Sequence record: NC_052657.1
Source: Escherichia phage muut
Direction: 5' to 3' (one strand)
Length of the DNA: 64,000 nucleotides
This document shows, one piece after another, positions 1-64,000 of this stretch (positions within the stretch are counted from its first letter, which is position 1; the number at the start of each line of letters is the position of its first letter). Both the position numbers and the translations under genes were made by a program. The notes beneath the pieces were generated by a model that was not told the origin of the DNA, searched no databases, and saw only the letters and a program-made list of their open reading frames with translations.

Positions 1-2
1 GC

Positions 3-884
3 TTCCTGTCTTCTATTGTAGCTGGTCGTGTTACACCAGAAGAATATGAAGATGTTGCATATTATACCGTTCTAACTATTGATAATGTTATTGAAACAAT
101 GCAGTATCCGTTTAAACATAACGAAATCACTGCTAAAGCACGTAGGTCTATCGGTGTAGGTATTACAAACCTGGCACATTATCTGGCAAGTAATTTTGTT
201 ACTTATTCAGATCCTTACGGCAAAAAACTAATTCACGAATTAGCAGAAAGACATTATTACTGGTTAGCAAGAGCTTCTCTTCGTTTGGCAAAAGAGAAAG
301 GTAATGCAGAATGGATGCATAAAACCAAATGGCCTGAAGGATGGTTGCCTATTGATACCTACGCTAAAGCTGTAGACGATATTGGCAATTTTAAACTTAA
401 AATGGATTGGGAAGGTTTACGACAAGATATCATTGCACAAGGTGGTATCCGAAATAGCGTATTAGCAGCTATTGCTCCAAATGAGTCCAGTAGTCTTGTA
501 AGTAATACGACTAACTCTGTGTATCCTGTACGTGATACTATAGTTTATAAACAAAGCCAAAAGGGTAATGTTCTGTTTATTGTGCCAGACTACGATAAAC
601 TAAAAGATATTTACCAATCGGCTTGGGATACACCAGATAAAGATATGGCTGAAGCATATGGACTGTTGACTAAATTCTTAGATCAAGGTGCATCATGTGA
701 TAAGTGGATTGACTATTCTAAGATGGAAGGTGGTCGTTTATCCATTAAATCAGAAATGCAATATATTCTTCAGTTTGCAAAACTTGGTGGTAAATCTTTG
801 TACTATCTAAATAGCAGAACAAAATCGGCAACCTCACTCGCTCAAGAGGATGAAGAATCCGGTTGTGAGGCTTGTAAGATGTAA
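3..884 (+). CDS. nrdA: Ribonucleotide reductase class Ia large subunit, C-terminal part (5' end outside window)
   Basis: Frame open from window start; C-terminal CxxC tail (ESGCEACKM) typical of NrdA; followed by nrdB. Confidence 0.8.
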   Translation, partial: FLSSIVAGRVTPEEYEDVAYYTVLTIDNVIETMQYPFKHNEITAKARRSIGVGITNLAHYLASNFVTYSDPYGKKLIHELAERHYYWLARASLRLAKEKGNAEWMHKTKWPEGWLPIDTYAKAVDDIGNFKLKMDWEGLRQDIIAQGGIRNSVLAAIAPNESSSLVSNTTNSVYPVRDTIVYKQSQKGNVLFIVPDYDKLKDIYQSAWDTPDKDMAEAYGLLTKFLDQGASCDKWIDYSKMEGGRLSIKSEMQYILQFAKLGGKSLYYLNSRTKSATSLAQEDEESGCEACKM

Positions 885-924
885 TGAAACTAGGGGGCTT
901 TGTCCCCCTTTCTTAAGGAGGAAT

Positions 925-1260
925 ATGCCTACATTAGTTGTATTACCTGGGGCAACACCACAAAGACGCTGGGGAAATTATACACTGGTAGATAGTAAAG
1001 ATTTTACATTCGATTGGTGTTGTCATTATATTGCAGGTTTTCAATTTTCCAGTGTTGAAATATGGGCTTCCAATGATCCCATAGCTACCTGGTATGCTTT
1101 AACCAGAGCAAGGTATGAGGGAGAGGTTACTATACTACTCACAAAGAGTGTATGGGACGCATTAGAGAAGGCTTACCTAGAGGATGGTATGGAGAGAGAA
1201 CACATTGATACAATAAAAGCAATGTGTGATATTGTGGAGGATTTAAATGGCAGCAATTAA
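925..1260 (+). CDS. hypothetical protein (111 aa)
   Basis: ATG at 925 preceded by AAGGAGG; ORF-track start 850 lies inside nrdA. Confidence 0.5.
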   Translation: MPTLVVLPGATPQRRWGNYTLVDSKDFTFDWCCHYIAGFQFSSVEIWASNDPIATWYALTRARYEGEVTILLTKSVWDALEKAYLEDGMEREHIDTIKAMCDIVEDLNGSN

Positions 1261-2332
1261 CTTATACAACGACACTTACAAAGAAGGTTTCTACCCTGTA
1301 TTTTTGGGAGAACAGTTAGGTATTTTTGATTCTATTAATGTAACATACCCAGAAATGCATCGTCTGTACAAACTACAAAAACAGCAAGATTGGGATGAAA
1401 ACGAAGTAAACTTAGATCAGACACGAAAAGATTTCGTAGCTTGTTCTAAAAGCAACTATGATGTTATGATCAAAAACCTATCCTTCCAATGGGAAAATGA
1501 TTCACTTGCTAAATCAATCATCACTTTGTTTGCACCATTTTTAAGCAACAACGAAGCATGTGCAATGATGATGAAGCAATCAGAAATGGAAGTTTTACAC
1601 GCTTTGACATATTCTGAAATTATTCGTCAGTGTATCCCTAATCCAAATGAAGTTATCGATCAGATTATGGAGAATGAAAGAATCTTCCAGAGGATGGGTA
1701 TAGTTGAAGAGATAATGAGTGATCTGGCAGAGGCAGGACATAAATATGCTCTAGGTCTGATTGAGAAGGATGATAACCTTCGTCTACTGATTCTGAAAGG
1801 AATGATTGCACTTATCGGTCTGGAAGGCATTCAATTCATATCATCTTTTGCTGCAACATTTGCCTTAGCAGAGCAGCAACTGTTTGTAGGTGCAGCTAAA
1901 CTCATTCAAAAAATTATGTTGGATGAACTATTGCACGTTAAAATGGATTATGCTATTATTGATGCACTGCTGAAAGATCCTGTCTGGAGAAAAGTATACG
2001 AAGATAATATCGACGTTCTGACAGAAATTCTTGACACAGTAGTTGGACAAGAGGAAGATTGGTGTGACTATCTGTTTAGTGAAGGAAGGATTATCGTTGG
2101 TGGTAACGCAGAGTTGTTCAAACTTTGGGTTTACTTCAATGCTGCGCCTATCTATCGCAGACTGAAAATGAAACACAAATTCCGTGCACCGAAGAAAAGT
2201 CCACTACCTTGGATGGATGTTTGGTTAAATCCAGATCAAATTCAAGCAGCAGCACAGGAGATCCAAATTACAGCTTACAAACTGAATTCAGCAAATAAAG
2301 ACGTAAGTGATGACGAGGAGTTAGACTTTTAA
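1247..2332 (+). CDS. nrdB: Ribonucleotide reductase class Ia small subunit
   Basis: 361 aa; di-iron/tyrosyl-radical region (EGIQFISSFA), position after nrdA. Confidence 0.9.
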   Translation: MAAINLYNDTYKEGFYPVFLGEQLGIFDSINVTYPEMHRLYKLQKQQDWDENEVNLDQTRKDFVACSKSNYDVMIKNLSFQWENDSLAKSIITLFAPFLSNNEACAMMMKQSEMEVLHALTYSEIIRQCIPNPNEVIDQIMENERIFQRMGIVEEIMSDLAEAGHKYALGLIEKDDNLRLLILKGMIALIGLEGIQFISSFAATFALAEQQLFVGAAKLIQKIMLDELLHVKMDYAIIDALLKDPVWRKVYEDNIDVLTEILDTVVGQEEDWCDYLFSEGRIIVGGNAELFKLWVYFNAAPIYRRLKMKHKFRAPKKSPLPWMDVWLNPDQIQAAAQEIQITAYKLNSANKDVSDDEELDF

Positions 2333-2550
2333 TGAAACTACTTTGTGTTGGATTAATTTCTGACTTCAAAGACGTTTTCGAAAAGGGAGCCTCTTATGAG
2401 GCTTCCGAATTACAGAATGGTTTCTGTGATGTTTACGGTAAACGTTTAAAAAAGAATGGTGATCATTGGCTAGGAGTTATGTCTTGCGGTCACATTATAG
2501 TTAATGGTGTAGCCAAGTTTGAAATTATCAAAGGAGAAAAAGATGATTGA
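2332..2550 (+). CDS. hypothetical protein (72 aa)
   Basis: ORF start overlaps nrdB stop; no motif recognised. Confidence 0.4.
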   Translation: MKLLCVGLISDFKDVFEKGASYEASELQNGFCDVYGKRLKKNGDHWLGVMSCGHIIVNGVAKFEIIKGEKDD

Positions 2551-2725
2551 TTTTGTTGATGTAGATATTAATTCTGACTTAACAGAAGATGAAGGTGGCG
2601 CTTTTGTGTGTTCAGATGGGGAAAAATGTTTTACTCTGATGGTAGAAACTTATGATGGTATCACAGAAATTCTGTTAACAGAGAATGAGTTAAAACAGAT
2701 GTTAGAAAAGATTGAGGAGCTTTAA
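2543..2725 (+). CDS. hypothetical acidic protein (60 aa)
   Basis: ATG with AAAGGAG RBS 24 nt inside ORF-track ORF 2519..2725. Confidence 0.45.
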   Translation: MIDFVDVDINSDLTEDEGGAFVCSDGEKCFTLMVETYDGITEILLTENELKQMLEKIEEL

Positions 2726-2727
2726 TA

Positions 2728-2874
2728 ATGGATGATGTAAGTATTTGTCCTATCTGCGGCGGCACTGGGAATTTTATTGTTAGTATGGAACAATTTATTC
2801 CTTGTTGGAATTGTAACGGCTTAGGTTTCGTTCATACAGAAGAAAAAGAAGAAGAGGAAGATAGTGGGAGTTGA
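2728..2874 (+). CDS. small zinc-ribbon protein (48 aa)
   Basis: CPICGG...CWNCNG two CxxC pairs; below the ORF-track size cut-off. Confidence 0.4.
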   Translation: MDDVSICPICGGTGNFIVSMEQFIPCWNCNGLGFVHTEEKEEEEDSGS

Positions 2875-3190
2875 TATTGCATGGCGTATGTTACAGGGTG
2901 CACCTTTTAATAAATGGGAAGAGGCTGTAGGAGAAGATCCTAGAATTGAAGAAGAATTTGATGGAGATTTTAATTGGTTCTTACAAGAAGGTCTTGATTT
3001 AAGCCGTATCTCACCTTTCTATGACGCTGATGCATCTTATTGCATATATGGGATTTATTTAGAAGGTGGCGAAGGAAGTATAGCTGTAGATCTTGAGCAA
3101 CTAAATAAGAATGCAAAAGAAGCCTACGCACAACTTCTTGAAAAATATAACATTGAAACGGAAACTATTATTTCTCAACACGTTTGGTAA
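2864..3190 (+). CDS. hypothetical protein (108 aa)
   Basis: GTG start with GAGGAA RBS; alternative ATG at 2888. Confidence 0.4.
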   Translation: MGVDIAWRMLQGAPFNKWEEAVGEDPRIEEEFDGDFNWFLQEGLDLSRISPFYDADASYCIYGIYLEGGEGSIAVDLEQLNKNAKEAYAQLLEKYNIETETIISQHVW

Positions 3191-3203
3191 GGAGGATAGT
3201 AGA

Positions 3204-3401
3204 ATGATGCTAGATCAACTGATCAATGCTCCTCGCGTAACAGTAAGTCCAAAAACATTTGCATCACTTTTAGAAGATGCTAGAGAGGTTTATAACTTTA
3301 CTGAAGAAGAGCTTCCTGTTCCTGTTAAAAAAGGTTCCAGATGGTTGTTTTATGAAGGTATTATTTTTACTGAAGGGAATAATTGGAAGGAGACTAAATG
3401 A
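3204..3401 (+). CDS. hypothetical protein (65 aa)
   Basis: ATG preceded by AAGGAGG; ORF-track 3111 start overlaps previous gene. Confidence 0.5.
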   Translation: MMLDQLINAPRVTVSPKTFASLLEDAREVYNFTEEELPVPVKKGSRWLFYEGIIFTEGNNWKETK

Positions 3402-4387
3402 AATACTTAGTAACAGGTGGTTTAGGCTTTATTGGAAGTGCGGTAGTTCGTTTCCTGGCTAAAAACACTAAGAATGATATTTACGTTATAGATAAATGGG
3501 GTTACGCTTCAGACCCTAGAAATTTATCAGAAACACCTAATGTAAAGTTTTGTCGTGTTGACTTGACAAATGCTCAGTTAACTGCTAAGATTGTGGCAGA
3601 TGTTAATCCAGATTATATAATGCATCTTGCAGCAGAAAGTCACGTAGATAATTCAATAGCATCACCGAGTGTTTTTATAAATTCAAATATTGTTGGAACA
3701 TTTAATCTTCTAGAAGCTGTTCGTTTAATGGGAGATAAATCAAATCTTAAAATGTTTCATCATATTTCAACAGATGAAGTGTATGGTGATCTGGAAGAAG
3801 GGGATTATCCGTTTACAGAACAGAATCCTTATAAGCCAAGTAGTCCATATGCTGCATCTAAGGCAGCAAGCGATCATTTGGTAAGAGCGTGGCATCGTAC
3901 TTATGGTATTCCGACAGTTATAACAAATTGTTCAAATAATTTTGGAGCGTATCATCATCCAGAAAAACTAATACCTAAAACGATAACAAATATTTTGATG
4001 CATAAACCAATCCCTGTTTATGGCAATGGTCTTCAAGTAAGAGATTGGTTATACGTTGACGATCACGCAGAAGCATTACACCTAGTAGTAACTAAAGGCA
4101 AATCTGGAGAAACATATAATATTGGGAGCAGAAACCCTAGAACTAATATTGATGTAATCTATATGATTTGTGATTATATGGATGCGGTGTATCCATCTGA
4201 AACAGATGCTTGTAGCCTCATTGAGATGGTTACAGATAGGCCTGGGCATGATTTAAGATATGAAGTGAATCCTTATAAGATTGAAAAGGAATTAGGGTGG
4301 AAAGCTAAAGGCACATTTGAAGAAAAACTTTATTCAACCATTGATTGGTATGTAGATAACAAAGAGTGGTGGGAAAATAAAGTTTAA
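3398..4387 (+). CDS. rmlB: dTDP-glucose 4,6-dehydratase
   Basis: 329 aa; N-terminal GGLGFIGS Rossmann motif, YAASK catalytic YxxxK. Confidence 0.9.
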
Positions 4388-4395
4388 GGAGGAGT

Positions 4396-5265
4396 ATGAA
4401 AGGTATTATCTTAGCAGGTGGTAGTGGAACAAGACTTTACCCAGTTACTAAAGGGGTTAGTAAACAACTATTACCAATTTACGATAAACCTATGATTTAT
4501 TATCCACTCTCTGTCCTAATGCTTTCTGGAATTAGGGAAATACTAATAATTACGACACCAGAAGATCAAATTAATTTTGTAAATCTTCTAGGTGATGGTT
4601 CTTCTTTTGGTATTTCCCTACAGTATGCAATACAGGACAACCCAAAAGGTTTAGCAGAAGCGTTTATTATTGGTGAGAGCTTTATTGGTGAAGATTCTGT
4701 AGCACTTGTTCTAGGTGATAATTTGTTCTTTGGTCAGAGTTTTGGTAGCATTTTAGATTCTGCTAAAGAACATATTGAAAAGAATGGTGGAGCTAATATT
4801 TTTGGGTATCACGTAAATGATCCTGAAAGATTTGGTGTTGTTGAGTTTGATTCTGAAGGTACAGTGGTAAGTATTGAAGAAAAACCAAAAGCACCAAAAA
4901 GCAATTATGCAATTACAGGCTTGTACTTTTACGATAATTCTGTTATACAGAAAGCTAAAAGCGTTAAACCTTCTGCTAGAGGGGAATTAGAGATCACAGA
5001 TATAAATGAGATGTACTGGAAAGAAAAGACTTTACGTGTCTGTAAACTAGGAAGAGGTTTCACTTGGCTGGATACAGGAACACATGAAAGTCTTATGGAA
5101 GCATCTCAATTTGTTCATGCAATAGAAAAGCAACAAGGTATGAAGGTTGCATGCCTGGAAGAGATTGCTTTTAAAAATGAATGGATTACTTTAGACTCTG
5201 TAAAAAGTTCTGGAGAGGTTTTAAGTAAAACAGACTACGGTAAGTATTTACTTAAATTAAAATAA
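4396..5265 (+). CDS. rmlA: glucose-1-phosphate thymidylyltransferase
   Basis: 289 aa; N-terminal [14 protein letters not shown] nucleotidyltransferase signature. Confidence 0.9.
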
Positions 5266-5277
5266 AGGGGGAATTAA

Positions 5278-5832
5278 ATGATTCAAGCAACAAAAATCGA
5301 AGATTTGTTGATCATTCAACCTGACGTTTACGGAGATGAACGTGGTTTTTTCTTAGAAAGTTTTAATCAGGCTTTATATGATCAATACATAGGTAAACAA
5401 AACTTTGTCCAAGATAACCATTCACGTTCTATTCGAGGAGTTCTACGTGGGCTTCATTTTCAAAAGAAAAACCCACAAGGGAAGTTAGTACGTTGTGTTC
5501 GTGGTGAAGTTTATGATGTTGCTGTAGATATTAGGGTTGATAGTCCAACATTTGGAGAATGGGTAGGTGTTCTCTTATCTGAAAAGAATAAAACACAATT
5601 TTGGATTCCTCCTGGTTTCGCTCATGGCTTTGTTGTGATTAGTGACATTGCTGATTTTGAATATAAATGTACAGAATATTACGATCCGACTTCAGAGTGT
5701 AGTCTTGCGTGGAATGATCCAGATATCAATATTGATTGGGGTTTTGATTTAATCTTTAATGATATTAATTTTAAACCTATCTTGTCACAAAAAGATCAGG
5801 AAGCCAAAACACTAAAGGAGATCATATTTTGA
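5278..5832 (+). CDS. rmlC: dTDP-4-dehydrorhamnose 3,5-epimerase
   Basis: 184 aa cupin-type; RGLHFQ and DERGFFLE segments typical of RmlC. Confidence 0.85.
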   Translation: MIQATKIEDLLIIQPDVYGDERGFFLESFNQALYDQYIGKQNFVQDNHSRSIRGVLRGLHFQKKNPQGKLVRCVRGEVYDVAVDIRVDSPTFGEWVGVLLSEKNKTQFWIPPGFAHGFVVISDIADFEYKCTEYYDPTSECSLAWNDPDINIDWGFDLIFNDINFKPILSQKDQEAKTLKEIIF

Positions 5833-6659
5833 CAAAATTTTTAATCTTTGGTTCAAAAGGTCAATTAGGACAATCTTTGGCAAAAGTTGCACCAGAAGAT
5901 GTTATTTTGATTGAAGCAAGTGATATAGACATTACCAACTTTAAAGATGTTATGAATAGTCTTGTACAGCACGTGCCTGATGTTGTTGTGAATTGTGCGG
6001 CTTACACGGCAGTAGATAAAGCTGAAGAAGATGTTAACACCTGTATAAATGTTAATGCATACGGTGCAACAAACATTGCCAAAGCATGTAATGATTTACT
6101 GATACAGTTTGTACATATTTCAACAGACTATGTTTTTGATGGGCATGTTGCTGGCACAGAAGATAGTAAAACAAACCCCTTGAACACCTACGGTTACAGT
6201 AAACAATTAGGTGAAACTTTAGTACAAACAGTTTGTCCTACAGCACTTATTATCAGAACAGCTTCTGTTTATAGTGAATTTGGACATAACTTTTTGAAAA
6301 CTATGTTGGAACGCTACAACGGTGGTCAAAAAGAATTTAATGTAGTATGTGATCATTTATCATGTCCTACTTATGCACCTGATCTTGCAGAAACAATTTT
6401 TAAACTTGTAAAAGATGGTGTAAATAGTAAAATTGTACACTATGCAGGTGCAGATTATATTTCTTGGTATGATTTTGCACGAAAGATATTTCTTGTTATA
6501 GATTTATCTGTTACAGTTAATCCTGTATCTGCTTCAACCTATAATTCCAAAGCAGTCAGACCAGCAACATCTTATTTAAAAACAGATCCTACTTTAAATC
6601 CGCGAAGTGTTGATAGCGGTATTGTAAGAACTTTAACTATACTTTTAAACAAGGAGTGA
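5829..6659 (+). CDS. rmlD: dTDP-4-dehydrorhamnose reductase
   Basis: 276 aa; N-terminal FGSKGQLGQ Rossmann motif; last gene of rml operon order. Confidence 0.8.
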   Translation: MTKFLIFGSKGQLGQSLAKVAPEDVILIEASDIDITNFKDVMNSLVQHVPDVVVNCAAYTAVDKAEEDVNTCINVNAYGATNIAKACNDLLIQFVHISTDYVFDGHVAGTEDSKTNPLNTYGYSKQLGETLVQTVCPTALIIRTASVYSEFGHNFLKTMLERYNGGQKEFNVVCDHLSCPTYAPDLAETIFKLVKDGVNSKIVHYAGADYISWYDFARKIFLVIDLSVTVNPVSASTYNSKAVRPATSYLKTDPTLNPRSVDSGIVRTLTILLNKE

Positions 6660-6922
6660 AAATGAATTTTATTATCTACGGTAAACCAAATTGTCCTTTC
6701 TGCACTAACGCTAAGATTCTACTAGAACAGCGTGAACAGGATTTTAAATACCTTACCTTAGATGAAGACTATTCTTTAGATCAGATTCAGACTCTGGTCT
6801 TAGAGAAAACAGGTGTTCTACCACGTACATTTCCTCAGATTTTTGTGGAAGATGGTGAACAGCTAACCCACGTAGGAGGTTTTTCTGAACTACGTGAATT
6901 CATGGCTCAGATTGCGGAGTAA
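6656..6922 (+). CDS. nrdC: glutaredoxin/thioredoxin-like redoxin (RNR hydrogen donor)
   Basis: 88 aa; CPFC active site; GGF near C-terminus. Confidence 0.8.
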   Translation: MKMNFIIYGKPNCPFCTNAKILLEQREQDFKYLTLDEDYSLDQIQTLVLEKTGVLPRTFPQIFVEDGEQLTHVGGFSELREFMAQIAE

Positions 6923-6926
6923 CAAT

Positions 6927-7070
6927 ATGAAAGGTAAACAGAAACGTAAGATCTTTTCTCGTGCTTTGGCAACAGAGCTTAAGTCCCAAACTAAAAAGAC
7001 GAAGCCTAAACGTGAAATGTCTCCTGAACACCTACTGTTTCAAGAGCTAGATCATGGGGAGGGCGACTAA
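6927..7070 (+). CDS. small basic protein (47 aa)
   Basis: ATG 4 nt after nrdC stop; lysine/arginine rich; below ORF-track cut-off. Confidence 0.3.
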   Translation: MKGKQKRKIFSRALATELKSQTKKTKPKREMSPEHLLFQELDHGEGD

Positions 7071-7082
7071 TATAAGGAAAAC

Positions 7083-7583
7083 ATGGCTAAAGTAGTTGAT
7101 GTGTTTGATATGTTACGTTTTGATGAAGGACTAAAGCTAACTGTATATCCTGATACCGAAGGGTATTGGACAGTTGGTATTGGACACCTTCTGACAAAAC
7201 TCAAAGATAAAGCAGAAGCTATACGTATTCTTGATAACTTAGTAGGTAGAAAAACCAATGGGGTTATTACTGAAGCGGAAGCTAGAAGAATCTTTGAGAG
7301 TGACGTAAAGAAAGCGATACAACAAATCCATTCAAGTGCCATATTATCTCCTATTTACGATAAAGTAAGTCCTAATCGTAAAATGGCTATTATTAATATG
7401 GTATTTCAAATGGGATTGAAAGGTGCAGAATCTTTCAAAAATAGCTTGACTTTAGTGAGTAATTCATATTATACTCAAGCCTCTATAAATTTACGTAAAA
7501 GTAAATGGTATCGCCAAACGCCTAATCGCGCAGAGCGTGTAATTCAGGTACTTAAAACTGGAACATTAGACGCTTATAACTAA
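7083..7583 (+). CDS. e: T4-type lysozyme (endolysin)
   Basis: 166 aa; FDMLRFDEGLKL...DTEGYWTVGIGHLLTK matches T4 gpe N-terminus with catalytic Glu/Asp/Thr. Confidence 0.9.
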   Translation: MAKVVDVFDMLRFDEGLKLTVYPDTEGYWTVGIGHLLTKLKDKAEAIRILDNLVGRKTNGVITEAEARRIFESDVKKAIQQIHSSAILSPIYDKVSPNRKMAIINMVFQMGLKGAESFKNSLTLVSNSYYTQASINLRKSKWYRQTPNRAERVIQVLKTGTLDAYN

Positions 7584-7585
7584 AC

Positions 7586-7607
7586 AAAGGGGCGAAAGCC
7601 CCTTTTA
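7586..7607 (+). terminator. rho-independent terminator
   Basis: GGGGC-GAAA-GCCCC hairpin followed by TTTT. Confidence 0.6.
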
Positions 7608-7621
7608 TAAGGAGTGCAAAC

Positions 7622-8374
7622 ATGGGAAATAAAACCGCAAAGGCTCGTCGTCAATCAGCAGCCAATGATGACAAACGTGCCAGTCGTTATGCGGCTAAAG
7701 CAGTAGGAAATGATGATTACCGTCTTGATGAATTTACCCCTGTTGGGAATCAAGAAGCTATTGTAAGAAGCATGGTTTGGAATGATTTAACCATTGTTAA
7801 TGCCCCAGCAGGAACAGGAAAAACGACAACAGCACTATGGAAAGCATTGCAAATGCTTAAAGCTGGTGATTTCAGAAAGTTGATTTTCCTTAAAAACCCG
7901 ACAGAAGTAGGTGATGATCAAATTGGTTTCTTATCTGGAGATAAGACTGATAAACTAGCAGCACATTACGAATCAACTAAAAGAATTTTCCAACAGTTTA
8001 TGACTGCAAATAAATTGGAAAACGATATTGCAAGTGGCAAAATTGAACTTAATATTCCAAACTATGCACTAGGTGCTACGTGGGATAACAGCATTATTCT
8101 TATTGATGAAGTTCAACTTATGTCACCAAATACAGTAAAACTTCTCCTTGAGCGAGCAGGTCTTAATACACGTATTGTCATTATGGGTGATGTTAATCAA
8201 ACATATGCAATTAAACGAAGAGCTAATGGGTTAGGTGATTTGTTAGATCGTGTTGTTCCTATTAACGAAGAAGGAGAAAGGGAAGCTATTGTAGATTTTA
8301 TTGGTTATGTTGAAATGACAACTGCTGATAACCAACGTTCCCGTTTGTCTCAGTTCATCACGGAAGTATATTAA
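7622..8374 (+). CDS. phoH: PhoH-like ATPase
   Basis: 250 aa; Walker A GTGKTTTA; size and context as in T4-like phages. Confidence 0.85.
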   Translation: MGNKTAKARRQSAANDDKRASRYAAKAVGNDDYRLDEFTPVGNQEAIVRSMVWNDLTIVNAPAGTGKTTTALWKALQMLKAGDFRKLIFLKNPTEVGDDQIGFLSGDKTDKLAAHYESTKRIFQQFMTANKLENDIASGKIELNIPNYALGATWDNSIILIDEVQLMSPNTVKLLLERAGLNTRIVIMGDVNQTYAIKRRANGLGDLLDRVVPINEEGEREAIVDFIGYVEMTTADNQRSRLSQFITEVY

Positions 8375-8410
8375 TAATTACAAGGCAAGGATGCCTGTTA
8401 TGGAGGTTAA

Positions 8411-8902
8411 ATGACGCTAATTGAGATTGATCGCAATGGTATTGATGAATGCTATCAAGCTGGCTTAGTTAAGCCGAATGAGTTTAGACAGATTTATATT
8501 GACAAGATTGAAAAAGAAATATCTCTTCGTTTAGAGAACATGGCAACTTTGCAAAAAGTTCAGATGTTTTTTAGTTGGTTGAAAGGAGAGGATTGGCTAA
8601 CTAAATATTACCAGGAATTATCTGATAGTCAAGAAGGCTTGTTTGAGTGTATAATAAATGTAGCTGGGTCTAATTCAGAGTTACTCCTGATTGATGAAGA
8701 AGATTCTAAACTTCTTTTTCTTAGCAGTATTTTTCACAAGAAATCTATGTTAGTAAGAAATTGCAGTGATTTACTAAATCATCCACTAACAAGAACTAAT
8801 AAAATTCTTGTGGATAAAGAAACACTAAGAGCTATTGATTACCTCCGTAAATATGTAAGCGGTGGTAAAGCAGTCCTTAAAACACTACAGGAGGAAGTAT
8901 AA
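8411..8902 (+). CDS. hypothetical protein (163 aa)
   Basis: GGAGG RBS; no motif recognised. Confidence 0.5.
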   Translation: MTLIEIDRNGIDECYQAGLVKPNEFRQIYIDKIEKEISLRLENMATLQKVQMFFSWLKGEDWLTKYYQELSDSQEGLFECIINVAGSNSELLLIDEEDSKLLFLSSIFHKKSMLVRNCSDLLNHPLTRTNKILVDKETLRAIDYLRKYVSGGKAVLKTLQEEV

Positions 8903-9555
8903 TGACAACAATTATTGCAACACGTAACAAAATTTTGTCTGACGGTAAGGTAACAGTAGGTAGTCGTGTAGACACTTTAAACTTCAAGAAAGTGCGTAAA
9001 ATTGGGGACTACCTTGTTGGTGGTGCAGGACGTCTGTCTTCTATCCTGACTTTCTTTTCTTGGTTTGAACAAAACTTACAATGCCAGGCAGCACAAGAGA
9101 CAATCCCAGGTTTGGTGATCCAGTCAGATCCCGATAAAGAAGATGAAGAGTTTGTGGCATTGGTTGTTCATCCAGACGGTAAAATTTATATGCACGAGGG
9201 TAATAATCCAACGCGAGCATATCCTTTAACTGAAGATTATTATGCTGTTGGTAGTGGGGCAGATTTTGCTTTAGCAGCTTTAGATGCAGGGGCAACTCCA
9301 GAAGAAGCGATGGAAGTTGCAAAACTGCGAGATGCTTTTTCCGGCGGTGAAACTTTTATCGAAGAGATCGAAGAACAACTGGAGTTAACAGCGGAAGATA
9401 TTCTGAACTTCAGCAAGGAGCAACTAATTAGTATGCTGTTGACTGGTGATCCTGATAGCGATGAAGCTGAAAGTATTTTAGCAGAAATGAAAGAATCACA
9501 AGAAAAAGTATTGACAGTCTCTGAAAAACTTGATAAAGTGTCCTCTGATAATTAA
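8902..9555 (+). CDS. HslV/proteasome-beta-like peptidase
   Basis: N-terminal MTTII (Thr nucleophile after Met), GG.G and AVGSGADFALAAL segments. Confidence 0.5.
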   Translation: MTTIIATRNKILSDGKVTVGSRVDTLNFKKVRKIGDYLVGGAGRLSSILTFFSWFEQNLQCQAAQETIPGLVIQSDPDKEDEEFVALVVHPDGKIYMHEGNNPTRAYPLTEDYYAVGSGADFALAALDAGATPEEAMEVAKLRDAFSGGETFIEEIEEQLELTAEDILNFSKEQLISMLLTGDPDSDEAESILAEMKESQEKVLTVSEKLDKVSSDN

Positions 9556-9565
9556 TCTAGTATAA

Positions 9566-9585
9566 ACCCCCTCAAGGGGGTTATT
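9566..9585 (+). terminator. terminator-like hairpin
   Basis: CCCCCT-CAA-GGGGG hairpin then TTATT; directly before next RBS. Confidence 0.35.
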
Positions 9586-9595
9586 AGGAGGAGAT

Positions 9596-10024
9596 ATGTT
9601 ACCAGTACCTGTAACCTTTGTAGAAAAAGCCTACTACTCTTTAGAACAAAACTGTAAAAGAGCTAAAAATTTTATTGAAAGTTTAGCAGAACAGCGTTAC
9701 ACTGTATCTAAAAAGGGATGGTTCAGAACTTCACAATATTCAGTCAACCCTTTCGGAGAAGTTCGTGTGTTGTACGGCAACACAGAAAATATCTTAGAAA
9801 GAATGTTAGAACTAGATAGGATCTCCTCCTGTGATTATCAACTGTTGAAATTTTACGATGTGTCAGAAAACATTAAAAACTTTCTTGACGATTTATGTAA
9901 ACGAAAAACAGAAGAAGATACAATACCAGTATCTATGGAAGAATTAACGTTCTTAAGAGATATTATGGTTTTTGAAGAAAACCCTGAAATCACAAAAGAG
10001 GAGATTTTAAGTAGTGGCAAATAA
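9596..10024 (+). CDS. hypothetical protein (142 aa)
   Basis: GGAGG RBS; no motif recognised. Confidence 0.5.
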   Translation: MLPVPVTFVEKAYYSLEQNCKRAKNFIESLAEQRYTVSKKGWFRTSQYSVNPFGEVRVLYGNTENILERMLELDRISSCDYQLLKFYDVSENIKNFLDDLCKRKTEEDTIPVSMEELTFLRDIMVFEENPEITKEEILSSGK

Positions 10025-10523
10025 GTATGATCGTCCACCAACTGATTACTATCCTACTCCACAAAAATGTATAAATGCATTATTTAGTGTAATAGATTTT
10101 AATAACCTTAAAGAAGAAGGTTTTATTTTTGCAGAACCGTGTAAAGGCGCTGCTGCTGCAATTTATCAACATTTTCCAGAAGGATCAGAATATTGTGAGT
10201 TAGAAGAAGGGAAGGATTATTTTAACCACGAATGGCATACTAAGCCGGATATTATAATCACAAATCCACCATTCAGACTTGCACTTGAGTTCTTGCAAAA
10301 GAGCTTAAAAGAAGCAGACGTTTGCATATACTTGTTGCGTCTTGGGTTCCTAGAGTCTATTAAACGAAGGGAATTCCATAAACAGAACCCACCAACAAAT
10401 TTGATTGTTCTTTCTGAACGACCATCTTTTGTTGCAGGTGGTACTGATAAGACAGCATATGCTTGGTACGTCTACGACCCAAAAAACAGGCTGGGTTTAA
10501 CTCAACCTTTCTATTTTGTTTAA
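10014..10523 (+). CDS. dam: DNA N6-adenine methyltransferase (small phage Dam type)
   Basis: 169 aa; IITNPPF motif IV; YYPTP N-terminal segment. Confidence 0.6.
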   Translation: MANKYDRPPTDYYPTPQKCINALFSVIDFNNLKEEGFIFAEPCKGAAAAIYQHFPEGSEYCELEEGKDYFNHEWHTKPDIIITNPPFRLALEFLQKSLKEADVCIYLLRLGFLESIKRREFHKQNPPTNLIVLSERPSFVAGGTDKTAYAWYVYDPKNRLGLTQPFYFV

Positions 10524-10536
10524 GAGGAGCATTTTT

Positions 10537-10767
10537 ATGACCGAGAAATTTATTGTTACTATGGAACTCACCTTTGATGAAGAAGATTTTGATCTTCACG
10601 TATCAACTAAAGCAGATAACATTCACACGACACAGAGTGTTGCAATCGCTATGTTCTTTAAGCAAGCAATTGCAAAACAAGCTGAAGTGTGTGCTGGTTT
10701 AGCTGTAGAGTACGCAGAAGTTGTCAAGGTTCTTGAAAGTGCTCGCAACAACGATTGGGATGAATAA
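10537..10767 (+). CDS. hypothetical protein (76 aa)
   Basis: ATG with AAGAGGAG RBS 21 nt inside ORF-track ORF. Confidence 0.45.
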   Translation: MTEKFIVTMELTFDEEDFDLHVSTKADNIHTTQSVAIAMFFKQAIAKQAEVCAGLAVEYAEVVKVLESARNNDWDE

Positions 10768-10970
10768 TGGCATACAATTACTATCTGGTATATTTTAACG
10801 AAACTAAGAAAAAAGACACAGGAACTAATGTTTATGCGGAATCGGAAGAACACGCAAAAGCTATTGGTTCAGTGCTTCTTTCTAGAATAGCAGGTGAAGA
10901 AATTCCTGTAGAGGCTATCTTTGCAGAAGTTGACCCTGGTATTCAAGAAGATGATATTACCACTACTTAA
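10767..10970 (+). CDS. hypothetical protein (67 aa)
   Basis: ATGA overlap with previous gene. Confidence 0.45.
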   Translation: MAYNYYLVYFNETKKKDTGTNVYAESEEHAKAIGSVLLSRIAGEEIPVEAIFAEVDPGIQEDDITTT

Positions 10971-10973
10971 CTG

Positions 10974-11020
10974 TTGACTTTAACATTGAGGTAGTGCATA
11001 CTTCCTGTAACAGAACAGGA
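10974..11020 (+). promoter_or_regulatory. sigma70-like promoter plus 5' stem-loop
   Basis: TTGACT-17-CATACT, then TCCTGT-AACAGAA-ACAGGA hairpin, then GGAGGG RBS. Confidence 0.45.
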
Positions 11021-11027
11021 GGGTATT

Positions 11028-11690
11028 ATGAAGTTTGTACTGTATCATCGACTTTCTAAGAAGAAACAACAAGGCAACCAGTATGGTATAGAATCACAGG
11101 AAGCAGATATCCAACGCTTCCTGGATTCACAAGAAAATTATACTATTGTAGGTAGCTTTGCAGAGTTTTATTCTGGTAAAGGCGATTGGAAGCAACGTAG
11201 AGAGCTTGTAAAAGCTGTTAATCTTTGCAAAGAAACAGGTGCTACACTTGTTGTTGCTAAGGTTGACCGTCTTGGACGTAACACAGCTTCTGTTGCAACC
11301 TTGTTAGAGATGATTAATGTACGGATAGCCACTATGCCCTCCGCTGAAAATATGATAATAAATATTTTAGCAGTTCTGGCAGAAGAAGAGGCTCGTGCAA
11401 TATCTGATCGTGTTAAGAAGAGCCTTAAGGTAGCAAAAGCGAAGGGAACGCTTCTTGGTGCAGCAAACCCTAAATACAAAAGAACAGATTATACGAAAAC
11501 GGAAGAAGCAAAACGCTCAAAAGAGTTTGCACTTTCTTTAAAAGATTCTTTAGTTGCATACAGAGCTTGTAAAACGCCATATATGACGATTGCAAAGCAT
11601 CTGAATGAATCAGGAAAGAGAACTATTCGTGGGAGTTTGTTCGATGCCAAAGCGGTACAACGTCTTTGTGCAAAATTGAATATTAAATAA
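11028..11690 (+). CDS. serine recombinase (resolvase/invertase family)
   Basis: 220 aa; YHRLSKKKQ (catalytic Ser), SGKG...R, VVAKVDRLGRN motifs. Confidence 0.7.
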   Translation: MKFVLYHRLSKKKQQGNQYGIESQEADIQRFLDSQENYTIVGSFAEFYSGKGDWKQRRELVKAVNLCKETGATLVVAKVDRLGRNTASVATLLEMINVRIATMPSAENMIINILAVLAEEEARAISDRVKKSLKVAKAKGTLLGAANPKYKRTDYTKTEEAKRSKEFALSLKDSLVAYRACKTPYMTIAKHLNESGKRTIRGSLFDAKAVQRLCAKLNIK

Positions 11691-11699
11691 GGAGGAAAC

Positions 11700-11903
11700 A
11701 TGGCAGTTCAATCTTTTGAGGAGACTGTTAAAAAACAATTCCTATCGAAGCGAGCGATGGTTGAATTTTTGCATTTTCTCGAAGTAGATAGGGTACTTAT
11801 TGAGACTACACCAGATGGTAACTGGCAAGTCTCGTATATTGCCACCAGGCATATCGTAGACAGTACGAAAGAAGAAAATTCGGAAGTTACGGTTGCTAGT
11901 TAA
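11700..11903 (+). CDS. hypothetical protein (67 aa)
   Basis: GGAGG RBS. Confidence 0.45.
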   Translation: MAVQSFEETVKKQFLSKRAMVEFLHFLEVDRVLIETTPDGNWQVSYIATRHIVDSTKEENSEVTVAS

Positions 11904-11914
11904 AGGAGTTAAAT

Positions 11915-12487
11915 ATGCGTTTAGCTTTTAACGGGAAGATAAGCACAGCAAACATATTGTCAGCAGTAGGATTATTAGGTAAAAAATTCACACCTTTCAG
12001 TTTACCAGTTTGTGTAGATTTTGATCATGTGTTTGATATTAATAATCCTTCACGTTGTATCGCCAGAAGTAATATTGATAACCCAAGTGAAAATCTGTTT
12101 TATATTACTAAACCATCCCAAGCAATTTTGAATCAATGGGAAGCAGGTCTGATTAAACCAGGTAAATATTTTGCATTACTACCTTGTAAATCATTGGCTA
12201 TAGAGGACAGTCTAAACTATGCAAACAATCTTGTTGTTACAGCATTCATTGTCTCAGAAAAAGAAGAAACTGCGGCACTTGCAAATACTGTTAAATCTTT
12301 GTATGATGCTTTGGGTGTTACTTACACTACCTTCGTTTGTGAAGATATTCCACATTGCGTTGAATTTGTGGTGAATGGTGTAACTGTATGTCGTGTAGAA
12401 ACAACTCAAGACGAAGACGTTTTTATTACTGTAGCCGATGTAATATCTGAACCTGTGTTTAGCTACGCAGTTTCATTAACACATTAA
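11915..12487 (+). CDS. hypothetical protein (190 aa)
   Basis: AAGGAG RBS. Confidence 0.5.
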   Translation: MRLAFNGKISTANILSAVGLLGKKFTPFSLPVCVDFDHVFDINNPSRCIARSNIDNPSENLFYITKPSQAILNQWEAGLIKPGKYFALLPCKSLAIEDSLNYANNLVVTAFIVSEKEETAALANTVKSLYDALGVTYTTFVCEDIPHCVEFVVNGVTVCRVETTQDEDVFITVADVISEPVFSYAVSLTH

Positions 12488-12497
12488 GGAGAAGGGG

Positions 12498-12824
12498 ATG
12501 AAAATAACGACAGAACAGGCTTTAATAGACAAAGGAAGGGAAATCTTAGAAAGTCATTTGGAGGATATTCAAAGGACTCCAGGGTATCTCGGCTGGCGTA
12601 TACAAGAAGCCGTCGATTTTCTACCCCGTAAAAATAAAGAGATTGAAGTAAGATCTCTATTCCTCCTTGTTAAAGTAGATGGTGACGCTATATACAAAGA
12701 TGTAGCGTCTCACATTGAACAAATAGAAGAAAAAGCCTACAAAGAATTTGCAGATCTTGTTGTAGAACATAATATAGAAGGTAAAGTTAATATCTTTATA
12801 CTTATGGATTTTGAGGAGAGTTGA
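12498..12824 (+). CDS. hypothetical protein (108 aa)
   Basis: AAGGAG RBS. Confidence 0.5.
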   Translation: MKITTEQALIDKGREILESHLEDIQRTPGYLGWRIQEAVDFLPRKNKEIEVRSLFLLVKVDGDAIYKDVASHIEQIEEKAYKEFADLVVEHNIEGKVNIFILMDFEES

Positions 12825-13567
12825 TGCTAGTATATCAAGAAATTAGTGTAAAAGATGATCAAGACCTGTTTATTATTGGTGATTTACATGGTTGCTTTGA
12901 TTTGTACCAGAAAGGTGTTAATACTTTAGGTATCCGAGATCAAGATGTTGTTGTATCTTTAGGAGATCTTACAGATCGCGGCAAGCAGAATTTTCGTTGT
13001 GTTGTTGAATTCACCAGAAAGCTAAATCGTTATGGTATTCGTGGAAACCATGAAGATATGATGATTAAAGGGTTGCTAGAAGGTGATAGACGATATTACG
13101 AATGTTGGTTTCAGAACGGAGGCCATACAGTTCTAGACGAGTGTGGAGAAGAGGGTGCAACTGCTCTTGCTTTGATGCTAGAAGATTTACCTGTTGTACT
13201 TGTTGTCAATTATCGTAATATGAAACTAGGCTTTATTCACGGTGGTTATCCTTCAGTTTTGGAACATTTACCAGTGACAGAAGTTTTGCCATTTTGTTTG
13301 AATATGAATAAAGAGCAAGTTTCTCGATTCACAGAATCTTTAATGTGGGATCGTGATATGATAGATTGCGCCCTTGAAGGGATTCTTCTTCCTAGAGTTT
13401 CAGGAGTAGATTATGTATTTCACGGGCATTCTTATGTTCCTAAACCTGTAATTAGCAGTAATAGGGTATATATGGATACAGGATCTTGCTTCAATGGTAA
13501 TTTAACCTTTGCATATTTTGATGATACAAATACGTTACAATTTTATTCTACTTTAGAGGAGGACTAA
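12821..13567 (+). CDS. Ser/Thr protein phosphatase (PPP-family metallophosphatase)
   Basis: GDLHGCFD, GDLTDRG, GNHE signature motifs. Confidence 0.8.
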   Translation: MMLVYQEISVKDDQDLFIIGDLHGCFDLYQKGVNTLGIRDQDVVVSLGDLTDRGKQNFRCVVEFTRKLNRYGIRGNHEDMMIKGLLEGDRRYYECWFQNGGHTVLDECGEEGATALALMLEDLPVVLVVNYRNMKLGFIHGGYPSVLEHLPVTEVLPFCLNMNKEQVSRFTESLMWDRDMIDCALEGILLPRVSGVDYVFHGHSYVPKPVISSNRVYMDTGSCFNGNLTFAYFDDTNTLQFYSTLEED

Positions 13568-13887
13568 TGTATAAAGTCACAATTAAAGAGACGGTAGGGA
13601 ATATTACGAAAGAAACTACTATTGAAACGGAAGACGTTGAGTTAGTCAAAGAGCTTTTATTTCCAAAATCAGAAATAAAAGATAATGACGAACAGTTGGA
13701 TGAAGATAACGATACAGCAAGGGATAAATGGAAGAAACAACTAGCGGAGATTTGGAAAAAGCCTCAAGTAACGCCTCCATTTGATCCTCGTACACCTTAT
13801 AGTCCTTGGGAAATTGGAAGCCCTTGGTTTACGTACCCTATTACTCCAATTGTTACTCCCAGTATTATTCCCAATATTACTTGTTAA
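13567..13887 (+). CDS. hypothetical protein (106 aa)
   Basis: ATGA overlap with phosphatase gene. Confidence 0.45.
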   Translation: MYKVTIKETVGNITKETTIETEDVELVKELLFPKSEIKDNDEQLDEDNDTARDKWKKQLAEIWKKPQVTPPFDPRTPYSPWEIGSPWFTYPITPIVTPSIIPNITC

Positions 13888-13897
13888 GGAGAAAACC

Positions 13898-14476
13898 ATG
13901 AGCGATTTATTCTACACAGGTGTTGGTAGTAGAGATATTACAGACGAAGAATGGGACACTATGGTAGCTGTTGCAAAATGGTTATCTACATGGTTCATTT
14001 TGCGATCTGGTAAAGCAGAAGGTGCAGATTCCGCATTTGAATGCGGGGTATATGATAGTGGAAACAATACAAAGAAAGAAATATACATTCCTTGGCCTTC
14101 GTTTAAAGGTAATGAGATAGATGGAGAGGTTATTGTTCTTGACAGACCAGATAGTGTAAACTATGCTCTAACCTTGCAATATGCAAAAGAATTGCATCCA
14201 GCTTGGGACAGATTATCTCAAGGTGCTAAAAAATTACATCAAAGAAATATCCACCAAGTTCTTGGAAGAGATCTTGAGAATCCAAAACCATCTTGTTTTC
14301 TTTTAGCTTGTGCAAATACAGATAAAAATGGAGATCCTTTAGGTGGTACAAGAACAGCTTGGATGTTGGCTAAAAAGTTTAATGTTCCTTGTTTTAATAT
14401 TCGAGGTAAAAGTAAAAAACAAATTTTCGAATTTATTAAGCCTATTTTAGAGGAGAATGGTCTTGTCCAGAAATAA
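13898..14476 (+). CDS. DprA/Smf-like (SLOG-fold) protein
   Basis: ATG with AAGGAGA RBS at 13898; GVGSRD...SGKAEGADSAFE and RNIHQVLG segments resemble DprA Rossmann domain. Confidence 0.45.
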   Translation: MSDLFYTGVGSRDITDEEWDTMVAVAKWLSTWFILRSGKAEGADSAFECGVYDSGNNTKKEIYIPWPSFKGNEIDGEVIVLDRPDSVNYALTLQYAKELHPAWDRLSQGAKKLHQRNIHQVLGRDLENPKPSCFLLACANTDKNGDPLGGTRTAWMLAKKFNVPCFNIRGKSKKQIFEFIKPILEENGLVQK

Positions 14477-14981
14477 TATAAGCATCATTAAAGATAGCTT
14501 TATTGATGTAACAAACGATATTGTACCTACAATACAATATATAGTTGAGGCACAAGGTTTAAACTTTATACGTGATAAAGTTAAGATTGTTTTTCATAAC
14601 ACTCCAGGTTTTGTAACAGTAGGTTCAACAAAAACGCCGTGCTCTACAGATCTGATTACTTTAGACAAAAACTTAACACAAGAAGAAGTAGAAATTCTTA
14701 ACCTCTATTGGCTAGGTTTTAAAAGATATGAGGATACAGCTTTATCCCGAATGTCAACTATTTTAGCTAACATTCTAGTTCGGAAAATTTCTAAACTATG
14801 GGATGAAGAAAACCCAGATGAAATAGTTTTACACTTTGCTAAACCGGAAGACGGGGCATATGATATAGACACATCTGAAATGGCTTATGGGTTTATTATT
14901 TCTGGTAATGTATTACAGATGGAATCTTTATTGTATGTTGAGACAGTAAAACACAATAACAACTACGAGGAGGTTGTATGA
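14457..14981 (+). CDS. hypothetical protein (174 aa)
   Basis: ORF overlapping previous stop. Confidence 0.5.
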   Translation: MVLSRNNISIIKDSFIDVTNDIVPTIQYIVEAQGLNFIRDKVKIVFHNTPGFVTVGSTKTPCSTDLITLDKNLTQEEVEILNLYWLGFKRYEDTALSRMSTILANILVRKISKLWDEENPDEIVLHFAKPEDGAYDIDTSEMAYGFIISGNVLQMESLLYVETVKHNNNYEEVV

Positions 14982-15235
14982 AAGGTTTAGAGTTTAACTT
15001 TGTAGATGCGTGGGAAGGATGGGATGAACTAGGAGTAGGGGATTTATGTTTTTATGATGTTACCTTGAAGGAAGAATACAAACATCTAGCCCCTAGTGAA
15101 GATTGCGATGTGATTCTATCTATTCTATTAAGTCAGTCTATAGTGCAATTTGATTTTCTAAAAGGTAGTGAGTGTATTGAAAGTAAAGCATTCCGTTTAG
15201 AAGTTTCTCTTGGTGAAGAAGTTCCTGTAGAATAA
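14978..15235 (+). CDS. hypothetical protein (85 aa)
   Basis: ATGA overlap. Confidence 0.5.
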   Translation: MKGLEFNFVDAWEGWDELGVGDLCFYDVTLKEEYKHLAPSEDCDVILSILLSQSIVQFDFLKGSECIESKAFRLEVSLGEEVPVE

Positions 15236-15238
15236 TAT

Positions 15239-15261
15239 AAACCCGCTTCAGCGGGTTTTTT
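15239..15261 (+). terminator. rho-independent terminator
   Basis: AAACCCGC-TTCA-GCGGGTTT followed by TTTT. Confidence 0.65.
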
Positions 15262-15262
15262 G

Positions 15263-15291
15263 TTGACAACACCAGTTTTTTCGAATAAACT
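15263..15291 (+). promoter_or_regulatory. sigma70-like promoter
   Basis: TTGACA-17-TAAACT immediately after terminator. Confidence 0.45.
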
Positions 15292-15320
15292 ACAGAAAAA
15301 CAGAAGAGGAGAAGATTAGC

Positions 15321-15731
15321 ATGTACTATAGTGACTATTTTGTAAACCCAACAAAAGAACAACTTCAATCAGCAGCGGATAAGATGCAGATTGTAGTTAA
15401 AGAATGTGAGAAAATAAGAAAACAACTACAAGAAGAGATTGTTGTTGTTAATAAATGGTTTGGTCTTAAGAAGAAAATTGTTAGTAAACACAATATCATC
15501 CTTGAAAAAGCAAAAACGACAGGAACTAGTTACGCCTTACAAGCCTTGTTACTAAATTACATTGATATAGAACAACATTCTCTTCTGCACTGTTGGCTTA
15601 ACAGCCCTAGTATTGAGAATCTCTTGTTCTGGTTATCGTGTGAATCTGTACTTTTAAATGAGAATGAGGCTTACCGTTTAAACTTCTGCCTCAAGGCAGA
15701 ATTACCAGCTAGTGTTAAGGAGAAGAAGTAA
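15321..15731 (+). CDS. hypothetical protein (136 aa)
   Basis: GAGGAG RBS. Confidence 0.5.
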   Translation: MYYSDYFVNPTKEQLQSAADKMQIVVKECEKIRKQLQEEIVVVNKWFGLKKKIVSKHNIILEKAKTTGTSYALQALLLNYIDIEQHSLLHCWLNSPSIENLLFWLSCESVLLNENEAYRLNFCLKAELPASVKEKK

Positions 15732-15733
15732 TA

Positions 15734-16723
15734 ATGAAAGTTTTAAGTCTTTTTGATGGTATGTCAGGAGGAATGCTTGCGCTAAAAAGTGCAGGTATTG
15801 AAGTAGATACATATTACGCTTCAGAATTAGACAAATTTGCCGTAGCTGAAAGCCAAGCAAATTTTCCAGATATTATTCAGTTAGGTGATGTTACAAAATG
15901 GAGAGAATGGGATATCCCGTGGGGAGAAATTGATCTTTTGTTAGGTGGTAGTCCGTGTCAAGGCTTCTCTTCTTCTGGTAAGGGTTTGAACTTTCAAGAT
16001 CCGCGATCTAAGTTATTCTTCGAATATGTTGAAATTCTTGAACATATTAAAAAGTTTAATCCTAATGTTAAGTTCATGCTTGAAAACGTTAAGATGAAAG
16101 TGGAGTGGGAAAACGTGATCACAAGTTACTTAGGTGTTGATCCCGTATTCATTAACTCCGCAGATTTCACGGCACAGAATAGACAACGTTTATACTGGTG
16201 CAACTGGGAAATAAAACCCTGGGAGATTACCAATGAAGTGTTGCAAGATATCATTGAAGATGATAGTATTGTAGACAGAGATAAGGCTTATTGCATAGAT
16301 GCAAATTATGCCAAAGGTGGTAATATAGAACAGTATTTTGAAAAGAGTCGCAGACAACTGGTTTTTTATCCGGCAGCAATATATGGGCGTAGAATTAATG
16401 AAAATGGCAAACGTAGTACATCTAAAACTGATCGTTTGGTACATTGTTTGGAAGTTCAGGACAGTGAAAAAACTCGTTGCCTCACGACTGTGCCTAAAGA
16501 CGTACTATTAGCCTACATTCCACCTGGAAGATATCTAGATGCTTTTGAAAAATTGAGTGAAGGCGTACATTATAGAAAGTTAACGGTTAAAGAGTGTTGC
16601 CGCTTGCAAGGTGTGCCAGATGATTACTTTAAAGTGAGTAGTAACACACAAGCATATAAGATGTTAGGTAACGGTTGGACTATACCTGTCATTGCACATA
16701 TTCTTAAATGTATGGAGGAATAG
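15734..16723 (+). CDS. dcm: DNA cytosine-5 methyltransferase
   Basis: LFDGMSGG (motif I), GSPCQGFS (motif IV PCQ), ENV (motif VI), GNGWTIPV (motif X). Confidence 0.85.
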   Translation: MKVLSLFDGMSGGMLALKSAGIEVDTYYASELDKFAVAESQANFPDIIQLGDVTKWREWDIPWGEIDLLLGGSPCQGFSSSGKGLNFQDPRSKLFFEYVEILEHIKKFNPNVKFMLENVKMKVEWENVITSYLGVDPVFINSADFTAQNRQRLYWCNWEIKPWEITNEVLQDIIEDDSIVDRDKAYCIDANYAKGGNIEQYFEKSRRQLVFYPAAIYGRRINENGKRSTSKTDRLVHCLEVQDSEKTRCLTTVPKDVLLAYIPPGRYLDAFEKLSEGVHYRKLTVKECCRLQGVPDDYFKVSSNTQAYKMLGNGWTIPVIAHILKCMEE

Positions 16724-16845
16724 TGGAAACATTGTGGAAAGGCTGGAAGACTGCTCTGATAGCCTTTATAATTCCATTAACTTTTCTTGGTTGGTGTTTT
16801 TGGGAATTTATCTTTTGGTTAATTTCCCATATACATTGGGGGTAA
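16723..16845 (+). CDS. small hydrophobic peptide (40 aa)
   Basis: GTG overlapping dcm stop with GGAGG RBS; single TM-like segment. Confidence 0.3.
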   Translation: METLWKGWKTALIAFIIPLTFLGWCFWEFIFWLISHIHWG

Positions 16846-16846
16846 T

Positions 16847-17458
16847 ATGACTCAAAAAGTTGCATATCAAGTAGATCGTGAAGACGGTGAAGGTAGTGTT
16901 GTAGTTTTTGATACACATGGTCTTGCAGCAAGACGCAAAGGTGCTTGTCTACTGGACATTGGTGGTGAAGATGAATACTGCACTGTACGTAGAGTAAAAG
17001 AATTTGATCAATATGCTGAAAAAGGTTTTGTACCTGCAAAAGCACTATTAGAAGCTGGATGGTGGATACCTAGTGCACATGATTATGATATTTTGGAATC
17101 AGATACAGACGATTTTAACAGTGAAGATTTTGTTTTTTCTCTGGATGAAAAATGCGTTTGGAAAGATTGGGATGAAATGGAACGCCATGCTTATTTTATA
17201 AACGAAGCATTAGATCGTAAAACTTGGTTTGAGAATACAGTTAAAGCAGCGTATCCTCAATTTACTTTTACAGAATTTTGGGGTGGCCCACACCATATTA
17301 CTCATGTGGCATACTTCGAGTTCCCAGGCTCACGCTATAAAGGTACTGTCTATTGGGATTGGGACGAGGACAAAGAACCTTCTGCTCAAGACTTCCGTTG
17401 CTATGTTTGTCAAGGTGATCAAGAAGCCCTTGACAAGTACCTTAAAAGTCTGGTATAA
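16847..17458 (+). CDS. hypothetical protein (203 aa)
   Basis: ORF only. Confidence 0.5.
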   Translation: MTQKVAYQVDREDGEGSVVVFDTHGLAARRKGACLLDIGGEDEYCTVRRVKEFDQYAEKGFVPAKALLEAGWWIPSAHDYDILESDTDDFNSEDFVFSLDEKCVWKDWDEMERHAYFINEALDRKTWFENTVKAAYPQFTFTEFWGGPHHITHVAYFEFPGSRYKGTVYWDWDEDKEPSAQDFRCYVCQGDQEALDKYLKSLV

Positions 17459-17475
17459 TCCGTAAAACTTAACCA

Positions 17476-17499
17476 AAGCCCCAAGCAGGGGCTTTATTT
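17476..17499 (+). terminator. rho-independent terminator
   Basis: AAGCCCC-AAGCA-GGGGCTT then TATTTG. Confidence 0.6.
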
Positions 17500-17512
17500 G
17501 TCTGGAGGATAT

Positions 17513-18046
17513 ATGGGTTTTGATGACATGTTATTATATGAGGAGGCTTGTGTGAAAGAAGCTATGGCTTTACCAGTTTTATCTATTGATATTACAACAG
17601 TAGACACTTTTTCAGATTGTGAAACGTGTGGATCGTATTCGTCTATTGTACATGAAGTTAGTGGGGATTTAGGCACTTACGAAGATGGAGATTATGCAAG
17701 TTGTTTAGGTGATAATCGAGATGGTGAAGTGGCGAATGTTGCAAACTGGATTGCTTCTAAGTTAAAAGAAAGAAATCGTCCGTTCCCTAATCTTCTTACA
17801 CCAGAAGCTATGCTTAAAGCTGAACAAGAGATGTATGATTATGGTTATAAAGTAGATTATGACTATAATGATCCTAAATATAAAAAATTGAGTGACAAGT
17901 ATTGGGAACTAGCTAATGCTTATGATAAATACTACTCTACAGAAAACATTGTTAAATTGTTTTTAGATTTTGGAGTAGAAATTAATTGGGATTTCGAAGA
18001 GGAAGAGCGTTACGACGCATCTTCTTGGGAGGACGAGGGTGAATGA
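17513..18046 (+). CDS. hypothetical acidic protein (177 aa)
   Basis: ATG with GGAGGA RBS 15 nt inside ORF-track ORF. Confidence 0.5.
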   Translation: MGFDDMLLYEEACVKEAMALPVLSIDITTVDTFSDCETCGSYSSIVHEVSGDLGTYEDGDYASCLGDNRDGEVANVANWIASKLKERNRPFPNLLTPEAMLKAEQEMYDYGYKVDYDYNDPKYKKLSDKYWELANAYDKYYSTENIVKLFLDFGVEINWDFEEEERYDASSWEDEGE

Positions 18047-18783
18047 TAGAACGAAAACCCTTACCAGATAGAGATTACTTGTTATCAAGGTTTAGTGTGG
18101 AGAATGGTCGTCTTGTTTGGAAACCTAAACCTTCTACAACAAAAGAGAACAAAAGGTGGAATAGCAGATACGCAGGGAAGATTGCAGGGACTATTGATAA
18201 AGCTGGTTACTCTCATGTCAAAATAGATGGTATTGTATACTTGGAGCACAGAGTTTGTTTTAAAATGTATCATAATTACTGTCCAGATGTTATAGACCAT
18301 GATGACGGCAATAAACTTAATAATGCGGAAAGTAATTTATTGGATAGTAACTATTTATTAAATAATAACAATAGACACGTGGATGGGTTAGAAGGTATTT
18401 ATGAAAAGGATGGTGTTTTTCTTTGGGTTATAAACTACAACCAAGAAACTTTCTCTGTTTCAGGTTTCAAAACTAAAGAGGAAGCTATTGTAGCTAGAGC
18501 TTTAGCAAAACAAGAAATTTTGAAAGGATCTTATATCAAAAAAGAAAAGAAGCGTATAGATAACACTTCAGGATTAAGCTGTGTGTTTGTGGCAACAAGA
18601 GAGAGAACATTCTTTTTCAAGTTTGTGTTTGACAAGATCACGTATTGCAAATATGGTTTCAACGATCCAGAGAGATGTGCTATAGCTCTGGAGAAACTAA
18701 GATTGAAGGTGATGAAAGAAAAATATAAACCTGCAAATAAAAGCATTTGCGAAAAATATAAGGAGGAGATTTATGCCGCGTAG
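18043..18783 (+). CDS. HNH homing endonuclease with AP2-type DNA-binding domains
   Basis: GY..V.IDG..YLEHRV...IDHDDGNKLNN HNH_3 pattern; two AP2-like repeats. Confidence 0.55.
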   Translation: MIERKPLPDRDYLLSRFSVENGRLVWKPKPSTTKENKRWNSRYAGKIAGTIDKAGYSHVKIDGIVYLEHRVCFKMYHNYCPDVIDHDDGNKLNNAESNLLDSNYLLNNNNRHVDGLEGIYEKDGVFLWVINYNQETFSVSGFKTKEEAIVARALAKQEILKGSYIKKEKKRIDNTSGLSCVFVATRERTFFFKFVFDKITYCKYGFNDPERCAIALEKLRLKVMKEKYKPANKSICEKYKEEIYAA

Positions 18784-19588
18784 AGTCATATTCATAACTG
18801 GTGCAGGACTATCTGTGGATAGCGGTATCCCAGCTTTTAGAACAGATACTTCTTCAGGGAAGGCGTTATGGTCTTCTTATGATCTTTTTGAGGTCTGTGA
18901 CATTTTCAACTTCCGTGACGGTTATCAGCAAGAACAAGGTGTTCTTGATGCTATGGGTGGTTTAGATGCAGAAGGATATAACCTCTACCGTAAAACTCAC
19001 GACTTTTACAATAAACGTCGCGTGGAATTAGAGAAAGTTGACCCGAATCCAGCACATCTTCAGATTGGAGAATGGTTCAAAAAATATGGCCCAGAACGAA
19101 TTATTAACATTACTACTAACGTGGATGACCTCCTTGAACGAGCAGGAGTAGATAGGGAAGAAGTGCTACATGTGCACGGTTTTCTTCCTGAAATTACTTT
19201 TCAAAGAAAAGCTGGACAACCTACAATTGTAAAAGATGTTGGTTATCAAGCCATAGATGTAGATGACTACCATTATGTAAAACCTAATGTAATTTTCTTT
19301 GGGGAAGCTGCTCCACTTTACACGGATATGTATCATATTTTTGATACTTTGACCATGCAAGATTTGGTTGTTGTAGTAGGATGTTCAAACCAAGTTATCA
19401 ATTTTAATTGGGAATTATTCCCTGCACTTAATATGGGTACAAAAATGATCGTTGTTAACCCAGGAATTAATTACGAAGAAACTCTTCTTTACGAAGACAG
19501 AGGAGTTTTTGTTTATCGAGAAAAGGCCGCAGATGCTTTTAGCAATCCTGCTTTCATAAAAATGATAGAAGATCATTTGACTAAGTAA
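18773..19588 (+). CDS. Sir2-family NAD-dependent deacylase/ADP-ribosyltransferase-like protein
   Basis: ITGAGLSVDSGIPAFR, ITTNVDDLLERAG, VVVGCS motifs. Confidence 0.75.
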   Translation: MPRRVIFITGAGLSVDSGIPAFRTDTSSGKALWSSYDLFEVCDIFNFRDGYQQEQGVLDAMGGLDAEGYNLYRKTHDFYNKRRVELEKVDPNPAHLQIGEWFKKYGPERIINITTNVDDLLERAGVDREEVLHVHGFLPEITFQRKAGQPTIVKDVGYQAIDVDDYHYVKPNVIFFGEAAPLYTDMYHIFDTLTMQDLVVVVGCSNQVINFNWELFPALNMGTKMIVVNPGINYEETLLYEDRGVFVYREKAADAFSNPAFIKMIEDHLTK

Positions 19589-19595
19589 CTTGACC

Positions 19596-19616
19596 AAGGG
19601 GCGAAAGCCCCTTTTC
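19596..19616 (+). terminator. rho-independent terminator
   Basis: GGGGC-GAAA-GCCCC then TTTT (same hairpin as after lysozyme). Confidence 0.6.
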
Positions 19617-19631
19617 TTATAGGAGAATATT

Positions 19632-19889
19632 ATGACCACAGAACAAATCGTTAAAGACCATTTTATGATGCACTACGTTTATTACTTCAATAATAATCAA
19701 CAGAAAGGTGAGGGATTTTGTTATCTATCCGCACAACAAGGTTTTGGTATCCGTCAAGCAGATATTAACGGAGCAGTGGCTGGAATTACAAAAGGCTTGG
19801 TTGCAAACCTTAAAGATAATGTTGTTGTTGTCCCAACGTGCATCTCTTATCTCTCAACCTGCCCTGAAGAAGATTTTATGCATTCCTAA
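19632..19889 (+). CDS. hypothetical protein (85 aa)
   Basis: GGAG RBS. Confidence 0.5.
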   Translation: MTTEQIVKDHFMMHYVYYFNNNQQKGEGFCYLSAQQGFGIRQADINGAVAGITKGLVANLKDNVVVVPTCISYLSTCPEEDFMHS

Positions 19890-19956
19890 AACCTCCTGTA
19901 ACGCATTCTAACGCACTTTTTATTTTAGTAATACGTTTCCCTATCTAATGCAAACA

Positions 19957-19991
19957 AAAGCCCCTAGAATCACTTCTAGGGGTTTTATTTT
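19957..19991. terminator. bidirectional terminator at convergence of rightward and leftward blocks
   Basis: CCCCTAGAA-TCAC-TTCTAGGGG hairpin flanked by A-run and T-run. Confidence 0.45.
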
Positions 19992-20064
19992 AGTCTTCTG
20001 TAAAATATCCTATGACAACAATGATAAAGATGATTAACACTACGATACTCTCTAGTAAAGTCAT

Positions 20065-20286
20065 CTATAGATCTCGTTCATATAATTCAATTATCAATTC
20101 ATCCTCTGCTGTTATCGTACCAATTTGCCAAGTATGAAGATAAACCTCTGTATAAGAGTGTATCTTACTATCTAACAAGCACAACCACGTATTGTTGCTT
20201 ACCTTTTCTTGAATATGAACCTTAACCACGAAAGGGTGAGGGTTATCTACTAAGAAACCAATACTACCTTCTACAACTACAGACAT
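20065..20286 (-). CDS. hypothetical protein (73 aa)
   Basis: AGGAGG RBS. Confidence 0.5.
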   Translation of the reverse strand: MSVVVEGSIGFLVDNPHPFVVKVHIQEKVSNNTWLCLLDSKIHSYTEVYLHTWQIGTITAEDELIIELYERDL

Positions 20287-20332
20287 AATACCTCCTATTG
20301 TTTATGCTAAGACAAATAAAAACACACATACA

Positions 20333-20358
20333 AGAAAACCCGCCGAAGCGGGTTTATG
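20333..20358 (-). terminator. rho-independent terminator
   Basis: AAACCCGC-TTCG-GCGGGTTT then TTCTTG on minus strand. Confidence 0.5.
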
Positions 20359-20360
20359 TG

Positions 20361-20684
20361 TTATACAATGTGTTTTGTTTTAACGTGCGAAGATTTAAAA
20401 ATCTTATTATGTAATGAAATACAACTATCACGGAACACATAGTAGTTAACAACATCTGGTTTATCAACACAGAGTGTAGCCACAACTTTCATAGGTATAG
20501 ATACATTCTCACGAAGAGTAACACTACCTTTCAAACGTTCAGATGAAATGTGAATCAAACCTTCTTTTTCATCAATGATAACTTCTTTAACATTTTTGAA
20601 ATTATAACAAGAGTTGTCAACATAAGATACCCTTGCTTTTGTTTGCTTCTGTTTAGGACGAGAACCAGTGTTTATTTTTTGCAT
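20361..20684 (-). CDS. hypothetical protein (107 aa)
   Basis: AAGGA RBS. Confidence 0.5.
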   Translation of the reverse strand: MQKINTGSRPKQKQTKARVSYVDNSCYNFKNVKEVIIDEKEGLIHISSERLKGSVTLRENVSIPMKVVATLCVDKPDVVNYYVFRDSCISLHNKIFKSSHVKTKHIV

Positions 20685-20692
20685 AGTTTTCC

Positions 20693-20980
20693 TTATTTGC
20701 TTTCACGAGCAAAATAATAATTTTCATATTCATTACGTGTAACGATTTCTGGATGATCAGGTTCACCGTAACTAAGTTTAATTTCAGGATACACTTTGGT
20801 GTTGAATAGACACGTAACACCTCTCATATAATATCCTGTAGGACTTAAAACAACATCATCTTCACTTACACTTGAGAATTTTATTTCACCATTAGTATCT
20901 TTGACGACAATAAGAGCATGTTCAGGCCAATCAAGATTCTCTTCTTTCAGTTTTTCATAAACTTCTTGCACTAGTTCCAT
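20693..20980 (-). CDS. hypothetical protein (95 aa)
   Basis: GAGGAGG RBS. Confidence 0.55.
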   Translation of the reverse strand: MELVQEVYEKLKEENLDWPEHALIVVKDTNGEIKFSSVSEDDVVLSPTGYYMRGVTCLFNTKVYPEIKLSYGEPDHPEIVTRNEYENYYFARESK

Positions 20981-20989
20981 ATTGCCTCC

Positions 20990-21163
20990 TCAGATTACAA
21001 ATTTTTCTTCTTCTGGTTTCTCGTAGTTGGGAGAATAAACGTGGGATGGATTAAAACCTTTAAAGCTACCTCGCCCTTTTCGTGGACAATTGAATGTTTT
21101 AGCTTTGTGATCACCAAAAGATTTACCACAATGTACACATTTATAATTGGTATCTTTGAACAT
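20990..21163 (-). CDS. small zinc-finger protein (57 aa)
   Basis: GGAG RBS; CVHCGK...CPRKG; replaces ORF-track 20995..21192 in another frame. Confidence 0.45.
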   Translation of the reverse strand: MFKDTNYKCVHCGKSFGDHKAKTFNCPRKGRGSFKGFNPSHVYSPNYEKPEEEKFVI

Positions 21164-21214
21164 TTTACTCTCCTTTGAAAGATAGGCTGCACAGCAGTAC
21201 AGCCTTTTAAAAAA

Positions 21215-21319
21215 TTAGTGTTTAAATTTTTCGATTACTTCGTCAACTTTAGCGATGATAACATCTTGGTACTTGTGACCAAAATAACCAACAACAACAC
21301 CAACAATAAACGTCATCAT
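21215..21319 (-). CDS. small hydrophobic peptide (34 aa)
   Basis: ATG directly after upstream stop, AAGGAGAAG RBS. Confidence 0.3.
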   Translation of the reverse strand: MMTFIVGVVVGYFGHKYQDVIIAKVDEVIEKFKH

Positions 21320-21919
21320 TTACTTCTCCTTTTTAACTATAATGGCTTCTTCATTCAGAGTAAACAGCAAGGAAGATGTATCACCAACACACCTTGCACC
21401 TGGAATGAGTTCTAAAATTTTAGAGGATATAGCAATAGTATCTTCATCCAGTACATATTCTCCAGGTAACAATCTTAATGTTATTGGAAAATCTACGGAT
21501 GCCAAACCAGAGAACATCCCATCATTAAGAAGAACAACTTCTAAACCGTTACCTTCTTGTTGAGCATTATGCACTTTTTCCGGTAAGAAGTCAATACATT
21601 GATTTAAAATTTCCACATTTAATTCTACACCAGTACGAGCTTTATAAACTCTAGCCAAATCTATGATCCGAGGATCAATACTGGCGTAAGGGGATTCTAG
21701 GTGTTTTGGATCAATAGGAGCAACGCGCAATTTACCATCGAGAGATATCCACGTTACAATCCACATTTCACCAATCCCAGGTTGATCTCGCGCAGTAAGG
21801 AATTCTACTAATGCTCCAGGATTAGGCATTATGTAATCTTGTGTGATCAACATGTTCTTTACTCGCAAAAGCATTCCTGGCTTTAGTAAGCCCTTCTCAC
21901 CACTCCAATATTCTTTCAT
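21320..21919 (-). CDS. hypothetical protein (199 aa)
   Basis: ATG with GCAGGAG RBS 45 nt inside ORF-track ORF. Confidence 0.5.
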   Translation of the reverse strand: MKEYWSGEKGLLKPGMLLRVKNMLITQDYIMPNPGALVEFLTARDQPGIGEMWIVTWISLDGKLRVAPIDPKHLESPYASIDPRIIDLARVYKARTGVELNVEILNQCIDFLPEKVHNAQQEGNGLEVVLLNDGMFSGLASVDFPITLRLLPGEYVLDEDTIAISSKILELIPGARCVGDTSSLLFTLNEEAIIVKKEK

Positions 21920-21932
21920 TTTTACTCCTGCT

Positions 21933-22205
21933 TTAATGTCGTAGTTCACTAAACTTACAAACAAAGTGAACGTTAAGAAAAGTTAGTTTTCGATCTGGTG
22001 TAAACTCTGTTACTGTTTTATACACCTGTGCAATACCGAACCTGTTGACAGCAGGTACTGACAATTGGCTTATACATTTCATAGCTGACAGTTTTGCCTC
22101 TTCTTCAGATGCAAAATAAGTAAACATACCTTCTTCGTCAACTATAATTTCTTGTGTAACACAATCTACAAAACAAAAGAAAACATTAGGTAATTTTTCC
22201 GACAT
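21933..22205 (-). CDS. hypothetical protein (90 aa)
   Basis: ORF, weak RBS. Confidence 0.45.
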   Translation of the reverse strand: MSEKLPNVFFCFVDCVTQEIIVDEEGMFTYFASEEEAKLSAMKCISQLSVPAVNRFGIAQVYKTVTEFTPDRKLTFLNVHFVCKFSELRH

Positions 22206-22206
22206 A

Positions 22207-22419
22207 TTAGTTGTTCCTGTACTTAGAGAACAAAGTATTGACTAACCAGTCAGCAAACAGTAATCCGAGTGTACCAATACCGTAACCGATAAGCATAATG
22301 TAAGGCACTGCCTTATTTTCATTACCTGTCATTACTTCAGGAAAAATCAAAAACACAATACCGTTACCAACGATAATCCAGAACATAAGAAACACAAACA
22401 TACGAAGCAACATTGTCAT
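22207..22419 (-). CDS. small membrane protein (70 aa)
   Basis: AAGGAGG RBS; two hydrophobic segments. Confidence 0.5.
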   Translation of the reverse strand: MTMLLRMFVFLMFWIIVGNGIVFLIFPEVMTGNENKAVPYIMLIGYGIGTLGLLFADWLVNTLFSKYRNN

Positions 22420-22420
22420 A

Positions 22421-22603
22421 TTATTCTTCCTCCTTCACTTCTTCAACTTTACGAAGCATACGTTTATCAAATGTAGCTTTCTGTAGTTGTTCATTAACAT
22501 CAAACCACACCACTTCGCAAGTATCGTAGGTAGATACCATTACAGTCATTAACATTTCTTCACTAGCAAGACGTACAATATCACCTGTTTTAATATTTAC
22601 CAT
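22421..22603 (-). CDS. hypothetical protein (60 aa)
   Basis: GGAGGAG RBS. Confidence 0.45.
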   Translation of the reverse strand: MVNIKTGDIVRLASEEMLMTVMVSTYDTCEVVWFDVNEQLQKATFDKRMLRKVEEVKEEE

Positions 22604-23007
22604 AACTCCTCCAGAAGTTTACCAAGTTTAGTTTTAAATTCATTATCCCACGCTATACGAACTATGTCAAGATCACCTTGTGCATTACGTTTTGTATCTA
22701 AGTAGTAACCACCATGCTCATAGCGGTGTTTTATATGCTCGATCAGACGTTCTTTACCACTCTTGGATAAATAGTCATCAAATTCCCCATTGAAAAGGTC
22801 TAAGATTGTTTGTCTATTATCTCCTAATTGAGTGATTCTAAAACTAATCAAAGATCCCTGTAAACCTATATCTGTTTGTTTAAGAGAAAACCCATGACCA
22901 AAGCCGCCTGTAACTATAACAAGCGGTTTTCCTGTGATAGAGCTTTTAATAACATCTTGCTTAGGTTCTGCCAAAGATGTTAGAAACTCTTTTAACCATT
23001 TGAACAT
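22597..23007 (-). CDS. hypothetical protein (136 aa)
   Basis: GGAGAG RBS. Confidence 0.5.
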   Translation of the reverse strand: MFKWLKEFLTSLAEPKQDVIKSSITGKPLVIVTGGFGHGFSLKQTDIGLQGSLISFRITQLGDNRQTILDLFNGEFDDYLSKSGKERLIEHIKHRYEHGGYYLDTKRNAQGDLDIVRIAWDNEFKTKLGKLLEELW

Positions 23008-23112
23008 AAACTCTCCTGTGTGGCGTGGCTTTGCCTAAGCGCCGAAGGCGCGGATCAAATATAAGCTGAATTTATTACGCCCAGGTAGCCAGGGCGCATA
23101 AATATCAGAAAT

Positions 23113-23361
23113 TTACCATCGAATAACTATTCGAGTAAAGTTTTCATCGTAATGAGATGTTTCTGTATCAATAAAAGTTGAAAAACCTTCAGCATCCAAG
23201 CTAACTTTTACGAAAGTTGGATAGAGCGTGTATATAGCAGCTTCTCTGTCTCCATCTTTAGCTGCTCTTTCAATATACGCGTAGACGTTTTGTAAACTCT
23301 CTTTTGCTTTGTTAAGTTCTGCGTTTTCTGCCAGTTCTCTCATTTTATCTGCTACAGTCAT
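23113..23361 (-). CDS. hypothetical protein (82 aa)
   Basis: ATGA overlap with upstream gene. Confidence 0.5.
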   Translation of the reverse strand: MTVADKMRELAENAELNKAKESLQNVYAYIERAAKDGDREAAIYTLYPTFVKVSLDAEGFSTFIDTETSHYDENFTRIVIRW

Positions 23362-23621
23362 TTGTCAGTATCCTTTTCAATAAATCCTGTGGTTTTACAA
23401 GGCACACATTCATACATTTGTCCAACATCTGCAACTACCCAACCCATTCCACTGCAATAAGGGCAGATTGTTTTGTTCTCTTTAGCATACACAGCCAGAA
23501 GTCTTTCTTCTAGCTTATTGTAATCAGCAAGAAGAACATAATCCCCTTCTGGATCTGGTACAATATCACATTGACCAGCAGCACCTTGGCTGTACACCTC
23601 TAAGTCATATCGTGTAACCAT
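23358..23621 (-). CDS. hypothetical protein with CxxC pairs (87 aa)
   Basis: ATG overlapping upstream stop (TAATG), GGAG RBS; paralog of 28765..28989. Confidence 0.45.
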   Translation of the reverse strand: MVTRYDLEVYSQGAAGQCDIVPDPEGDYVLLADYNKLEERLLAVYAKENKTICPYCSGMGWVVADVGQMYECVPCKTTGFIEKDTDK

Positions 23622-23839
23622 TATTCCCACTCCGCAATCAGTTTTGGATTTTCTGCACGAGAATAGAATGTTGTAATGTCACCGTAAGTGTACTCTTGTT
23701 CCGACAGTTTTACAAGAGAGATCATTTCACGATCTGGAGTACCGGAGATCCAATCGAACACAGCAACACCCCGAGGTGTTACATAGAAACCAGATGTATT
23801 ACCCGTAAACTTATCTTTTGCTTTATATAATTTGTACAC
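23621..23839 (-). CDS. hypothetical protein (72 aa)
   Basis: GTG start with GAGGAG RBS. Confidence 0.45.
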   Translation of the reverse strand: MYKLYKAKDKFTGNTSGFYVTPRGVAVFDWISGTPDREMISLVKLSEQEYTYGDITTFYSRAENPKLIAEWE

Positions 23840-23884
23840 TTTCTACTCCTCATAGATAAAATCTATTAAAAACCTGCTATCAAT

Positions 23885-23945
23885 CGGTACAAACAGTTTT
23901 ACTTTTCGTAAAAAACATGCTACCCTAATCTTATATACCGAGCGA
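23885..23945 (+). promoter_or_regulatory. conserved element copy A (18-mer AAAAACATGCTACCCTAA plus GAGCGAnAGCGAG)
   Basis: Near-identical to element at 52327-52433; plus orientation inside a minus-strand gene block. Confidence 0.3.
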
Positions 23946-24046
23946 TAGCGAGGTAGAGAATATTCCATGTTATACATGGAAAGAGTATATGTAATGTTAC
24001 TAACTCTATAACTAACTATATACTCTTTATACCTTACTTACTACTC

Positions 24047-24289
24047 TTATTGAAGTTCAAAGATATCCCCATCTCCATCATATCCATACTCTAACTCTCC
24101 TGTATCATATAATACAATAAAGTCTGTATCATCTTCAATAAAAGATTTAGCATAATCTACTAACTCTTCATTATCTTCATACCCTTCCAGGTACTCAATA
24201 CGACCATTGATACATTTAGCTGCAACAACTCCTGGGCCATTGCTTGGAGTCCACTCACTGTATACTCGCATACCTAATTCTTTAATCAT
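24047..24289 (-). CDS. hypothetical acidic protein (80 aa)
   Basis: ATG with GAGGAG RBS 21 nt inside ORF-track ORF. Confidence 0.45.
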   Translation of the reverse strand: MIKELGMRVYSEWTPSNGPGVVAAKCINGRIEYLEGYEDNEELVDYAKSFIEDDTDFIVLYDTGELEYGYDGDGDIFELQ

Positions 24290-24506
24290 TGTTTGTCTCC
24301 TCATAATCAATGTAGTTGTAACACTTATTCTTTAAGAAATCTTCTGCTTGTTTCTTGTGTTTTAGAATGATGCACTTCTCTTTATTCTGTTCTACATCAT
24401 TATGTAGATTGTATAAGTTAGATGCACCATACAGAATACCAATTAACAAAAGCAAAAAGATTGCTGTTGATAACAAAAATTGTTGCAACTTGTTTACAGA
24501 CTTCAT
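24282..24506 (-). CDS. small membrane-anchored protein (74 aa)
   Basis: AGGAGGG RBS; N-terminal TM; paralog of 29294..29503. Confidence 0.5.
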   Translation of the reverse strand: MKSVNKLQQFLLSTAIFLLLLIGILYGASNLYNLHNDVEQNKEKCIILKHKKQAEDFLKNKCYNYIDYEETNND

Positions 24507-24559
24507 AAACCCTCCTTATCGTTAGTACACATTGATACTAACAAGAAGTTAAGATCGTG

Positions 24560-24733
24560 TCAACATCTTTGTGTTAATTTTATCCACTGTTCACATTCTT
24601 CTTTTGTGTCGTACTCTACAGGCTTCCCTGTATCATTTCCACAACCATCTCCGAACGTAGCCCACCAGGAGAATAGAAAACAAGTTTCTCTTACTCTCCA
24701 CTTATTGGCATAGGGTACAACATAATAACTCAT
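24560..24733 (-). CDS. small protein (57 aa)
   Basis: ATGA overlap with upstream stop; below ORF-track cut-off. Confidence 0.35.
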   Translation of the reverse strand: MSYYVVPYANKWRVRETCFLFSWWATFGDGCGNDTGKPVEYDTKEECEQWIKLTQRC

Positions 24734-24981
24734 AAGATTGTGATCCTTAGCTCATTTTCTAAGGTATGTCTCACACACTCTTTGAAATTGTTATCAATAT
24801 ACACCACACGTACTCCATGAGGTGTGTCTTTACATTCAAACACATTATATACAGTATCAGATAAGACATGTTGTACGTTTACTTGTCCAATGCCATTTTT
24901 AACCACAACCATTACTTTCAGTAAACTTGTATGGTTTTTAACTTCATCTTCTACATATGCTACAACATCTTTGATATTCAT
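24730..24981 (-). CDS. hypothetical protein (83 aa)
   Basis: GGAG RBS. Confidence 0.5.
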   Translation of the reverse strand: MNIKDVVAYVEDEVKNHTSLLKVMVVVKNGIGQVNVQHVLSDTVYNVFECKDTPHGVRVVYIDNNFKECVRHTLENELRITIL

Positions 24982-25277
24982 GGTTTCTCCTGTTTAAGTA
25001 CGATATAAGATTGACGAGATTTCCATCGCCCTATCTTAACAAGGCAAATAATGCCTCTCTTTAACAGATATTTCATATCTTCGTCATAAGCTGTTTGCAA
25101 TTGCCACTTACTGTTAACAGGAAGAGAACCATGTACCCTTAAATGAGCTAACAGATACTTTCTTCGCTCCTTCCCATAAGGCAGATATTGCCATTCTTTC
25201 TTTGATACAGGTTCATGTACTTTACGATGCCAGTAAGTAAGGTGTCTTCTTTTATGTAAACCCCTATTCCTTACCAT
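24978..25277 (-). CDS. hypothetical basic protein (99 aa)
   Basis: GGAGG RBS. Confidence 0.5.
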   Translation of the reverse strand: MVRNRGLHKRRHLTYWHRKVHEPVSKKEWQYLPYGKERRKYLLAHLRVHGSLPVNSKWQLQTAYDEDMKYLLKRGIICLVKIGRWKSRQSYIVLKQEKP

Positions 25278-25516
25278 TATACCTCTACCTCCGTTACCCC
25301 AGGATCTCTAGTCCAGGTATAGTAGAGCATACCATCTTCTTTCAGTGCAATGCGATCACTTTCGTCTCGAAGATATAGGTCACATACTACGCGCAGTTGC
25401 GGATCTGATCCGAGTAGTTCTGAAACAATAAGGTCATCACCGCTCATACGAGCAACAATCACTGCATATTGACCAGTATCTGCATCAAAAATTGGTTGTC
25501 CGATGTTTAATTGCAT
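25277..25516 (-). CDS. hypothetical protein (79 aa)
   Basis: AAGGAG RBS. Confidence 0.5.
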   Translation of the reverse strand: MQLNIGQPIFDADTGQYAVIVARMSGDDLIVSELLGSDPQLRVVCDLYLRDESDRIALKEDGMLYYTWTRDPGVTEVEV

Positions 25517-25701
25517 TGTGTTGTCTCCTTATTCAGTACGTTGTTTTGTGCTGCGCACCAGCACTCATAAAAACCTTGGGTTAATGGCATAGTGTAGTTT
25601 CCAGAAGGATCTCTTTCGAGATCCCCATCTGCATAACAACCACTACCTAAGAACCATTTTTCAAAATCGGATAAATCATCCCAATCTACACTATTTTTCA
25701 T
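25507..25701 (-). CDS. hypothetical protein (64 aa)
   Basis: ATG 1 nt after upstream stop; the 5' part of the ORF-track ORF overlaps the upstream gene. Confidence 0.4.
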   Translation of the reverse strand: MKNSVDWDDLSDFEKWFLGSGCYADGDLERDPSGNYTMPLTQGFYECWCAAQNNVLNKETTQCN

Positions 25702-25702
25702 A

Positions 25703-26161
25703 TTATACTGTCTTATACCCGACAATAGCAACCTGATTCGTAGGCTTCCAACGACCAATAATCTCACCAGAAATCTCTGTGCTACCATTTATGTATTGGT
25801 AATGGGTATCATCATGATTAACCCACGCCATAACGTCAAGAGTAGGGGTTTTGACGTGTACCAGTAGTGTAGCCCATTCTGGGGCTTCTTTAATATCCAC
25901 AGAATCTTGCCAATCTTCTTCGATGTGCCAAGTAGGTTCACCATCAACATCTGTAACGAAGAAACGAGCTTTCATACGTTTAAAGAACATTGGTGTATAC
26001 CCATGATCGCACTCTGGGATAAAATCATCCATCGTCTCGTCATAGGTGAAATATTGTCCATCTTTGTAATGAAAAGATGCACAAAATAGTTCATTACGAG
26101 CAGGAACATGCCATACAGCTACAAAACTACGACCATGTGGATAATGTTTAACCTCTTTCAT
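25703..26161 (-). CDS. hypothetical protein (152 aa)
   Basis: ORF. Confidence 0.5.
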   Translation of the reverse strand: MKEVKHYPHGRSFVAVWHVPARNELFCASFHYKDGQYFTYDETMDDFIPECDHGYTPMFFKRMKARFFVTDVDGEPTWHIEEDWQDSVDIKEAPEWATLLVHVKTPTLDVMAWVNHDDTHYQYINGSTEISGEIIGRWKPTNQVAIVGYKTV

Positions 26162-26176
26162 AGTTTTCTCCTTATT

Positions 26177-26521
26177 TTATTCAAAAGAATCAATTCGATT
26201 TTGTTCTATGTCAATTGCAGCATCTAAGATAAGTTTTAATGCTTCGAATTGCAAGTCTTCCTCTAAAGAGAAGACATATAAAACAACAGATTCCAAGTAA
26301 GACAGCACCCCAAGACTAAGAGTTGCAATTTCTACTCCTGCATCGGAGAAGCCTGTTTGCAAAATTTCTTTGAAGAAACGTTGTTTATCAACAATAGCAG
26401 ATAAAATAAGCGTTTTACGCTCGTCTGCTGATCGTACTGTGCAGTATATGTTGCTAAAAGAATCTAACCACATTTTGATCATACCTTGTCGGTACATAAG
26501 GATTTCAATATCAGCCAACAT
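26177..26521 (-). CDS. hypothetical protein (114 aa)
   Basis: ATG with GGAGAA RBS 1 nt after upstream stop. Confidence 0.45.
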   Translation of the reverse strand: MLADIEILMYRQGMIKMWLDSFSNIYCTVRSADERKTLILSAIVDKQRFFKEILQTGFSDAGVEIATLSLGVLSYLESVVLYVFSLEEDLQFEALKLILDAAIDIEQNRIDSFE

Positions 26522-26522
26522 A

Positions 26523-26690
26523 TTATTTCTCCTCTGGAGAAAGGTTTGCATTAACTTGATAGTAAAAATCAAAATCCTTGTGTTGATCGCACCATTCTTG
26601 AGCTTCTTTAAATGACGCAAATTGCATAGTGAATGTTGCCATCCACGTGTTCATACTTTTATTGAACTTGTCGATAAAAAATGTTTGCAT
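26523..26690 (-). CDS. hypothetical protein (55 aa)
   Basis: ATG with GGGAGGA RBS overlapping upstream stop. Confidence 0.45.
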   Translation of the reverse strand: MQTFFIDKFNKSMNTWMATFTMQFASFKEAQEWCDQHKDFDFYYQVNANLSPEEK

Positions 26691-26908
26691 TATTCCTCCC
26701 ATTTTATCCAAAGGCAGTATTCTGGAACATAAACCTCCTTCCCTTTGTTATTTACAAAGGTGTACTCCACAAATTCTGCTTTATATGTTTTGTTATATTC
26801 CTGTGCTGCTGGCACAGGACATTTTGTAATGCGCGTTTCAGTCCAACGGCGGTGTATAACCGCCTTGTTCTTTGGATCAAACGGATGTATAAAGTGTGTT
26901 TTACTCAT
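26690..26908 (-). CDS. hypothetical protein (72 aa)
   Basis: ATG overlapping end of upstream gene. Confidence 0.4.
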   Translation of the reverse strand: MSKTHFIHPFDPKNKAVIHRRWTETRITKCPVPAAQEYNKTYKAEFVEYTFVNNKGKEVYVPEYCLWIKWEE

Positions 26909-27305
26909 GCGCCATTTCCACAAGATTTTTAATCATAGTTTCTCGACAGAGATTCCACATATCTGAAGCAACCATAGAAGCATATTCATCGGGGTTGGAT
27001 TCTGGTAAAACCTCTTTAACTGCTTCTGGCGTTGGGCTGCACATAGCAGGTAGTGCTTTAAGTGCATCTTCAATAGAGAGCTTCTTACCTTCACTGTAAA
27101 TAACTTCGTAAGCATAGTCATTTACATCTTCTGGAATATCTTGATCCAGGTAACGCACAGTCGAGTTATGCATTTTGTTCATAGCTTCACTAACACCAGC
27201 GCCACAAAGCTGTGCAACTTCTTTAGAGATACAGTCACAAATAACAACTTCGTAAGGCTTTCCACCATAATACTGCGCATTATATTTGATTTTAACAGAC
27301 CACAT
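26901..27305 (-). CDS. hypothetical protein (134 aa)
   Basis: AAGGAGAG RBS. Confidence 0.5.
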   Translation of the reverse strand: MWSVKIKYNAQYYGGKPYEVVICDCISKEVAQLCGAGVSEAMNKMHNSTVRYLDQDIPEDVNDYAYEVIYSEGKKLSIEDALKALPAMCSPTPEAVKEVLPESNPDEYASMVASDMWNLCRETMIKNLVEMAHE

Positions 27306-27315
27306 ATTACTCTCC

Positions 27316-28002
27316 TTATTTAACGTGTTTTAGCAATTCAATGTTAGCAGAATAATTTTCACCACAATTGGTAACGCTCAACAGTGACCATTTACAAGAG
27401 AATACACCTTTTAGATGATCTGGAACACACATTAGCGGAACATAAACTGTTTCTGAATCTTGTGTTTGCTCTGTTTTGTTAACATTGCAACAAAATGGCA
27501 ATACATCATCATGAATCATTTTACATTCACTCAAATTATCTAACATATGTGAAACTTGTTCTGAAGTTTCAAACATTTGTGCTTCACAAGCCAGCGCACC
27601 AACCACTTGATAAGCCTCTCCACACAAATCTTCTAGCTCTAAGATACGTTCAGACATAGCTTCAATGATGGCTGATCGTGCTTTCACCTTAGTTTCTGCT
27701 TCTTTAATTTTCTTCTCAAGTTCTGCAATGTACTTCAGTAGTGCACTAACAACATCTGGAGTATTTTCTTGATCATCTTGGGAAATTTTTACCAAAGAAG
27801 AAGCTGCTTTGCAGCGCACTTTAGGCTCTACGTAGCCAAAAGTCATATTTTCCGAAGAAGATTGTTGTGAAAACCAGTGTTTGTTCGAAGAAAACACAGG
27901 TTCATCTTCAAACCAGAACACATCTCCAGTGATATCACGAGCCATGAAATTTGCATTGTCTGGAACTTCGTAACGATGCCCTTCAAACATAATCTCTTTC
28001 AT
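27316..28002 (-). CDS. hypothetical protein (228 aa)
   Basis: GGAGGA RBS. Confidence 0.5.
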   Translation of the reverse strand: MKEIMFEGHRYEVPDNANFMARDITGDVFWFEDEPVFSSNKHWFSQQSSSENMTFGYVEPKVRCKAASSLVKISQDDQENTPDVVSALLKYIAELEKKIKEAETKVKARSAIIEAMSERILELEDLCGEAYQVVGALACEAQMFETSEQVSHMLDNLSECKMIHDDVLPFCCNVNKTEQTQDSETVYVPLMCVPDHLKGVFSCKWSLLSVTNCGENYSANIELLKHVK

Positions 28003-28586
28003 TACACATCCTCCATTTGGAACATCTCTTTGTGGTTAGAATAGATCTGTTTGAAAATCTTGTCAAGGCGTTCATATGATTCTTTATGCTCTTGTTTCCA
28101 TCCGTGATTTCGGATTTTATCTGCCAGATCATAAACCTCGCATAAAACTTTGGCAAAGTTGGTATTACCTATAGCACAAGCCTCAAAACCTTGAACTAAA
28201 CCCTCTACATCATACCACGTATAGTCAGAGTCACTAGGAGGATTCCCTGCATCGGCTAAACGTTGCCTCACCCATTCGATACGTTTTTCATTTAAATGGC
28301 ACTTACCTTCTCTACACTCTTGTTCTAATTCTTCTTTAGATTCGTTGAATGGGTGAAGGACAGGAAGTTCTGCTTTTTGCAATTGCTCCAGGTATTCACC
28401 TACAATGCGCATAGCTTCACTGTGTGTACACTTTCTGCCTGTGTGCCAATAACGGAAGATACTTTCTGTTAAACAGATGTTTTTACTAAACATCGCATTG
28501 TCTTTAACATTCGATCTATTAACCCAGTCTAAGTAATATACATAAAACTGCAATAATTCATAACTGCTTGGTATAATTTTACTCAT
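28002..28586 (-). CDS. hypothetical protein, paralog family A (194 aa)
   Basis: AAGGAGAGG RBS; shares LLQFY..W, LHPFN, ERV.WV.DRI with 29496..29864 and 31647..32021. Confidence 0.5.
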   Translation of the reverse strand: MSKIIPSSYELLQFYVYYLDWVNRSNVKDNAMFSKNICLTESIFRYWHTGRKCTHSEAMRIVGEYLEQLQKAELPVLHPFNESKEELEQECREGKCHLNEKRIEWVRQRLADAGNPPSDSDYTWYDVEGLVQGFEACAIGNTNFAKVLCEVYDLADKIRNHGWKQEHKESYERLDKIFKQIYSNHKEMFQMEDV

Positions 28587-28595
28587 AACCTCTCC

Positions 28596-28763
28596 TTAAT
28601 TGTGAAAAATGTTATCAATCAATATGACTAATAATACAAGGATAGAAGGGAGTAGGAACAGAAATCTTAACATTATGTGATGCGTGTGAGAAGCGGCTTT
28701 AGCGCCAGCCGCCAATAAGCCTACTAATCCTACAATAAAGAGCAGTTGTTCAGGGACACCCAT
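28596..28763 (-). CDS. small membrane protein (55 aa)
   Basis: ATG 1 nt after upstream stop; two hydrophobic stretches. Confidence 0.35.
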   Translation of the reverse strand: MGVPEQLLFIVGLVGLLAAGAKAASHTHHIMLRFLFLLPSILVLLVILIDNIFHN

Positions 28764-28764
28764 A

Positions 28765-28989
28765 TTATGGAACACTTGGATACTCCGTAAGTTCGGCTAA
28801 TAGTTGGATATGTGGACACGTGAATTGTTGTCCTGGATAGCGTGAGCTAATATCATCCAGTAAAGCAATCACAGCATTGTGCAATGCTTCGTAATCCTCA
28901 TAATACACCATCTCTCCATTAGGATCTTCAACAATATCACAGTGACAAGCGTGAGCAGTACACGCATCCCATTCCAGACGTTTTACCAT
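28765..28989 (-). CDS. hypothetical protein with CxxC pairs (74 aa)
   Basis: AGGAGGG RBS; paralog of 23358..23621. Confidence 0.5.
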   Translation of the reverse strand: MVKRLEWDACTAHACHCDIVEDPNGEMVYYEDYEALHNAVIALLDDISSRYPGQQFTCPHIQLLAELTEYPSVP

Positions 28990-29035
28990 AAACCCTCCTA
29001 TTTATATATCAAGAAACACAAAAGAATAACATCTA

Positions 29036-29284
29036 TCACCAAACCGTTACTACTCCGGTACGTAGCGTCTCTTCATGTCCCCAAATATCCGCTTCAATTG
29101 TAATTACAACCCACTCCGTGTTCCACTGAATACCAGTGATCTCTGTGAGATGTGCAGCTTCACGTTGTAGTGAGGCTGTGTCTGTAAGAGACGCACGTAA
29201 AGCATCCAATTCTTGTTCAATTTTGGTACGTTCTTCTTCGGTAATCGGTGTACCAACACGATCAAAGGTAAAAATATCTAACAT
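29036..29284 (-). CDS. hypothetical protein (82 aa)
   Basis: AGGAGGG RBS. Confidence 0.5.
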   Translation of the reverse strand: MLDIFTFDRVGTPITEEERTKIEQELDALRASLTDTASLQREAAHLTEITGIQWNTEWVVITIEADIWGHEETLRTGVVTVW

Positions 29285-29293
29285 ACTTCCCTC

Positions 29294-29503
29294 CTAATTA
29301 TAATTCACATAGCGCCCACAATCCTGTTCAAGAAATTTTTCAGCATCCCTTTGGTGCTTTAACACGATGCACTGTTCTTTTTTAGCTTCACTTTCACGAG
29401 CTTCTCTTGCCATATACTCACCTAAACGAATGATACTAGAGAATAACACGTATGCAAGAATAAGACAAACAGTGATTGCACAGAAAGTTTTAAACTTAAC
29501 CAT
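29294..29503 (-). CDS. small membrane-anchored protein (69 aa)
   Basis: ATG with GGAGGA RBS; paralog of 24282..24506. Confidence 0.45.
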   Translation of the reverse strand: MVKFKTFCAITVCLILAYVLFSSIIRLGEYMAREARESEAKKEQCIVLKHQRDAEKFLEQDCGRYVNYN

Positions 29504-29864
29504 TGTATTCCTCCATATCACGAATACGATCAATCACCCATTGTACACGTTCTTTATTAAGGTGTGCAATGCCTAGTTCTGTTTCCGTAAAGTAGTGCGA
29601 GAAATCCGTATTAAACGGATGTAAATGGTTCAAACCCGCTTTCTTAAATTGTTCCTTCATTTCCTCTCGTACAGAGGATTGGAGCTTTGATACATTCTCA
29701 ACATCTTTTATCCAAGCAATATTGTACAAGAAGTCTACAAGACACGTGCAAAGACCATAATGCTTTTTGCTAAAGTTTGTATCTTCTTGTTCTAACCACC
29801 ACTCATAAAATTGTAGCAAATAGGGGCTGCTTTTCATGCTACACACTTTACTATTCTCTTGCAT
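29496..29864 (-). CDS. hypothetical protein, paralog family A (122 aa)
   Basis: AAGGAGAAG RBS. Confidence 0.5.
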   Translation of the reverse strand: MQENSKVCSMKSSPYLLQFYEWWLEQEDTNFSKKHYGLCTCLVDFLYNIAWIKDVENVSKLQSSVREEMKEQFKKAGLNHLHPFNTDFSHYFTETELGIAHLNKERVQWVIDRIRDMEEYNG

Positions 29865-29873
29865 GACTTCTCC

Positions 29874-30173
29874 TTAATACCAGTCTACGATCACTGAATC
29901 TACAAAGCCCTCTTTGGTGTTTAAAGCATACACCTTACTAAGCCCATGCTCTCGTAGTGCTTCCATAGCAAGATCAATCAAATCAACTTGTCGTTTCTTT
30001 GCTTGTTCATTTTTTGGATAGTCATCCAAACCGAAAACAGATGGTTTAAATGCTTTGGAGTATTTGCCAGTCTTAGCCTGATCATAACAGTCCTGAATAA
30101 TTTCCTCAATAGGAAACCATAAACCTTCTCCACTTTGCTTTGCAATACAGCGCAGTTTTTCTGTAATAGTCAT
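29874..30173 (-). CDS. hypothetical protein (99 aa)
   Basis: AAAGGAGAGG RBS. Confidence 0.5.
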   Translation of the reverse strand: MTITEKLRCIAKQSGEGLWFPIEEIIQDCYDQAKTGKYSKAFKPSVFGLDDYPKNEQAKKRQVDLIDLAMEALREHGLSKVYALNTKEGFVDSVIVDWY

Positions 30174-30382
30174 TCTTCCTCTCCTTTCAATTTACACTCA
30201 AAGATACCATTCTTAATGTTATCTGTCAAATAAAGGCTATCTTCTATCTCTTCTTTTGTATACACATAAGCCTCCTTTTCCACGTCTGTCAGACCTTGCA
30301 TCGGAGCTAGTAGCCACCAACCCCGCCAGTCAAACATAGGAGACTTATCAGATACACGAAGAATGTATCTGTCATTACACAT
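30170..30382 (-). CDS. hypothetical protein (70 aa)
   Basis: ORF, weak RBS. Confidence 0.4.
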   Translation of the reverse strand: MCNDRYILRVSDKSPMFDWRGWWLLAPMQGLTDVEKEAYVYTKEEIEDSLYLTDNIKNGIFECKLKGEEE

Positions 30383-30385
30383 ATA

Positions 30386-30838
30386 TTATACGATGTTCAC
30401 ACTAATATCTGCAACACCAACAAGAGAATAGACTTCAACTACACTCTGTGTACGATCCAGCTTGTAACGTTTCGCCTCTTTTTCAACTTCCTCACGGGAG
30501 ATGGTTTCCATGATCGGAACTCCATCAACTACAAGCAGGTATTTTTCTTCGTGTTTACTTTTTGGTGCTTCCTCTAAGACTTCTACAAAATACTCAAACT
30601 CACTTTTTACGAGCAACGTGTAACACTGAAGAAAGTCTCCTTCATTTTGAGCGATAATTTCTTGTTCTCCTGCTAAGGATTGCAAAGCAGTGACACCATA
30701 CCAATCATCCACATCTAATACACGAAAATAGGAATCACCTAAAAAAGAAGCAATCCTGCTATTGCACTCAGACATATTAGCAAACTTACGGATATAAGAT
30801 GGGTTTTTAAAACGATACACTTTACCAATTTCAAACAT
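30386..30838 (-). CDS. hypothetical protein (150 aa)
   Basis: AAGGAG RBS. Confidence 0.5.
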   Translation of the reverse strand: MFEIGKVYRFKNPSYIRKFANMSECNSRIASFLGDSYFRVLDVDDWYGVTALQSLAGEQEIIAQNEGDFLQCYTLLVKSEFEYFVEVLEEAPKSKHEEKYLLVVDGVPIMETISREEVEKEAKRYKLDRTQSVVEVYSLVGVADISVNIV

Positions 30839-31041
30839 TACACAACTCCTTATTGTTCAAGAGTAAAAGGAATGATTTCACCATAGCTGTATTGCATGGC
30901 ATTCACTTCTGCTTCTGCACGTTGTGCTAGTTCTAATGTTGCACAGATTTTATAAGGTACAGTGCTGCATTGGCTCCAGCCTGGGGGTATTCTTTGTTAC
31001 TAAGTACACAGTAGTTTGTTTATCCATCTTCTTTTCCTCTT

Positions 31042-31257
31042 TTAAACAGTATATTCGTGTGGAAGGAAAACATAGTCTTCTCCTTCAACAACATCAACTA
31101 CTTCCCACTTCCAGCCAGGTACTTGGCTCATTGTCTTGAATGACACATAAGCAACTCCGCTGTAAGCGATATCGGCATCTAACATAAGAGGGAAAGCAAC
31201 GTGTGTCAACCCCAGATAACCACAATTATTTTCAATACACACCTGAATGCTTTTCAT
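31042..31257 (-). CDS. hypothetical protein (71 aa)
   Basis: ATG with GGAG RBS 1 nt after upstream stop. Confidence 0.45.
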   Translation of the reverse strand: MKSIQVCIENNCGYLGLTHVAFPLMLDADIAYSGVAYVSFKTMSQVPGWKWEVVDVVEGEDYVFLPHEYTV

Positions 31258-31258
31258 G

Positions 31259-31576
31259 TTATGCTCCATTAAAGACGGGGCGCGTAGCGTTACGTTCATC
31301 ATCAACTGTAATAAGGTTTTTCATAACCATAACACCCTGAATATAGCCTAGCCAACGATGGCGTTTGGTTTCAGACATACCATTACACCCATCCTGAATT
31401 TCATTCAACATCCACAGTAAGTGGGAAACACCTGTTTCACTAGTATCTGGATCTTCTACAGAACTAAGCATAGTTTCATAGCGTTCACAAATTTCTGGGT
31501 AGAATTCATAGTCCTGTTGTACATCTCGCATTTCTCGAATGGAGTGAGGATCAATATACAAAGCTAAGGTTCTCAT
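31259..31576 (-). CDS. hypothetical protein (105 aa)
   Basis: GAGAGG RBS. Confidence 0.5.
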   Translation of the reverse strand: MRTLALYIDPHSIREMRDVQQDYEFYPEICERYETMLSSVEDPDTSETGVSHLLWMLNEIQDGCNGMSETKRHRWLGYIQGVMVMKNLITVDDERNATRPVFNGA

Positions 31577-31646
31577 TTACACCTCTCATTAGTAGTTTGT
31601 TATGCGCGATATTGCATATCTTATGGAACACAGTGTACAGACATTT

Positions 31647-32021
31647 CTATTCAATGCAAGCATTATTTGCATCTTCGATTCTGTCTTTCACCCATTGAAG
31701 ACGTAACGTGTTGGTATGACACGCCAAGTCTATACACTCTGAAAGGTAATCCATGCAATCTACATTGAACGGAAGATTGTAGTCCAGTCCTGCACATGTA
31801 AATTGTTTCCTCATTTCGTATTTCAAACTATCCAACAAACGATCACGCCATCTTTTATCTTCTTCTCTAGTTGTCTCACCAACAAAATCATCTACATAAT
31901 CTACCAGACAACCACATAAGCCACTCGTTGTGCGATTCATTGCAGGATAGTTGGCAATCCATGCTTTATAGAAGCGAAGCAATGTTGCACTACTCAACGG
32001 AACATTTTTACTCTCTTGCAT
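31647..32021 (-). CDS. hypothetical protein, paralog family A (124 aa)
   Basis: GAGAGGAG RBS. Confidence 0.5.
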   Translation of the reverse strand: MQESKNVPLSSATLLRFYKAWIANYPAMNRTTSGLCGCLVDYVDDFVGETTREEDKRWRDRLLDSLKYEMRKQFTCAGLDYNLPFNVDCMDYLSECIDLACHTNTLRLQWVKDRIEDANNACIE

Positions 32022-32369
32022 GATAATCTCCTCTCATCGTTAGTCATCTTTCATGGCAATCATCAATCACCAACATCATACGATCAATCTTAGGGAATTA
32101 CAATCGAATTATCATAGGGGATTCCTATCAATTATTCTATATATACCTATTATTTTTAACACACCCCTTTGTACATAATATAGACAAATAAATATCTATG
32201 CCACAAAAATTTTCTGGTATACCCGATTTATTTCGACACACCCCCTTTTCATAAGCGTAAAGTCAATAATATCAATAACTTGCCGCAAAATACTGCTCGC
32301 TTGCGAGAGGTGCTTAACGCGATTTTCAGCGCCCCGCGATTTTTCCCGACCGTCCCCCTCAAATATCAA

Positions 32370-32400
32370 TGAGAATAATTATCATTTGCATTATCATTCA
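32370..32400. repeat. Fur-box-like palindrome
   Basis: GAGAATAATTATCATTTGC, 14/19 to GATAATGATAATCATTATC. Confidence 0.35.
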
Positions 32401-32554
32401 ATGACTTATAAGACTTTTGATTATTTTCTGAGCAAGAAAGGTACTACTCACAACAAAACAGATAAATTCTAAGTAAATCAATGGCTTGGCAAGTCTAAAC
32501 ATCTATATACACCTTGCCAAATGAAATGATCTGGCGTGAAATAGTGCTACCCGT

Positions 32555-32580
32555 GGAAGATAGCTGATAATGATTATCAT
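32555..32580. repeat. Fur-box-like palindrome
   Basis: GATAATGATTATCATTTGC, 16/19 to Fur consensus. Confidence 0.45.
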
Positions 32581-33107
32581 TTGCATATTTTCTATACTAT
32601 AAAACGCACTAAAAATCAAGATAATTCTGATTTATTGCGCTTTTAAGAAAGTAGGCTCAACAAATAGGCTATAACTATGCTCAACAAATAACAATAATAG
32701 TATGAAAAATCATTTATTCAGATATAAATAATTTTGCGCAATAGTAGTAATATTTTTCTTGACAAGAAAGATTTCTTTGTGTTCACATAGCGCCCCCTGG
32801 AAGGTGGCGCATTATGATCATCAATGTCATTATTCACCATGTTTATTATTGCATAGCTTATTATTTAGCTTATATTATAGCCAATGTTCTAAACACTAGC
32901 TAATAATAACGCACCGCAACAATGTAAGGGATACAATATACCATGTATATTGTTGCGCTTGCAATTGTTGCAAGCTACATAAGCACAAATAATAACTATC
33001 GGTGATGGTTATTATGTGGGGTGTGTAGTTGCGTTATTATTAGCCGCCTATGTGTCCGGCATAGGCTGCTAATGATACGCTTGCGAATTATATTTCTTGT
33101 TATAGTT

Positions 33108-33175
33108 ATTGTATGAAATGATTACCACATGAAATGGTTACTGTATGCAATGATTACTGTATGAAATGATTAGTT
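33108..33175. repeat. four tandem ~16-bp direct repeats (iteron-like)
   Basis: GTATGAAATGATTAC / CATGAAATGGTTAC / GTATGCAATGATTAC / GTATGAAATGATTAG. Confidence 0.55.
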
Positions 33176-33189
33176 AGGTAATAAATAGG

Positions 33190-33470
33190 AAGGTAAAGGT
33201 TAGATCATAAATAGATAGGATATGAATTATTTAGTAATGTTACTAACGATTTAATAGTTACTTTGTGCAATAATTCGATAGATTATAGTTATAGTTTTAA
33301 AGGTTAGATAGATTATATTTAGCTTAGTAATGATTTATATTAGTTATTGTTGTTTAATATAAGGTTATCAATGAGATAGTAACAGTAAGTTATAAATAAA
33401 GGTTAGATAATTAGTTTTAATTTAGTTAGATAACTTATTATTTTATAGGTTAGATGGTCATAAGTTAAGA
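33190..33470. repeat. dispersed AAAGGTTAGAT repeats (4-5 copies)
   Basis: Copies near 33196, 33297, 33408, 33434, 33446 in AT-rich context. Confidence 0.45.
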
Positions 33471-33545
33471 ATGATTATCATTATTGCATTATGCAGCTTA
33501 TTGCATAAATAATCAGCTATAAATAAGAATGATTATCATTTAAGA
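33465..33545. repeat. two Fur-box-like palindromes
   Basis: AGAATGATTATCATTATTG and AAATAAGAATGATTATCAT; second is near-identical to 43383-43405. Confidence 0.45.
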
Positions 33546-33733
33546 GGAAAGACAAGAAAAAGGCTGTTTTTGCCAGATAGTTGCATGAAGAAATTAAAAA
33601 TAAGCGGTCTAAAACACGTTGTAAGCGCCTTATGATCTTCATGGTATGGTTGTTCATCTGCTCCTTGATTAGCTCGATACCGCGATCTATTCACTTTTTT
33701 CGGTGAACGTTTTTGATAGGTAAAAGCTATCAT
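33536..33733 (-). CDS. hypothetical basic protein (65 aa), doubtful
   Basis: ORF at edge of non-coding region, poor RBS. Confidence 0.25.
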   Translation of the reverse strand: MIAFTYQKRSPKKVNRSRYRANQGADEQPYHEDHKALTTCFRPLIFNFFMQLSGKNSLFLVFPLK

Positions 33734-33744
33734 CTTTATTTAGG

Positions 33745-33771
33745 TAAAAAGAAAGGGCGCAATAAGCGCCC
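33745..33771 (-). terminator. rho-independent terminator
   Basis: GGGCGC-TTATT-GCGCCC then TTTCTTTTT on minus strand. Confidence 0.55.
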
Positions 33772-33787
33772 TTGTTTGAAATGTTAT

Positions 33788-34171
33788 TTACTGATAAGCA
33801 GGATCGTTTGTTATATCAATCCAATGAGCTAAATTAATTTTATTTTTTGCTTTCATTTTCTCGATCAAACGTTCGGCTAATGTCTCGGAACGAATATAAA
33901 CATAATCGCTAAAATCTTGCCCCGTTTCTTCGTCGATCATTTCCCTATATTCAACCTTGCCGATAAACGCATGATTCAGCGCATAAGTTTTACCCGTGTA
34001 CCAGTTGTGTAAATGAATCTCGCATTTATAATCGTCGCTATAACCTTCGGTTGTTCTAACTTCAACCAAGTCACCTTTAAACACTGATAAGCACCACATA
34101 GGATCATGATCTACAGCGCCGTTAAAATCTTTACCGTTTACAGTCGCTGCCAGGTTGATGATATTGCTCAT
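33788..34171 (-). CDS. hypothetical protein (127 aa)
   Basis: AGGAatcacc RBS. Confidence 0.5.
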   Translation of the reverse strand: MSNIINLAATVNGKDFNGAVDHDPMWCLSVFKGDLVEVRTTEGYSDDYKCEIHLHNWYTGKTYALNHAFIGKVEYREMIDEETGQDFSDYVYIRSETLAERLIEKMKAKNKINLAHWIDITNDPAYQ

Positions 34172-34246
34172 GGTGATTCCTCGTTTACCGTTTAAAATTG
34201 TTTGCCCTACACGATAACTATAAATTAACAGAGGCTATAAAGCAAG

Positions 34247-34477
34247 TTATTTTTCATAGAATTTTTCTACTGTGATATTCTTCCCAGTGGGATTAGCTAC
34301 TTTCAAAATTTTATCATGTACTGGACGCCCAAAAGAATAAGATCCGTATACAGTAAACCAATAATCGCCGTCAGGCTGTACTATTACCGCCGCATATGGT
34401 ACGCCTTTTTCGTTATTGCTGACAGAATAGATCACATTGCCGTTCAGAGCCACAGCGCGTTTAATTTGTTCGATCAT
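34247..34477 (-). CDS. hypothetical protein (76 aa)
   Basis: ATG with AGGA RBS downstream of hairpin; ORF-track N-terminus translates the hairpin (GGKWFPA). Confidence 0.5.
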   Translation of the reverse strand: MIEQIKRAVALNGNVIYSVSNNEKGVPYAAVIVQPDGDYWFTVYGSYSFGRPVHDKILKVANPTGKNITVEKFYEK

Positions 34478-34496
34478 GATATGATTCCTATATTGA

Positions 34497-34555
34497 GCGG
34501 GAAACCACTTCCCGCCTACGTGATACATCTTAGTATAAGGGCGATCCGGTGTCAA
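34497..34555 (-). promoter_or_regulatory. promoter plus stem-loop cassette
   Basis: TTGACA-17-TAAGAT then GCGGGAAACCACTTCCCGC hairpin. Confidence 0.55.
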
Positions 34556-34904
34556 TAGGTGAGATTGTAAAGATTTGATAGTTTATTTCTTTAATGTTTT
34601 GTTGTTTGATAGGTGGAAGCTATCAATATATAATAAGATCGTCCGGTGATTATCTTCCCCTGCTCCCAGGTGCCGCCCGTTCCATAATAATAATCAAAAG
34701 CAGGATAAAAGGCAAGATAAAAAGCAAATTATTTCCTATGTGCTTTAAACGCTCTAAATAGTTTTATAACAGCTTTTTCATCCTGGCAAGGTGATTAGTC
34801 ATTGTTACCTTGTTTAAGCGGTTATAATCGGTTTTAGGCTGTTTTACGCCACCTTTTACGTTTATTCTTTACGTGTTACTTCCATCGTGAAAAAAGAATA
34901 CAAA

Positions 34905-34934
34905 AAAGGGCGCTTAGTGCGCCCCTTTCTTTTA
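34905..34934. terminator. rho-independent terminator (bidirectional)
   Basis: GGGCGC-TTAGT-GCGCCC flanked by A-run and T-run. Confidence 0.5.
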
Positions 34935-34941
34935 CCGTGTA

Positions 34942-35331
34942 TTAATATTCGTTATAATACATTGCTAACTTTTCATCAAAAGCCGATTGACGATCTGCAT
35001 ACTCCCAAAACATTTCCTGATCCTGTTGTTCGTCATCGTCCATCATATTAAATTGCGCAACCTCCTGGTAAGTGATCGCCATATTATAACGATAGGTGAT
35101 CTCTTCTGCGATGTTTTCCGGTAAAGATGATTCTACACTGTCTAACAGCATATTTAACATCATTTCAGCCGCTTTTTCATCATTATCAAAGCAGTAAGCA
35201 GACCATGCCGCATGATGTTTATTTTTCATCTTTGCAATCAAGCCGTTGACTAAAAAAGGCGCTACGTTGTTAACGATACCCTGTAAAGATTGAAATTTTT
35301 CAACGTTAGAAACAGAAACCAGGTTGCGCAT
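34942..35331 (-). CDS. hypothetical acidic protein (129 aa)
   Basis: ATG downstream of hairpin; ORF-track start lies in hairpin loop. Confidence 0.5.
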   Translation of the reverse strand: MRNLVSVSNVEKFQSLQGIVNNVAPFLVNGLIAKMKNKHHAAWSAYCFDNDEKAAEMMLNMLLDSVESSLPENIAEEITYRYNMAITYQEVAQFNMMDDDEQQDQEMFWEYADRQSAFDEKLAMYYNEY

Positions 35332-35354
35332 AGTATTTACCTTTTTGATTACCT

Positions 35355-35413
35355 GGCGGGAAACCATTTCCCGCCTACGTGGTAAATAGTACCATATTGG
35401 GGATCGGTGTCAA
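35355..35413 (-). promoter_or_regulatory. promoter plus stem-loop cassette
   Basis: TTGACA-16-TACTAT then GGCGGGAAATGGTTTCCCGCC. Confidence 0.55.
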
Positions 35414-35419
35414 TACTTT

Positions 35420-35806
35420 TTATTCAATATAAATCAAATTATCTTCACCAATGTAAGCATGCACCGATGGCATTAATTTAGCTGCATTTGTTAGGCGGTT
35501 GGCGGTGTTAGTAGTGTATATTTCAGGGCGATCCCAAAAGCCTACGCCGTGACCGTTACGGGTGAAATGTAAGTCATTCCCGATCTGGTTTGCTGTTGCG
35601 CCGTCGCTCATTGCCTCAGAGATAGCAGCATCATTGGCATCACAATAAGCCGCTACGTCATGAATGATCCGCTGATGGGCTTGATCTGAAAAATCATAAT
35701 CGTCTAAGTTATCAATAAAATTACCTTCATGATCCCTAGCTGATTCAGCAAAAATAAAGGCTTCTTTATAACCGTTGATGATTTCAATAATGATTTCTGT
35801 TTTCAT
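35420..35806 (-). CDS. hypothetical protein (128 aa)
   Basis: ATGA overlap with upstream gene. Confidence 0.5.
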   Translation of the reverse strand: MKTEIIIEIINGYKEAFIFAESARDHEGNFIDNLDDYDFSDQAHQRIIHDVAAYCDANDAAISEAMSDGATANQIGNDLHFTRNGHGVGFWDRPEIYTTNTANRLTNAAKLMPSVHAYIGEDNLIYIE

Positions 35807-36018
35807 GCTGTACGCTCGACAATAATAATGGTTTGCGGTATCTCGTTTTCTACTACTAACAAGGCTTTTTTCTGTGTGATAGATATTTTAACACGTTGTA
35901 AAGTAGCGGTAAAATCTTTCATTTCATTATGCGCGGATTTAGTGCAATGCCAGATCTCAGGCTTACCTATTTGCAAGCCGCGTAAAAATTCTGTTTTACC
36001 TGTCTTATTCGTGATCAT
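35803..36018 (-). CDS. hypothetical protein (71 aa)
   Basis: ATG with AAGGTG RBS. Confidence 0.45.
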   Translation of the reverse strand: MITNKTGKTEFLRGLQIGKPEIWHCTKSAHNEMKDFTATLQRVKISITQKKALLVVENEIPQTIIIVERTA

Positions 36019-36028
36019 TTGATTCACC

Positions 36029-36133
36029 TTATCCAATACCGTGGGAAGATAGGATCATGTTAGCCATAGTTGCAACCAATCCAACCGACAACGCCAGGCC
36101 AACTATTACAACCGTGAAAATTTTCTCTAACAT
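36029..36133 (-). CDS. small hydrophobic peptide (34 aa)
   Basis: GAGGG RBS; own promoter/hairpin upstream; single TM-like segment. Confidence 0.4.
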   Translation of the reverse strand: MLEKIFTVVIVGLALSVGLVATMANMILSSHGIG

Positions 36134-36151
36134 GATTCTACCCTCATTAAT

Positions 36152-36213
36152 GGGCGTTGCCTTATTGCCCCGCCCTATGTCGTACACTTTACCAGATAAC
36201 CGCGTATTGTCAA
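36152..36213 (-). promoter_or_regulatory. promoter plus stem-loop cassette
   Basis: TTGACA-16-TAAAGT then GGGCG...CGCCC hairpin. Confidence 0.5.
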
Positions 36214-36214
36214 A

Positions 36215-36409
36215 CTATTTTTTATAAGGGATCAGTAAACTTCTTGCTACCGCTTCACGTAAACCTTCCCTTTTTATCAGGTCTATTGTTGCAGGGTGGC
36301 AAGTAAAAGCCTTTGACCATTTTTGATCACCTGGTTTACGGGCGAAAATGTAAACTTCTCCGTCGATTTCATCCCAACGAGTATTGCTTGTTAGTTTTTT
36401 AAGCGCCAT
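36215..36409 (-). CDS. hypothetical protein (64 aa)
   Basis: ATG downstream of hairpin. Confidence 0.5.
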   Translation of the reverse strand: MALKKLTSNTRWDEIDGEVYIFARKPGDQKWSKAFTCHPATIDLIKREGLREAVARSLLIPYKK

Positions 36410-36432
36410 GCTGATTTCTCTTTTAGTTGTGA

Positions 36433-36488
36433 GCGGCACTATTGCCGCCCTACGAAATACATTCTACCCGATTTATAATTGTTGTCAA
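36433..36488 (-). promoter_or_regulatory. promoter plus stem-loop cassette
   Basis: TTGACA-16-TAGAAT then GCGGCA-ATAG-TGCCGC hairpin. Confidence 0.55.
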
Positions 36489-36489
36489 A

Positions 36490-36759
36490 CTATTTTTTCA
36501 AGCTCGACCAGTCAAAACACGGGGCGATCTCGTTAAAACTTGTACCCTGTAAAGCACATAATTTTTTAGCAATAGCCGCCGTAACCTGGCGTTGTACGCG
36601 CGGATCTGCTACTGATTGGAGAAAATAGGCGGTTTTATATGTGATCATGCTTTCGCCTGTTTCCTTGTTAACGTGGTGCACGGTTTTAGCCTTATCATCT
36701 TTTACCAGGGTGTAACCGGATTCGATGGCCTTGATTGCAACGTCCAAAGATATTTTCAT
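36490..36759 (-). CDS. hypothetical protein (89 aa)
   Basis: AAGAGG RBS. Confidence 0.5.
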   Translation of the reverse strand: MKISLDVAIKAIESGYTLVKDDKAKTVHHVNKETGESMITYKTAYFLQSVADPRVQRQVTAAIAKKLCALQGTSFNEIAPCFDWSSLKK

Positions 36760-36778
36760 GATTTACCTCTTTATTGAC

Positions 36779-36799
36779 GGCGGGGAATACTCCCCCGCC
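36779..36799 (-). promoter_or_regulatory. intercistronic stem-loop (no promoter)
   Basis: GGCGGGGGAGTATTCCCCGCC between upstream stop and RBS. Confidence 0.45.
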
Positions 36800-36806
36800 T
36801 TATTAA

Positions 36807-36977
36807 TTACTCTTCATCGTCGCCGTTATAGTATTCAATGCCGTTTTCATCGGTTACGGTGATGTTAACGCCACCAATAGCAACACGATCACGGGCAAAC
36901 GTCATGGCTTCATTTAAATCTTCAGACCAAAAAATATTGTGACCTTTGCGCGATACATAAAACATAGTTGGGATCAT
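36807..36977 (-). CDS. hypothetical protein (56 aa)
   Basis: ATG downstream of hairpin. Confidence 0.45.
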   Translation of the reverse strand: MIPTMFYVSRKGHNIFWSEDLNEAMTFARDRVAIGGVNITVTDENGIEYYNGDDEE

Positions 36978-37000
36978 GATTTGTTTCTCTTCTGTTATGA

Positions 37001-37057
37001 GCGGCACTATTGCCGCCCTATGTGATAAACTTTACTACGTTGTTTGCCTAGTGTCAA
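37001..37057 (-). promoter_or_regulatory. promoter plus stem-loop cassette
   Basis: TTGACA-17-TAAAGT then GCGGCA-ATAG-TGCCGC. Confidence 0.55.
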
Positions 37058-37058
37058 A

Positions 37059-37343
37059 TTATTTTTTAATGTTTTGCCCTACAAAATTAATCACTTCCTT
37101 AAGCTGTTTCTCAGTCATGATCGTGCCTGGCAATTCTTCTTTGATTTCTTCCGGTAGATAGATATTACCGCGCCAGGTTAATAAACAACCGTTTTGATCT
37201 TCGCAGATAGAATAAGAGAAGATCCACTCATTATCATTCTCAAGCTCCCAAAAGCACAAAAAATCTTCTTTCCCCAGGTTTTCAACGGTTAAACATAAGC
37301 CGCGACGTGCTGCATAGTTGGAAAGTGCTTTTGTGATCTTCAT
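37059..37343 (-). CDS. hypothetical protein (94 aa)
   Basis: AAGAGA RBS. Confidence 0.5.
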   Translation of the reverse strand: MKITKALSNYAARRGLCLTVENLGKEDFLCFWELENDNEWIFSYSICEDQNGCLLTWRGNIYLPEEIKEELPGTIMTEKQLKEVINFVGQNIKK

Positions 37344-37363
37344 AGCTTATCTCTTCTTTTAAG

Positions 37364-37425
37364 GCGGGGAAACCATTTCCCCGCTCTATGAGATACAATA
37401 TACTACCCGTTCGGTGTGCTGTCAA
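37364..37425 (-). promoter_or_regulatory. promoter plus stem-loop cassette
   Basis: TTGACA-17-TATATT then GCGGGGAAATGGTTTCCCCGC. Confidence 0.55.
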
Positions 37426-37749
37426 TCAATAATCTTCAATATTTTCTACATTGACAAAAGCATGTTTATTTTCTAAGTTTTCGCCGTACCATTGCCCCAT
37501 GTTGATTTCTGCGGTGCGCAACCAGGACATGCCGCGCTCTATCTTTTTACTTGCAATCTCGATCCGGCTTTTGCATAGTGCTTTCGCTTGCAATGTAAAA
37601 ACACTATTGCCCTGTAATGCTTCCAGGTCATCATGTGCAAGGCGATACTCTTTAAAGCCTGATTCTATCATTTCAATCGCATCAAGGAAACGAGCGCGAT
37701 GATAGAAAAAATCAGAGTTATCCAAATAAACACCGATCACAGATTTCAT
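37426..37749 (-). CDS. hypothetical protein (107 aa)
   Basis: ATG with AAGGG RBS 60 nt inside ORF-track ORF. Confidence 0.5.
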   Translation of the reverse strand: MKSVIGVYLDNSDFFYHRARFLDAIEMIESGFKEYRLAHDDLEALQGNSVFTLQAKALCKSRIEIASKKIERGMSWLRTAEINMGQWYGENLENKHAFVNVENIEDY

Positions 37750-37759
37750 AATTTTACCC

Positions 37760-37820
37760 TTTTGTTTGCGGCCTTTGCCGTTTTCAAGATATAGTTTAAA
37801 GCATAACAAAAAATTGTCAA
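37760..37820 (-). promoter_or_regulatory. promoter with short stem-loop
   Basis: TTGACA-16-TAAACT; CGGC-AAAG-GCCG hairpin. Confidence 0.4.
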
Positions 37821-37849
37821 GCCTTTAAAGCGTACAACTATAAAACCTA

Positions 37850-37969
37850 TTAAAACACAATGCATAACAACATGGCTATAGTAGCAATACAACATAAAGC
37901 CATGCTTGTTTTCCTTCCTTCCTCGTATGCTGGATTTATTACGCTATATTGTACGGGAATAATTTTCAT
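37850..37969 (-). CDS. small hydrophobic peptide (39 aa)
   Basis: AAGGA RBS; Cys-rich hydrophobic C-terminus. Confidence 0.3.
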   Translation of the reverse strand: MKIIPVQYSVINPAYEEGRKTSMALCCIATIAMLLCIVF

Positions 37970-38078
37970 GCTGTTTCCTTAATGTCTTAAAACGTGGTTT
38001 ACAATAGAAACAAGTATACAGAAGAAAAAAGATCCTGACAATAAGATCCCGAAAAATAAATGTAAATAGGGCATGGTT

Positions 38079-38381
38079 TTACTCCTTAAAAAAATCATTG
38101 ACAATTAAACTGATAACGCCCAGCACCAGATCACCAGGTAGCGCCGCGCTTTCGTTGTTGCTTGTTTGCACTTCCTCACTAGTACCAGCATGATAGATTG
38201 CATGGTAAGCAATAGTACAATAACCTTTCGTTATTTCTTTAAGATTAATGATTAGCACGTTATTTGTTTCATCTTGAAACAATTTAGCGGTGATAGTATT
38301 GTTTTCTTTTACACTATCGACTTTTATTGATGGATCATTTACACCAGAAAAAAGAAAAAACGTTTTAGCTATGCCGTTCAT
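38079..38381 (-). CDS. hypothetical protein (100 aa)
   Basis: GGAG RBS. Confidence 0.5.
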   Translation of the reverse strand: MNGIAKTFFLFSGVNDPSIKVDSVKENNTITAKLFQDETNNVLIINLKEITKGYCTIAYHAIYHAGTSEEVQTSNNESAALPGDLVLGVISLIVNDFFKE

Positions 38382-38428
38382 GTAGTTCTCCTTTGTTGTG
38401 TGTATCTTATAACGTGCTTTCTATGTTG

Positions 38429-38830
38429 TCAATCTTTTATCTCGGTGCATTTTGCTAGGGTATACGTTGCAAGTGCTGACACTAGTTTTTCATTGCTACG
38501 ATCTGCGGCTGTACTGTGTACTTTTTGAATACTTTTTAACCACGGCGTAAAATTTTGAGTAGTCAGCACACTGGTAATAATTTCACATGGCACATCTTCA
38601 TTTAAGCCGTTAACAATAGACTTATCTATTTTTGCCGTTAGTTGTGTAACAGCACCATAAGCGATCATGTGTGAATCCTCCATGATTTCATCGGGGATCG
38701 CATTATTAATAAGCATGACGTTTTCCATTGCATCAACGGCGCTTAATTCTGCTACTGTGGAGGATATCGCCGCGCTAGATGTTCCAACCATGCCAAAATA
38801 GATTAAACCAGCGATCAATAAGTTTTTCAT
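38429..38830 (-). CDS. secreted/periplasmic protein with signal peptide (133 aa)
   Basis: ATG with GAGG RBS; N-terminal MKNLLIAGLIYFGMVGTSSA signal-like segment. Confidence 0.5.
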   Translation of the reverse strand: MKNLLIAGLIYFGMVGTSSAAISSTVAELSAVDAMENVMLINNAIPDEIMEDSHMIAYGAVTQLTAKIDKSIVNGLNEDVPCEIITSVLTTQNFTPWLKSIQKVHSTAADRSNEKLVSALATYTLAKCTEIKD

Positions 38831-38838
38831 TTCTTGCC

Positions 38839-39021
38839 TCATATATGTTTTATTGAGATTATATTGTCACTATATACAACGTTTTTCAACGTGTCAATAA
38901 AAATCTTATTGCCTTCAATCCCCAGGATCACGCCGCTAGTTATGAAGCCATATTGATCACGATATCGGGCGCATAACCTTTGCCCCTGGGCTAGTGCCTT
39001 GCTTATTTCGTCTAATTTCAT
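38839..39021 (-). CDS. hypothetical protein (60 aa)
   Basis: GGAG RBS. Confidence 0.45.
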   Translation of the reverse strand: MKLDEISKALAQGQRLCARYRDQYGFITSGVILGIEGNKIFIDTLKNVVYSDNIISIKHI

Positions 39022-39115
39022 TTTTAAAGCTCCTGTAAAGCTGTCTAACGTGGTTTATAGGCTTATCCTGGCGTTACCATTGCCTATGGGTAACAAGCCT
39101 CTATATAAGCTAAAA

Positions 39116-39139
39116 GGGCGCTTATTGCGCCCTTTTTTG
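39116..39139. terminator. rho-independent terminator (bidirectional)
   Basis: GGGCG-CTTATTG-CGCCC with T-run. Confidence 0.5.
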
Positions 39140-39277
39140 TTATTCGTTCCAGTATCTTTTTGTGCTGCGATCTCTTTTTGTTTTGTTCCGCTTATCGCCT
39201 TTTTTGGTGATCTCTTCGTTCCAATTTTTACGCGCCTTGCTGCGGTTGAATTTTTCGATCTGCTGTGATGCGTTCAT
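39140..39277 (-). CDS. small basic protein (45 aa)
   Basis: AAGGA RBS; Lys/Arg rich; plus-strand ORFs here look spurious. Confidence 0.4.
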   Translation of the reverse strand: MNASQQIEKFNRSKARKNWNEEITKKGDKRNKTKRDRSTKRYWNE

Positions 39278-39292
39278 GTTTTTTCCTTTTAA

Positions 39293-39652
39293 TCACGCCA
39301 CGTTATGCTGTTTTGCCAGGGTTACGATCATGCTTGCAATATATAACCAATAATTTTCCCGCTCACGGGTAACGGTTGTTTCTCTGCTTGTTTCTTTTAT
39401 GTACTTCCATTCAATTAACAAGTGATCGATCTCGTTATAATCAAAAGCAATATTGATTTCTGACGGTAAACCTTGTAACCAGGAGGCTATCGCCTTGATC
39501 ATGTTATGATTGTAACGTTTTTGATTATCGGGATACCAGTATTCAGAATTAAAACGGCGCATCAGTTCGGTGATTTTTTCTTTTTCGGTTGTAGTACCAT
39601 CAAAAGAAATAGCCGACAAAATGTAAGTTTTAATTGCTTTTGCTGATTTCAT
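39293..39652 (-). CDS. hypothetical protein (119 aa)
   Basis: AAAGAG RBS after hairpin. Confidence 0.5.
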   Translation of the reverse strand: MKSAKAIKTYILSAISFDGTTTEKEKITELMRRFNSEYWYPDNQKRYNHNMIKAIASWLQGLPSEINIAFDYNEIDHLLIEWKYIKETSRETTVTRERENYWLYIASMIVTLAKQHNVA

Positions 39653-39673
39653 AATCTTATCTCTTTATTGATG

Positions 39674-39732
39674 GCGGGAAACCATTTCCCGCCGTTGTTG
39701 TTACTTTACTTATAAATGATGCTACTGTCAAG
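39674..39732 (-). promoter_or_regulatory. promoter plus stem-loop cassette
   Basis: TTGACA-18-TAAAGT then GGCGGGAAATGGTTTCCCGCC. Confidence 0.55.
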
Positions 39733-39738
39733 CGAATA

Positions 39739-39909
39739 TTATTTATTTTTTAACGTTAATGTTCCCAGCTTATCAGCGTGACGCAGACCAGGAAAGATCC
39801 ATTTTCCTGATTCATCTTTCACCGGGGCTTTAAGCGTAGCGCCCAGGTTGGCGGCGTTAACTTTACGTGCAACGTTGCGAGCGGCTTCACGGGTGGCGAA
39901 AGTGATCAT
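39739..39909 (-). CDS. small protein (56 aa)
   Basis: GAGGA RBS after hairpin; below ORF-track cut-off. Confidence 0.45.
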   Translation of the reverse strand: MITFATREAARNVARKVNAANLGATLKAPVKDESGKWIFPGLRHADKLGTLTLKNK

Positions 39910-39932
39910 GATGTTTCCTCTTCTCTTTGTTA

Positions 39933-39993
39933 GGCGGTGGGCTATTCCACCGCCTTAATGAATATAGTTTACTGATTTTAGTTATCTTGTCAA
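39933..39993 (-). promoter_or_regulatory. promoter plus stem-loop cassette
   Basis: TTGACA-16-TAAACT then GGCGGTGG-AATAGC-CCACCGCC. Confidence 0.55.
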
Positions 39994-40001
39994 GATTATT
40001 T

Positions 40002-40229
40002 TTAGTTTAATCCATCCAGGCACAACAAGCGATCAACGTTTAGATCGGTTAGGCTAATCGTTGGCACCTGGTAGGATTCGATGTACTCAACGCTCGACCA
40101 TTGCCCAAAGTTAGCGACCGCCCAGCTATTCAAGGAGGAGTGAAGATCATCCCCTTTCTTCTCTGTGATAACTGCTACTACCTGAGAGATTCCAACCGTA
40201 CCGGATACGCGAACAATAACGATAGCCAT
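40002..40229 (-). CDS. hypothetical protein (75 aa)
   Basis: AAAGG RBS after hairpin. Confidence 0.5.
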   Translation of the reverse strand: MAIVIVRVSGTVGISQVVAVITEKKGDDLHSSLNSWAVANFGQWSSVEYIESYQVPTISLTDLNVDRLLCLDGLN

Positions 40230-40251
40230 AATGATAACCTTTCTTTGATTT

Positions 40252-40312
40252 GGCGGGAAACCATTTCCCCGCCTTATGTGATAAACTATACCAGATTAAA
40301 AAACGTTGTCAA
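40252..40312 (-). promoter_or_regulatory. promoter plus stem-loop cassette
   Basis: TTGACA-16-TATAGT then GGCGGGGAAATGGTTTCCCGCC. Confidence 0.55.
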
Positions 40313-40321
40313 CTGCTTTTA

Positions 40322-40561
40322 TTACATTCCTACCATAGCGGCGCGGATACTGGTTTTACTGAATTTATAGCCATCTGGCGTAGTATTTTCGCCCATTTCG
40401 TTAAGTAGTGACATCATTTCACGCGCGGCGTTATCTTTATTGTTGTTCACGGCTATAAATTCTTTTGCCATATTATAAAAACCTGGATCGTTATTAATCC
40501 AAAGGCTTACATTCCAATGAGTTTTATTTTTGTGACCGTTGTACATTTTAGATTTAGCCAT
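40322..40561 (-). CDS. hypothetical protein (79 aa)
   Basis: AAGAG RBS after hairpin. Confidence 0.5.
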   Translation of the reverse strand: MAKSKMYNGHKNKTHWNVSLWINNDPGFYNMAKEFIAVNNNKDNAAREMMSLLNEMGENTTPDGYKFSKTSIRAAMVGM

Positions 40562-40585
40562 GATGTTAATCTCTTTTTCAGTGAG

Positions 40586-40644
40586 GCGGGAACTATTCCC
40601 GCTCTCGATGTAAACTATTATACAGTACTAAGATACTTTGTCAA
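40586..40644 (-). promoter_or_regulatory. promoter plus stem-loop cassette
   Basis: TTGACA-16-TATAAT then GCGGGAATAGTTCCCGC. Confidence 0.6.
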
Positions 40645-40647
40645 TAC

Positions 40648-40923
40648 TTAAGTATTGTAAATGTCGTGAATAGTGATAAAGTTTTTACGACCGTAAACAT
40701 GTAAATCAGTATCAATGTAGTGCTTATCAAGTACATCCTCGACGCTTAACGCGGTGTCGTGAATATCTTCGTAGAATTGAGGATCTACAATCTTACTTAA
40801 ATCATCCGGCGTTAACTTATCATTAAGCCATTGAACCGCCTGGATATCTGCTTCACGTTTCCAGTCTTCCAGGTTAGTAGTCAGTACTTGTTCGATTTCG
40901 TTAGCTGTCAGTAGAATCCGCAT
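40648..40923 (-). CDS. hypothetical protein (91 aa)
   Basis: GGAA RBS. Confidence 0.5.
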   Translation of the reverse strand: MRILLTANEIEQVLTTNLEDWKREADIQAVQWLNDKLTPDDLSKIVDPQFYEDIHDTALSVEDVLDKHYIDTDLHVYGRKNFITIHDIYNT

Positions 40924-40956
40924 TTTAATGTTTCCTTATCAGTGGTTGATGTAAGT

Positions 40957-40984
40957 ATTATACTCGTTTACTTTCTATTGTCAA
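40957..40984 (-). promoter_or_regulatory. sigma70-like promoter
   Basis: TTGACA-16-TATAAT. Confidence 0.55.
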
Positions 40985-40994
40985 ACTATTTTAT

Positions 40995-41100
40995 CAGGGG
41001 GAGTTTTTCGTGTGCCTTACTCCTGGGCTACTTAACGGGGTGTTACTTCGTTCCCCCGTCCTGATATGAAACATTTTACGCTTTTTATTCGTGCTGTCAA
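40995..41100 (-). promoter_or_regulatory. second promoter followed by double stem-loop
   Basis: TTGACA-16-TAAAAT, then ACGGGG...CCCCGT and GGAGT...ACTCC hairpins. Confidence 0.45.
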
Positions 41101-41106
41101 TGCTTT

Positions 41107-41472
41107 TTATAAATCTTTTTTACGTTTAACATCGCTTGCATGGCTGTATACAGCGATCCCATTGTCACGGCAAAAACGGGAAAGATACGCGCCGCGTGAA
41201 AACTCTTTACCTTCCAGGTTGATAACCTTGCTAAACTCTTCTAGGGCAACGGTATCAAAATGATCCCCGTATCCATATTGGAACGGCACGTTTACCACTT
41301 CGATCAGTTTACCGCCGATCTCAACGTCAACCATCAAAGAGAAATAAGTATTACCATAAGACTTTTGAAACCAGCGACGGGCGCTAATATGCACCGCTTC
41401 AATGCTGGATAGTTCAATTTTAGCCGTGTTAGCCAGGGTAGCATAAGCGGAAACATTAATATTTTTAGCCAT
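41107..41472 (-). CDS. hypothetical protein (121 aa)
   Basis: AGGA RBS. Confidence 0.5.
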   Translation of the reverse strand: MAKNINVSAYATLANTAKIELSSIEAVHISARRWFQKSYGNTYFSLMVDVEIGGKLIEVVNVPFQYGYGDHFDTVALEEFSKVINLEGKEFSRGAYLSRFCRDNGIAVYSHASDVKRKKDL

Positions 41473-41509
41473 GATTTTATTCCTTAGTAACGCTTCAATT
41501 TATATAAGC

Positions 41510-41537
41510 ATTATAGCTTACTGATTTCAGTTGTCAA
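41510..41537 (-). promoter_or_regulatory. sigma70-like promoter
   Basis: TTGACA-16-TATAAT. Confidence 0.55.
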
Positions 41538-41558
41538 GTGATTTTTTATTTCACCTTT

Positions 41559-41615
41559 GAGGGGGTTGCCCCGCTCTATGTGGTACATATTACGGGGCTT
41601 GTTTGCATATGTCAA
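41559..41615 (-). promoter_or_regulatory. promoter plus stem-loop cassette (tandem with 41510-41537)
   Basis: TTGACA-17-TAATAT then GAGCGGGGCAACCCCCTC. Confidence 0.45.
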
Positions 41616-41618
41616 GCC

Positions 41619-42173
41619 TTACACAATGCAATTTTCATAATTTTTTAAGGCTTGTATTTTTTCCTCTTCTGTCGGCCTATATGGCTGGATCTCTTCCTCT
41701 TCCAGGGTGGGCATGATTTCTTCCTCTTCCTCCTGGTCGTCCTGGTCTTCCTCTTGCGCTATGGTAACAAGTTTATTGATCTTCTCCTGGGCTTTAATCA
41801 ATTTTGCATCTAGCACCATTTTAGCGGTGTTGTATACAGTCCATGCCATGCGCTTTTCTTCGTATGCCTTATCTAGTGCGGCTAATTTAGCGGGATACTC
41901 TTCTAACACCTTAAAAGCCGGATCAATGCTATATAAGGGATTATTTTTAGCATCATCGCTTGGATCTGCGGCGCTTGCAATGTCAGCGTTACCATTTGCC
42001 AGCCAACCAGGGCGAACGGATCGCGCCTTTGTGTTGCCGTTGCTCTTTGCCGCTCGATTTCCTATCTGCTCCCCGCTATACCCTACCATGTGATCGATCA
42101 TTTCATCTGGTATTATGCGCGGATCATTAGCGTCATGCTTTACCCATGACTGGATCACATATTCACGCCCCAT
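41619..42173 (-). CDS. hypothetical protein with acidic C-terminus (184 aa)
   Basis: ORF overlapping upstream gene end. Confidence 0.5.
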   Translation of the reverse strand: MGREYVIQSWVKHDANDPRIIPDEMIDHMVGYSGEQIGNRAAKSNGNTKARSVRPGWLANGNADIASAADPSDDAKNNPLYSIDPAFKVLEEYPAKLAALDKAYEEKRMAWTVYNTAKMVLDAKLIKAQEKINKLVTIAQEEDQDDQEEEEEIMPTLEEEEIQPYRPTEEEKIQALKNYENCIV

Positions 42174-42435
42174 GTTCGTTCGCCTCTTCTGTTAGTAGTT
42201 TACATACCTTAAACATGCTTGCCGCATCTTTTGACGGTAGCCAGCCTATCCGATACACTCCAGGATCTGGATTAGTTATATCAGTTAGTTGCGCGTTGCG
42301 ATGATTAAAAATAGTGTAACCGCCGCCAGCACGGGGATAAACATTATCTTTAAACCTGATAGCGTATCTCGCCAGGTCGAACGTTGTAGCATGTTCAAAA
42401 GCGATCACATTATCAAAAACTTTTAGAAAAAACAA
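42163..42435 (-). CDS. hypothetical protein (90 aa)
   Basis: TTG start with GGGGAGG RBS. Confidence 0.45.
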   Translation of the reverse strand: MFFLKVFDNVIAFEHATTFDLARYAIRFKDNVYPRAGGGYTIFNHRNAQLTDITNPDPGVYRIGWLPSKDAASMFKVCKLLTEEANEHGA

Positions 42436-42437
42436 GA

Positions 42438-42584
42438 TTATCCTCCCCAGCGTTTAAAGCCCGTTGCACGGTTGTTTTTTAGCTCTCGTTTTAGTCTCTT
42501 GCAACGGTTTACAAGTGCAAACCGTGCCGGAGTCGTAACAGTAGCGCCGTTTTTGGTGTGAATACTCATTACATATTGTTTCAT
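42438..42584 (-). CDS. small basic protein (48 aa)
   Basis: ATG after hairpin; stop overlaps RBS of next gene. Confidence 0.4.
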   Translation of the reverse strand: MKQYVMSIHTKNGATVTTPARFALVNRCKRLKRELKNNRATGFKRWGG

Positions 42585-42604
42585 AAAGTTTTATCCTATG
42601 TAAG

Positions 42605-42656
42605 CGGGAACTATTCCCGCTTTAAGATAGCTTATCAGGTTTTAGTGCAACGTCAA
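42605..42656 (-). promoter_or_regulatory. promoter plus stem-loop cassette
   Basis: TTGACG-16-TAAGCT then GCGGGAATAGTTCCCGC. Confidence 0.5.
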
Positions 42657-42690
42657 CCGTTTTTTTAATCTTTTTTCATTTCTTTTTTGC

Positions 42691-42744
42691 TTGCTATCTA
42701 TAAAGGAAACGGCTATTATCTTTCTACCGCGCCAACCAGGGCGC
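42691..42744 (+). promoter_or_regulatory. divergent promoter plus stem-loop (plus strand)
   Basis: TTGCTA-17-TATTAT then GCGCC-AACCAG-GGCGC hairpin. Confidence 0.45.
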
Positions 42745-42766
42745 ACATCAAAGAAAGGGCGATACC

Positions 42767-43033
42767 ATGACAAATACCCCTTTACATCTCATGCACTCAT
42801 TGGGCTGGCAAGGCGGCACGGTGCACCAGGTAGCAAGCGCAACGGGCTTAAAGGTTGAAACCGTTCTCAACCTGGGCGATCATAAGGTGGAAGAAATAGA
42901 TCATTTTGATACGTTCGCAAATGGTTATCTATGGGCTTGCAGTGGCGGCGGGGAAAGCAAGATCCCGCCAGGGGCGCGGGGCGACATGTATTTTTGGTTA
43001 GGTGTCCTATCCTGGCAAGAAAACAAAAAATAA
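42767..43033 (+). CDS. hypothetical protein (88 aa)
   Basis: AAGGG RBS; lone plus-strand gene between minus blocks. Confidence 0.5.
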   Translation: MTNTPLHLMHSLGWQGGTVHQVASATGLKVETVLNLGDHKVEEIDHFDTFANGYLWACSGGGESKIPPGARGDMYFWLGVLSWQENKK

Positions 43034-43035
43034 TC

Positions 43036-43064
43036 TTGACAAGCCCAGGGATCGGGCTTATACT
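43036..43064 (+). promoter_or_regulatory. sigma70-like promoter
   Basis: TTGACA-17-TATACT. Confidence 0.5.
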
Positions 43065-43070
43065 GTTTTA

Positions 43071-43170
43071 CATACAGAAGAGGAAGCGCCACCCCCACGG
43101 CGTAAAGGCGGGGCTAACATACCAGGGCACTACTGGTTGGAAGGTTGATCGCCGGTAGCTCGTCTAAAAT
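43071..43170 (+). ncRNA. candidate small structured RNA
   Basis: GC-rich hairpin-rich ~100 nt after the promoter, with no ORF and no RBS. Confidence 0.25.
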
Positions 43171-43314
43171 AAATTTGTAAAGAAATGTAAAGATAAAAAT
43201 AATCGCTTGCTTTTGTTGTTGGTTATGCTATTCTTATTGTATGGCGAGGGGATACGGGAGCGCGAGACAAACACCACCCCTGCGCGTTATTCTCTAAATG
43301 AGAAAATTCTTATT

Positions 43315-43405
43315 TGGTAATGATTCTCATTCTCTTACTGAGAATGATTATCACTTACATAATTAAATGATAATGATTCTCATTTACAAATGAGAATGAT
43401 TATCA
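43315..43405. repeat. cluster of four Fur-box-like palindromes
   Basis: TAATGATTCTCATT, GAGAATGATTATCAC, GATAATGATTCTCAT, GAGAATGATTATCAT. Confidence 0.45.
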
Positions 43406-43430
43406 TCCGCACACCCATAAAAACACGAAA

Positions 43431-43631
43431 TTGAACTTTTCATTTTTGATTTTTCTACGGAAAAAGGCAAAAAAACTTTAAATAAACTGGGGAATTTTTA
43501 AAAAATTGAAGTTTTCATTTTCAAAATCTGGACAGAAATACATACAAAAACTTTAAATAATTTTGACCAAACTTGAACTTTTCATTTTCAAAATTTGTAG
43601 CCAAAAATCTGTAAAAACTTTAAATAATTTT
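43431..43631. repeat. three tandem ~62-67 bp direct repeats
   Basis: Each unit: TTGAA(C/G)TTTTCATTTT(C/T)(A/G)A(A/T)(A/T)T ... AAAAACTTTAAATAA. Confidence 0.55.
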
Positions 43632-43845
43632 ATCCTTTTTATAAAAATGATTTTACTGTTCTGTTATAAATAGTAGTTAAGAGATAATGTGTCTTTTAAA
43701 AGCCAGATAGCATAGTCCAACAAACAAATTAAATAATTTATTAACAGAGTACAGAATAATATTTACTCTGGATATATTATTCAGAGGGTGGATTTCCGTA
43801 CATGAAACCCACACCCCTTTTATAAAAATAAAAATTTTCAAAATA

Positions 43846-44397
43846 TCAGGAAATATCAGATTGTGTTTTTAGATAAACAGCAAGGTCTGTATGCCATTTT
43901 CCTAAAAGATTTTGTCCTTTCCAACAATCCTTGTTTTCAACATTACGATCCCACATCCCCATTTTGATACCATAAATAGAATCATAAGGGCTTGCCTCTA
44001 CGAACTCCTTATCTGCGTAAGCAATAAGTTTATTTTTGAGATCTTCATTTTGTGTGTATTTAAGATACAAACCACGTTCGACAATCTTCTCCCGTAAAGA
44101 AGTCCAGGTATCTTCATCATAATCCTTAACTAATCTACCTAGTCGCTTATAATATGCTTGTTCTTTTTCTCCTGTATATCTTAGATCTCCGGTTAAAATA
44201 GAAGATGCAATATTGTAATCATAAAACAAACATGCTTTTCTCCACATCATATATTGTTCCACACAAGTAAATTCAACATAACTTGTAATAGAATTATTAT
44301 ACTTGGGAGCTAAAGGTTCAATAAAAGATGATAGATACCAGTTGCTAAATTCATCTTTTGCCGAAAAGAAGAACACATACTTATCAGTAATCCGCAT
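43846..44397 (-). CDS. NADAR (YbiA-like) domain protein
   Basis: FSNW, EQYMMWRKACLF, KYTQNEDLKNKL...EASPYDSIYGIKMG, GQNLLGK segments align with the YbiA/NADAR fold. Confidence 0.7.
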   Translation of the reverse strand: MRITDKYVFFFSAKDEFSNWYLSSFIEPLAPKYNNSITSYVEFTCVEQYMMWRKACLFYDYNIASSILTGDLRYTGEKEQAYYKRLGRLVKDYDEDTWTSLREKIVERGLYLKYTQNEDLKNKLIAYADKEFVEASPYDSIYGIKMGMWDRNVENKDCWKGQNLLGKWHTDLAVYLKTQSDIS

Positions 44398-45588
44398 TTA
44401 CACCTCCTTACTGTATACTAATTTGCCACCATATTGTGTAATAATTTTTTGAAGATTTTCCAAATCAGAAACACTTACTGTTTCTGTATAACCATCTTTC
44501 AACTCTCTTTTCGTTAAAATACCAGTTTTTAATTTTTTCTTTATAGCTCTTTCAGCAGCCTTACATTGTTTCACTGTGCTAAAATCATATAAACAAATAC
44601 GCTCCATAAAAAACAGATTACGGCTATTTTGAATGTTTAATCGCCTATCACTATCTTTAGCTATACCAAACTTAAGAGCAACTATAATATTATCATCCTT
44701 AACAATATTAATATATAACTGCTGCTGACTATGACCAGCACACATAGGACAACCTCGACAGCGGCTTAATAAATTATGAGCACTCCCTATCTGCTCACCA
44801 TGCACAAGACAAAGATATTTAAACTTACCTATAGAAGAGGGTTTGGTAATCCAATCTACCCAGACATACCCTTTCCCTTCTACTTCCTTTTTTACCCTAT
44901 AGGTGATCTGGTCTTCTGTATACTGATAGTTCCCACAACGACACGGAATGTACCCTCGTTTAAGGTTATTTCCTTCAGAGTAAAATTTACCATCACAAAC
45001 ACCTGCTTGAACATATTCATCATGAGAGCAAACAGGACATTCAACCATCCAGATACTATGCCTGCGTCCTTTACTCCGTGTTCCTGTGTTAGTGAAGATA
45101 GTGCCTTCCTTAAATTTCCCTGTAGAAAAGAAATCTGCAATATGTTGATCGTCGGGCATTGTTAGTGCCTTCCTTGTATTCTCCCCCCTACATTGTGGAC
45201 AACCTCGACCGCCTTTAAATTGATGAATTGCTGTACTTTGCCATCTATTCCCACAATGGCACAACAAATCAAGTTTTGTTTTATTCCCTTTCCATTCTCC
45301 AACGTACCCTAACACCTGATACCCCTTCTTCTGTGCTATCTCTTCCAAGATCGGCAATTCTGTTTCCCATGTTAACGGCTTCTTACCAGAACAGATAGGA
45401 CAACTGTTGCCGCGCTTGAAATTACTAATACTACAAGTCTTCCATTCATGTTCCTGCCTACAGCGTAGAATCATTTTCGTATCACAACCTATAAACGGTT
45501 CAACATATCCTAGGATCTCAATCCCTTTATTATTCGCAATAGGTTGACACTCTTCTTTATATTGTTCCCATGATTTTGGTGCTGCCAT
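44398..45588 (-). CDS. zinc-ribbon repeat protein with C-terminal T5orf172/GIY-YIG-like domain
   Basis: Repeated C..C...CP.C modules; C-terminal KFGIAKDSDRR...DGYTE segment similar to 49258..50256. Confidence 0.4.
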   Translation of the reverse strand: MAAPKSWEQYKEECQPIANNKGIEILGYVEPFIGCDTKMILRCRQEHEWKTCSISNFKRGNSCPICSGKKPLTWETELPILEEIAQKKGYQVLGYVGEWKGNKTKLDLLCHCGNRWQSTAIHQFKGGRGCPQCRGENTRKALTMPDDQHIADFFSTGKFKEGTIFTNTGTRSKGRRHSIWMVECPVCSHDEYVQAGVCDGKFYSEGNNLKRGYIPCRCGNYQYTEDQITYRVKKEVEGKGYVWVDWITKPSSIGKFKYLCLVHGEQIGSAHNLLSRCRGCPMCAGHSQQQLYINIVKDDNIIVALKFGIAKDSDRRLNIQNSRNLFFMERICLYDFSTVKQCKAAERAIKKKLKTGILTKRELKDGYTETVSVSDLENLQKIITQYGGKLVYSKEV

Positions 45589-45626
45589 CTACTACTCCTC
45601 TTATTAAATCTGGCATTAATGCAAGA

Positions 45627-45652
45627 AAACCCGCCGAAGCGGGTTTTTATTT
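45627..45652. terminator. rho-independent terminator (bidirectional)
   Basis: AAACCCGC-CGAA-GCGGGTTT flanked by T-runs. Confidence 0.55.
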
Positions 45653-45662
45653 GCTGGCTTAC

Positions 45663-46790
45663 TTAAAACACACTTGCCAAAGTTGCACCATTGGTGATAG
45701 TTGGTTCCAGAACAATACGGAAAGAATCTTCTGGATCATCACTAAACACAACGATTTTACCGCCTGTAATAAGATCTGCTTTCATTTTTGTCGCATTCAA
45801 TGGAATTCGAGCATCGCCTTCATCATCAAAAACCACGTAAGAGCTATTAGCAAGGGCTTCTTTAGAATCTGCATCACTTGGAGATGACAAGTACACGTCC
45901 AGTGTGCACGAACCACCTAAAAAGATTGCAGGTGTGAAGTTATGCCAACTAGATACCCAGCTAACTTTCTGAAGTTTCCCATTAATAACAACACTGCTGA
46001 TATCCCATTTATTACCACCACCTAAAGAAACACCCATCATAGAGATGCATTCTTTAAAGGATAAATCAGGGTAGAAATTAAGTTCTTCTACTATACCTTG
46101 GATCACATCAAAGGACAACTCTAAACTTACATCCCAAAGTCTTTGGAAATTATCAAAGTGTGCTTTGTTATCCAGGTTTTTATCTAAATAGTCCATCATA
46201 GTTTCTAGTGAGATTTTATCATAATTAAAATTATAAAACACACGACTAGGACGATTTAAAAAGAATTCAGAGATAAAGCCACTGTTTTTAGTCAGAATAA
46301 ACAGTTTATTACCACTGCCAGTACCATCTAACAAAGTGAGAAGTGCTTCTTGATCTTGTTTCTTCTCATATACTTTATCAAATTCATCAAAAATAATCAC
46401 TGCTTTGTCTGTGATCTTGCTAATAAGTTCAATGAAATTAGCATCACTGTAGGCTTGAGTAACCATAATAGTTGGAATACCTTCTTCTACAAGGTCACGA
46501 CTAATGAGTTTGGCTAACATAGTTTTACCACTGCCCTTAGTGCCTGTCAGGAGCAAACCTGTATTTTTACCTTGTGCACTCCGGCGATGGAATGTACGAA
46601 TAACGTGATTTGCTCGTTTTTCTGTTTCACCATACAGAACATCCGGTACACCTGTTAGATTACCACGGCTTAAAAAGTAATTGCCAAGGGGATCACGACT
46701 AACAGTATAGAATCCAGGTGGAAGATAGTTAGATTCCACGCCCATATCTTTATTTACACTTACAATATCACCATAAATCGTGTATTTCAT
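45663..46790 (-). CDS. P-loop ATPase, paralog 1
   Basis: Walker A GTKGSGKT, Walker B IIFDEFDK; ~50% identical to 62498..63658. Confidence 0.6.
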   Translation of the reverse strand: MKYTIYGDIVSVNKDMGVESNYLPPGFYTVSRDPLGNYFLSRGNLTGVPDVLYGETEKRANHVIRTFHRRSAQGKNTGLLLTGTKGSGKTMLAKLISRDLVEEGIPTIMVTQAYSDANFIELISKITDKAVIIFDEFDKVYEKKQDQEALLTLLDGTGSGNKLFILTKNSGFISEFFLNRPSRVFYNFNYDKISLETMMDYLDKNLDNKAHFDNFQRLWDVSLELSFDVIQGIVEELNFYPDLSFKECISMMGVSLGGGNKWDISSVVINGKLQKVSWVSSWHNFTPAIFLGGSCTLDVYLSSPSDADSKEALANSSYVVFDDEGDARIPLNATKMKADLITGGKIVVFSDDPEDSFRIVLEPTITNGATLASVF

Positions 46791-46801
46791 TTTAACCCCT
46801 T

Positions 46802-47239
46802 TTATTTTTGTTGAGATGAACGAATTAAATCAGCAGCAAATTCAATCAGATACACTTTTGGTGCAATAATGATTTTTAGCCAATCAAAATTCGAAAAGAA
46901 AATAACAAATCCTAAAAAGAAAAAGAAAGCACAGACAACAAGACCAACAATAGGTAAAGCAGATACTTCACCATAGCGATCTCGTGACCACAGGCATTCT
47001 TTATCTTTAATTGCTTTTACGAGGTTCCGTACAGCAATAAAAGTAATAAACATAAAGCAAATACTAAAAAGTTGCCATAAACCTGCGGATACTGCTTTCC
47101 ACACTAATAATTGATGAATTACTTCTGGAATTTGTTGTTTTCCAAACTCTACAACATCACTCATTGTTTGAATAGTGACGTTAACCATGTTCAGAAGTAC
47201 ATCAGTTGCTTTATCTGCGATTGCGTTTGTTTTACTCAT
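46802..47239 (-). CDS. membrane protein (145 aa)
   Basis: GAGGA RBS; several hydrophobic segments. Confidence 0.5.
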   Translation of the reverse strand: MSKTNAIADKATDVLLNMVNVTIQTMSDVVEFGKQQIPEVIHQLLVWKAVSAGLWQLFSICFMFITFIAVRNLVKAIKDKECLWSRDRYGEVSALPIVGLVVCAFFFFLGFVIFFSNFDWLKIIIAPKVYLIEFAADLIRSSQQK

Positions 47240-47253
47240 TCTTTATTCCTCAC

Positions 47254-47427
47254 TTACCTTTTAAGGAAACCAATCATAATGAAGAACCACATCCAGGCAG
47301 GAGAGATAATAAAGCCAAAGAAACCGCAAATAACCGCTTTCTTAATCTCTTCCAGACAACCCACCAGGAAAAGAACGAGTGAGACTACAATCCAGATAGC
47401 CATAAATACTGTAACAAAGAAACTCAT
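47254..47427 (-). CDS. small membrane protein (57 aa)
   Basis: GGAGAAAGG RBS; two hydrophobic segments; plus-strand ORF here looks spurious. Confidence 0.45.
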   Translation of the reverse strand: MSFFVTVFMAIWIVVSLVLFLVGCLEEIKKAVICGFFGFIISPAWMWFFIMIGFLKR

Positions 47428-47447
47428 ACCTTTCTCCCATCTGTATT

Positions 47448-47699
47448 TTAAAATTCAACCACTACTTTATCGAGATGCTCTGCTTCAACTTGATCTAAGG
47501 TTAACACCTCAACTAAACCTTTGTCAATACCTAATTTAATAACATCAACATATTGTCCAAACAGATCCTGAATAGATATCTTGTGTTCGACAACAACCAC
47601 CACTTCATTTCCTTTTGTGAATTCTCTCCATACACGTCCACATTTGAAAATAAAGTCTGCTTCGTCTTCTGTTATCATTTTAGGTTTGATACTTAACAT
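47448..47699 (-). CDS. hypothetical protein (83 aa)
   Basis: ORF. Confidence 0.45.
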   Translation of the reverse strand: MLSIKPKMITEDEADFIFKCGRVWREFTKGNEVVVVVEHKISIQDLFGQYVDVIKLGIDKGLVEVLTLDQVEAEHLDKVVVEF

Positions 47700-48250
47700 T
47701 ATAAAACTCCGTACTCCGGCTCAAAATCATATTTTTCACAAATCATATCCCAGCGTTCGTTGCCGAAGCTGCGACCACAAATTGCATCGTAAGCGTAATG
47801 CTCTGCTAACCATTTTACAACAGTGTCTACATCGTTATCAAGTGGTAATCTGAATTCTTTGCCATATCGCATACGAAGAACAAATTCATCCCCTTCTTCA
47901 AACAAGTGCATATGGCTTTTTGCATAAGAAGCCAGGTTGAAAAAAGATACCTCTTCCCAGCATTCTTTTTCCACTGCAATCCCGTGATCAACAACTAAAG
48001 CACCGATAACGCGATACATAATAGGGCTAAACAGTGCGCTTGGGCTAGGCTGCTCTTCAACTATAGACCAACCTGTTCCCTGCCAAATTTCATTTTTGAA
48101 CCATTGTTGCATGTCATTCCCTTTTTCATCTACAATGGATCGGTTACGCATTTCAAACCATTCTCCTTCGCAAAAGTATTTATGTTTAACGCGCTTGCCT
48201 TTTAACATTGCTTCTTTGGCTTCTATCCAAGTCAGATCGGTGTTTTGCAT
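47699..48250 (-). CDS. hypothetical protein (183 aa)
   Basis: ATG with GAGAGGAG RBS 60 nt inside ORF-track ORF. Confidence 0.5.
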   Translation of the reverse strand: MQNTDLTWIEAKEAMLKGKRVKHKYFCEGEWFEMRNRSIVDEKGNDMQQWFKNEIWQGTGWSIVEEQPSPSALFSPIMYRVIGALVVDHGIAVEKECWEEVSFFNLASYAKSHMHLFEEGDEFVLRMRYGKEFRLPLDNDVDTVVKWLAEHYAYDAICGRSFGNERWDMICEKYDFEPEYGVL

Positions 48251-48369
48251 TCGTTTATCTCCTCTCATTTGTGTATGCATTAAGATTAGCACAATAAAAC
48301 AGTATGTCAATACTTGATCTGAAATTAATTTCTGGTACTCTGTGTGTATCGTAACAAAAGAGGTTAGAT

Positions 48370-48660
48370 ATGAACATCACACTAGCAACTAAGAATATTA
48401 CAGAAACTTTTGATGGTTTTGGCATTATTATTGCTGTTCATGGGCATAACGAAAAATGGTTAGCCTCTTTTGAAGAGGACAAAGAACGCAATGTACGTTT
48501 GAATGCACCAATCAAAGTTTTACACCAGGTAGGTGAGAATAAGAAACAATGGAGATCATACAAAGAGTGGAACATTACGAACGAGTTAATACACAAACTT
48601 GACAAAGTGATAAACATGTTCGACAATGCACCAAGCAGTGCAAAACGTGTTTTACTATAA
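48370..48660 (+). CDS. hypothetical protein (96 aa)
   Basis: AAGAGG RBS. Confidence 0.5.
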   Translation: MNITLATKNITETFDGFGIIIAVHGHNEKWLASFEEDKERNVRLNAPIKVLHQVGENKKQWRSYKEWNITNELIHKLDKVINMFDNAPSSAKRVLL

Positions 48661-48671
48661 AGGAGAGTGAT

Positions 48672-49025
48672 ATGAAAATTGTACACGATGAAATTCAATT
48701 TGAAGAGAGTGATCTTCTTGATCTAGATGTGACACTAAGTAAACTGATCTACAATGCACTTTCTGCATATCGTGCAAAAGTGATAGCCACAAACAATGTT
48801 AAAATTCCTAGTGGGTTACTTCGTCGGATGTACCCACACACTAAAGGTGACTATCTACCTTATATGGAAGAACGAGCAGCAGAACACTGGTTAGAAATTC
48901 TTGAAAAAATGGAGTCTTCTTTTAAGGACTCAACTCCACCAGAAGAAGTTAATGAAAAACAGCGGCAAGATCGTTTAGAAGGTCGTATTTTGTTTGCTAA
49001 GTATTTCCATAATCTGTGGATGTAA
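48672..49025 (+). CDS. hypothetical protein (117 aa)
   Basis: AAGGAGAG RBS. Confidence 0.5.
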   Translation: MKIVHDEIQFEESDLLDLDVTLSKLIYNALSAYRAKVIATNNVKIPSGLLRRMYPHTKGDYLPYMEERAAEHWLEILEKMESSFKDSTPPEEVNEKQRQDRLEGRILFAKYFHNLWM

Positions 49026-49038
49026 TAAGGAGAAAACT

Positions 49039-49206
49039 ATGAGCGAAACCAAGAAACCAATTCCGCGCACTTACCTACACGTTGACCCTGAAATCTTCAA
49101 GGTTTTATTTGCTGAAGCCAAGAAAAGGCAAATTATGGTCAGTGATTTGATGTTAGAAATCATTACTGAAGCAGCAGAGAACATCAAACAAAAAAAGGGT
49201 AAGTGA
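49039..49206 (+). CDS. ribbon-helix-helix-like small DNA-binding protein (55 aa)
   Basis: ATG with AAGGAG RBS; beta-strand then two helices pattern (TYLHVDPEIFKVLFAEAKKRQIMVSDLMLEIITEA). Confidence 0.4.
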   Translation: MSETKKPIPRTYLHVDPEIFKVLFAEAKKRQIMVSDLMLEIITEAAENIKQKKGK

Positions 49207-49257
49207 TCCTCATTCACTTTAGTAGCGCATTAAGCGTGATTTATAAGGAGATTTTTA

Positions 49258-50256
49258 ATGATTAAACATACAAAACCTTTTTTAGGAATAGATTATGACT
49301 TACTAGCAATCACTTCCCTGGTGATTAACGGCAAAACAAAAGAAGTAAAACTACACCATAAGATCATTTATTCTTATTTGTTAAGTTTATCTGGCACATA
49401 CCAAAAGGTAACACCATCTTTGAAAGGTATTGGTGAGCGGTTAGGAGTAGGTACAGATCAGACGGTACGCCGTCATATCAAAGATCTTGTTTCTTTTGGA
49501 TGGTTGAAGATTGAGGAAAGGGCAGGTAGCACAAATGCTTATATTGTCCTTCCTTATGAACAAGAAGCCCAGACACAACAAGAAGCTACTGTTAAAGCTG
49601 TTCCTGATCAGCTTCCCCCTACAGAATGGAAAATGTTTAAAAAATGGTATTCACCATCTGGTAATGAATACACCGCTACACTGCCAGCCGTTGAAATCTA
49701 TAGCTATATAGCTGGATTCAATGAACAAGGGCAAGAATGTTACGCTACTCAAAAAACATTAGCTAATATTGGAATGGTTAGTGATCGTCAGGTACGCAAT
49801 ATTATAAATATGTTTGTTGATATGGGAGTTCTTTCTGTAGAGACACGCCACGGTCAAACATCACTCTATAAAGCATTACCCTTTACAGAGATGAATGTTA
49901 AAAAGCAAAAAAGAGTAAAAGAAATTCCGTACACCGAAAACCAACAATCAAATTGGTGTTTTTATATACAAAAATTGGTTTCTCCGTTTTATACCTGCTT
50001 GAAAGCAGGGATTACGGTAGATATTGATCGTAGAATCAAAGAGCAAAGTAAAAACAGCATGTTTAAGCATTATCTACTTGACAGTTTCAGTGGAGATTAT
50101 GCTACTATTTTCGCTTTGGAGAAAGAAGTTAAAAAATGTTTTAACCGCTCTTTATGCTTAAAAGAGTGGCTACCGGATGGATATACAGAAACATATAATC
50201 TAGAAGATTATGAAAATATAAAAAATTTTGTTAGTGAAAAATTGATTAAGGAGTAA
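49258..50256 (+). CDS. winged-HTH protein with C-terminal T5orf172/GIY-YIG-like domain
   Basis: Two wHTH-like segments; C-terminal LKAGITVDIDRR...DGYTE. Confidence 0.4.
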   Translation: MIKHTKPFLGIDYDLLAITSLVINGKTKEVKLHHKIIYSYLLSLSGTYQKVTPSLKGIGERLGVGTDQTVRRHIKDLVSFGWLKIEERAGSTNAYIVLPYEQEAQTQQEATVKAVPDQLPPTEWKMFKKWYSPSGNEYTATLPAVEIYSYIAGFNEQGQECYATQKTLANIGMVSDRQVRNIINMFVDMGVLSVETRHGQTSLYKALPFTEMNVKKQKRVKEIPYTENQQSNWCFYIQKLVSPFYTCLKAGITVDIDRRIKEQSKNSMFKHYLLDSFSGDYATIFALEKEVKKCFNRSLCLKEWLPDGYTETYNLEDYENIKNFVSEKLIKE

Positions 50257-50258
50257 AC

Positions 50259-50408
50259 ATGGTTATCTACAAAAATAAGTTCACTGGCTGTCTGCGTAAA
50301 TTTATTGACAAAAAAGGGTATGTTTCTGTTGACAATGGTGTTACGTGGGTACAAAATGGCACTTCAGAACAACTGATCAAGGCTTTACCTTACTATGAGG
50401 AGGTTTAA
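50259..50408 (+). CDS. small protein (49 aa)
   Basis: ATG 2 nt after upstream stop; fills gap to next gene exactly. Confidence 0.4.
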   Translation: MVIYKNKFTGCLRKFIDKKGYVSVDNGVTWVQNGTSEQLIKALPYYEEV

Positions 50409-50732
50409 ATGTCCAACAATCTGTTTAGCGTGTCAATTGCACCGCGTGTTAATATTCGCTGTCAGTTTGTTAACTTACCAGGTGTGACACATATCACTTT
50501 AGAGTATGATCCTCGTTCACAAGAGAACCCAATTACAGGCAAGATTGATTCAGCCTACGGCGACTTTCTGATGGATCACCAAGCAATCTTATGTTGTGTG
50601 CAACGCTTACAAGCAGGGTCTTTATACATCTTCAAGAAATCTGTGTTCCAGGAGATTGCTCAAGCGGTTGAGAGTGGTATGGAAACACTTAACAACATGA
50701 TCGAAGCCGCTAACAAAAAGGAGGTTTTATGA
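50409..50732 (+). CDS. hypothetical protein (107 aa)
   Basis: GAGGAGG RBS. Confidence 0.5.
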   Translation: MSNNLFSVSIAPRVNIRCQFVNLPGVTHITLEYDPRSQENPITGKIDSAYGDFLMDHQAILCCVQRLQAGSLYIFKKSVFQEIAQAVESGMETLNNMIEAANKKEVL

Positions 50733-50986
50733 CACTTTATCATGTAACTACCGAAGGTGATTGCGAAGGTCGTACCACAAAAGATTTAGGGTATGTCGAA
50801 GCAGATTCGCCTGAACATGCAATTAAGTATCTGCACTCTATTGGTAAGTATGCTTATTATGAATATTATATCCATGAAATTGAGGAAAATCCTATACAAG
50901 TAGCAACACCTATGGTAGAGTTGGAACATCTTAAAGCAAAAGTTAAAACTGGCAGCACATCTGGATTTAAGGGGGTAGTACAATGA
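50729..50986 (+). CDS. hypothetical protein (85 aa)
   Basis: AAGGAGG RBS. Confidence 0.5.
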   Translation: MTLYHVTTEGDCEGRTTKDLGYVEADSPEHAIKYLHSIGKYAYYEYYIHEIEENPIQVATPMVELEHLKAKVKTGSTSGFKGVVQ

Positions 50987-51252
50987 AAATTCGTGATAAT
51001 ATTGCAGACTACATTGTAACTTGTGAAGATGGTACAGACGTTTTGCTTCCGCAACCAATTGTTTGGGAGGATGGTGAAATGTACCGTATAGCTACGGAAC
51101 ATTATAAAGGTATTGACATTAAAGCTCTTTGTGCTATGCTTGTCGAAGATCAAGAATCTGATCTCTCAGTTGTAACATATCAAGATGTGTATGAAATCTG
51201 TGAAACTTTACTACAAATGCATGAAGATGGACAAGAGGTGTTTCCAAAATGA
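50983..51252 (+). CDS. hypothetical protein (89 aa)
   Basis: ATGA overlap. Confidence 0.5.
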   Translation: MKIRDNIADYIVTCEDGTDVLLPQPIVWEDGEMYRIATEHYKGIDIKALCAMLVEDQESDLSVVTYQDVYEICETLLQMHEDGQEVFPK

Positions 51253-51449
51253 CAGAATGGGTAAAAGTAGAAGACCCATACGATATCCCACTAGGTGAGT
51301 ATGTGGTGGTAATGGAAGATGGTGGAAAAGGGTATTGTGAAGTGCATAAAAGTATGTCTGGTAAGATTATTGTGGTGAACCATCATTTTCACTTTGATTA
51401 CCCTCCTATTGTGGCATATATGCCTTTACCTAAATATGAAGGGGATTAA
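51249..51449 (+). CDS. hypothetical protein (66 aa)
   Basis: ATGA overlap. Confidence 0.5.
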   Translation: MTEWVKVEDPYDIPLGEYVVVMEDGGKGYCEVHKSMSGKIIVVNHHFHFDYPPIVAYMPLPKYEGD

Positions 51450-51596
51450 ATGTTATTCTTTAGACTTAATATTGCTTTTTGTTTGTTTGCAAACATTGCA
51501 TTCTGGGTATTGGGTAGTGTAAAATTAGGCTACTTCTTTATTGTACTACAAGCTATTTGTTTAGCTGGTCAAATAATCACTAAGGGGCGAGTATGA
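51450..51596 (+). CDS. small membrane protein (48 aa)
   Basis: ATG directly after upstream stop; hydrophobic; stop overlaps next ATG. Confidence 0.4.
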   Translation: MLFFRLNIAFCLFANIAFWVLGSVKLGYFFIVLQAICLAGQIITKGRV

Positions 51597-52021
51597 CACA
51601 ACAAATCCAAGATAAATTTAATGAACTCTATCCAGCAAGCGAAAGCGGCACTCATAACGTGCGTAAATCGCTCTATAACGTCTTTAAAGCAGGATGGGAG
51701 GCTTGCCTTCAGGCTCAAGAAAAACCAGTGTCAGGGACGCGTAACGGCTTTTATATCCCGATTGTTGAAAGTGAGGAAGGATGGGGTAGCAAACATGATG
51801 GTTATATGGTAGGATTCACCATAGAAGATCTTGAAGAACGCCGTAAAGTCTTTGAGGCAGCTAATACAGAAAAGTATGGCTACTATTATGAACGACCTGT
51901 TCGTTACATTCCTGTTGTGCTTAGTCCTAAAGCTGTTGAAACAATGTCTGCAACAGAAAAAGAAAGGACTCGCCATTGTGTATGGTTTGATGATATTGAC
52001 GATTTTCGATTTGGAGAATAA
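51593..52021 (+). CDS. hypothetical protein (142 aa)
   Basis: AAGGGG RBS. Confidence 0.5.
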   Translation: MTQQIQDKFNELYPASESGTHNVRKSLYNVFKAGWEACLQAQEKPVSGTRNGFYIPIVESEEGWGSKHDGYMVGFTIEDLEERRKVFEAANTEKYGYYYERPVRYIPVVLSPKAVETMSATEKERTRHCVWFDDIDDFRFGE

Positions 52022-52024
52022 TTT

Positions 52025-52297
52025 ATGAAAAATAAACACCCTTACTATCAACTATTGCATGTACTGCGCCGATTGCGCAATAAGCAGATTGAAGATTTCC
52101 GTCACTTCAAGCGTGATCGTGTGAATCGTCAATGGATGGATCATCGTTTCTTCTCTTTAACTGTACGTAAGTTCCGTGAAGAGATTAAGAAGACAGACCA
52201 GGTAATTGCAGGTGCTAAACGTGCAATCTCTATGTCAAAAATCACAGGTGTAAATCATATGTACGACTTCAAAACAGATTCTGTTGTACCTATGTAA
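52025..52297 (+). CDS. hypothetical basic protein (90 aa)
   Basis: GGAG RBS. Confidence 0.5.
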   Translation: MKNKHPYYQLLHVLRRLRNKQIEDFRHFKRDRVNRQWMDHRFFSLTVRKFREEIKKTDQVIAGAKRAISMSKITGVNHMYDFKTDSVVPM

Positions 52298-52326
52298 AAG
52301 TATTTTGTAAAGTTTTGTGGAGAGTA

Positions 52327-52433
52327 TTGACTTTTTCAGAAAAACATGCTACCCTAAACCTGAAAGGTGACGAGCGAAGCGAGTTAGTATTCTCTATAGA
52401 TATTGTTCCTGTCACTCATGGAGGGGCAGGAAC
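52327..52433 (+). promoter_or_regulatory. conserved element copy B: promoter-like box plus stem-loop
   Basis: TTGACT-17-TACCCT inside the shared 18-mer AAAAACATGCTACCCTAA, GAGCGAAGCGAG box, GTTCCTG...CAGGAAC hairpin. Confidence 0.4.
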
Positions 52434-52461
52434 AGAGTATATTACTGTATAGGAGAATACT

Positions 52462-52728
52462 ATGGATGTTACTACACTAAGGTTTATACTTCTCTTCTTA
52501 CTTATAGTTATAGGTTTAATTGTTATACCATATCTATATGTCTACATGTTATCTCGTAAGTATGGTTATGATCGTATACCATTTTACTATTTAATACCTG
52601 TCTTAGTTATCTATCTATTTCTCTTTTGTAGATATTGTCCTGAACTAGTTCCTGAACACTGGAAGTTAGAACCTGTTGAAGTTTACCATTGTGAATGGAA
52701 GACAGAATACAGATCTAACAGTAATTAG
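52462..52728 (+). CDS. membrane protein (88 aa)
   Basis: GGAG RBS; two TM-like segments. Confidence 0.5.
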   Translation: MDVTTLRFILLFLLIVIGLIVIPYLYVYMLSRKYGYDRIPFYYLIPVLVIYLFLFCRYCPELVPEHWKLEPVEVYHCEWKTEYRSNSN

Positions 52729-52731
52729 TTA

Positions 52732-52760
52732 TTGACTCTATCTACTAAATAATCTAGACT
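52732..52760 (+). promoter_or_regulatory. sigma70-like promoter
   Basis: TTGACT-17-TAGACT. Confidence 0.45.
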
Positions 52761-52788
52761 CTATGTAAAATTTACTAAGGAGACTACT

Positions 52789-52953
52789 ATGCAAAACATT
52801 TCTATCACTAAAACAAAAAGATCTGTACCTAAACTTACTCACTCTACATATCCTGTTATCATCCGTAAAGGAAAAGAATGGATTAAAGATGATCATGGTG
52901 GTTATGTAGAAGTGTCAAAGCTGAAAGAAGCAGAAGTTAACTTTGTACGCTAA
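52789..52953 (+). CDS. small protein (54 aa)
   Basis: AAGGAG RBS; below ORF-track cut-off. Confidence 0.45.
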   Translation: MQNISITKTKRSVPKLTHSTYPVIIRKGKEWIKDDHGGYVEVSKLKEAEVNFVR

Positions 52954-52963
52954 GGAGTAGATT

Positions 52964-53245
52964 ATGACCGAAGAATTTAAGCAATGGTTTGATAAAACCT
53001 TCCCACCACATATGTGGCCTAACGAAGAAGAACGTCAAGAAGTGATGATCTACACTTGGCTTGCTTGGCGGGATGGTATCCGTAGCAAAGAAGCCCAGGA
53101 AGAGGAACCTATTGCTTACATCTTTAAACATCCAGCAGGTAAGTTGTTTTGGGCTTTAACAGATGAAAGTAATAAAGATCACAATGATGTTATTCCTGTG
53201 TATGCCAAGAACAATGTAAAGGATCAATCAGATGATAATGTATAG
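52964..53245 (+). CDS. hypothetical protein (93 aa)
   Basis: AAGGAG RBS. Confidence 0.5.
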   Translation: MTEEFKQWFDKTFPPHMWPNEEERQEVMIYTWLAWRDGIRSKEAQEEEPIAYIFKHPAGKLFWALTDESNKDHNDVIPVYAKNNVKDQSDDNV

Positions 53246-53564
53246 CATATGGGGTAGAATGGGCGAAGACCATGATTACTATTGTTTGAAAAGTAATGTT
53301 GAACAGACAGATGTTGATAAAATCATAAAGCACTACCTGAAAACATGGCGTGAAGTGGAGTTTAGAGAGTTTGCTATCCTCCATAGTCAAGAAGGAGAAA
53401 AGGAGATAGACATGAGTACACTAACTAAAGCAGTACAAACGCATAAAGAATATGAGGAAGCAGTTAAAGATGAAGTAAACCACGAGGATCAACTATACAA
53501 AGATATAAAGAGTGGTTGTGGGAACAAATTCGTTGTGGTAAAATCACTCTTGAGGGTTTGTTAG
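53232..53564 (+). CDS. hypothetical protein (110 aa)
   Basis: AAGGA RBS. Confidence 0.5.
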   Translation: MIMYSIWGRMGEDHDYYCLKSNVEQTDVDKIIKHYLKTWREVEFREFAILHSQEGEKEIDMSTLTKAVQTHKEYEEAVKDEVNHEDQLYKDIKSGCGNKFVVVKSLLRVC

Positions 53565-53734
53565 AATTAGAAGGGAAAGACTTAGTTTGCTTCTGCGCAC
53601 CTCAACCTTGTCATGGTGATGTGTTGGTAGCAGCGGTTGCTTGGGCTAGAACAGAGTGGGATAAAAGGCATCCTACTTACACAGATGATTATTGGATTTG
53701 GGAGGATATTTATGAAGACTACACAAGAAATTAA
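53516..53734 (+). CDS. hypothetical protein (72 aa), doubtful
   Basis: Overlaps both neighbours; non-ATG start. Confidence 0.3.
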   Translation: MWEQIRCGKITLEGLLELEGKDLVCFCAPQPCHGDVLVAAVAWARTEWDKRHPTYTDDYWIWEDIYEDYTRN

Positions 53735-54077
53735 CGTATTTGATCTGTCAGGTTTAGATATGGAAAAAGCAACCCTGTATCATCACGATAAAGATAACAT
53801 TACGTACATCTACATCGGAGCAGATAAATATAACATTCCTGAAAACTCCTTGGCAGTAGCGAAGAAAGGGAATATGCCTTTGCAAGAGAAGATGATTGGT
53901 TTTTCCTTTCGTCAAGATGTTAAGCTGGATGGCGTTATTGCTATCTTCCAGGTGGACGAGTTTTATATGGTTACTTTTGTCACACCAAATTTCACCAATA
54001 TCAATGGGGAAGAGGCAGCAAACGATGTTATTGTTCTAAATTTGGGTAATGCCTTAAAAGATTTAGAAAACGTTTAA
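53712..54077 (+). CDS. hypothetical protein (121 aa)
   Basis: ATG with GGGAGGA RBS 75 nt inside ORF-track ORF. Confidence 0.5.
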   Translation: MKTTQEINVFDLSGLDMEKATLYHHDKDNITYIYIGADKYNIPENSLAVAKKGNMPLQEKMIGFSFRQDVKLDGVIAIFQVDEFYMVTFVTPNFTNINGEEAANDVIVLNLGNALKDLENV

Positions 54078-54098
54078 TAAACCAATAAGGAAAATATA

Positions 54099-54614
54099 AT
54101 GTTTTTTGATGCTCAATCTCCACTTGTTGACTCTGTAAGCAGAGCGGTAATATACCCAGACTTTGATGAAAGAGAAATATGGCTTAAGGAACACCACTAT
54201 GATCCAGAAAATGTCAACTGGTGTAATCTGGATGTTGGTAAGTATCCGCGAGATAAGGGCATCTTGAAATATTATGCTTGCTACACGGTGGATAACATCT
54301 ATGAATACTACGTGTTTCGTAGTTTGATTATCCATCTAAATAAATTGGGTGCTCTAACAGGGGATTCTCAATTCACTCTAGGCCACTATAAACCATTTAA
54401 AAAAGGTGGAGAGCACTTTCCAAGCAATTGGATTATACAAACATTAAAAGATAATTCTCGTGCTAGTGATGTTATACCGGACAAAAAAGAAAAGTGGACA
54501 TGGCATGAGCAAATGGAGTATATTATACAACATATGCCACAACGTGTATTGTACGAGGAAAAGTTGGTCAACCGTTGTGCCGAGTTAATACAAATTGTTA
54601 AGGGGTTTTACTAG
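54099..54614 (+). CDS. hypothetical protein (171 aa)
   Basis: AAGGAA RBS. Confidence 0.5.
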   Translation: MFFDAQSPLVDSVSRAVIYPDFDEREIWLKEHHYDPENVNWCNLDVGKYPRDKGILKYYACYTVDNIYEYYVFRSLIIHLNKLGALTGDSQFTLGHYKPFKKGGEHFPSNWIIQTLKDNSRASDVIPDKKEKWTWHEQMEYIIQHMPQRVLYEEKLVNRCAELIQIVKGFY

Positions 54615-54622
54615 GGGGAAAT

Positions 54623-55099
54623 ATGTCTAAACGTTTTGGTCGTAATCAAAAAAGAAAGTTAAGTGCTCAACTAGCAGCTTTGCAAAAAGAGGTTAACACT
54701 TTACAAAAAAGTGTTTGTGAACTTAAGGAACAAAACCAACTTGAAAAAGAGTGTATCCAGCTTACACAGGAAGTTATTGGTGAGTATTTTCCTTCACTAG
54801 TTCCTAAGAAGGTGGCTCTTAGGGAAAATCTACCTTTTACCTTGTCCTTGATGCAAGCAAATAATAGATTCCAAACTGAAACTGATGATTTGATGTTTGC
54901 AATGCATCAATTACATGGTTTAGAATATACAGCACAAGTGGATAAACTTCGTAACATGTTATATGTGCGGGTAGAAACACCTAAAGGTGAGACAGTAGCT
55001 TTTAATTATAATTTCCAACAGCTACCTGATCATATTATTGAACAAATTTTAAAACGAGATTTTGTTCCTATGCTTGTTAAACAAATTAAGAGAGGTTGA
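54623..55099 (+). CDS. hypothetical protein with coiled-coil N-terminus (158 aa)
   Basis: GGGGGA RBS. Confidence 0.5.
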   Translation: MSKRFGRNQKRKLSAQLAALQKEVNTLQKSVCELKEQNQLEKECIQLTQEVIGEYFPSLVPKKVALRENLPFTLSLMQANNRFQTETDDLMFAMHQLHGLEYTAQVDKLRNMLYVRVETPKGETVAFNYNFQQLPDHIIEQILKRDFVPMLVKQIKRG

Positions 55100-55100
55100 A

Positions 55101-57875
55101 ATGGCTAAGAAAGAGTTGAGCTTCACTCCAACAGAAGAGCAAACAGCTATTAAGGAGGCTTTTCCAGACCATCGCTTTTTAACTATCCAAGCTAAATCTG
55201 GATCAGGCAAAACGTCAACACTTTATTTGCTGGCTAACAGTACAGAAGATCGCATTCTTTACTTAGCTTTCAATAAAAGCATGGCAGAAGAAGCACGACG
55301 TAAGATGCCACCAAATGTAGAATGCCGTACATTGCATTCTATTTGCTATCAATTCCTGGATCATCGTTTACGTGCAAAACTGTCACGACCAGAAGGACAG
55401 TATGTTAACGTTGCAGGTACAGGTAGTGAGATAGCAAAGAAATTTAAGATTAATAATCTTATTGATAAACGAGGGAAAACACTTTTAACTCGTGCCATGA
55501 TTGGTTTAATGATCAAGCAAACAGTAGGTAAGTTTGAATTTTCGGATGATCCTTTTATCAGCCGTAAACATTTTCCTAGTGTACATCTTGCAGATATTAA
55601 AAGAAAAGGTATTAACGAACACAAACTAATTACAGAAGTAGTTAAGTATGCAAAACAATTGTGGCGAGAGCGCATTGATCCTAATACAGATACTTTGATG
55701 ACGCATGACACCTATGTAAAATTGTTTGAATTGTCTGGTGCTGATCTTGGTTATGATATTATTTTTGGTGATGAATTCCAGGATGTTAACCCTGCATTCT
55801 TGTCTATTTTGCGAAATGCTAAATCTGCAAAACAAATTGTGGTAGTTGGCGATGAATTCCAATGTGTGTCAGAAAACACGGTACTTAATACCGAGAATGG
55901 TCAGGTTACAATGAAAGACCTGCAAATCGGTGATAAGGTAGAGTCTTATTCTAATGGTAAAGTTACATTTAGAAAAGTAACAAATAAAACTTTATCTACA
56001 CGTACAAAAGGTAGGAATATTATTACTACTAAAGGTAAAACTTTAGATATGACACATAATCATCGTATTTGGGCTTCACCTTATGTTCTGAAAGATGATC
56101 AAATGGTGGTATATCTAATGTGGAGGAAAGATTTAGGTTTCCGAGTAGGAATTACTAACAAATTCGATGATAAAGAAGGTTTTTCTAAACTGGGGCAACG
56201 TACACGTTCTGAAAAAGCACAGAAATTATGGGTGTTGGATATTGTTGAAAATCGCGAAGCTGCTATGGAAAAAGAAATGGCATACAGTTTACAATATGGC
56301 ATTCCTACTTGTGTATTTGAAGCAAGTTCACGCGGCATTAATCAAGAAAGGATCAATAACATCTTTGAACAATTCGGACAAAATGGTTTTAAACTTTTAG
56401 AGGATAAAGATTATCATTTTGCTTATCCACACTGGCACAGCATCAATTGTGCAGTAGATGAAAGAAAAATGCTAACAGTGACTTTGCGAGCACAAGGTTG
56501 TAAAGGAACACAAGTTAGTTTTGAGTGGACAGAAAGTGAAATGCCGATCTATTCTTCACTGATTAAAGCAGGTGTAAGCGTAAGTGCTGCTAAATTGGAA
56601 GGTCGTTACCGTGTACGTAAATATTTCAATTCTTATCGTGAAGCATTGAGTTTTGCACAAAAGATCCTTGAAATAGTTCCGTTTGCATCTTTAAAAGAAT
56701 GCATGTCCTCTGTGAACAGTGCCAAATATAACTTAATTCCGGCAGCGGGTTTGTTTAAAGGCATGTCTGTGTTGGTAAAAGATGGTGATACTGTAACGGC
56801 AGAAGAGATTGTGGACATTGTAGATAGTGAGGGTATCTATTATGATATTGAAGTAGAGGATACTGCTAACTTCTTTGGCAATGAAATTCTTAGCCACAAC
56901 TGCATTTATCAATTTAGAGGTAGCTCTAATATGATGATTGAAACAGCTAAGTATGGGGCAGAACTTCCATTAACTGCTTGCTTCCGTTTTGGCCCCAAAG
57001 TGGCAAACATTGCCAATATGATTTTAAGCGATAAAGAACCTTTGCGTCATCCTTTGGTTGGTAAAGGCTTTGATACTGTAGTAGGTAGCTACAAATCAGA
57101 TGTTGTAGACTATACAAAACCTTACACTATCATCTTTCGCAAGAATTTAACCTTGCTTATGGAGGCAATGGATCGTATTGCAGATGGGGAAGAAATTATT
57201 ATTAACGTAGATACCAGGGATTTTATCTCTATGGTAGATAGTGTTAATGCTCTTCGGAGAGGAGATATTGAGAAAGTAAAACATGAAACTGTATTACCTT
57301 ACGCAGACTGGGATGAATTTGTTGAGTGTGCAGAGGCTGATCCAGATGCTAAACGCTTGTTAAACATCGTAGTTTCTGGTAAGGCGAACACTATAGCACA
57401 TACACTTAGAACGCATAGAAATTCTCCTACAGCAAAAGTCACACTTACTACAGCACACAAGTCTAAAGGTTTGGAGTGGGATCAGGTTATTGTTGCTAAT
57501 GATTTTCCTTCCAACTATGATAAAAAGACTGGTGAATGGGTAGGACTGGAAGAGGCAGAGCGAAACCTACTGTATGTAGCGCATACCCGTTGTGTTAAAT
57601 GCTTACAATGGAACACAACCGTACAGGAGATTATAGATATCAATCGTGTTGCAACAGAGAAAGTACCAACAAGCACCACTTTACCGATCAATGGTATTAA
57701 ACTTGGTGTATTTGGCGCTGGCACATCTCGAAAAACTGTAGAAAAATTTGTTGCAGATTCTTTTGATGGTAACTATAATCATGCACAAGCATATGAGAGT
57801 TGGCTAGAGGAAGGTGAAGGTGATTTCTTAGGTGAAATAAATCTTTTACCAGACATAAATAAACTGGTAAACTAA
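55101..57875 (+). CDS. UvrD/Rep-like SF1 DNA helicase interrupted by an intein (precursor 924 aa)
   Basis: Walker A SGSGKT; motif II FGDEFQD; motif III VVVGDEFQ / CIYQFRG split by the intein; motif V/VI TTAHKSKGLEWD, YVAHTRC. Confidence 0.75.
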   Translation: MAKKELSFTPTEEQTAIKEAFPDHRFLTIQAKSGSGKTSTLYLLANSTEDRILYLAFNKSMAEEARRKMPPNVECRTLHSICYQFLDHRLRAKLSRPEGQYVNVAGTGSEIAKKFKINNLIDKRGKTLLTRAMIGLMIKQTVGKFEFSDDPFISRKHFPSVHLADIKRKGINEHKLITEVVKYAKQLWRERIDPNTDTLMTHDTYVKLFELSGADLGYDIIFGDEFQDVNPAFLSILRNAKSAKQIVVVGDEFQCVSENTVLNTENGQVTMKDLQIGDKVESYSNGKVTFRKVTNKTLSTRTKGRNIITTKGKTLDMTHNHRIWASPYVLKDDQMVVYLMWRKDLGFRVGITNKFDDKEGFSKLGQRTRSEKAQKLWVLDIVENREAAMEKEMAYSLQYGIPTCVFEASSRGINQERINNIFEQFGQNGFKLLEDKDYHFAYPHWHSINCAVDERKMLTVTLRAQGCKGTQVSFEWTESEMPIYSSLIKAGVSVSAAKLEGRYRVRKYFNSYREALSFAQKILEIVPFASLKECMSSVNSAKYNLIPAAGLFKGMSVLVKDGDTVTAEEIVDIVDSEGIYYDIEVEDTANFFGNEILSHNCIYQFRGSSNMMIETAKYGAELPLTACFRFGPKVANIANMILSDKEPLRHPLVGKGFDTVVGSYKSDVVDYTKPYTIIFRKNLTLLMEAMDRIADGEEIIINVDTRDFISMVDSVNALRRGDIEKVKHETVLPYADWDEFVECAEADPDAKRLLNIVVSGKANTIAHTLRTHRNSPTAKVTLTTAHKSKGLEWDQVIVANDFPSNYDKKTGEWVGLEEAERNLLYVAHTRCVKCLQWNTTVQEIIDINRVATEKVPTSTTLPINGIKLGVFGAGTSRKTVEKFVADSFDGNYNHAQAYESWLEEGEGDFLGEINLLPDINKLVN
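55863..56900 (+). mobile_element. intein (346 aa) with central endonuclease-size insert
   Basis: Begins Cys (CVSENTVL), block B TLDMTHNH, ends ...FFGNEILSHN followed by Cys+1; in frame. Confidence 0.7.
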
Positions 57876-57885
57876 GGGGGTTAAA

Positions 57886-58137
57886 GTGGCAGGGTATCAT
57901 CTGAAGGAGATTAGCAAAGAGGAATATGGTTCTGTTGCTAAGATTCAAGAAGAGCTTTATGAACTTCAGGATGCTATTGATCAAGATTGCAAGCTGATGC
58001 AACTTATTGAGTTATCAGATATTGTAGGCGCTGTTGAAGGTGTTCTTGAACAGCATTTTCCTGATATGACGCTTCAAGATTTGATCACTATGTCGAACAT
58101 TACTAAACGTGCATTCCGCAATGGAGGTCGCTCATGA
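57886..58137 (+). CDS. MazG-like all-alpha NTP pyrophosphohydrolase (83 aa)
   Basis: GTG start with AAGGGGG RBS; EE..S...IQEELYELQDAI...LSDIVGAVEGVLEQ pattern. Confidence 0.4.
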   Translation: MAGYHLKEISKEEYGSVAKIQEELYELQDAIDQDCKLMQLIELSDIVGAVEGVLEQHFPDMTLQDLITMSNITKRAFRNGGRS

Positions 58138-58706
58138 ATGTTGAAGTAATAGCTCAAGCTATTGATTACTATGGTCGGTTTGCACAAATGTTGGAAGTTC
58201 CATATCTCGTGGATGCTGATATACTGGCGTACACACTACCAGAAAATAAAGAGGATCGCCCATTAGGGCATCCTAACGGTAAATATTATGTAGCCAGTGC
58301 AGAACAATCTTTCCTGCAAATGGAGAAGGATGGTTTTGAATTTGCAGCAGGTAATCCTTATATGGCACTAACACCATGTTACCGTACAGAAGAAAATTTA
58401 GATGATACTCATTTTAATATTTTCTTGAAATTGGAGTTGATTGAGTTCTATCCTGATGCTACAATTGAAGAGTATGCTAACTCTATGCGCTGTTTCTTCT
58501 CTACTTACTATGGAGTTAAAACATATTTAGTACCCACTAATATTGGGGTTGACGTAGAAGATGAATATGGTTTAGAATTAGGTTCATTCGGTATAAGGGA
58601 GTCTCCAAAAGGTCATCCTTATATCTATGCAACAGGTATTGCGGAGCCTAGGGCTTCACTGGCAATAAACCGTGTTGTAAATAAGATTCAAAGCATTAGC
58701 AAATAA
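58134..58706 (+). CDS. hypothetical protein with weak class II ligase-like motifs (190 aa)
   Basis: GGAGG RBS; CYRTEE and GIAEPR segments only. Confidence 0.4.
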   Translation: MNVEVIAQAIDYYGRFAQMLEVPYLVDADILAYTLPENKEDRPLGHPNGKYYVASAEQSFLQMEKDGFEFAAGNPYMALTPCYRTEENLDDTHFNIFLKLELIEFYPDATIEEYANSMRCFFSTYYGVKTYLVPTNIGVDVEDEYGLELGSFGIRESPKGHPYIYATGIAEPRASLAINRVVNKIQSISK

Positions 58707-58718
58707 GAGGAGAATAGA

Positions 58719-59153
58719 ATGTCTATTGTGACACAAATGAAAGCAGATCGTATCTTAGCACGTACAACCGATAAGGGTGCTTTTGCTTTGTTAACTAATA
58801 TTATTGGTGAGTTTGACCTTGCTCGTACTCAAAAGGCAAATCTAAATAAATCAGAAGATGATATTATGATTAACATTGTTAAGATTGGTATTGCACACGC
58901 TAAAGAGGAACTAGACTCGCTTAAGAAAGTTAATGCCTCCATTAGCAAATGTGAGCGAGCTATGCGTGATATCACCATTCTGGAAAAATATTTGCCAGAA
59001 ATGCTATCTGAAGATGATCTTCGAGCTATTGCTGAAGAATTTGCCTTGACAGGCAAGAAAATGCCAGATATGATGAAACACCTTAAAGCAGAGTATCCGA
59101 ATCAATATGATGGAAAACTTGCTTCTACCATTGCAAAAGAAATTTTAAACTAA
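58719..59153 (+). CDS. GatB/YqeY-domain protein
   Basis: LEKYLPEMLSEDDLRAIAEE and DGKLASTIAKEIL match the YqeY family pattern. Confidence 0.65.
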   Translation: MSIVTQMKADRILARTTDKGAFALLTNIIGEFDLARTQKANLNKSEDDIMINIVKIGIAHAKEELDSLKKVNASISKCERAMRDITILEKYLPEMLSEDDLRAIAEEFALTGKKMPDMMKHLKAEYPNQYDGKLASTIAKEILN

Positions 59154-59170
59154 TTTAGAAGGAGAACATA

Positions 59171-60121
59171 ATGATTGCATTTTACGCTAATAAACTGGAA
59201 GTTAAAAAAGCAGCAGAAGAGATGGGTATCCTGCATATTCTTAACGAAGCAATTCACAAGAGTTTTGGTTACACAACTGAAGCAGAAATCAATGATCTGA
59301 TTCACAGTGTTAATGATTTGTTCTTCTACCCTAACTTTCTACAGCAGTTAGATGGTTGTGGATTTGAATATATGGAGCTTCATCCTGAATATACATTTAT
59401 GGAAGTAACACCTGAAGGTTTTCTGGAGATTATTCGTACTGAATATCTTGCTAAAGAGGATAAAGAAAAAGATATGGCTGAAAAAGTACAACTGACTGTG
59501 CATAATACGTGTTTCCTGGATACTGAGGCCACGGAAGAAAATATTAATTATCTGCTTTCCGTTTGTAATCCTCGTTGTCCACAACCACATTGGAAAAATG
59601 CAGATCATTATCTAATGTATTCAACTGAAGAAAACATTACTTTCTTCGATGAAAACAGTGGTATTAATGGTGCACATAAGAATTCTCCATATAGGAAAGA
59701 TCGGTTTGTAGTTGATGTAAAAACATTTACTAAACTGTTTGAGGAGTATTATTCAAAAAATGAAAGTAAGACTGAATCTTCACCAAAACCACGTTTTCGC
59801 CGACCGCGTAAACCTGTGCCTACTCGTTCTGTAAGTTATGTTCGTATCATTTACACTACGCAGCAGGTATATACTCTTAAGAACGTAAGCACTCTTACTG
59901 TACAAGAAGATGTAATTAATATTGTGCGTAATAATGTTATTACAGAGGGTATTGAGGAAAAGATTATGTCTGTTATCGATCCTAAACTTGTTATGGCAAT
60001 CATTATTAATGAACCAAAAGGTGTAACAACATTGTTCCGAAATATTCATGGTACTTGGGAAACTCAAGTTGACGGTTTGACTTCTGACGGTTGTACACGT
60101 ATTACCAAAAACCTTGACTAA
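59171..60121 (+). CDS. hypothetical protein (316 aa)
   Basis: AAGGAG RBS. Confidence 0.5.
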   Translation: MIAFYANKLEVKKAAEEMGILHILNEAIHKSFGYTTEAEINDLIHSVNDLFFYPNFLQQLDGCGFEYMELHPEYTFMEVTPEGFLEIIRTEYLAKEDKEKDMAEKVQLTVHNTCFLDTEATEENINYLLSVCNPRCPQPHWKNADHYLMYSTEENITFFDENSGINGAHKNSPYRKDRFVVDVKTFTKLFEEYYSKNESKTESSPKPRFRRPRKPVPTRSVSYVRIIYTTQQVYTLKNVSTLTVQEDVINIVRNNVITEGIEEKIMSVIDPKLVMAIIINEPKGVTTLFRNIHGTWETQVDGLTSDGCTRITKNLD

Positions 60122-60169
60122 GATCAAGGACAATCTTACGAAAAAGATTTAAAATAAAGATCCACCCTA

Positions 60170-60198
60170 AAGCCAGCTTAATGCTGGCTTTTATTTTC
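60170..60198 (+). terminator. rho-independent terminator
   Basis: AAGCCAGC-TTAAT-GCTGGCTT then TTATTTTC. Confidence 0.55.
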
Positions 60199-60210
60199 CA
60201 CGGAGGATTA

Positions 60211-62010
60211 ATGACCCAAAAACTATATGAGGATGTAATCGGATTCCTCGAACAAACATCCGAAGAATTTACTCGTGAAAATGCAAACAAACCTGCAATG
60301 ATTGTTAATACTCACCGAGACTTACTAGCAGGTATCCTAAGCAAGCACATGGCAATGACCCATATTTTACCGGAAGATCTAGCAGAATGGCATAAAAGTG
60401 GGTATGGTCACATTCACGATTTAGATTATTTACTCTCACCTCTAACTAATTGTTGCCTGGTAAATTACCAAGATATGCTTGAGAACGGTTTCCGTATTGG
60501 TAATGCACATATTGAAAAACCAAAATCTATTGGCGTAGCAACTACTGTCCTAACTCAAATTATTCAAGCAGTAGCTTCTAGCCAATATGGTGGACAAACT
60601 TGTGCACATATTGATACTGGGCTTAGTCAATACGTTAAAGCAAGTTTTAACAAAATATATGCCGATGTTGGCGATTATGATATTGCTATGCGTATGGTAG
60701 ATAAACAGGTTTACGATGCAATGCAAACTTTAATCTACCAGGTGAACACCCTAATGAGTGTAAATGGTCAGTCACCTTTTATAACAATTAGTTTAGGTTT
60801 GGATACCTCTGCTTTTGGTAGAATGATCACTAAAAACTACCTAATGGTGCACAAACAAGGATTAGGAAAAGATAGGGTAACTCCTGTGTTTCCTAAAGTT
60901 ATCTTCTTCTTGGAAGATGGTGTTAACATGAAAGCTGGCGATCCAAACTATGATTTGAAGCAACTGGCAATGGAGTGTTGTGCTGAACGCATTTATCCTG
61001 ATTTTATCTCTGTACCTTTAAACAAAGAAGTTACAGGATCTTCAGATGGTCGCGTCACAAGCATGGGTTGCCGTAGTTTCTTGTCATACTATGCAACAGA
61101 GCAAGGTGAAAAATATGATGGTCGTTTCAATTTAGGCGTAGTTTCTTTAAACTTACCTATCATTGCAGCAGAGTCCCGTGAAAAGGGCATCTTATTTACT
61201 GAACTGTTGGAACAACATATGGAGATGGCGTATAAGGCACATATGCTACGTGTTAACCGTATTAGACATACCAAAGCATCTCAAAACCCTACATTGTTTA
61301 TGGAAGGGGCTTTAGCTCGACTAGAAGCTAATGAAGAGATTGGTAAACTATTCGAAGGTGGTTATGCCTCTATTAGTATCGGTTATGTAGGTTTAGCAGA
61401 AGCTATGGAGATTTTATACCCAGGTAACACCAATCCAAAAGCAATGGGTAAAAACATCCTTCAATATATGAAGGATATCTGTGGCACATTTAAAGAACGT
61501 TCTGGTTTAGCTTTTAGTTTGTATGGAACACCAGCAGAATCCTTGTGCTATAAATTTGCCAAAGCATTAAATGATCGCTATCCTGGTTCTATTGATCGTG
61601 ACTACTTGACAAACTCTTTCCATCAACCTGTGTGGATGCACACTACCCCGTTCCAAAAGTGGGATTATGAGGAAGGTTTTGCACAAATCAGTAATGGTGG
61701 GAACATAGGTTATGTAGAAACACCAAACCTTAAAAATAACTTGCAAGCACTGGAAACTCTTGTAGATTATGCCTACAACAAAATTCCTTATTTTGGCGTG
61801 AACCAACCTGTAGATCAGTGTTTCAAATGTGGTTTTCATGGTGAATTTAAGGCAACAGCTAAAGGCTTCGAGTGTCCAAGTTGTGGCAATCATGAGGAAG
61901 AATCTATATCTGTAATCAGAAGAGTGTCAGGATATCTTTCTGCCCCTAACTCTCGCCCTTATAATAAAGGTAAAATGCAAGAGGTATTAGAAAGGGAGAA
62001 ACATTTTTGA
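60211..62010 (+). CDS. nrdD: anaerobic ribonucleoside-triphosphate reductase (class III)
   Basis: ATG with GGAGG RBS; C-terminal glycyl-radical motif RVSGYL and CxxC...CxxC zinc site. Confidence 0.9.
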   Translation: MTQKLYEDVIGFLEQTSEEFTRENANKPAMIVNTHRDLLAGILSKHMAMTHILPEDLAEWHKSGYGHIHDLDYLLSPLTNCCLVNYQDMLENGFRIGNAHIEKPKSIGVATTVLTQIIQAVASSQYGGQTCAHIDTGLSQYVKASFNKIYADVGDYDIAMRMVDKQVYDAMQTLIYQVNTLMSVNGQSPFITISLGLDTSAFGRMITKNYLMVHKQGLGKDRVTPVFPKVIFFLEDGVNMKAGDPNYDLKQLAMECCAERIYPDFISVPLNKEVTGSSDGRVTSMGCRSFLSYYATEQGEKYDGRFNLGVVSLNLPIIAAESREKGILFTELLEQHMEMAYKAHMLRVNRIRHTKASQNPTLFMEGALARLEANEEIGKLFEGGYASISIGYVGLAEAMEILYPGNTNPKAMGKNILQYMKDICGTFKERSGLAFSLYGTPAESLCYKFAKALNDRYPGSIDRDYLTNSFHQPVWMHTTPFQKWDYEEGFAQISNGGNIGYVETPNLKNNLQALETLVDYAYNKIPYFGVNQPVDQCFKCGFHGEFKATAKGFECPSCGNHEEESISVIRRVSGYLSAPNSRPYNKGKMQEVLEREKHF

Positions 62011-62477
62011 ATTACGCCGGATATGAACCTGTTGACATGCTCAACGGTGACGGTGTAAGATGCTCTTTGTGGGTGAGCGGTTGTAGCCACGGTTGCCGTG
62101 GCTGCTTTAACCAGAAAGCCTGGTCGTATAACTACGGACAAGAGTTCACTACTGAAACATTAGATCTTATCTTGAAAGATTTATCTCGACCTTTCATTAA
62201 AGGATTAACAGTTTTAGGTGGTGAACCTCTTGACAAAGAGAACATTGACACTGTAGCGTATGTTCTTGAGAAGGTAAGAGATTGTTTTGGAAACAAAAAA
62301 GATATTGTCTTATACACAGGATATCTTTTTGAAGAAATTCCAGAGAAAATTAAAAAACTGGTTGACATAGTGATAGATGGTAAGTATGATATGAATCAAC
62401 CAACAACGAAACGTTATAGAGGCTCAGATAATCAACGAATGTGGGTTAAGAAAGACAACATTTGGGAATCTGACTAA
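62007..62477 (+). CDS. nrdG: anaerobic RNR activating enzyme (radical SAM)
   Basis: TTG start overlapping nrdD stop; MNYAGYEPVD N-terminus; cysteine cluster CSHGCRGC. Confidence 0.85.
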   Translation: MNYAGYEPVDMLNGDGVRCSLWVSGCSHGCRGCFNQKAWSYNYGQEFTTETLDLILKDLSRPFIKGLTVLGGEPLDKENIDTVAYVLEKVRDCFGNKKDIVLYTGYLFEEIPEKIKKLVDIVIDGKYDMNQPTTKRYRGSDNQRMWVKKDNIWESD

Positions 62478-62497
62478 ATTAAATAGAGGAGAAAACT

Positions 62498-63658
62498 ATG
62501 TTTACAGTATTCGGCAATCAAATCTTCCTGCGTCAGAAATCTGGTACAGATATTGAAGAAATTCCAGCAGGAACTTTTGGTGTAGGTGTTACTCAAAGTG
62601 GTGAGTTCTTCCTGTATCCTAAAAACGATATGGAAGTGCCTTCAGTAACATACGGTGATACTGATGATAAATCAGAACGTATTATCAAAACGTTCCTTAG
62701 CCGCAAAGGTAAAAACACAGGTGTTCTCCTTGAGGGTACGAAAGGTAGCGGTAAAACTTTGCAAGCTAAAATGCTGTCTTCTGCTCTTCGTGAAATGGGT
62801 ATTCCTACTATTTCTATCGGCAGTGCTTTTAATGGCGAAGGTTTTATCAATTTTATGTCTAAAATCACACAACCTGTGATGATTATGATCGATGAATTTG
62901 ATAAACTGTATGCTGAAAAAGATGCACAAGATGGTTTGCTTACCCTGTTGGATGGTGTTGGTGGCTACGACAAACTGTTTGTATTGACTAAAAATGATGG
63001 TTATGTATCAGAATTTTTGCGTAATCGTCCTAGCCGTATTTTCTACAGTTTTAGCTATAAGAAACTACCTAAAGCTACTATGGATGATTATCTGGCTAAA
63101 AATCTGGAGAACAAAGCCTTCTTACCAGATTTTGAAACGCTTTATAATCTCTCCGTGGATTTGAACTTTGATATTGTTCAGTCATTAGTAGAAGAACTTA
63201 ACCGTTACCCTAATGACAAATTCTCTGATGCACTTGCATTGATGGGTATCAGTATTACTGAACACCGCTATGCTGCAAAAGAGGTTAAACTTCTGAAAGT
63301 TAACGGTGTAGATCGTACAGGAGATGTTTCGTCAGATACCGATATTGACGGTATGACAGCACAAGGTTTGTTTAGCGGTAATCGTTATGTTGTAGCTGTA
63401 GACCATAAACTAGGTGAAGAGCATCTTCCTGAAATGGAAGGGATTGTTACCGTAGAAGATAAAGATGAAGAAGGTGACTACTACTGGGGTGTAGACCGTA
63501 TCTTGCTAACGTATGATGAAAAACACATTCGTACAATGGGTGGTGACGGTTATCACTTTATGTTCACCGATGATAAAGGTAACAACATTGAAGTTGTTAT
63601 TAAAAACAAAGAACGTAAAAACTACACAGAGTATGTGTTTGGTGGTCGTTCTTACTAA
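62498..63658 (+). CDS. P-loop ATPase, paralog 2
   Basis: Walker A GTKGSGKT, Walker B IMIDEFDK; paralog of 45663..46790. Confidence 0.6.
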   Translation: MFTVFGNQIFLRQKSGTDIEEIPAGTFGVGVTQSGEFFLYPKNDMEVPSVTYGDTDDKSERIIKTFLSRKGKNTGVLLEGTKGSGKTLQAKMLSSALREMGIPTISIGSAFNGEGFINFMSKITQPVMIMIDEFDKLYAEKDAQDGLLTLLDGVGGYDKLFVLTKNDGYVSEFLRNRPSRIFYSFSYKKLPKATMDDYLAKNLENKAFLPDFETLYNLSVDLNFDIVQSLVEELNRYPNDKFSDALALMGISITEHRYAAKEVKLLKVNGVDRTGDVSSDTDIDGMTAQGLFSGNRYVVAVDHKLGEEHLPEMEGIVTVEDKDEEGDYYWGVDRILLTYDEKHIRTMGGDGYHFMFTDDKGNNIEVVIKNKERKNYTEYVFGGRSY

Positions 63659-63663
63659 GTGAT

Positions 63664-63692
63664 AAAAGGAGGCGAAAGCCTCCTTTATTTAT
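63664..63692 (+). terminator. rho-independent terminator
   Basis: AGGAGGC-GAAA-GCCTCCT then TTATTTAT. Confidence 0.55.
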
Positions 63693-63704
63693 ATGGAGGG
63701 TATT

Positions 63705-63896
63705 ATGGATCATTATTTTGTTTTTAAAGATAAAGTTGATACCGCAGGTGGTCACGTTGCTAAAAATGATCGTGACATTAAAGAAGTATTAGGAGATCTG
63801 ATTAACATTTTAGAACAAAAAGAGTTGCTTTTAGATAAGGATATTGCTAGACTTCTGGGTGTGGGGATAAGTGACATACAAAGATTACCATTCTAA
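63705..63896 (+). CDS. hypothetical protein (63 aa)
   Basis: ATG with GGAGGG RBS. Confidence 0.45.
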   Translation: MDHYFVFKDKVDTAGGHVAKNDRDIKEVLGDLINILEQKELLLDKDIARLLGVGISDIQRLPF

Positions 63897-63907
63897 AGGG
63901 GAAGAAA

Positions 63908-64000
63908 ATGCTTACAGATGATGAATATAAAGCTATCCAGGAAAAACTAACGGAGCTTGAAATTCTTGCTGTCAATATTAAAGATCAATCACATGCTGGA
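63908..64000 (+). CDS. hypothetical protein, 5' part (3' end outside window)
   Basis: ATG with AAGGGGAAG RBS; open to window end. Confidence 0.4.
   Translation, partial: MLTDDEYKAIQEKLTELEILAVNIKDQSHAG

Follow-up and report, generated by a model that had tools for sequence, protein, structure and literature searches.

We find that the sirtuin gene carried by this phage DNA is an ordinary sirtuin of phi92-like E. coli phages, belonging to a family that is already known and was annotated long since. The first-pass annotation had pointed out a phage-encoded Sir2-family protein. The family assignment held up; the gene is no new oddity, though, since its orthologues already bear the Sir2 label in about 970 phage records, T5 and phi92 included. 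The new detail lies in the history of the gene: judging by sequence identity, a selfish HNH gene inserted just upstream of it and, in moving between phage genera, dragged along the 5' two-thirds of the sirtuin. As to function, we tentatively favour a resident, zinc-free CobB/SIRT5-like (class III) sirtuin that would act as an NAD+-dependent protein-lysine deacylase, with the upstream HNH protein a homing endonuclease that would use the sirtuin gene as its landing site.

The sirtuin gene and its neighbours

The window, by which we mean the whole stretch of DNA analysed (64 kb), is phi92-like phage DNA, 98% identical to Escherichia phage BME3. The sirtuin gene lies in it among the following features:

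17430..17459, plus strand: promoter-like site with a perfect sigma-70 consensus (TTGACA-18-TATAAT with TG), called on 12/12 consensus matches only, upstream of the genes for c58, HNH and Sir2
17513..18046, plus strand: c58, the upstream neighbour, 177-182 aa, pI 4.1, net charge -26 (PHROG 9509, unknown function)
18043..18783, plus strand: free-standing HNH (HNH_3-type) putative homing endonuclease gene, 246 aa, between c58 and Sir2 (PHROG 99)
18760..18766, plus strand: Shine-Dalgarno sequence AAGGAGG of Sir2, read from the sequence, within the 3' end of the HNH gene
18773..19588, plus strand: sirtuin gene (271 aa), zinc-free, CobB/SIRT5-like and chimeric, from its open reading frame, profile matches and a structural model
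19596..19613, plus strand: GC-rich hairpin followed by a T-run, terminator-like by fold energy, directly 3' of the Sir2 stop
19632..19889, plus strand: c59, the downstream neighbour, 85 aa (PHROG 15991)

The 271-aa product scored 73.3 bits with the Pfam SIR2 model (PF02146; cutoff 24, E=3e-20) over 178 of the 180 model positions, and PHROG 2162 'Sir2' matched it at E=1.2e-98. Both motifs on which the gene had originally been called were located: GAGLSVDSGIPAFR at residues 10-23, a GAGxSxxxGIPxFR-type NAD-binding motif, and TTNVDDLLERAG at residues 114-125, the first seven of which read TTNVDDL, with T where the TQNIDxL motif has Q. The protein is the orthologue of phi92 gp038, to which it is 60-100% identical depending on the segment; it is 98.5% identical to the BME3 'NAD-dependent histone deacetylase' and about 50-57% identical to the T5-like and rV5-like copies. 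Taken over the full length, its identity with the clade of rV5-, Mydo- and T5-like phages, which share its PHROG, is 50-60%. Relatives were present in 971 of 50,697 phage records (~2%), T5-like, rV5-like and phi92-like phages included, with 289 records from Salmonella phages and 131 from Klebsiella phages.

Six nucleotides separate AAGGAGG from the Sir2 ATG, and the Sir2 start overlaps the preceding HNH open reading frame by 11 nt; the c58 stop in turn overlaps the HNH start (ATGA). The terminator-like hairpin has a predicted fold energy of -15.1 kcal/mol (z=-3.2). Searches of Pfam, PHROG, NCBIfam, PADLOC and PDB sequences returned nothing usable for the neighbouring genes c39, c58 and c59. 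In relatives, c58 carries the label 'putative aminoacyl-tRNA synthetase', which we found to be unsupported (at best a PhetRS_B1 match with E=0.023). Conservation of c59 beside Sir2 is confined to the phi92-like lineage. There are no tRNA genes within the 64-kb window.

Predicted activity and substrate of the sirtuin

The AlphaFold model of the sirtuin (pLDDT 87.3, pTM 0.86) has a Rossmann plus small domain fold. Its best Foldseek match was E. coli CobB (1s5p; E=1e-15, TM 0.84), followed by Sir2Af1 and SIRT5, and all of the top 50 fold matches were deacylase-type sirtuins, with no defence Sir2 among them. The best PDB sequence matches were again deacylases (Sir2Af2, CobB and SIRT5), and NCBIfam matches came exclusively from 'NAD-dependent protein deacylase' models. 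The catalytic His that was to be checked by alignment is present: H135-G136 align with the HG motif of CobB, H135 with the catalytic H147. CobB N116 and D118 are likewise preserved, and Y79 and R82 align with CobB Y92 and R95, the Y-x-x-R pocket for acidic acyl groups. A small residue, C42, occupies what we take to be the position of SIRT5 A86. The NAD-binding motifs and the HG catalytic His are invariant in the family alignment, in which 67 columns, all NAD and catalytic motifs included, are invariant across 25 sequences, the most distant of which is 52% identical to the window protein. Among the closest 120 homologues, FYxxRR is found in every one and the TTNVD and GAG motifs in 116-117.

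A second proposed check, for zinc-binding cysteines, came out the other way: all four are absent, C42 and C204 being the only cysteines in the protein. The small domain lacks the Cys4 zinc ribbon with its two CxxC pairs, and not one Cys lies between H135 and K170. Canonical sirtuins require the zinc site for stability. Its loss extends to 120 of the 120 closest homologues (0-1 Cys in the zinc module) and to the top ~25 representatives after clustering at 50% identity; more distant relatives retain CxxC...CxxC in a zinc module of equal length. In the window protein the length of the module is kept, and a three-strand sheet is predicted there, with pLDDT of 93-95 over residues 121-170. A further departure lies after the GxS motif, where the substrate-peptide loop of CobB (GTSGHVYPAAGF; GTSGHVYP) gives way to the near-invariant, clade-specific GCSNQVINFNWELFP. 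The clade-specific loop is modelled at low confidence (pLDDT 66-67). Given the swap, the substrate may be something other than a peptide. With a pI of 4.9 and a net charge of -14, the window protein is strongly acidic; the clade as a whole (median pI 4.9) is acidic too, as is the CobB core (pI 5.4).

From sequence and model together, an NAD-dependent protein deacylase working without zinc is the most likely function. Among the activities that the first-pass annotation had listed (deacylase, ADP-ribosyltransferase, interference with NAD-based defence), deacylase fits best, CobB, Sir2Af1/Af2 and SIRT5 being the nearest relatives, while the link to defence fell away. In such an enzyme NAD+ would be bound via the GAGxS...GIPxFR and TTNVD motifs, His135 would serve as the catalytic base, and the Y79-x-x-R82 pocket, together with the small C42, would hold an acyl-lysine, possibly an acidic one (succinyl, malonyl). 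Acyl marks would be stripped from host or phage proteins during infection with release of nicotinamide, which could be recycled by the phage NAMPT that at least one relative encodes elsewhere in its genome. Several observations count against the deacylase reading. The host has its own CobB; two other phage lineages have the gene in an RNA-repair neighbourhood; and CobB-type zinc cysteines, peptide loop and equivalog-level scores are all missing, the NCBIfam scores falling well short of the CobB equivalog cutoffs (95.9 versus 243 bits for NF001753, the best, and 80.7 versus 320 for NF040867 CobB).

The literature on phage sirtuins comprised annotation, in silico modelling (PMC5107563) and a comparative-genomics proposal; our search for an experimentally characterised phage sirtuin found no experimental paper. 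The proposal, by Iyer, Burroughs, Anantharaman and Aravind (2022; PMC9503650), is that the phage sirtuin clade serves RNA repair in partnership with a phage RNA ligase, a kinase, and a cREC or HAD enzyme that processes cyclic phosphates, and it was drawn from gene context alone. Such an enzyme would transfer ADP-ribose from NAD+ onto the 2'-phosphate of a repaired tRNA or other RNA, in the role of KptA/Tpt1. We independently reproduced the context in rV5/Mydo-like loci, where Sir2 has RNA_lig_T4_1, cREC_REC and an AAA_33 kinase to one side and an ATP-dependent DNA ligase and MazG to the other. The HAD domain HAD_SAK_2 ('Swiss Army Knife RNA repair') is encoded just downstream of Sir2 in 28 T5-like loci, and the phi92-like phage Antha has the same cluster, with genes for a phosphoesterase, an RNA ligase, an ATPase, a DNA ligase and MazG. 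In SIRT5 and CobB an anionic group occupies the invariant Y79/R82 pocket; a phosphate might fit there equally well, and the divergent substrate loop is compatible with a non-peptide substrate. Within the phi92-like lineage, however, linkage is absent: in Antha, Sir2 lies ~30 kb from the RNA-repair cluster, and the 64-kb window holds no RNA-repair homologue, a BLAST comparison of the RNA-ligase, cREC, kinase, MazG, NADAR and HAD proteins of other Sir2 loci with all window open reading frames having found none. Co-occurrence is also loose. Among Salmonella phage records 289 carry Sir2 but only 14 the Rnl1-type ligase and 16 cREC; for Klebsiella phages the counts are 131, 36 and 39. In the other direction, the ligase occurs in 175 Pseudomonas phage records and Pseudomonas is outside the ten commonest Sir2 genera. 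The acidity of the sirtuin is unlike that of a typical RNA-binding enzyme, and its closest characterised relatives all act on proteins. A role in RNA repair is the main rival to the deacylase reading, but we consider it rather unlikely for the window protein.

A bolder form of the idea is that the zinc-free clade would be no protein deacylase at all but the first nucleic-acid-acting sirtuin, with the Y-x-x-R pocket and the NQVINFNWELFP loop serving both ADP-ribosylation and removal of a 2'-phosphate on repaired tRNA, as a functional analogue of Tpt1/KptA. The absence of linkage in the phi92-like lineage, the acidic protein and the loose co-occurrence weaken it too, and we regard it as doubtful.

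An NAD+-consuming conflict enzyme strikes us as improbable. The protein would in that case be mainly a protein ADP-ribosyltransferase, or a hydrolase of NAD or an NAD derivative, contributing to host takeover or blunting a defence that signals through NAD or ADP-ribose. In other clades the sirtuin fold does lend itself to ADP-ribosyl transfer and to NADase reactions (reviewed in PMC9503650). NAD turnover presumably matters to these phages, given that NAMPT and PRPP synthetase are both encoded by a phi92-like relative; the consensus host-type promoter-like site upstream suggests early expression. Yet wholesale consumption of NAD+ would be at odds with the phage's own NAD salvage genes, and retention of both the aligned catalytic His and the acyl-pocket residues Y79/R82 is typical of deacylases, as are all of the top 50 fold matches. 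Sir2 and its four neighbours gave zero matches to PADLOC defence models at E<=0.01, and no macrodomain, SLOG, HerA, TIR or pAgo partner was found among the neighbours tested; a Macro domain was absent from the neighbours scanned and from annotated relatives alike. On these grounds (no PADLOC match, no defence-type partner, no defence Sir2 in the top 50 folds) we rejected a defence-type Sir2, and see no support for the suggested connection to NAD-based defence.

That the gene is the decayed, inactive remnant of a sirtuin after loss of its structural zinc site is very improbable. The missing CxxC pairs, in a fold whose canonical members need zinc, would favour it, but the loss is common to the whole close clade with module length kept, the module is modelled with high confidence, the NAD and catalytic motifs stand among the invariant columns, and dN/dS of 0.05-0.16 indicates purifying selection. 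Both allele types of the sirtuin keep every catalytic residue despite 60% identity. A pseudogene was rejected on this evidence. The first-pass annotation had held that loss of catalytic residues would speak against its own reading; those residues are in place, and what has been lost, the zinc cysteines, has been lost clade-wide under purifying selection.

The HNH gene and a mosaic sirtuin

The gene just upstream had been described as an HNH-AP2 endonuclease. By PHROG it belongs to an HNH family: PHROG 99 'HNH endonuclease' matched the 246-aa product at E=3e-34, and residues D85-H86, N93-N94 and N98 are invariant. Pfam HNH_3 gave the window copy 22.2 bits, slightly short of the 24.8 cutoff, and the homologues P0271 and P0272 ~31 bits. 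The AP2 label could not be confirmed. Neither the whole protein nor fragments of it matched Pfam AP2 at E<=10, whereas one fragment matched Arm-DNA-bind_4 weakly (E=0.017). A low-confidence AlphaFold model (five sequences; pLDDT 58) contains a three-strand-plus-helix unit at residues 118-161, for which the sole AP2-like match from a Foldseek search of the model against the PDB, 7et4, was non-significant (E=1.3, prob 0.54). The HNH family is very small, with four protein clusters among 5.8 billion sequences. The gene itself turned up in 7 records among 50,697 from phages (6 phages, two genera), each time at this locus and with 98-99% identity; phi92, EmilieFrey, PD114 and others lack it.

Identity profiles and allele comparisons define two further features:

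18030..19345, plus strand: horizontally transferred block (co-conversion tract) of ~1.3 kb, comprising the HNH gene and Sir2 codons 1 to ~190, from the identity profile
18781..18877, plus strand: candidate homing-site/immunity region, the codons for GAGLSxDSGIxxFRTDTxSG, proposed from allele comparison

Identity with Phapecoctavirus nepoznato is 95-100% within the block but only 45-75% in the flanks; conversely, the Sir2 part of the block is 55-72% identical to phi92 and EmilieFrey, whose flanks are 97-100% identical. The sirtuin is thus a chimera, with residues 1-190 from an HNH-linked allele and residues 191-271 from a phi92-type allele, its 3' 81 codons showing 100% protein identity with phi92. 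The HNH-linked allele (first ~190 codons) was found at >=95% identity in 9 records (8 phages) only. PD114, cardinal and UAB_1 have the converted allele without the HNH gene. The tract extends ~143 nt into Sir2 in DIJ07P2, ~570 nt in the window and slightly further in BME3, with lengths between genomes ranging from ~143 to ~590 nt, and the minimal tract common to all HNH+ genomes runs from 18773 to ~18915, where the DIJ07P2 allele switches. Across both genera, 22 positions within 18781..18877 separate all HNH+ alleles from all unconverted, HNH-free alleles.

We conclude, from these patterns of identity, that the HNH gene moved between Phapecoctavirus and Justusliebigvirus together with ~570 nt from the 5' end of Sir2, probably by co-conversion around a homing endonuclease. 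Homing would have copied into the window genome the HNH gene and, with it, this 5' stretch of a foreign sirtuin allele that presumably resists cleavage, which would be why the sirtuin is chimeric. Because the HNH gene is always at one spot and the shared block has divergent flanks, the sirtuin looks like the homing site of the endonuclease, resident rather than cargo.

The mobile cassette put forward in the first-pass annotation therefore survives in part, as the co-movement of the HNH gene and the sirtuin 5' region. That the sirtuin is the element's cargo, brought into the phage as half of a two-gene cassette, is scarcely credible and was rejected: although the Sir2 5' region (~570 nt) has a history in common with the HNH gene, one that differs from that of the flanks, the whole sirtuin is resident at the same locus, with the same neighbours, in >100 related genomes without the HNH gene; exchange is limited to its 5' part; and the tract length varies between genomes as expected of repair tracts, not of a fixed cassette.

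Significance and comparison with known systems

The locus is a known family with a tidy example of homing, and reveals no new kind of system. The neighbouring endonuclease would be a parasite of the sirtuin gene, not its functional partner. The clade includes T5-like, rV5-like and phi92-like phages, which serve as models and therapy candidates. Much of the conflict between phages and bacteria centres on NAD+, and a phage enzyme predicted to spend it, in a group with at least one member encoding NAD salvage genes, merits a direct test. The questions for such a test are narrowed to an acidic acyl-lysine versus a 2'-phosphate RNA substrate, zinc-free activity and the divergent substrate loop.

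The phage sirtuin shares with CobB and SIRT5 the GAGxS..GI(P/R)xFR and T(Q/T)N(I/V)D motifs, the HG catalytic His, the FGE loop and the Y-x-x-R acyl-carboxylate pocket. It differs from them in having no Cys4 zinc site, in carrying GCSNQVINFNWELFP in place of GTSGHVYPAAGF, and in having 20-25 extra residues inserted into the helical small domain, at about residues 48-71; the multiple alignment gives 29% identity and the structural alignment 24%. The types described by Iyer et al. (2022), from rV5, Mydo, SP15 and Serratia BF, belong to the same protein clade, but their neighbourhood of RNA ligase, cREC, kinase and MazG, or of HAD_SAK, does not adjoin the window sirtuin. With the defence SIR2 NADases (ThsA, DSR1/2, SIR2-HerA, SIR2-pAgo) the protein has the superfamily fold and NAD binding in common; in contrast to them it is a standalone 271 aa, with no sensor or partner domain. 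It differs from SirTM in that no macrodomain gene is adjacent.

The HNH gene resembles the free-standing Seg and Mob endonucleases of T4-like phages and the HNH_3 endonucleases of T5-like phages, in each case an intergenic gene that has no promoter and is squeezed in between conserved ones, sporadic among collinear genomes, with the adjoining conserved gene co-converted. The difference is that the target gene here would be a sirtuin. Finally, phi92 gp038, the T5 'Sir2-like (cobB)' protein and other members of PHROG 2162 match the window protein in length and motifs and likewise lack the zinc cysteines, whereas the window copy is chimeric and has an endonuclease gene inserted directly upstream.

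A widespread phage sirtuin

The gene at 18773..19588 (+), described in the first-pass annotation as encoding a Sir2-family protein, is borne out by database comparison; its product has 271 residues. It matches Pfam SIR2 over nearly the entire model (73.3 bits, cutoff 24; E=3e-20) and PHROG 2162, 'Sir2 (NAD-dependent deacetylase)' (E=1e-98); its ATG is preceded by a strong ribosome-binding site, AAGGAGG; and both sirtuin motifs noted earlier are present, GAGLSVDSGIPAFR at residues 10-23 and TTNVDDLLERAG at residues 114-125. Across this region, identity is 98% with Escherichia phage BME3 and ~96-98% with phi92, EmilieFrey and other Justusliebigvirus (Stephanstirmvirinae). The window gene is the orthologue of phi92 gp038, and orthologues in these records are labelled Sir2, sirtuin or NAD-dependent deacetylase. 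A tblastn search of 50,697 phage records detected relatives in 971, T5 itself among them, with Escherichia (371), Salmonella (289), Klebsiella (131) and Vibrio (50) as phage genus labels. About two dozen 'Campylobacter phage' records (A150, B15, C15 and others; host Campylobacter jejuni) are ~95% identical to E. coli phi92/rV5-like phages here, and their host labels look doubtful.

Phage Sir2/CobB genes have been noted ever since the KVP40 and T5 genomes, and zinc-ligand loss has been described in silico for a Vibrio phage copy (PMC5107563); given these long-standing annotations and that description, the family is known, and the window protein is an already annotated member of it. Our literature search found no experiments on phage sirtuins. 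dN/dS between close relatives is 0.05-0.16. The N-terminal 190 residues come in two allele types that, though only 60% identical and saturated at synonymous sites, both keep all motifs. Judged from its sequence, this is a genuine sirtuin gene, kept by selection.

The HNH gene and a mosaic sirtuin allele

The neighbouring HNH gene (18043..18783, +, 246 aa) lies directly before the sirtuin gene as first described; the two share 11 nt at the Sir2 start, and the HNH ATG in turn overlaps the stop codon of the gene before it. Its label, 'HNH-AP2 endonuclease', holds for the HNH family (PHROG 99, 'HNH endonuclease', E=3e-34; Pfam HNH_3, 22.2 bits, just below threshold, and ~31 bits for two homologues), but its AP2 part is unconfirmed. 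Pfam gave no AP2 match, and a poor AlphaFold model (five sequences, pLDDT 58), with a three-strand-plus-helix unit at residues 118-161, yielded a sole, non-significant AP2-like match in Foldseek. Homologues form only four protein clusters among 5.8 billion sequences. The gene occurs in 7 of 50,697 records (6 phages) at 98-99% identity, always between c58, an upstream gene, and Sir2: in Justusliebigvirus BME3, KKP_3264 and KKE7M, in Phapecoctavirus nepoznato and DIJ07P2, and in ECML-183-2, which appears by match pattern to be of Phapecoctavirus type.

A sliding identity profile against the window revealed a clean mosaic.

Identity to the window along the sirtuin region
phi92, EmilieFrey, JohannJBalmer (no HNH), up to 18036 and from ~19350: flanks, 97-100%
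phi92, EmilieFrey, JohannJBalmer (no HNH), 18817-19350: Sir2, 55-72%
nepoznato (HNH present): flanks 45-75%; HNH and 5' part of Sir2 (18037-19350), 95-100%

The window protein matches nepoznato over residues 1-190 (96% identity, against 60% with phi92) and phi92 over residues 191-271 (100%, against 74% with nepoznato); the window gene is therefore a chimera. Conversion tract ends vary by genome: DIJ07P2 has the HNH gene and only ~143 nt of the linked allele (the 5' version found with HNH) followed by a nieznany-type allele, the BME3 tract runs a few tens of bases beyond that of the window, and PD114, cardinal and UAB_1 carry the converted segment (from ~18800) without an HNH gene. Such variable ends and one-sided conversions are the pattern that double-strand-break repair around a homing site yields. 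The minimal segment common to all HNH-bearing genomes extends from 18773 to about 18915, and within 18781-18877, 22 positions separate every HNH-linked allele from every unconverted HNH-free allele in both genera (for example, the Ser14 codon, TCT versus AGY; A15V; R/Q20P-T21A; D27S). We infer that in HNH-free alleles the endonuclease would recognise the DNA that encodes the conserved NAD-binding motif, whereas the allele linked to HNH would be immune to it. Thus, the suggestion of a mobile cassette is half right: part of Sir2 moves with HNH, although the sirtuin itself is resident and the probable target. The homing analysis accounts for the HNH neighbour.

The linked allele shares 93% identity with that of Phapecoctavirus nieznany across 18916-19100. 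Over the following 245 nt (19101-19345), identity is only 69% with nieznany and 65% with phi92, so the linked allele is itself mosaic, with a piece close to neither. Elsewhere, T5-like loci (L013-L046, e.g. L026, L027, L037, L040) encode HNH proteins from the BLAST cluster of the window's HNH protein (160-175 aa in those loci) at varying positions around nrd genes and Sir2, and in L026 the NrdD gene is apparently split (440 + 215 aa); together these point to frequent endonuclease traffic there.

Transcription signals and gene neighbourhoods

The following features surround the HNH and sirtuin genes:

16847-17458, +: c39, very acidic product (pI 4.6, net charge -19)
17430-17459, +: sigma-70 promoter-like site, 12/12 consensus with extended -10 TG, at the end of c39 and ahead of c58-HNH-Sir2 (pattern match only)
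17475-17495: GC-rich hairpin directly after the promoter-like site, before the c58 start
17513-18046, +: c58, very acidic product (pI 4.1, net charge -26)
19596-19613, +: terminator-like hairpin after Sir2 (pattern match only)

Together, the promoter-like site and hairpin before c58 may signal where an early transcription unit containing HNH and Sir2 begins, and the sirtuin is probably expressed early. Neither c58 nor c39 has a detectable domain; such acidity recalls that of DNA-mimic or inhibitor proteins. c58 is limited to this phage group (4 clusters in 5.8 billion proteins), and its label in related records, 'aminoacyl-tRNA synthetase', is unsupported.

Other window genes are also of note. 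Four consecutive genes at 3398-6659 (+), labelled in EmilieFrey as dTDP-glucose 4,6-dehydratase, glucose-1-phosphate thymidylyltransferase, 3,5-epimerase and dTDP-4-dehydrorhamnose reductase, resemble a dTDP-rhamnose-type sugar-nucleotide pathway, which is unusual for a lytic phage. A serine recombinase/resolvase (11028-11690, +; Pfam Resolvase E=8e-22), labelled DNA invertase or site-specific recombinase in relatives, lies in this apparently virulent myophage. At 15734-16723 (+) is a Dcm-like C5 cytosine methyltransferase gene (Pfam E=2e-43); in Phapecoctavirus relatives, the gene annotated Dcm at a comparable position upstream of c39 is a different one and shorter (227 aa), so the two genera have apparently exchanged the modification gene.

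From neighbourhoods in rV5/Mydo-like, SP15 (T5-like) and jumbo phages, Iyer et al. (2022) suggested that a single clade holds most phage sirtuins and that it serves in RNA repair as KptA/Tpt1 does (PMC9503650). We called and clustered ORFs in 59 Sir2 loci from IMG/VR and scanned representatives, and these neighbourhoods are real. rV5-like loci read metallophosphoesterase, RNA_lig_T4_1, cREC_REC, AAA_33 kinase, small ORF, Sir2, ATP-dependent DNA ligase, MazG; T5-like loci have HAD_SAK_2 just downstream of Sir2 and genes for ribonucleotide reductase, PhoH and helicase-primase on their borders. Sir2 neighbours in the window lineage are only lineage-specific genes of unknown function (c39, c58 and, downstream, c59), and no RNA-repair homologue was found within the 64-kb window. 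The phi92-like phage Antha (110291-121208) has the whole RNA-repair-type cluster except Sir2, with genes for a phosphoesterase, an Rnl1-like RNA ligase, an ATPase/kinase, an ATP-dependent DNA ligase and MazG. A further member, of 106 aa and labelled 'hol-like chemotaxis protein', may be cREC. The cluster is about 30 kb from Sir2 in Antha; its place in phi92-like genomes, outside the window, is some 30-35 kb upstream of the sirtuin gene. It adjoins nicotinamide phosphoribosyltransferase (NAMPT) and PRPP synthetase genes, an NAD salvage module. Co-occurrence of Sir2 with repair genes across phages is loose: Rnl1-type ligases, found in 698 phage records, are common in Pseudomonas, Streptomyces and Vibrio phages, with only 14 in Salmonella and 36 in Klebsiella (289 and 131 for Sir2). 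Since cREC of this subfamily occurs in rV5/phi92-group phages alone, its association with Sir2 is inseparable from shared ancestry. Members of the Sir2 clade are consistently acidic (median pI 4.9, net charge about -13.5), as is the CobB catalytic core.

Residues, fold and predicted activity

Among 25 family members (lowest identity to the window protein, 52%), 67 columns are invariant, including those below.

Selected invariant residues by region
N-terminal part: G10-A11-G12, S14, S17-G18, F22-R23
Residues 78-95: F78-Y79, R82-R83; N92, H95
Middle: T114-T115-N116-V117-D118; H135-G136
K170 onward: K170-P171-N172-V173, F175-F176, E178
C-terminal part: G203, S205; N229-P230

Alignment with CobB of E. 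coli MG1655 places H135 at the catalytic H147, N116/D118 at the NAD-ribose ligands and Y79/R82 at Y92/R95. The zinc-binding cysteines, also sought, are missing: the only cysteines are C42 and C204, with none in the zinc module. Each of the 120 nearest homologues has 0-1 Cys in this module. When 1.84 billion representatives were searched exhaustively, the top ~25 relatives lacked the ligands; from about rank 27 on, many relatives carry CxxC...CxxC, and their module matches in length (36-47 residues) and in its IGY and KPNVV landmarks. Hence, zinc loss arose within the clade and is not a sign that the window copy has decayed.

An AlphaFold2 model built from the family alignment (mean pLDDT 87.3, pTM 0.86) shows the zinc-less module as a three-strand sheet (pLDDT 93-95), with low confidence only at residues 21-30, the cofactor loop, and 201-220, where the divergent substrate loop lies. 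The top Foldseek match in the PDB is E. coli CobB (1s5p, E=1e-15, TM 0.84), followed by Sir2Af1, SIRT5, Sir2Af2, Sir2Tm and SIRT2; the SIRT5 structure 3riy is among the matches. NCBIfam matches are to protein-deacylase models only, far below equivalog cutoffs. The SIRT5 equivalents of CobB Y92/R95 and window Y79/R82 are Y102/R105, which hold succinyl- or malonyl-lysine by its carboxylate, in a pocket that A86 keeps open; the A86 position is the near-invariant C42 in the window protein. Protein deacylation, probably with tolerance of acidic acyl groups, is the best-supported predicted mechanism, and we favour it tentatively. Activity on RNA 2'-phosphates, with which the anion pocket and non-canonical substrate loop are compatible, is a live rival that we consider unlikely. 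Less likely is a role in conflict as an ADP-ribosyltransferase or NADase. The protein is not related to defence Sir2 effectors: it had no match to PADLOC models, and no defence-type Sir2 is among the top 50 Foldseek matches in the PDB.

The finding is modest, and its weight would grow substantially only if an RNA-directed activity proved true. The zinc-free module, class III pocket and divergent substrate loop sharpen the biochemical question. In CobB, the loop after the GxS motif, GTSGHVYPAAGF, pairs with the substrate peptide, whereas the window protein has GCSNQVINFNWELFP at this position, a sequence that is nearly invariant in the phage clade.

Follow-up and report, generated by a model that had tools for sequence, protein, structure and literature searches.

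Three small-protein families in the left-terminal block of a phi92-like Escherichia coli phage

The 64-kb stretch of the Escherichia phage muut genome analyzed here (the window) belongs to a phi92-like E. coli phage and carries a leftward operon of ~12 kb. Some ~40 small ORFan genes are packed on one strand of this block, which abuts the direct terminal repeat and starts ~636 bp from the inferred left physical genome end. Window positions 32657-32106 align with positions 1-554 of phi92 at 96.8%, and the left direct terminal repeat is annotated in the records of both phi92 and UAB_1. The gene content of the block differs between close relatives. The region holds an excess of terminator-like sites (24 vs 7.0 ± 2.5 in shuffles); sigma-70 consensus sites are not enriched (60 vs 55 ± 7 in shuffles), and no Rfam or tRNA matches lie in or near the block. 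Seven ORFs, assigned below to families A, B, and C, were all found on the minus strand (Table 1), each preceded by an AGGAG-type ribosome-binding site and in agreement with gene calls in deposited relatives.

Table 1. Genes and features of the left-terminal block, in window coordinates
Feature	Coordinates	Strand	Description
Terminator-like hairpin	19957..19986	.	Bidirectional; distal end of leftward block, meeting rightward genes
C1 (phi92 gp025)	23358..23621	-	N-terminal ~44-aa module as in C2, plus C-terminal zinc finger
Candidate family D member 1 (phi92 gp023)	24047..24289	-	3' partner in natural C2 fusion-deletion
B1 (phi92 gp022)	24282..24506	-	74 aa, one N-terminal hydrophobic helix
Candidate family D member 2 (phi92 gp018)	25277..25516	-	Transitive link only
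A1 (phi92 gp010 ortholog)	28002..28586	-	Family A domain, residues 1-118, plus 75-residue C-terminal extension
Context gene (phi92 gp009)	28596..28763	-	55-aa two-helix membrane protein directly upstream of A1
C2 (phi92 gp008)	28765..28989	-	N-terminal module as in C1, unrelated C-terminus
B2 (phi92 gp007)	29294..29503	-	69 aa, B1 paralog, in translational coupling with A2
A2 (phi92 gp006 ortholog)	29496..29864	-	Stand-alone family A domain, 122 aa
A3	31647..32021	-	Family A domain, 124 aa; first gene inward from left terminal repeat
Mosaic segment (A3 plus upstream region)	31611..32198	.	90-92% nt identity to other-genus phage (blastn, Schickermooser left end)
Homolog of phi92 343-bp left direct terminal repeat	32315..32657	.	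Inferred left physical end at 32657

A sequence-only reading of this DNA had proposed that these seven proteins fall into three homologous families, and pairwise statistics bear this out, with every pair significant. BLASTP links A2 to A3 (E 1.8e-19, 37% over 120 aa), A1 to A2 (E 4e-10), A1 to A3 (E 2e-7), B1 to B2 (E 2.7e-9, 45-50% over 30-33 aa), and C1 to C2 (E 3e-5, 36% over 44 aa), and all pairs stay at E ≤ 8e-5 when searched against all 797 ORFs from a six-frame translation of the window. The proteins are short, and the C1-C2 match covers just 44 residues at 36% identity, as might be expected if the similarities were chance or compositional matches of short ORFs. However, none of 5,000 shuffles reaches the observed Smith-Waterman scores (z 15.8, 11.9, 28.2, 14.6, and 9.7), the weakest Gumbel p (2e-6) is still significant after correction for 703 gene pairs, and the members of each family reciprocally hit one another's independent PHROG profiles. 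A related possibility, that the paralogs are decaying, functionless duplicates, is countered by the genes being intact in more than 100 genomes, by dN/dS values of 0.05-0.36 for block genes, which indicate purifying selection, and by orthologs in another genus. We consider both forms of this explanation extremely improbable; the shuffles, PHROG profiles, and dN/dS effectively refute them.

Automatic PHROG clustering has already captured these proteins, which match their own profiles at E 1e-138 to 1e-25: phrog_2510, phrog_27059, and phrog_6418 for A, phrog_23204 and phrog_15662 for B, and phrog_22955 and phrog_23083 for C, all labeled "unknown function." Each family is, however, split over several clusters there, and the clusters hold no information on function, fold, or copy number. 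Among curated families, searches of Pfam, NCBIfam, and PADLOC with the seven proteins gave nothing above cut-off, all scores being far below.

The family A HMM finds exactly three copies in the window (A1 at E 2e-31, with matches to phrog_27059 and phrog_2510), and all three proteins match the same profiles and each other over ~110 residues. The AF2 model of A2 is all-alpha (pLDDT 90.9). Column frequencies across 111 members give the signature L..FY / GLC / E...QF..AGL / PFN / (H)LN..R..WV, from which A1 departs with NIC in place of GLC. Of the motifs from which the family was first proposed, "GLC.CLVD" and the exact "LHPFN" each occur in only two of the three proteins, although the homology itself stands. 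Beyond the window, we found 724 representative clusters at E ≤ 1e-3, and members at 464 places in 176 phage records. None of the 111 members matched Pfam (0/111), a PDB sequence profile search returned no matches, each BFVD match is to an uncharacterised phage protein, and every source name reads "hypothetical." Copy number is 2, 3, or 4 among eight Justusliebigvirus genomes and varies between near-identical phages; Schickermooser has six copies, and Tr1 has eight genes with nine domains. In N4-like Erwinia phages the family lies within 3 kb of a genome end, and a Citrobacter lambdoid prophage has a member between the CI-like repressor and the integrase, so we no longer regard the family as confined to virulent phages. 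In multidomain proteins, the A domain is joined only to DUF551 and to other PHROGs of unknown function, and in P0005 a transmembrane region is fused to it; complete E. coli genomes yielded no match for the DUF551-A fusion gene. These results show family A to be a widespread, uncurated, all-alpha phage domain of ~110 residues with variable copy number.

The history of A3 differs from that of its neighbors. It is missing from phi92, where only a 3' remnant is left, and has 91% amino acid and 92% nucleotide identity to Schickermooser gene 2. Because the rest of the block reaches at most 76% nucleotide identity to Schickermooser, which is a Phapecoctavirus, nucleotide comparison indicates that A3 belongs to a segment acquired by horizontal exchange. 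Across genomes, family A shows gains, losses, and horizontal swaps of copies, for the most part at the terminal position, whereas the paralogs that persist are all old and evolve under purifying selection (dN/dS 0.10 for A1, 0.05 for A2, and 0.31 for A3).

Family B comprises two small, predicted single-pass membrane proteins that share an invariant Cys pair. B1 and B2, noticed from the sequence as membrane-anchored proteins with the common motif KE.CI.LKH...AE.FL, each have one N-terminal hydrophobic helix, and the conserved C-terminal motif of B1 is KE.C..LKH...AE.FL...C..Y; both cysteines are invariant in 11 sequences. The Kyte-Doolittle 19-residue maximum is 2.41 for B1 (residues 10-28) and 2.55 for B2, and the N-termini before the helix are positively charged (MKSVNK and MVKFK, respectively). 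A hydrophobic segment of ~19-20 residues after positive charges is what a bitopic, N-in/C-out protein would have, and the topology is accordingly predicted from hydropathy and charge only; the phi92 record instead gives gp022 a SignalP 3.0 signal peptide, that is, a cleaved segment and not an anchor. B1 has the highest dN/dS of the block (0.36), and B2 is 84-100% identical among close relatives, against ~97-100% for neighboring genes. The start of B2 is overlapped by A2 by 8 nt, and an overlapping A-then-B pair also occurs in Schickermooser (Sch15/Sch16), so the arrangement is kept across genera. Searches located family B in Stephanstirmvirinae alone, and no B or C homologs were found in phage Tr1. 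The T4 proteins Imm, Sp, and RI are small, made early, and affect the envelope from the inner membrane or periplasm. B1 and B2 resemble them in size (<80 aa), in the single N-terminal hydrophobic helix, in the short C-terminal domain with two invariant cysteines, and in their place in an accessory block; no sequence relationship to the T4 proteins was found.

Family C had been described as two CxxC proteins, which fits only one of them. C1 has two CxxCxGxG motifs (CPYCSGMG and CVPCKTTG), whereas C2 lacks CxxC and has a C-x4-C-x-C and a lone CPH. The likeness between them is confined to the N-terminal 44 residues. In P0177, P0178, and Sch21 the same module is joined to different C-termini, and the C1 ortholog in Schickermooser, Sch46, is the finger alone without the shared module. 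We therefore show that "family C" is an N-terminal module of ~35-44 residues, predicted to be a beta-hairpin plus helix, on unrelated C-termini, and that its distribution reflects module shuffling and not gene duplication; AF2 models C2 with these two elements in that order, but at low confidence (pLDDT 63), and the model gives a hint only. The C1 finger shares its two CxxCxGxG motifs and DnaJ-like spacing with the DnaJ-type finger and anti-TRAP, and the phi92 record also annotates gp025 as a DnaJ-type finger. The Pfam matches to DnaJ_CXXCXGXG (PF00684) and anti-TRAP (PF15777) are weak, at 15-16 bits against cut-offs of 32-33 bits (for PF00684, 15.0 bits, E 0.031, and a gathering score of 32.7). 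Unlike DnaJ, C1 has a single finger unit and no J domain, and the finger is not common to C2. A stand-alone 48-aa copy of the CxxCxGxG finger is present at 2728-2874. Residues 2-48 of C2 match positions 4-50 of the 182 in the Lar-like phrog_3592, a weak hit (E 7.7e-4) over a quarter of the profile. C2 did not qualify as a Lar-like restriction alleviation protein: the match is not full-length, the CxxC...CxxC zinc ribbon of Lar is missing, and there is no Pfam Lar match at E ≤ 1.

Two further groups of small genes lie close by. A protein of the size and architecture of gp009 also precedes a tandem family A gene in Tr1, and homology among these small two-helix membrane proteins beside A genes (gp009, Tr1) was not detectable. 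Membrane-protein neighbors are frequent in general, making up 23% of Tr1 block genes, and adjacency of A genes to them could be coincidence. The two members of a candidate family D are not significant in direct BLASTP, but the Tr1 ORF 7480-7725 links them (E 7e-6 and 1e-6), as do profile matches in both directions (E 3-7e-5).

Repeated duplication within the block had been suggested as the origin of these families. The paralogs are real, but the description is misleading: they are only 23-55% identical and predate the split of the genera, A3 was exchanged horizontally, and C is a shared module. A different origin, in place of three independent duplications, would be a single ancient event that duplicated a whole A-B-C segment, whose copies were then moved apart by insertions. 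Such an event could account for the contiguous A2-B2-C2 (phi92 gp006-007-008) being repeated as A1...B1...C1 along the operon and for the three pairs having diverged alike (31-45%). However, an XYZXYZ order arises by chance in 6 of 90 arrangements (0.07, not significant), the lack of the shared module in the Schickermooser C1 ortholog and the single B there point to separate histories, and the many more A copies have independent dynamics. We regard a cassette duplication as unlikely.

The block was also thought to serve diversifying accessory functions such as host takeover or superinfection exclusion. There is no evidence of positive or diversifying selection in the dN/dS of its genes. An accessory role is consistent with the data, because of the position at the genome end, the flux in A copy number, a natural deletion, the placement of family A members in early or accessory regions elsewhere, and the predicted membrane topology of B. 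The deletion is seen in a single natural contig of 1.5 kb in which window position 28887 is joined to 24181, taking out A1, B1, and 13 further genes; it is a hint of dispensability from one contig. As for the specific functions named, no homology to known takeover, anti-defense, or superinfection-exclusion proteins was found in PHROGs, Pfam, NCBIfam, PDB sequences, or PDB folds. The families are old, conserved accessory genes of a kind common in large phages, a finding that is real and fairly ordinary.

Terminal early blocks for host takeover in large virulent phages include the SPO1 terminal-repeat module, the T5 pre-early region, T7 class I genes (gp0.3/Ocr), and the left-end early genes of N4, and T4-like phages have hyperplastic accessory regions. 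The present block is like all of these in being a one-strand array of small ORFans at a terminal repeat with variable, apparently dispensable genes, and differs in that no sequence or fold similarity to their proteins was found. We found no transcriptome of phi92-like phages or functional study of the block in the literature; the PhageMaP phage Bas63 was rejected as a data source, being a Felixounavirus. Position and analogy suggest early expression.

Beyond the homologies, which are shown, the best explanation overall, which we hold tentatively and at a little short of an even chance, is an early, dispensable host-interaction block with A binders and B envelope proteins. The block would be expressed early and code for dispensable proteins that interact with the host. 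The A paralogs, acidic proteins of pI 4.9-5.5, would be cytoplasmic binding proteins in which conserved residues mostly build the fold and divergent surfaces differ by copy, so that each copy may neutralise or redirect a different host factor in takeover or counter-defense. For A2 at least, joint action with B2, the membrane partner to which it is translationally coupled, is possible. The B proteins would lie N-in/C-out with the disulfide-stabilised C-terminal motif of ~35 residues facing the periplasm. From there they might affect the envelope, superinfection exclusion and control of DNA entry being two examples.

The near-invariant C39, E68, Q72, N103, and R106 would also suit a catalytic or ligand-binding site. 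Family A might then be a small enzyme or ligand-binding domain instead of a passive binder, with paralogs differing in substrate and a site made of Cys39 (at a helix N-terminus), Glu68, Gln72, Asn103, Arg106, and the frequent His101. Column conservation (C39 99%, R106 100%, Q72 94%, N103 93%, E68 91%, H101 76%) and retention of the family across very diverse phages speak for such a role, whereas no enzyme family is matched by sequence or fold, H101 and C100 are not invariant, and the conserved S13 and N103 are helix N-caps, which fits a structural role. On balance, an enzyme seems improbable to us, and a further alternative, in which family A would bind DNA and regulate transcription in the early program of the phage, seems very improbable. 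Returning to the binder reading, its more specific form is possible, if still on the unlikely side: family A would be an undescribed phage fold, lacking both a Pfam model and a PDB relative, whose members are variable-copy early inhibitors in virulent and temperate phages of Proteobacteria, each aimed at a different defense or housekeeping factor of the host, and some working as two-part systems with a membrane partner (A2-B2, gp009-A1).

For now, the practical value of this analysis is modest: three families are described more cleanly, and one of them merits a domain-family entry. For phi92-like phages, it shows that genes of the left-terminal block come and go, that segments are swapped horizontally, and that modules are shuffled. 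Experimentally tractable family A members are already present in the BASEL phages Bas61 and Bas62. If A proteins do inhibit host factors or defense, the family, which spans 724 clusters, has 2-9 copies in a genome, and lacks a curated model, would offer a rich and so far unused supply of inhibitors.

The sequence-only reading held that the leftward gene block of this phage carries families of paralogous small genes, which we designate A, B and C. All seven ORFs are present at the coordinates in the table, carry AGGAG-type ribosome-binding sites and agree with the deposited gene calls. Within the 38-gene block, the BLASTP E values are 1.8e-19 for A2-A3 (37% identity over 120 aa; shuffle z 28.2), 4e-10 for A1-A2 (z 15.8), 2e-7 for A1-A3 (z 11.9), 2.7e-9 for B1-B2 (z 14.6) and 3e-5 for C1-C2 (36% over 44 aa; z 9.7), and these are the sole minus-strand pairs of the block at E<1e-3 against the 797 six-frame ORFs of the window. 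The observed Smith-Waterman scores were never reached in 5,000 shuffles (weakest Gumbel p 2e-6, ~1.5e-3 after correction for 703 pairs), and within each family independent PHROG profiles match one another's members. Taken together, the BLASTP, shuffle and PHROG results therefore confirm the observation with three small corrections, and an explanation by chance similarity or decaying duplicates is effectively refuted. The A proteins are similar as proposed, although GLC.CLVD and the exact LHPFN each occur in two of the three. Likewise, C1 and C2, described as two CxxC proteins, are indeed similar, but only over the N-terminal 44 residues, and C2 contains no CxxC motif.

Features discussed in the text (window coordinates unless a genome or contig is named; gp, phi92 gene numbers)
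Feature	Coordinates	Strand	Remark
A1 (gp010)	28002-28586	-	family A
A2 (gp006)	29496-29864	-	family A
A3	31647-32021	-	family A
B1 (gp022)	24282-24506	-	family B
B2 (gp007)	29294-29503	-	family B
C1 (gp025)	23358-23621	-	C module
C2 (gp008)	28765-28989	-	C module
gp023	24047-24289		possible fourth paralog pair with gp018
gp018	25277-25516		possible fourth paralog pair with gp023
82-aa gene	29036-29284		between B2 and C2
Single-copy gene	30386-30838		three copies in Schickermooser
Single-copy gene	31042-31305		two copies in Schickermooser
Single-copy gene	23621-23839		two copies in Schickermooser
Leftward operon	20065-32021	-	
Segment common with Schickermooser	31611-32198		
Bidirectional terminator	19957-19986	both	distal limit of operon, meeting point with rightward genes
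Non-coding AT-rich stretch	32022-33535		1.5 kb, GC 0.32, separates two leftward gene blocks
Putative terminal repeat	32315-32657		phi92 repeat homolog, within the stretch
Sir2-family NAD-dependent deacetylase gene	18773-19588	+	
Zinc-finger ORF	2728-2874	+	48 aa, stand-alone, CxxCxGxG x2
RmlB-like gene	3398-4384	+	phage-encoded sugar-nucleotide enzyme (dTDP-glucose 4,6-dehydratase type)
RmlD-like gene	5775-6656	+	phage-encoded sugar-nucleotide enzyme
AAA-type ATPase pair	62483-63655 / 45666-46829	+ / -	47% identity over 257 aa, E 2e-79
Pair alike at C terminus	49240-50253 / 44401-45588	+ / -	~80 residues, 33% identity, E 5e-7
A4, extra copy in relatives	L001 13604-13972; L002 13741-14100; L005 12804-13169		
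Further paralog sets, Schickermooser (L009) left block	2501-4204; 1577-1798/6168-6389; 15310-15757		

The block matches 122 phage records by megablast, the best being Escherichia phage Paula (98.7%, full length) and the remainder phi92-like myoviruses (Stephanstirmvirinae, Justusliebigvirus). The annotated records of phi92 and Salmonella phage UAB_1 describe the genome as linear and as carrying a direct terminal repeat of 343 bp, with the small genes gp001-gp036 reading inward from the left end. Window positions 32657-32106 align to phi92 positions 1-554 (96.8%), and from this alignment we infer that the left physical end lies at about 32657, adjoining the putative terminal repeat. The block is the entire leftward operon, its first gene starting at 32021, ~636 bp from the genome end; GC skew is negative throughout, in agreement with minus-strand coding, and no Rfam families or tRNAs were found in or near it. 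The adjacent non-coding stretch holds the repeat families GAATGATTATCATT (four copies), TAAAGGTTAGAT and ATGATTAC(T/C)GTATGAAATGATTA (three copies), with two copies of CACACCCC(C)TT directly upstream of A3. These repeats may serve in packaging, as an origin or as early promoters. Directly across the convergent terminator lies the Sir2-family gene, also kept in phi92, Schickermooser and Tr1.

Family A varies considerably in copy number. HMM searches find exactly three copies in the window, compared with two in phi92, three in UAB_1 and KKE7M (the terminal copy being a different one, A4), four in EmilieFrey, Eryne, EC_OE_11 and ESCO32, six in Schickermooser (Phapecoctavirus), and eight genes with nine domains in the homologous block of Citrobacter phage Tr1. 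The paralogs are 23-55% identical, so the duplications are ancient. A4, which is 46-52% identical to A3, lies between A3 and the terminal repeat, and stands in place of A3 in UAB_1 and KKE7M. A3 itself shares 91% amino acid and 92% nucleotide identity with Schickermooser gene 2, within a common segment outside which identity across the block is at most 76% or undetectable, and phi92 retains only a 3' remnant. Thus, the terminal A copy is, judging from these sequence comparisons, a cassette that is exchanged horizontally and at times deleted, not a local duplication. As to the origin of the pairs, the families could descend from a single ancient duplication of an A-B-C cassette, as the A-B-C order occurs twice (chance probability 0.07); we consider this origin unlikely, given that the Phapecoctavirus comparison favours separate histories. 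Pooled Nei-Gojobori dN/dS values against seven relatives range from 0 to 0.36 across the block (A1 0.10, A2 0.05, A3 0.31).

Beyond these phages, a profile built from the three window paralogs recovers 724 representative clusters at the 50% identity level (E<=1e-3), most of them stand-alone proteins of 95-135 residues, some with two tandem domains and a few fused to DUF551 or other PHROGs of unknown function. By tblastn, the family occurs at 464 places in 176 phage records, up to nine per genome, including rV5-like, N4-like Erwinia, Salmonella and Rhizobium phages. The N4-like Erwinia copies are placed <3 kb from a genome end, and one member in a lambdoid Citrobacter freundii prophage sits among small unknown genes between a CI-like repressor and the integrase. 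None of 111 members matches any Pfam family, searches of NCBIfam, PADLOC and PDB sequences gave no match, and all source names are "hypothetical". AlphaFold2 confidently predicts an all-alpha structure from an alignment of 111 sequences (pLDDT 90.9, pTM 0.82; helices 14-25, 32-35, 38-53, 58-75, 88-97 and 104-121). The conserved columns are L16, F19, Y20, G37, L38, C39 (99%), E68, Q72, F73, L78, P83, F84, N103, R106 (100%), W109 and V110, with H101 at 76%. S13 and N103 are located at helix N-caps and the aromatics show the i/i+3/i+4 spacing typical of core positions; therefore, the signature may largely be a structural one. C39, E68, Q72 and R106 could conceivably form a small polar site, and yet an enzymatic or ligand-binding role seems improbable to us. 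Less probable still is that these proteins are DNA-binding regulators, since they are acidic (pI 4.9-5.5) and their winged-helix matches are at noise level.

In each of the two family B proteins, two lysines precede a single N-terminal segment of strong hydrophobicity (Kyte-Doolittle 2.4-2.6). The two have a common C-terminal core, KE(K/Q)C(I/T)(I/V)(L/F)KH...AE.FL...C..(Y/L).(Y), whose two cysteines are invariant in 11 of 11 sequences, including Sch16, the single Phapecoctavirus homolog. Charge and hydropathy suggest an N-in/C-out orientation with a periplasmic disulfide, whereas the phi92 record gives B1 a SignalP signal-peptide call. The family was detected in Stephanstirmvirinae only, and none was found in phage Tr1. 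The end of A2 overlaps B2 by 8 nt, and such an overlapping A-then-B pair recurs in Schickermooser (Sch15/Sch16). B1 and B2 (dN/dS 0.36 and 0.20) are among the faster-evolving block genes, yet under purifying selection; B2 is 84-100% identical among phages otherwise ~97% identical.

C1 and C2 have in common only M1 to about L44 (core C-DIV-DP-G--V---DY--L). Past this module, C1 has a zinc finger in which CxxCxGxG occurs twice and which weakly matches DnaJ_CXXCXGXG and anti-TRAP, and C2 an unrelated tail with FTCPH. In the Phapecoctavirus, Sch46, orthologous to C1, has the finger without the module, and Sch21, orthologous to C2, has the module with a longer C-terminal domain. A metagenomic protein (P0178) joins a ~80% identical module to a different tail, and its contig (L014) shows no similarity to the window at the nucleotide level. 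A low-confidence AlphaFold2 model of C2 (pLDDT 63) suggests a beta-hairpin (19-21/27-29) followed by a long helix (30-50). A Lar-like assignment of C2, from a weak PHROG match (E 7.7e-4, a quarter of the profile), is supported by neither Pfam nor motif content. The C-terminal half of C1 has a relative (E 4e-4) in the stand-alone zinc-finger ORF, which follows a ribonucleotide-reductase-like gene.

A chimera, P0177, is encoded on a 1,550-bp Logan contig (L013, SRR3713844), 97-98% identical to the window, in which position 28887 is joined to 24181 by an apparent natural deletion of 4.7 kb with 9-10 nt of microhomology, TATGA(A/G)GAT. In the chimera, codons 1-31 of C2 run on into the final 42 codons of gp023, and 15 genes are lost (A1, gp009, gp011-gp021, B1). 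If the junction in this single contig comes from a viable phage, these genes would be dispensable.

A possible fourth paralog pair, gp023-gp018, is recognised only through an intermediate Tr1 protein (E ~1e-6 each) and reciprocal profile matches (E 3-7e-5), direct BLASTP between them not being significant. Of the eight genomes compared, three carry the 82-aa gene (the window, EmilieFrey and Eryne), and five lack it (phi92, EC_OE_11, UAB_1, KKE7M and ESCO32). Elsewhere in the window, the two paralogous AAA-type ATPase genes lie 16 kb apart, and of the pair alike at the C terminus one has HTH_36 and a MUG113-like domain, the other CapR-homology repeats.

The interpretation that repeated duplication gave rise to diversifying accessory functions, although reasonable, is only partly borne out, the duplications being ancient and the terminal A copy exchanged horizontally rather than duplicated locally. 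That the block consists of accessory host-interaction genes is, in general terms, a reading to which we give slightly less than an even chance, and any specific activity deserves far less confidence. On this accessory reading, the block would be expressed early, the A paralogs may act as cytoplasmic binders whose diversified surfaces target different host factors, the B proteins could present a disulfide-stabilised motif in the periplasm, either working on the envelope or serving as partners of A2, and C may be a shuffled interaction or oligomerisation module. The analysis establishes homology, domain architecture, a site beside the terminal repeat, changing copy number, horizontal exchange and purifying selection, and it found no known relative. 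The pattern is the familiar one of a plastic block of small genes, lacking recognisable relatives, that sits terminally in the genome of a large virulent phage. As its most useful by-product, this analysis delimits family A, a large domain that is uncurated and has a predicted fold with no solved relative.

Follow-up and report, generated by a model that had tools for sequence, protein, structure and literature searches.

The Repeated Element and Its Surroundings

The window, a 64-kb stretch of DNA, was identified by sequence comparison as part of a phi92-like phage (Justusliebigvirus). It carries two copies of a repeated element. Copy A lies between the minus-strand ORFs 23621-23839 and 24047-24310, corresponding to phi92 gp024 and gp023, respectively. 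Copy B is found 79 nt upstream of a plus-strand ORF (52462-52728).

The 18-mer AAAAACATGCTACCCTAA has two exact matches in the window, 23911-23928 and 52340-52357, both on the plus strand (chance expectation 0.07). In copy A it is followed by GAGCGATAGCGAG at 23940-23952, starting 11 nt past the 18-mer, and in copy B by GAGCGAAGCGAG at 52372-52383, starting 14 nt past it; each has a chance expectation of 0.00. Common to the two copies is TTGACT/TTTACT-17-TGcTACCCT, and then, after 12-15 nt, C-GA-GC-G(N1-2)A-GC-GA-G. A search profile made from 17 homologous cassettes gave the window copies 60.5 and 55.7 bits (E 7e-18 and 2e-16) and no other site in the whole window above 7.1 bits, so that the 64 kb contain exactly two copies. 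When the downstream hairpins are included, the full unit spans approximately 23898-24035 (copy A) and 52327-52461 (copy B). Table 1 lists the features of both.

The first-pass annotation had described an element of about 60 nt, present twice on the plus strand. Both the exact search and the profile bear out the two occurrences, and the spacings of 11 and 14 nt were given correctly, but copy A, placed at about 23891, was set 20 nt too low, and the unit common to the two copies is longer than stated. The number two holds for the window, but not for the genome family, which has three syntenic copies. TTGACT-17-TACCCT was rightly seen in copy B (52327-52355), and the 207-bp gap between minus-strand genes in which copy A was placed is indeed there (23840-24046).

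Table 1. Features of the two cassette copies in the window.
Feature	Position	Strand	Basis
Copy A, -35 hexamer TTTACT	23898-23903	+	17-nt spacing to TACCCT
Copy A, extended -10 TGcTACCCT	23918-23926	+	Alignment of 17 cassettes
Copy A, predicted transcription start (A)	23933	+	Seventh nt past the -10 hexamer; inferred from sigma-70 geometry
Copy A, hairpin 1, outer stem TATAC/GTAGA	23934-23958	+	Minimum-free-energy fold, consensus structure
Copy A, hairpin 2, TTCCATG-ttata-CATGGAA	23963-23981	+	Pattern search, compensatory change
Copy A, hairpin 3, AAGAGTATAT ... ATATACTCTT, 10-bp stem	23981-24027	+	Minimum-free-energy fold
Copy B, -35 hexamer TTGACT	52327-52332	+	Direct reading
Copy B, extended -10 TGcTACCCT	52347-52355	+	Alignment of 17 cassettes
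Copy B, predicted transcription start (G)	52362	+	Inferred, same geometry as copy A
Copy B, hairpin 1, TGA / C-GA-GC-GAA-GC-GA-G / TTA, core 52371-52383	52368-52386	+	Folding
Copy B, leader segment TATTCTCTATAG	52388-52399	+	Predicted pairing with ribosome-binding region
Copy B, hairpin 2, GTTCCTG...CAGGAAC	52405-52433	+	Minimum-free-energy fold
Copy B locus, passage before and into the first ORF	52451-52464	+	Sequence reading, ORF list

The Predicted Promoter Part

Both copies have the anatomy of an extended -10 sigma-70 promoter with TG at -15/-14, and it is from this anatomy that activity and start sites are predicted. The promoter-like string of copy A, TTTACT-17-TACCCT, spans 23898-23926. 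The -35 of A-type copies is TTTACT in the phi92-like, Klebsiella and metagenomic lineages, TTGACT in ESCO13 and TTGATT in Tr1. The base between TG and TACCCT is a C in most of the 17 aligned cassettes. Of 23 distinct spacers, 20 have a purine at position 7 with a pyrimidine just before it. TACCCT agrees with TATAAT at three of six positions and is as such a weak -10; an automatic promoter scan of the window listed neither cassette. No RNA-seq or start-site mapping was found in the literature on this phage family. In B copies and in those of the third type, C (see below), the predicted start site is the centre of short inverted repeats in the spacer, and since these reach upstream of the predicted +1 they cannot lie in the RNA. 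The first-pass reading of the repeat as promoter-like stands as far as the anatomy goes, but a promoter alone it is not, as its most invariant part is a mini-hairpin predicted to be transcribed.

The Mini-Hairpin Core

The TT and A of the -35, the TG, TACCCTA, CGAGCG and AGCGAG are invariant in the 17 aligned cassettes, a set that includes copies found by BLAST or by a promoter-only pattern where the hairpin was not required, although for the metagenomic set part of the invariance is circular because those searches demanded the core. The hairpin loops differ (GAA, GCA, GATA, GGGA, GTAA, and GAAA), each running from G to A, and the core is accordingly found as GCGATAGC, GCGAAGC, GCGCAGC, GCGGGAGC, GCGTAAGC, and GCGAAAGC. 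This core, GCG-N(1-2)-AGC, matches the consensus of the extra-stable "mini-hairpins", and the loops GAA, GCA, and GATA are closer to the DNA mini-hairpin consensus than to the GNRA rule of RNA.

Hairpin 1 is present in the minimum-free-energy fold (folded regions z = -3.7 and -3.8). It can form on the plus strand only, because its G.A and G.U/G.T pairs are mismatches on the opposite strand. The core of copy A, C-GA-GC-GATA-GC-GA-G (23939-23952), contains a 2x2 G.A internal loop. The outer stem of A-type copies begins at the predicted +1/+2; that of several B and C copies is down to a single pair. In the consensus structure of hairpin 1, six of seven sequences have G.U at one pair, and in three of 11 a C-G pair is replaced by A-U. 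The core itself never varies and is therefore uninformative on covariation either way.

Copy A, a Probable Orphan Antisense Unit

No ORF is found downstream of copy A; there are instead three hairpins within about 100 nt. The pattern of the second, TTYCATG-N5-CATGRAA, occurs only beside cassettes, at 14 of 190 loci, among them the island described below, and this hairpin shows one compensatory change, U-A to C-G. Hairpin 3 is followed by a pyrimidine-rich tail extending to about 24040, and in a metagenomic lineage it reads AGAGGTATA...TATACCTCT, which by direct reading of the sequences is a paired G/C insertion. We infer that hairpin 3 may constitute the 3' end of a copy A RNA. No obvious intrinsic terminator was seen on the plus strand at copy A or copy B in the window. 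A domain search with ten proteins beside copy A gave no matches.

It had been proposed that copy A runs antisense to its own gene block. This is correct, and the orientation is kept in every lineage checked. A start of long antisense transcription fits less well: copy A has the appearance of a non-coding unit complete in itself, roughly 100 nt long. The same unit is found in the island, away from the early operon of the phage. Copy A most likely encodes a small non-coding RNA.

Copy B, a Predicted Operon Leader

Copy B is predicted to head a DNA-metabolism operon, which extends to a UvrD-like helicase and NrdD. The outer stem of its hairpin 1 contains a G.T wobble that can pair on the plus strand only. 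In the minimum-free-energy fold (z = -3.8 against shuffles) the segment downstream of this hairpin pairs with 52445-52458, and the leader is thus predicted to be able to pair with the ribosome-binding site of the first gene. Klebsiella-type B copies have a homologous hairpin 2 followed by TTTTCTTTT, a terminator-like arrangement between cassette and gene.

Conservation, a Third Copy and an Integrative Island

Further copies and conservation in relatives were among the checks proposed in the first-pass annotation, and both were found. The element is conserved far beyond the window pair, and it is not confined to two copies. The third copy, C, is located outside the window at phi92 47901-47966, ahead of NAD-salvage genes and about 40 kb away; downstream of it come some 200 nt of non-coding DNA and then a second promoter. 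The synteny of copies A, B, and C holds in five or more lineages of Stephanstirmvirinae, the three types recurring in ESCO13-like, Klebsiella, Citrobacter Tr1, and metagenomic lineages. Type A is in every case flanked by genes on the opposite strand, type B precedes an 88-aa gene by about 80-170 nt, and type C is found at a divergent junction.

Both window copies are retained in 54 close relatives. In every one of the 54, copy B (131 nt) displays at least 99% identity, and among the 24 listed it is 100% identical in 22, while the surrounding 2 kb are 95-99% identical. In other genera the cassette is 85-87% identical over 75-80 nt compared to at most 73% for the flanking genes, making it the best-aligning DNA within 3 kb. 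Copy A is the most conserved DNA of its neighbourhood.

These data bear on the possibility that the cassettes are plain promoters whose 5' hairpin is a generic stabiliser, copy A being either a stranded or weakly functional promoter retained by chance or no more than a head-on roadblock and bidirectional terminator between gp001-023 and gp024-036. Placing a 5' hairpin after a promoter is indeed the usual style of this phage, as the early promoters (at least 12) have one of different sequence, and T4-type phages have promoter/stem-loop cassettes moved by recombination (PeSLs). On the minus strand, hairpin 2 of copy A is also flagged as terminator-like, with a T-rich run after it. However, a generic stabiliser needs neither an invariant 13-nt core nor an equally invariant and unusual -10, both kept in three paralogues and in five or more lineages, and it would not account for the top conservation and the conserved orientation of copy A. 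We consider this explanation distinctly improbable.

An A-type unit is also present in an enterobacterial integrative island, which has no early operon to insulate. No proteins were common to the island and phage sequences compared. The cassette abuts an integrase gene, and the island has 0.9-1.4 kb of non-coding DNA before a gene encoding a DUF5906 protein, which we take to be of the primase/helicase type. The presence of the unit in this different setting argues for a self-contained function. The cassette might alternatively be a double-stranded DNA site, either for a sequence-specific protein such as a repressor at TGCTACCCTAA or AGCG-N-AGCG, or for recombination or integration shared with the island, where the integrase gene lies next to it. 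Promoter function alone leaves the invariant -10 region unexplained, and ESCO-like copy B has additional TACCCT/AGGGTA repeats downstream. Nevertheless, the spacing of the two AGCG blocks varies (1-2 nt) with a loop that always runs from G to A, as fits a folded strand better than a duplex; the exact sigma-70 spacing of -35 and -10 is kept, and no DNA-binding domain was found in the proteins neighbouring copy A. A duplex site is for these reasons given very little probability.

Relationship to Known Hairpin and Promoter Elements

The ops sites are non-template hairpins, GCGGTAGC for RfaH of E. coli and YGCGNAGCR for UpxY of Bacteroides, the UpxY PSE ops being CTGCGAAGCATA. If the cassette were used in a similar way, its hairpin would work as DNA on the exposed non-template strand once the RNA polymerase has advanced about 20 nt along the unit, and a NusG/RfaH-type factor or a phage analogue would read it and make the unit resist pausing or termination. 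All copies have a core that agrees with the published ops/opsX hairpins, a GCG-N(1-2)-AGC mini-hairpin on the non-template strand, and GCGAAGC of copy B is the heptamer of the B. fragilis PSE ops. The cassette moreover lies in a leader between promoter and first gene, which is the defining ops context, its stem bases are fixed and its loops variable as in the Bacteroides paralogue system, and in Klebsiella-type B copies the terminator-like hairpin stands between cassette and gene. Still, the window has no canonical ops: the cassette does not follow the RfaH consensus, and copy A has three mismatches to GGCGGTAGnnTG at the 10 specified positions, including G5, which is among the bases RfaH reads. 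The hairpin is only about 8-25 nt from the predicted start site, and the invariant block, CGAGCG..AGCGAG, is 13-14 nt compared to roughly 8-9 nt for the ops hairpin. No NGN/KOW-like ORF was found in the window by phmmer with hand-entered RfaH and NusG sequences. Three loop types per genome would need one tolerant factor or three factors, and copy A has no downstream operon to profit from antitermination. Recruitment of this kind appears unlikely.

Mini-hairpins related to GCGNAGC (Hirao) have also been described at RSF1010 ssiA and N4 early promoters, and the consensus GCGNAGC/GCGNNAGC, which all six cassette loop variants fit, at the priming sites of phages G4, St-1, and alpha3. The cassette might therefore be a transcription-activated replication origin or priming site, where the displaced plus strand forms a nuclease- and SSB-resistant mini-hairpin and the transcript or a primase primes synthesis. 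The minimal T4 origins oriF and oriG consist of a promoter and an A+T-rich unwinding element. Like the cassettes, these are promoter-based non-coding modules, several per genome, of which one doubles as a gene promoter (oriF as that of uvsY) and others are without a gene. Copies A and C precede non-coding, A+T-rich, palindromic DNA, the cassettes occur in either orientation relative to genes, and the long non-coding stretch before the DUF5906 gene in the island would suit an origin. In the window, however, the DNA downstream of copy A forms only a weak, moderately A+T-rich tract and copy B has none, and GC skew tracks gene orientation with no inflection at copy A. T4 origin promoters are MotA-dependent and neither require nor contain a conserved hairpin. 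The published mini-hairpins act in single-stranded DNA, while that of the cassette is at a predicted transcribed start and could equally be RNA; its tandem G.A pairs and closing C-G are absent from the published motif, and hairpins 1 and 2 behave as a compact transcript with a stem from +1. An origin thus seems rather improbable.

Among RNA families, the GA-cis motif (Rfam RF02987) resembles the core, as its consensus contains CC-GA-GC-GAAA-GC-GA-GG with a 2x2 G.A internal loop. Copy C of phi92 scored 16.6 bits against a gathering score of 34.7, and the window copies and two other cassettes gave no match. With only this below-threshold match, and the remainder of the model unrelated, assignment to RF02987 or to an Rfam family was rejected. 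PeSLs are likewise short composites of promoter and hairpin, repeated in the genome and mobile between contexts. They are, however, numerous terminator/promoter composites beside variable genes, while the cassette is present in three copies at fixed, syntenic places, and its hairpin is invariant in sequence; the other cassette class of the window (at least 12 copies) is the closer analogue. The lambda oop RNA and the 6S leader of pR' are short, constitutive, structured RNAs from sigma-70 promoters, oop being antisense to a neighbouring region and 6S preceding a regulated operon. The cassette is not known to resemble them in sequence or structure, and it lacks a U-run terminator and a known partner such as Q.

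A Proposed Regulatory Cassette of phi92-Like Phages

We judge it slightly more probable than not that the repeat is an undescribed regulatory cassette specific to phi92-like phages, a set of sigma-70 units with a common 5' hairpin in which A is an orphan small RNA. What the sequences show is the anatomy of the element, the number of its copies, their synteny and conservation, and a structure backed by some covariation; that the promoters are active, where transcription starts, how long the RNA is, that there is a partner, and which way the effect goes are deduced. The early promoters, with their own 5' hairpin, have the same design and also speak for this reading. The host sigma-70 extended -10 promoter (TTGACt-17-TGcTACCCT) would start a transcript about 7 nt past the -10, and the nascent transcript would immediately fold into the invariant mini-hairpin C-GA-GC-[G(N1-2)A]-GC-GA-G. 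This hairpin would be a shared tag on three transcripts, read during transcription by a single conserved partner (a protein or the RNA polymerase itself), and would give the A, B, and C units a common post-initiation control. Copy B would serve as promoter and leader of the DNA-metabolism operon, and the leader could mask the ribosome-binding site of the first gene; in the Klebsiella relatives it would form the terminator-like hairpin in place of this masking. Copy A would produce a structured non-coding RNA of about 100 nt with three hairpins and no ORF, which merely by its position in the gp023-gp024 spacer is antisense to the early operon. Most likely this RNA would act via its own structure rather than through long antisense transcription, for instance by binding the shared partner or titrating it.

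A Repeated Cassette in the Phage Genome

A cassette consisting of a predicted promoter and a mini-hairpin (hairpin 1) is found twice on the plus strand of the window, as copies A and B (see table). The first-pass annotation had described an element of about 60 nt present twice, and the repeat itself is real: the 18-mer AAAAACATGCTACCCTAA occurs exactly two times, while shuffled sequences give 0.07 occurrences, and GAGCGA(T)AGCGAG follows 11 and 14 nt further on, its expected number being 0.00. Both sites stood, as did the placing of copy A in a 207-bp gap between minus-strand ORFs, while the coordinate given for the first site should be some 20 nt higher, and the unit that the copies share proved to be longer than 60 nt. 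With a profile made from 17 homologous cassettes, the two sites reach 60.5 and 55.7 bits, and the rest of the 64 kb does not go beyond 7.1 bits. Copy B lies 79 nt upstream of a plus-strand ORF. Copy A maps between phi92 gp023 and gp024, where the phi92 annotation contains nothing, and the cassette sites are unmarked in every record inspected.

The window belongs to a phi92-like phage (Justusliebigvirus, Stephanstirmvirinae), and 54 phage records match it at 95–99.9%. Relative to the phi92 record it is the reverse complement, and it crosses the junction of the ends of that record. The long early region of small genes forms a minus-strand block at roughly 20–48 kb. A stretch of about 1.2 kb without any ORF of at least 50 aa is found near the mapped phi92 genome ends and the 343-bp terminal repeat, and this stretch probably holds the physical termini. 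Five records labeled "Campylobacter phage" match the cassette; the three that are listed (A150, A110a, and C3; host Campylobacter jejuni) are 100% identical over 126–131 nt, and four such records display 95–99% identity to the window across 2 kb. Their host labels look doubtful.

Positions of the cassette copies and of associated features (window coordinates unless phi92 is stated)
Feature	Position	Strand	Remark
Copy A	~23898-24035	+	
18-mer AAAAACATGCTACCCTAA	23911-23928; 52340-52357	+	Copies A and B
Predicted transcription starts	23933; 52362	+	Copies A and B
GAGCGA(T)AGCGAG	23940-23952; 52372-52383	+	Copies A and B
UAGAGAAUA	23954-23962		After hairpin 1 of copy A
Hairpin 2 of copy A	23963-23981	+	TTCCATG-N5-CATGGAA
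Long-range 10-bp stem of copy A	23981-23990 with 24018-24027	+	
Pyrimidine-rich tail of copy A			Ends just before gp023 stop codon
ORFs on either side of copy A	23621-23839; 24047-24310	-	
Copy B	~52327-52461	+	
Start-centered inverted repeat	52356-52370		Copy B spacer
Leader arm TATTCTCTATAG	52388-52399		Pairs with Shine-Dalgarno region (predicted fold)
UAUUCUCUA	52388-52396		Copy B leader
Enclosed hairpin	52405-52433		Copy B leader
Shine-Dalgarno region	52445-52458		Copy B leader
ORF after copy B	52462-52728	+	
UvrD-like helicase ORF	55062-57875	+	937 aa; Intein_splicing/Hint matches at residues ~267-613
Copy C	phi92 47901-47966 (region 47901-48178)		GCA loop; outside the window
Stretch without ORF of at least 50 aa	32370-33535		Probably holds physical termini
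Strong early sigma-70 promoters, at least 12	34527-41615	-	TTGACA-17-TAnAAT
ORF-poor stretch in early block	42435-43677		
Promoter in ORF-poor stretch	43036-43064	+	TTGACA-17-TATACT, consensus-like

Predicted Promoter and Hairpin 1

Judged from its sequence, the cassette has the geometry of an extended -10 sigma-70 promoter. Invariant blocks were identified in an alignment of 17 cassette copies from different lineages. The -35 hexamer is close to TTGACA, its TT and A being invariant; TTGACT (five of six positions) is found in copy B and in most other copies, and TTTACT (four of six) in copy A and most A-type copies. Both window copies have a 17-nt spacer, and the other cassettes one of 17–18 nt. 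The extended -10 element reads TG, one base, TACCCTA, and both the TG and the TACCCTA are invariant. TACCCT fits TAnnnT, with A2 and T6 kept, but only three of the six positions of TATAAT, and the cassette promoters fell below the threshold of a promoter scan using a 9-of-12 rule. The TACCCTA block is separated by a variable 11–16 nt from CGAGCG, which is followed by one or two variable bases and AGCGAG. Transcription is predicted to start at the seventh base after the -10 element, since in 20 of 23 distinct spacers a purine stands there, with a pyrimidine before it. A literature search on this phage family (subfamily) found no published transcriptome or start-site data.

The CGAGCG-N(1-2)-AGCGAG core folds into hairpin 1, where C-G, G.A, A.G, G-C, and C-G pairs close a loop with G first and A last in every copy; the six variants seen are GAA, GCA, GATA, GGGA, GTAA, and GAAA. 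Both the G.A pairs and the G.U/G.T pairs of the flanking stem form on the plus strand only, which assigns the hairpin either to the transcript or to the non-template strand of the DNA. In A-type copies the outer stem of the hairpin starts at the predicted +1/+2. The invariance of the core is circular in those sets whose searches demanded the core sequence, but the same core is present in copies derived from BLAST and in copies found by a promoter-only pattern, which the circularity does not affect. Matches to a loose pattern in unrelated contigs are about as many as chance predicts, according to our own estimate from database size and pattern length, and were thus not counted as evidence. Unrelated metagenome elements that are G+C-rich or repeat-like also contain the 13-mer CGAGCGAAGCGAG with complementary flanks, which suggests that the GCGAAGC hairpin flanked by G.A pairs is a general structural module employed in many contexts.

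The Copy A Unit and the Copy B Leader

Downstream of hairpin 1, copy A contains a second hairpin (hairpin 2), a long-range stem, and a pyrimidine-rich tail. The hairpin 2 pattern was found in 14 of 190 fetched loci, each time adjoining a cassette. It displays a compensatory change from U-A to C-G, and the long stem has a paired G/C insertion in another lineage, as read directly from the sequences. Because of these downstream hairpins, the pair-preserving changes, and a stem starting at +1/+2, copy A appears to be a compact structured unit some 100 nt long. No ORF follows it. A leader peptide was considered and rejected, as the ATG-TTA... ORFs (3–27 codons) differ in each lineage and on direct reading are without ribosome-binding sites. 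Nor was there support for copy A as a small RNA base-pairing in trans with the leaders of copies B and C, the RNAduplex energies in four lineages being no better than those of shuffled sequences (p 0.05–0.53). The sequence UAGAGAAUA of copy A is perfectly complementary to UAUUCUCUA, which in the predicted fold of the copy B leader is the arm masking the Shine-Dalgarno sequence; this 9-nt match is unconserved in other lineages and no better than in shuffles. Promoter scanning and direct reading revealed no convincing minus-strand sigma-70 promoter for gp024 within the gap, and no nucleic-acid-binding or other informative domains were found in the proteins beside copy A.

In the predicted fold of copy B the arm TATTCTCTATAG pairs with the Shine-Dalgarno region and encloses a further hairpin (z = -3.8). 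The leader has no obvious intrinsic terminator in the window, there being no U-run after this enclosed hairpin, while the homologous hairpin of Klebsiella relatives has TTTTCTTTT after it, a U-run that makes it terminator-like. The copy B operon runs on to an intein-containing UvrD-like helicase and then to NrdD.

Distribution and Conservation

A third cassette, copy C, is found in the phi92 record at a divergent junction ahead of gp107/gp108, the genes for PRPP synthetase and nicotinamide phosphoribosyltransferase (NAD salvage). On its 3' side there are about 200 nt of non-coding A+T-rich palindromic DNA and then a second promoter, TTGACT-17-TAGAGT, abutting the gene. Synteny of the A, B, and C types is kept in ESCO13-like phages, Klebsiella phages, Citrobacter phage Tr1, and several metagenomic lineages. 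Copy A is flanked on both sides by genes of the opposite strand in every lineage examined, and copy B is always located before a homologue of the 88-aa gene. Comparison between genera shows 85–87% identity over 75–80 nt for the cassette, the best conserved stretch of its neighborhood, the flanking genes barely aligning. Within the genus, all 54 genomes have the 131 nt of copy B at 99% identity or more (100% in 22 of the 24 listed), and the surrounding 2 kb are 95–99% identical.

The promoter, hairpin 1, and hairpin 2 are also found directly after the integrase gene of an enterobacterial integrative element, here called the island, in a Scandinavium MAG and in metagenomic contigs. Its hairpin 1 region shares 93% identity over 42 nt with the C copy of a Klebsiella phage. 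The unit is followed by 0.9–1.4 kb of non-coding DNA with a canonical promoter, and further downstream by genes for endonuclease VII, a DUF5906 protein (which we take to be primase/helicase-like), a resolvase, and restriction-modification (Eco29kI). No protein is common to the island and phage sequences compared, which argues that the A-type unit works by itself and is more than an antisense counterpart of one phage gene. The 0.9-kb non-coding region has no significant homology to the phage leaders beyond the cassette and hairpin 2, and searches of E. coli genomes and of the phage collection gave no match to the island, which may be a satellite or defense element with a link to phi92-like phages.

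The phage has other units of related design. About 8 nt after each of the strong minus-strand early promoters there is a G+C-rich hairpin whose sequence they share, e.g., GGCGGGAAATGGTTTCCCGCC. These promoters and hairpins are a second, more numerous class of promoter plus 5' hairpin, and this class is a closer analogue of the T4-type PeSLs than the cassette is. An ORF-poor stretch inside the minus-strand early block contains a plus-strand promoter and may be another opposite-strand unit.

Relation to Known Elements and Possible Mechanisms

The cassette matches no curated RNA family, while promoter-plus-hairpin cassettes, orphan phage small RNAs, and mini-hairpins are already known kinds of element. 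No known RNA families or tRNAs were found in the window at gathering thresholds, and relaxed thresholds gave only noise on both copies. The consensus of Rfam GA-cis (RF02987) includes the same G.A-flanked hairpin; the best score with its covariance model was 16.6 bits for phi92 copy C, below the gathering threshold of 34.7 bits, and copies A and B and two other cassettes gave no match. GA-cis, as well as the ops element and mini-hairpin DNA discussed below, are resemblances, not memberships.

The choice among mechanisms is one that we infer. On balance, we read the cassettes as sigma-70 units carrying a common 5' hairpin tag, copy B serving as a regulated leader and copy A as an orphan small RNA, a reading that falls just on the probable side. 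The tag on the transcripts would be read by one conserved partner, copy B would control its operon, and copy A would act as RNA without a gene of its own. This model is favored because promoter and hairpin are conserved together at a fixed short distance, because the A-type stem starts at +1 and the downstream hairpins covary, and because the phage reuses a promoter with a 5' hairpin of other sequence at least 12 times in its early region.

The cassette could instead act as DNA, a reading favored by its loop sequences, by inverted repeats at the predicted start, and by the A+T-rich DNA after copies A and C and the island copy. The RfaH ops element has the 12-nt consensus GGCGGTAGnnTG, and non-template-strand hairpins have been described for RfaH (GCGGTAGC) and for Bacteroides UpxY (YGCGNAGCR; PSE ops CTGCGAAGCATA). 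The GCG-N(1-2)-AGC core of the cassette fits such a hairpin, which in an operon leader has the form GCG..AGC; copy A has GCGATAGC and copy B GCGAAGC, about 8–25 nt downstream of the predicted start. Compared with the ops consensus itself, copy A reads AGCGATAGCGAG, with three mismatches over 10 specified positions. All six loop variants also conform to mini-hairpin DNA (GCGNAGC or GCGNNAGC) and fit this consensus better than the GNRA rule for RNA. Mini-hairpins have been reported at priming sites of the phage G4 type, and related ones at RSF1010 ssiA and the N4 early promoters. Short inverted repeats centered on the predicted start are found in the copy B spacer and homologous spacers (ACCTGAAAGGT, AACCnnAAGGTT, CCCCGAAGGG, CACGAAGTG, and AAACATATGTTT); each is marginal singly (p 0.01–0.25), and because the 5' arm precedes +1, such repeats could fold in DNA only.

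An ops-like role is nevertheless unlikely. The canonical ops is absent from the window at zero mismatches. No NusG/RfaH-like ORF was found by phmmer with RfaH and NusG queries among the 317 ORFs of the 64-kb window, in a genome longer by ~85 kb (best E = 0.39). If the cassette were a phage counterpart of ops, which we regard as an improbable analogy, the non-template DNA or the nascent RNA would form the GCG-N(1-2)-AGC mini-hairpin soon after initiation, and some factor reading it would reprogram the host RNA polymerase or pass the opened DNA to the replisome. Copy A would then be a gene-less loading or decoy site, and the satellite-like island would have acquired its copy in order to sense or exploit that factor while a phage infects the cell.

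That the cassette is an origin or a priming site seems quite doubtful. The non-coding A+T-rich DNA after copies A and C and the island copy recalls T4 oriF/oriG, where a promoter is combined with an A+T-rich unwinding element. Such palindromic tracts follow copy C and the Klebsiella A copy; after copy A of the window the tract is only modest, and after copy B it is absent. There is no origin signal in the GC skew, which is uninformative on this point because it follows gene orientation.

Significance

Phages of the phi92-like and phAPEC8-like types are widely isolated for therapy, and their regulation is essentially unannotated. As tagged sigma-70 units, the cassettes would define a regulon of three, comprising an orphan non-coding RNA, a DNA-metabolism operon, and the NAD-salvage genes, and the 13-nt core is a precise handle for finding its reader. 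If the hairpin merely stabilizes the 5' end, the result is an ordinary but useful annotation; the larger gain rests on the ops-like or the satellite-crosstalk reading, if true. Should the hairpin work like ops or a priming signal, a mechanism of bacterial and plasmid operons would extend to a lytic phage. The island copy points to possible crosstalk of a virulent phage family with a mobile element of the chromosome.
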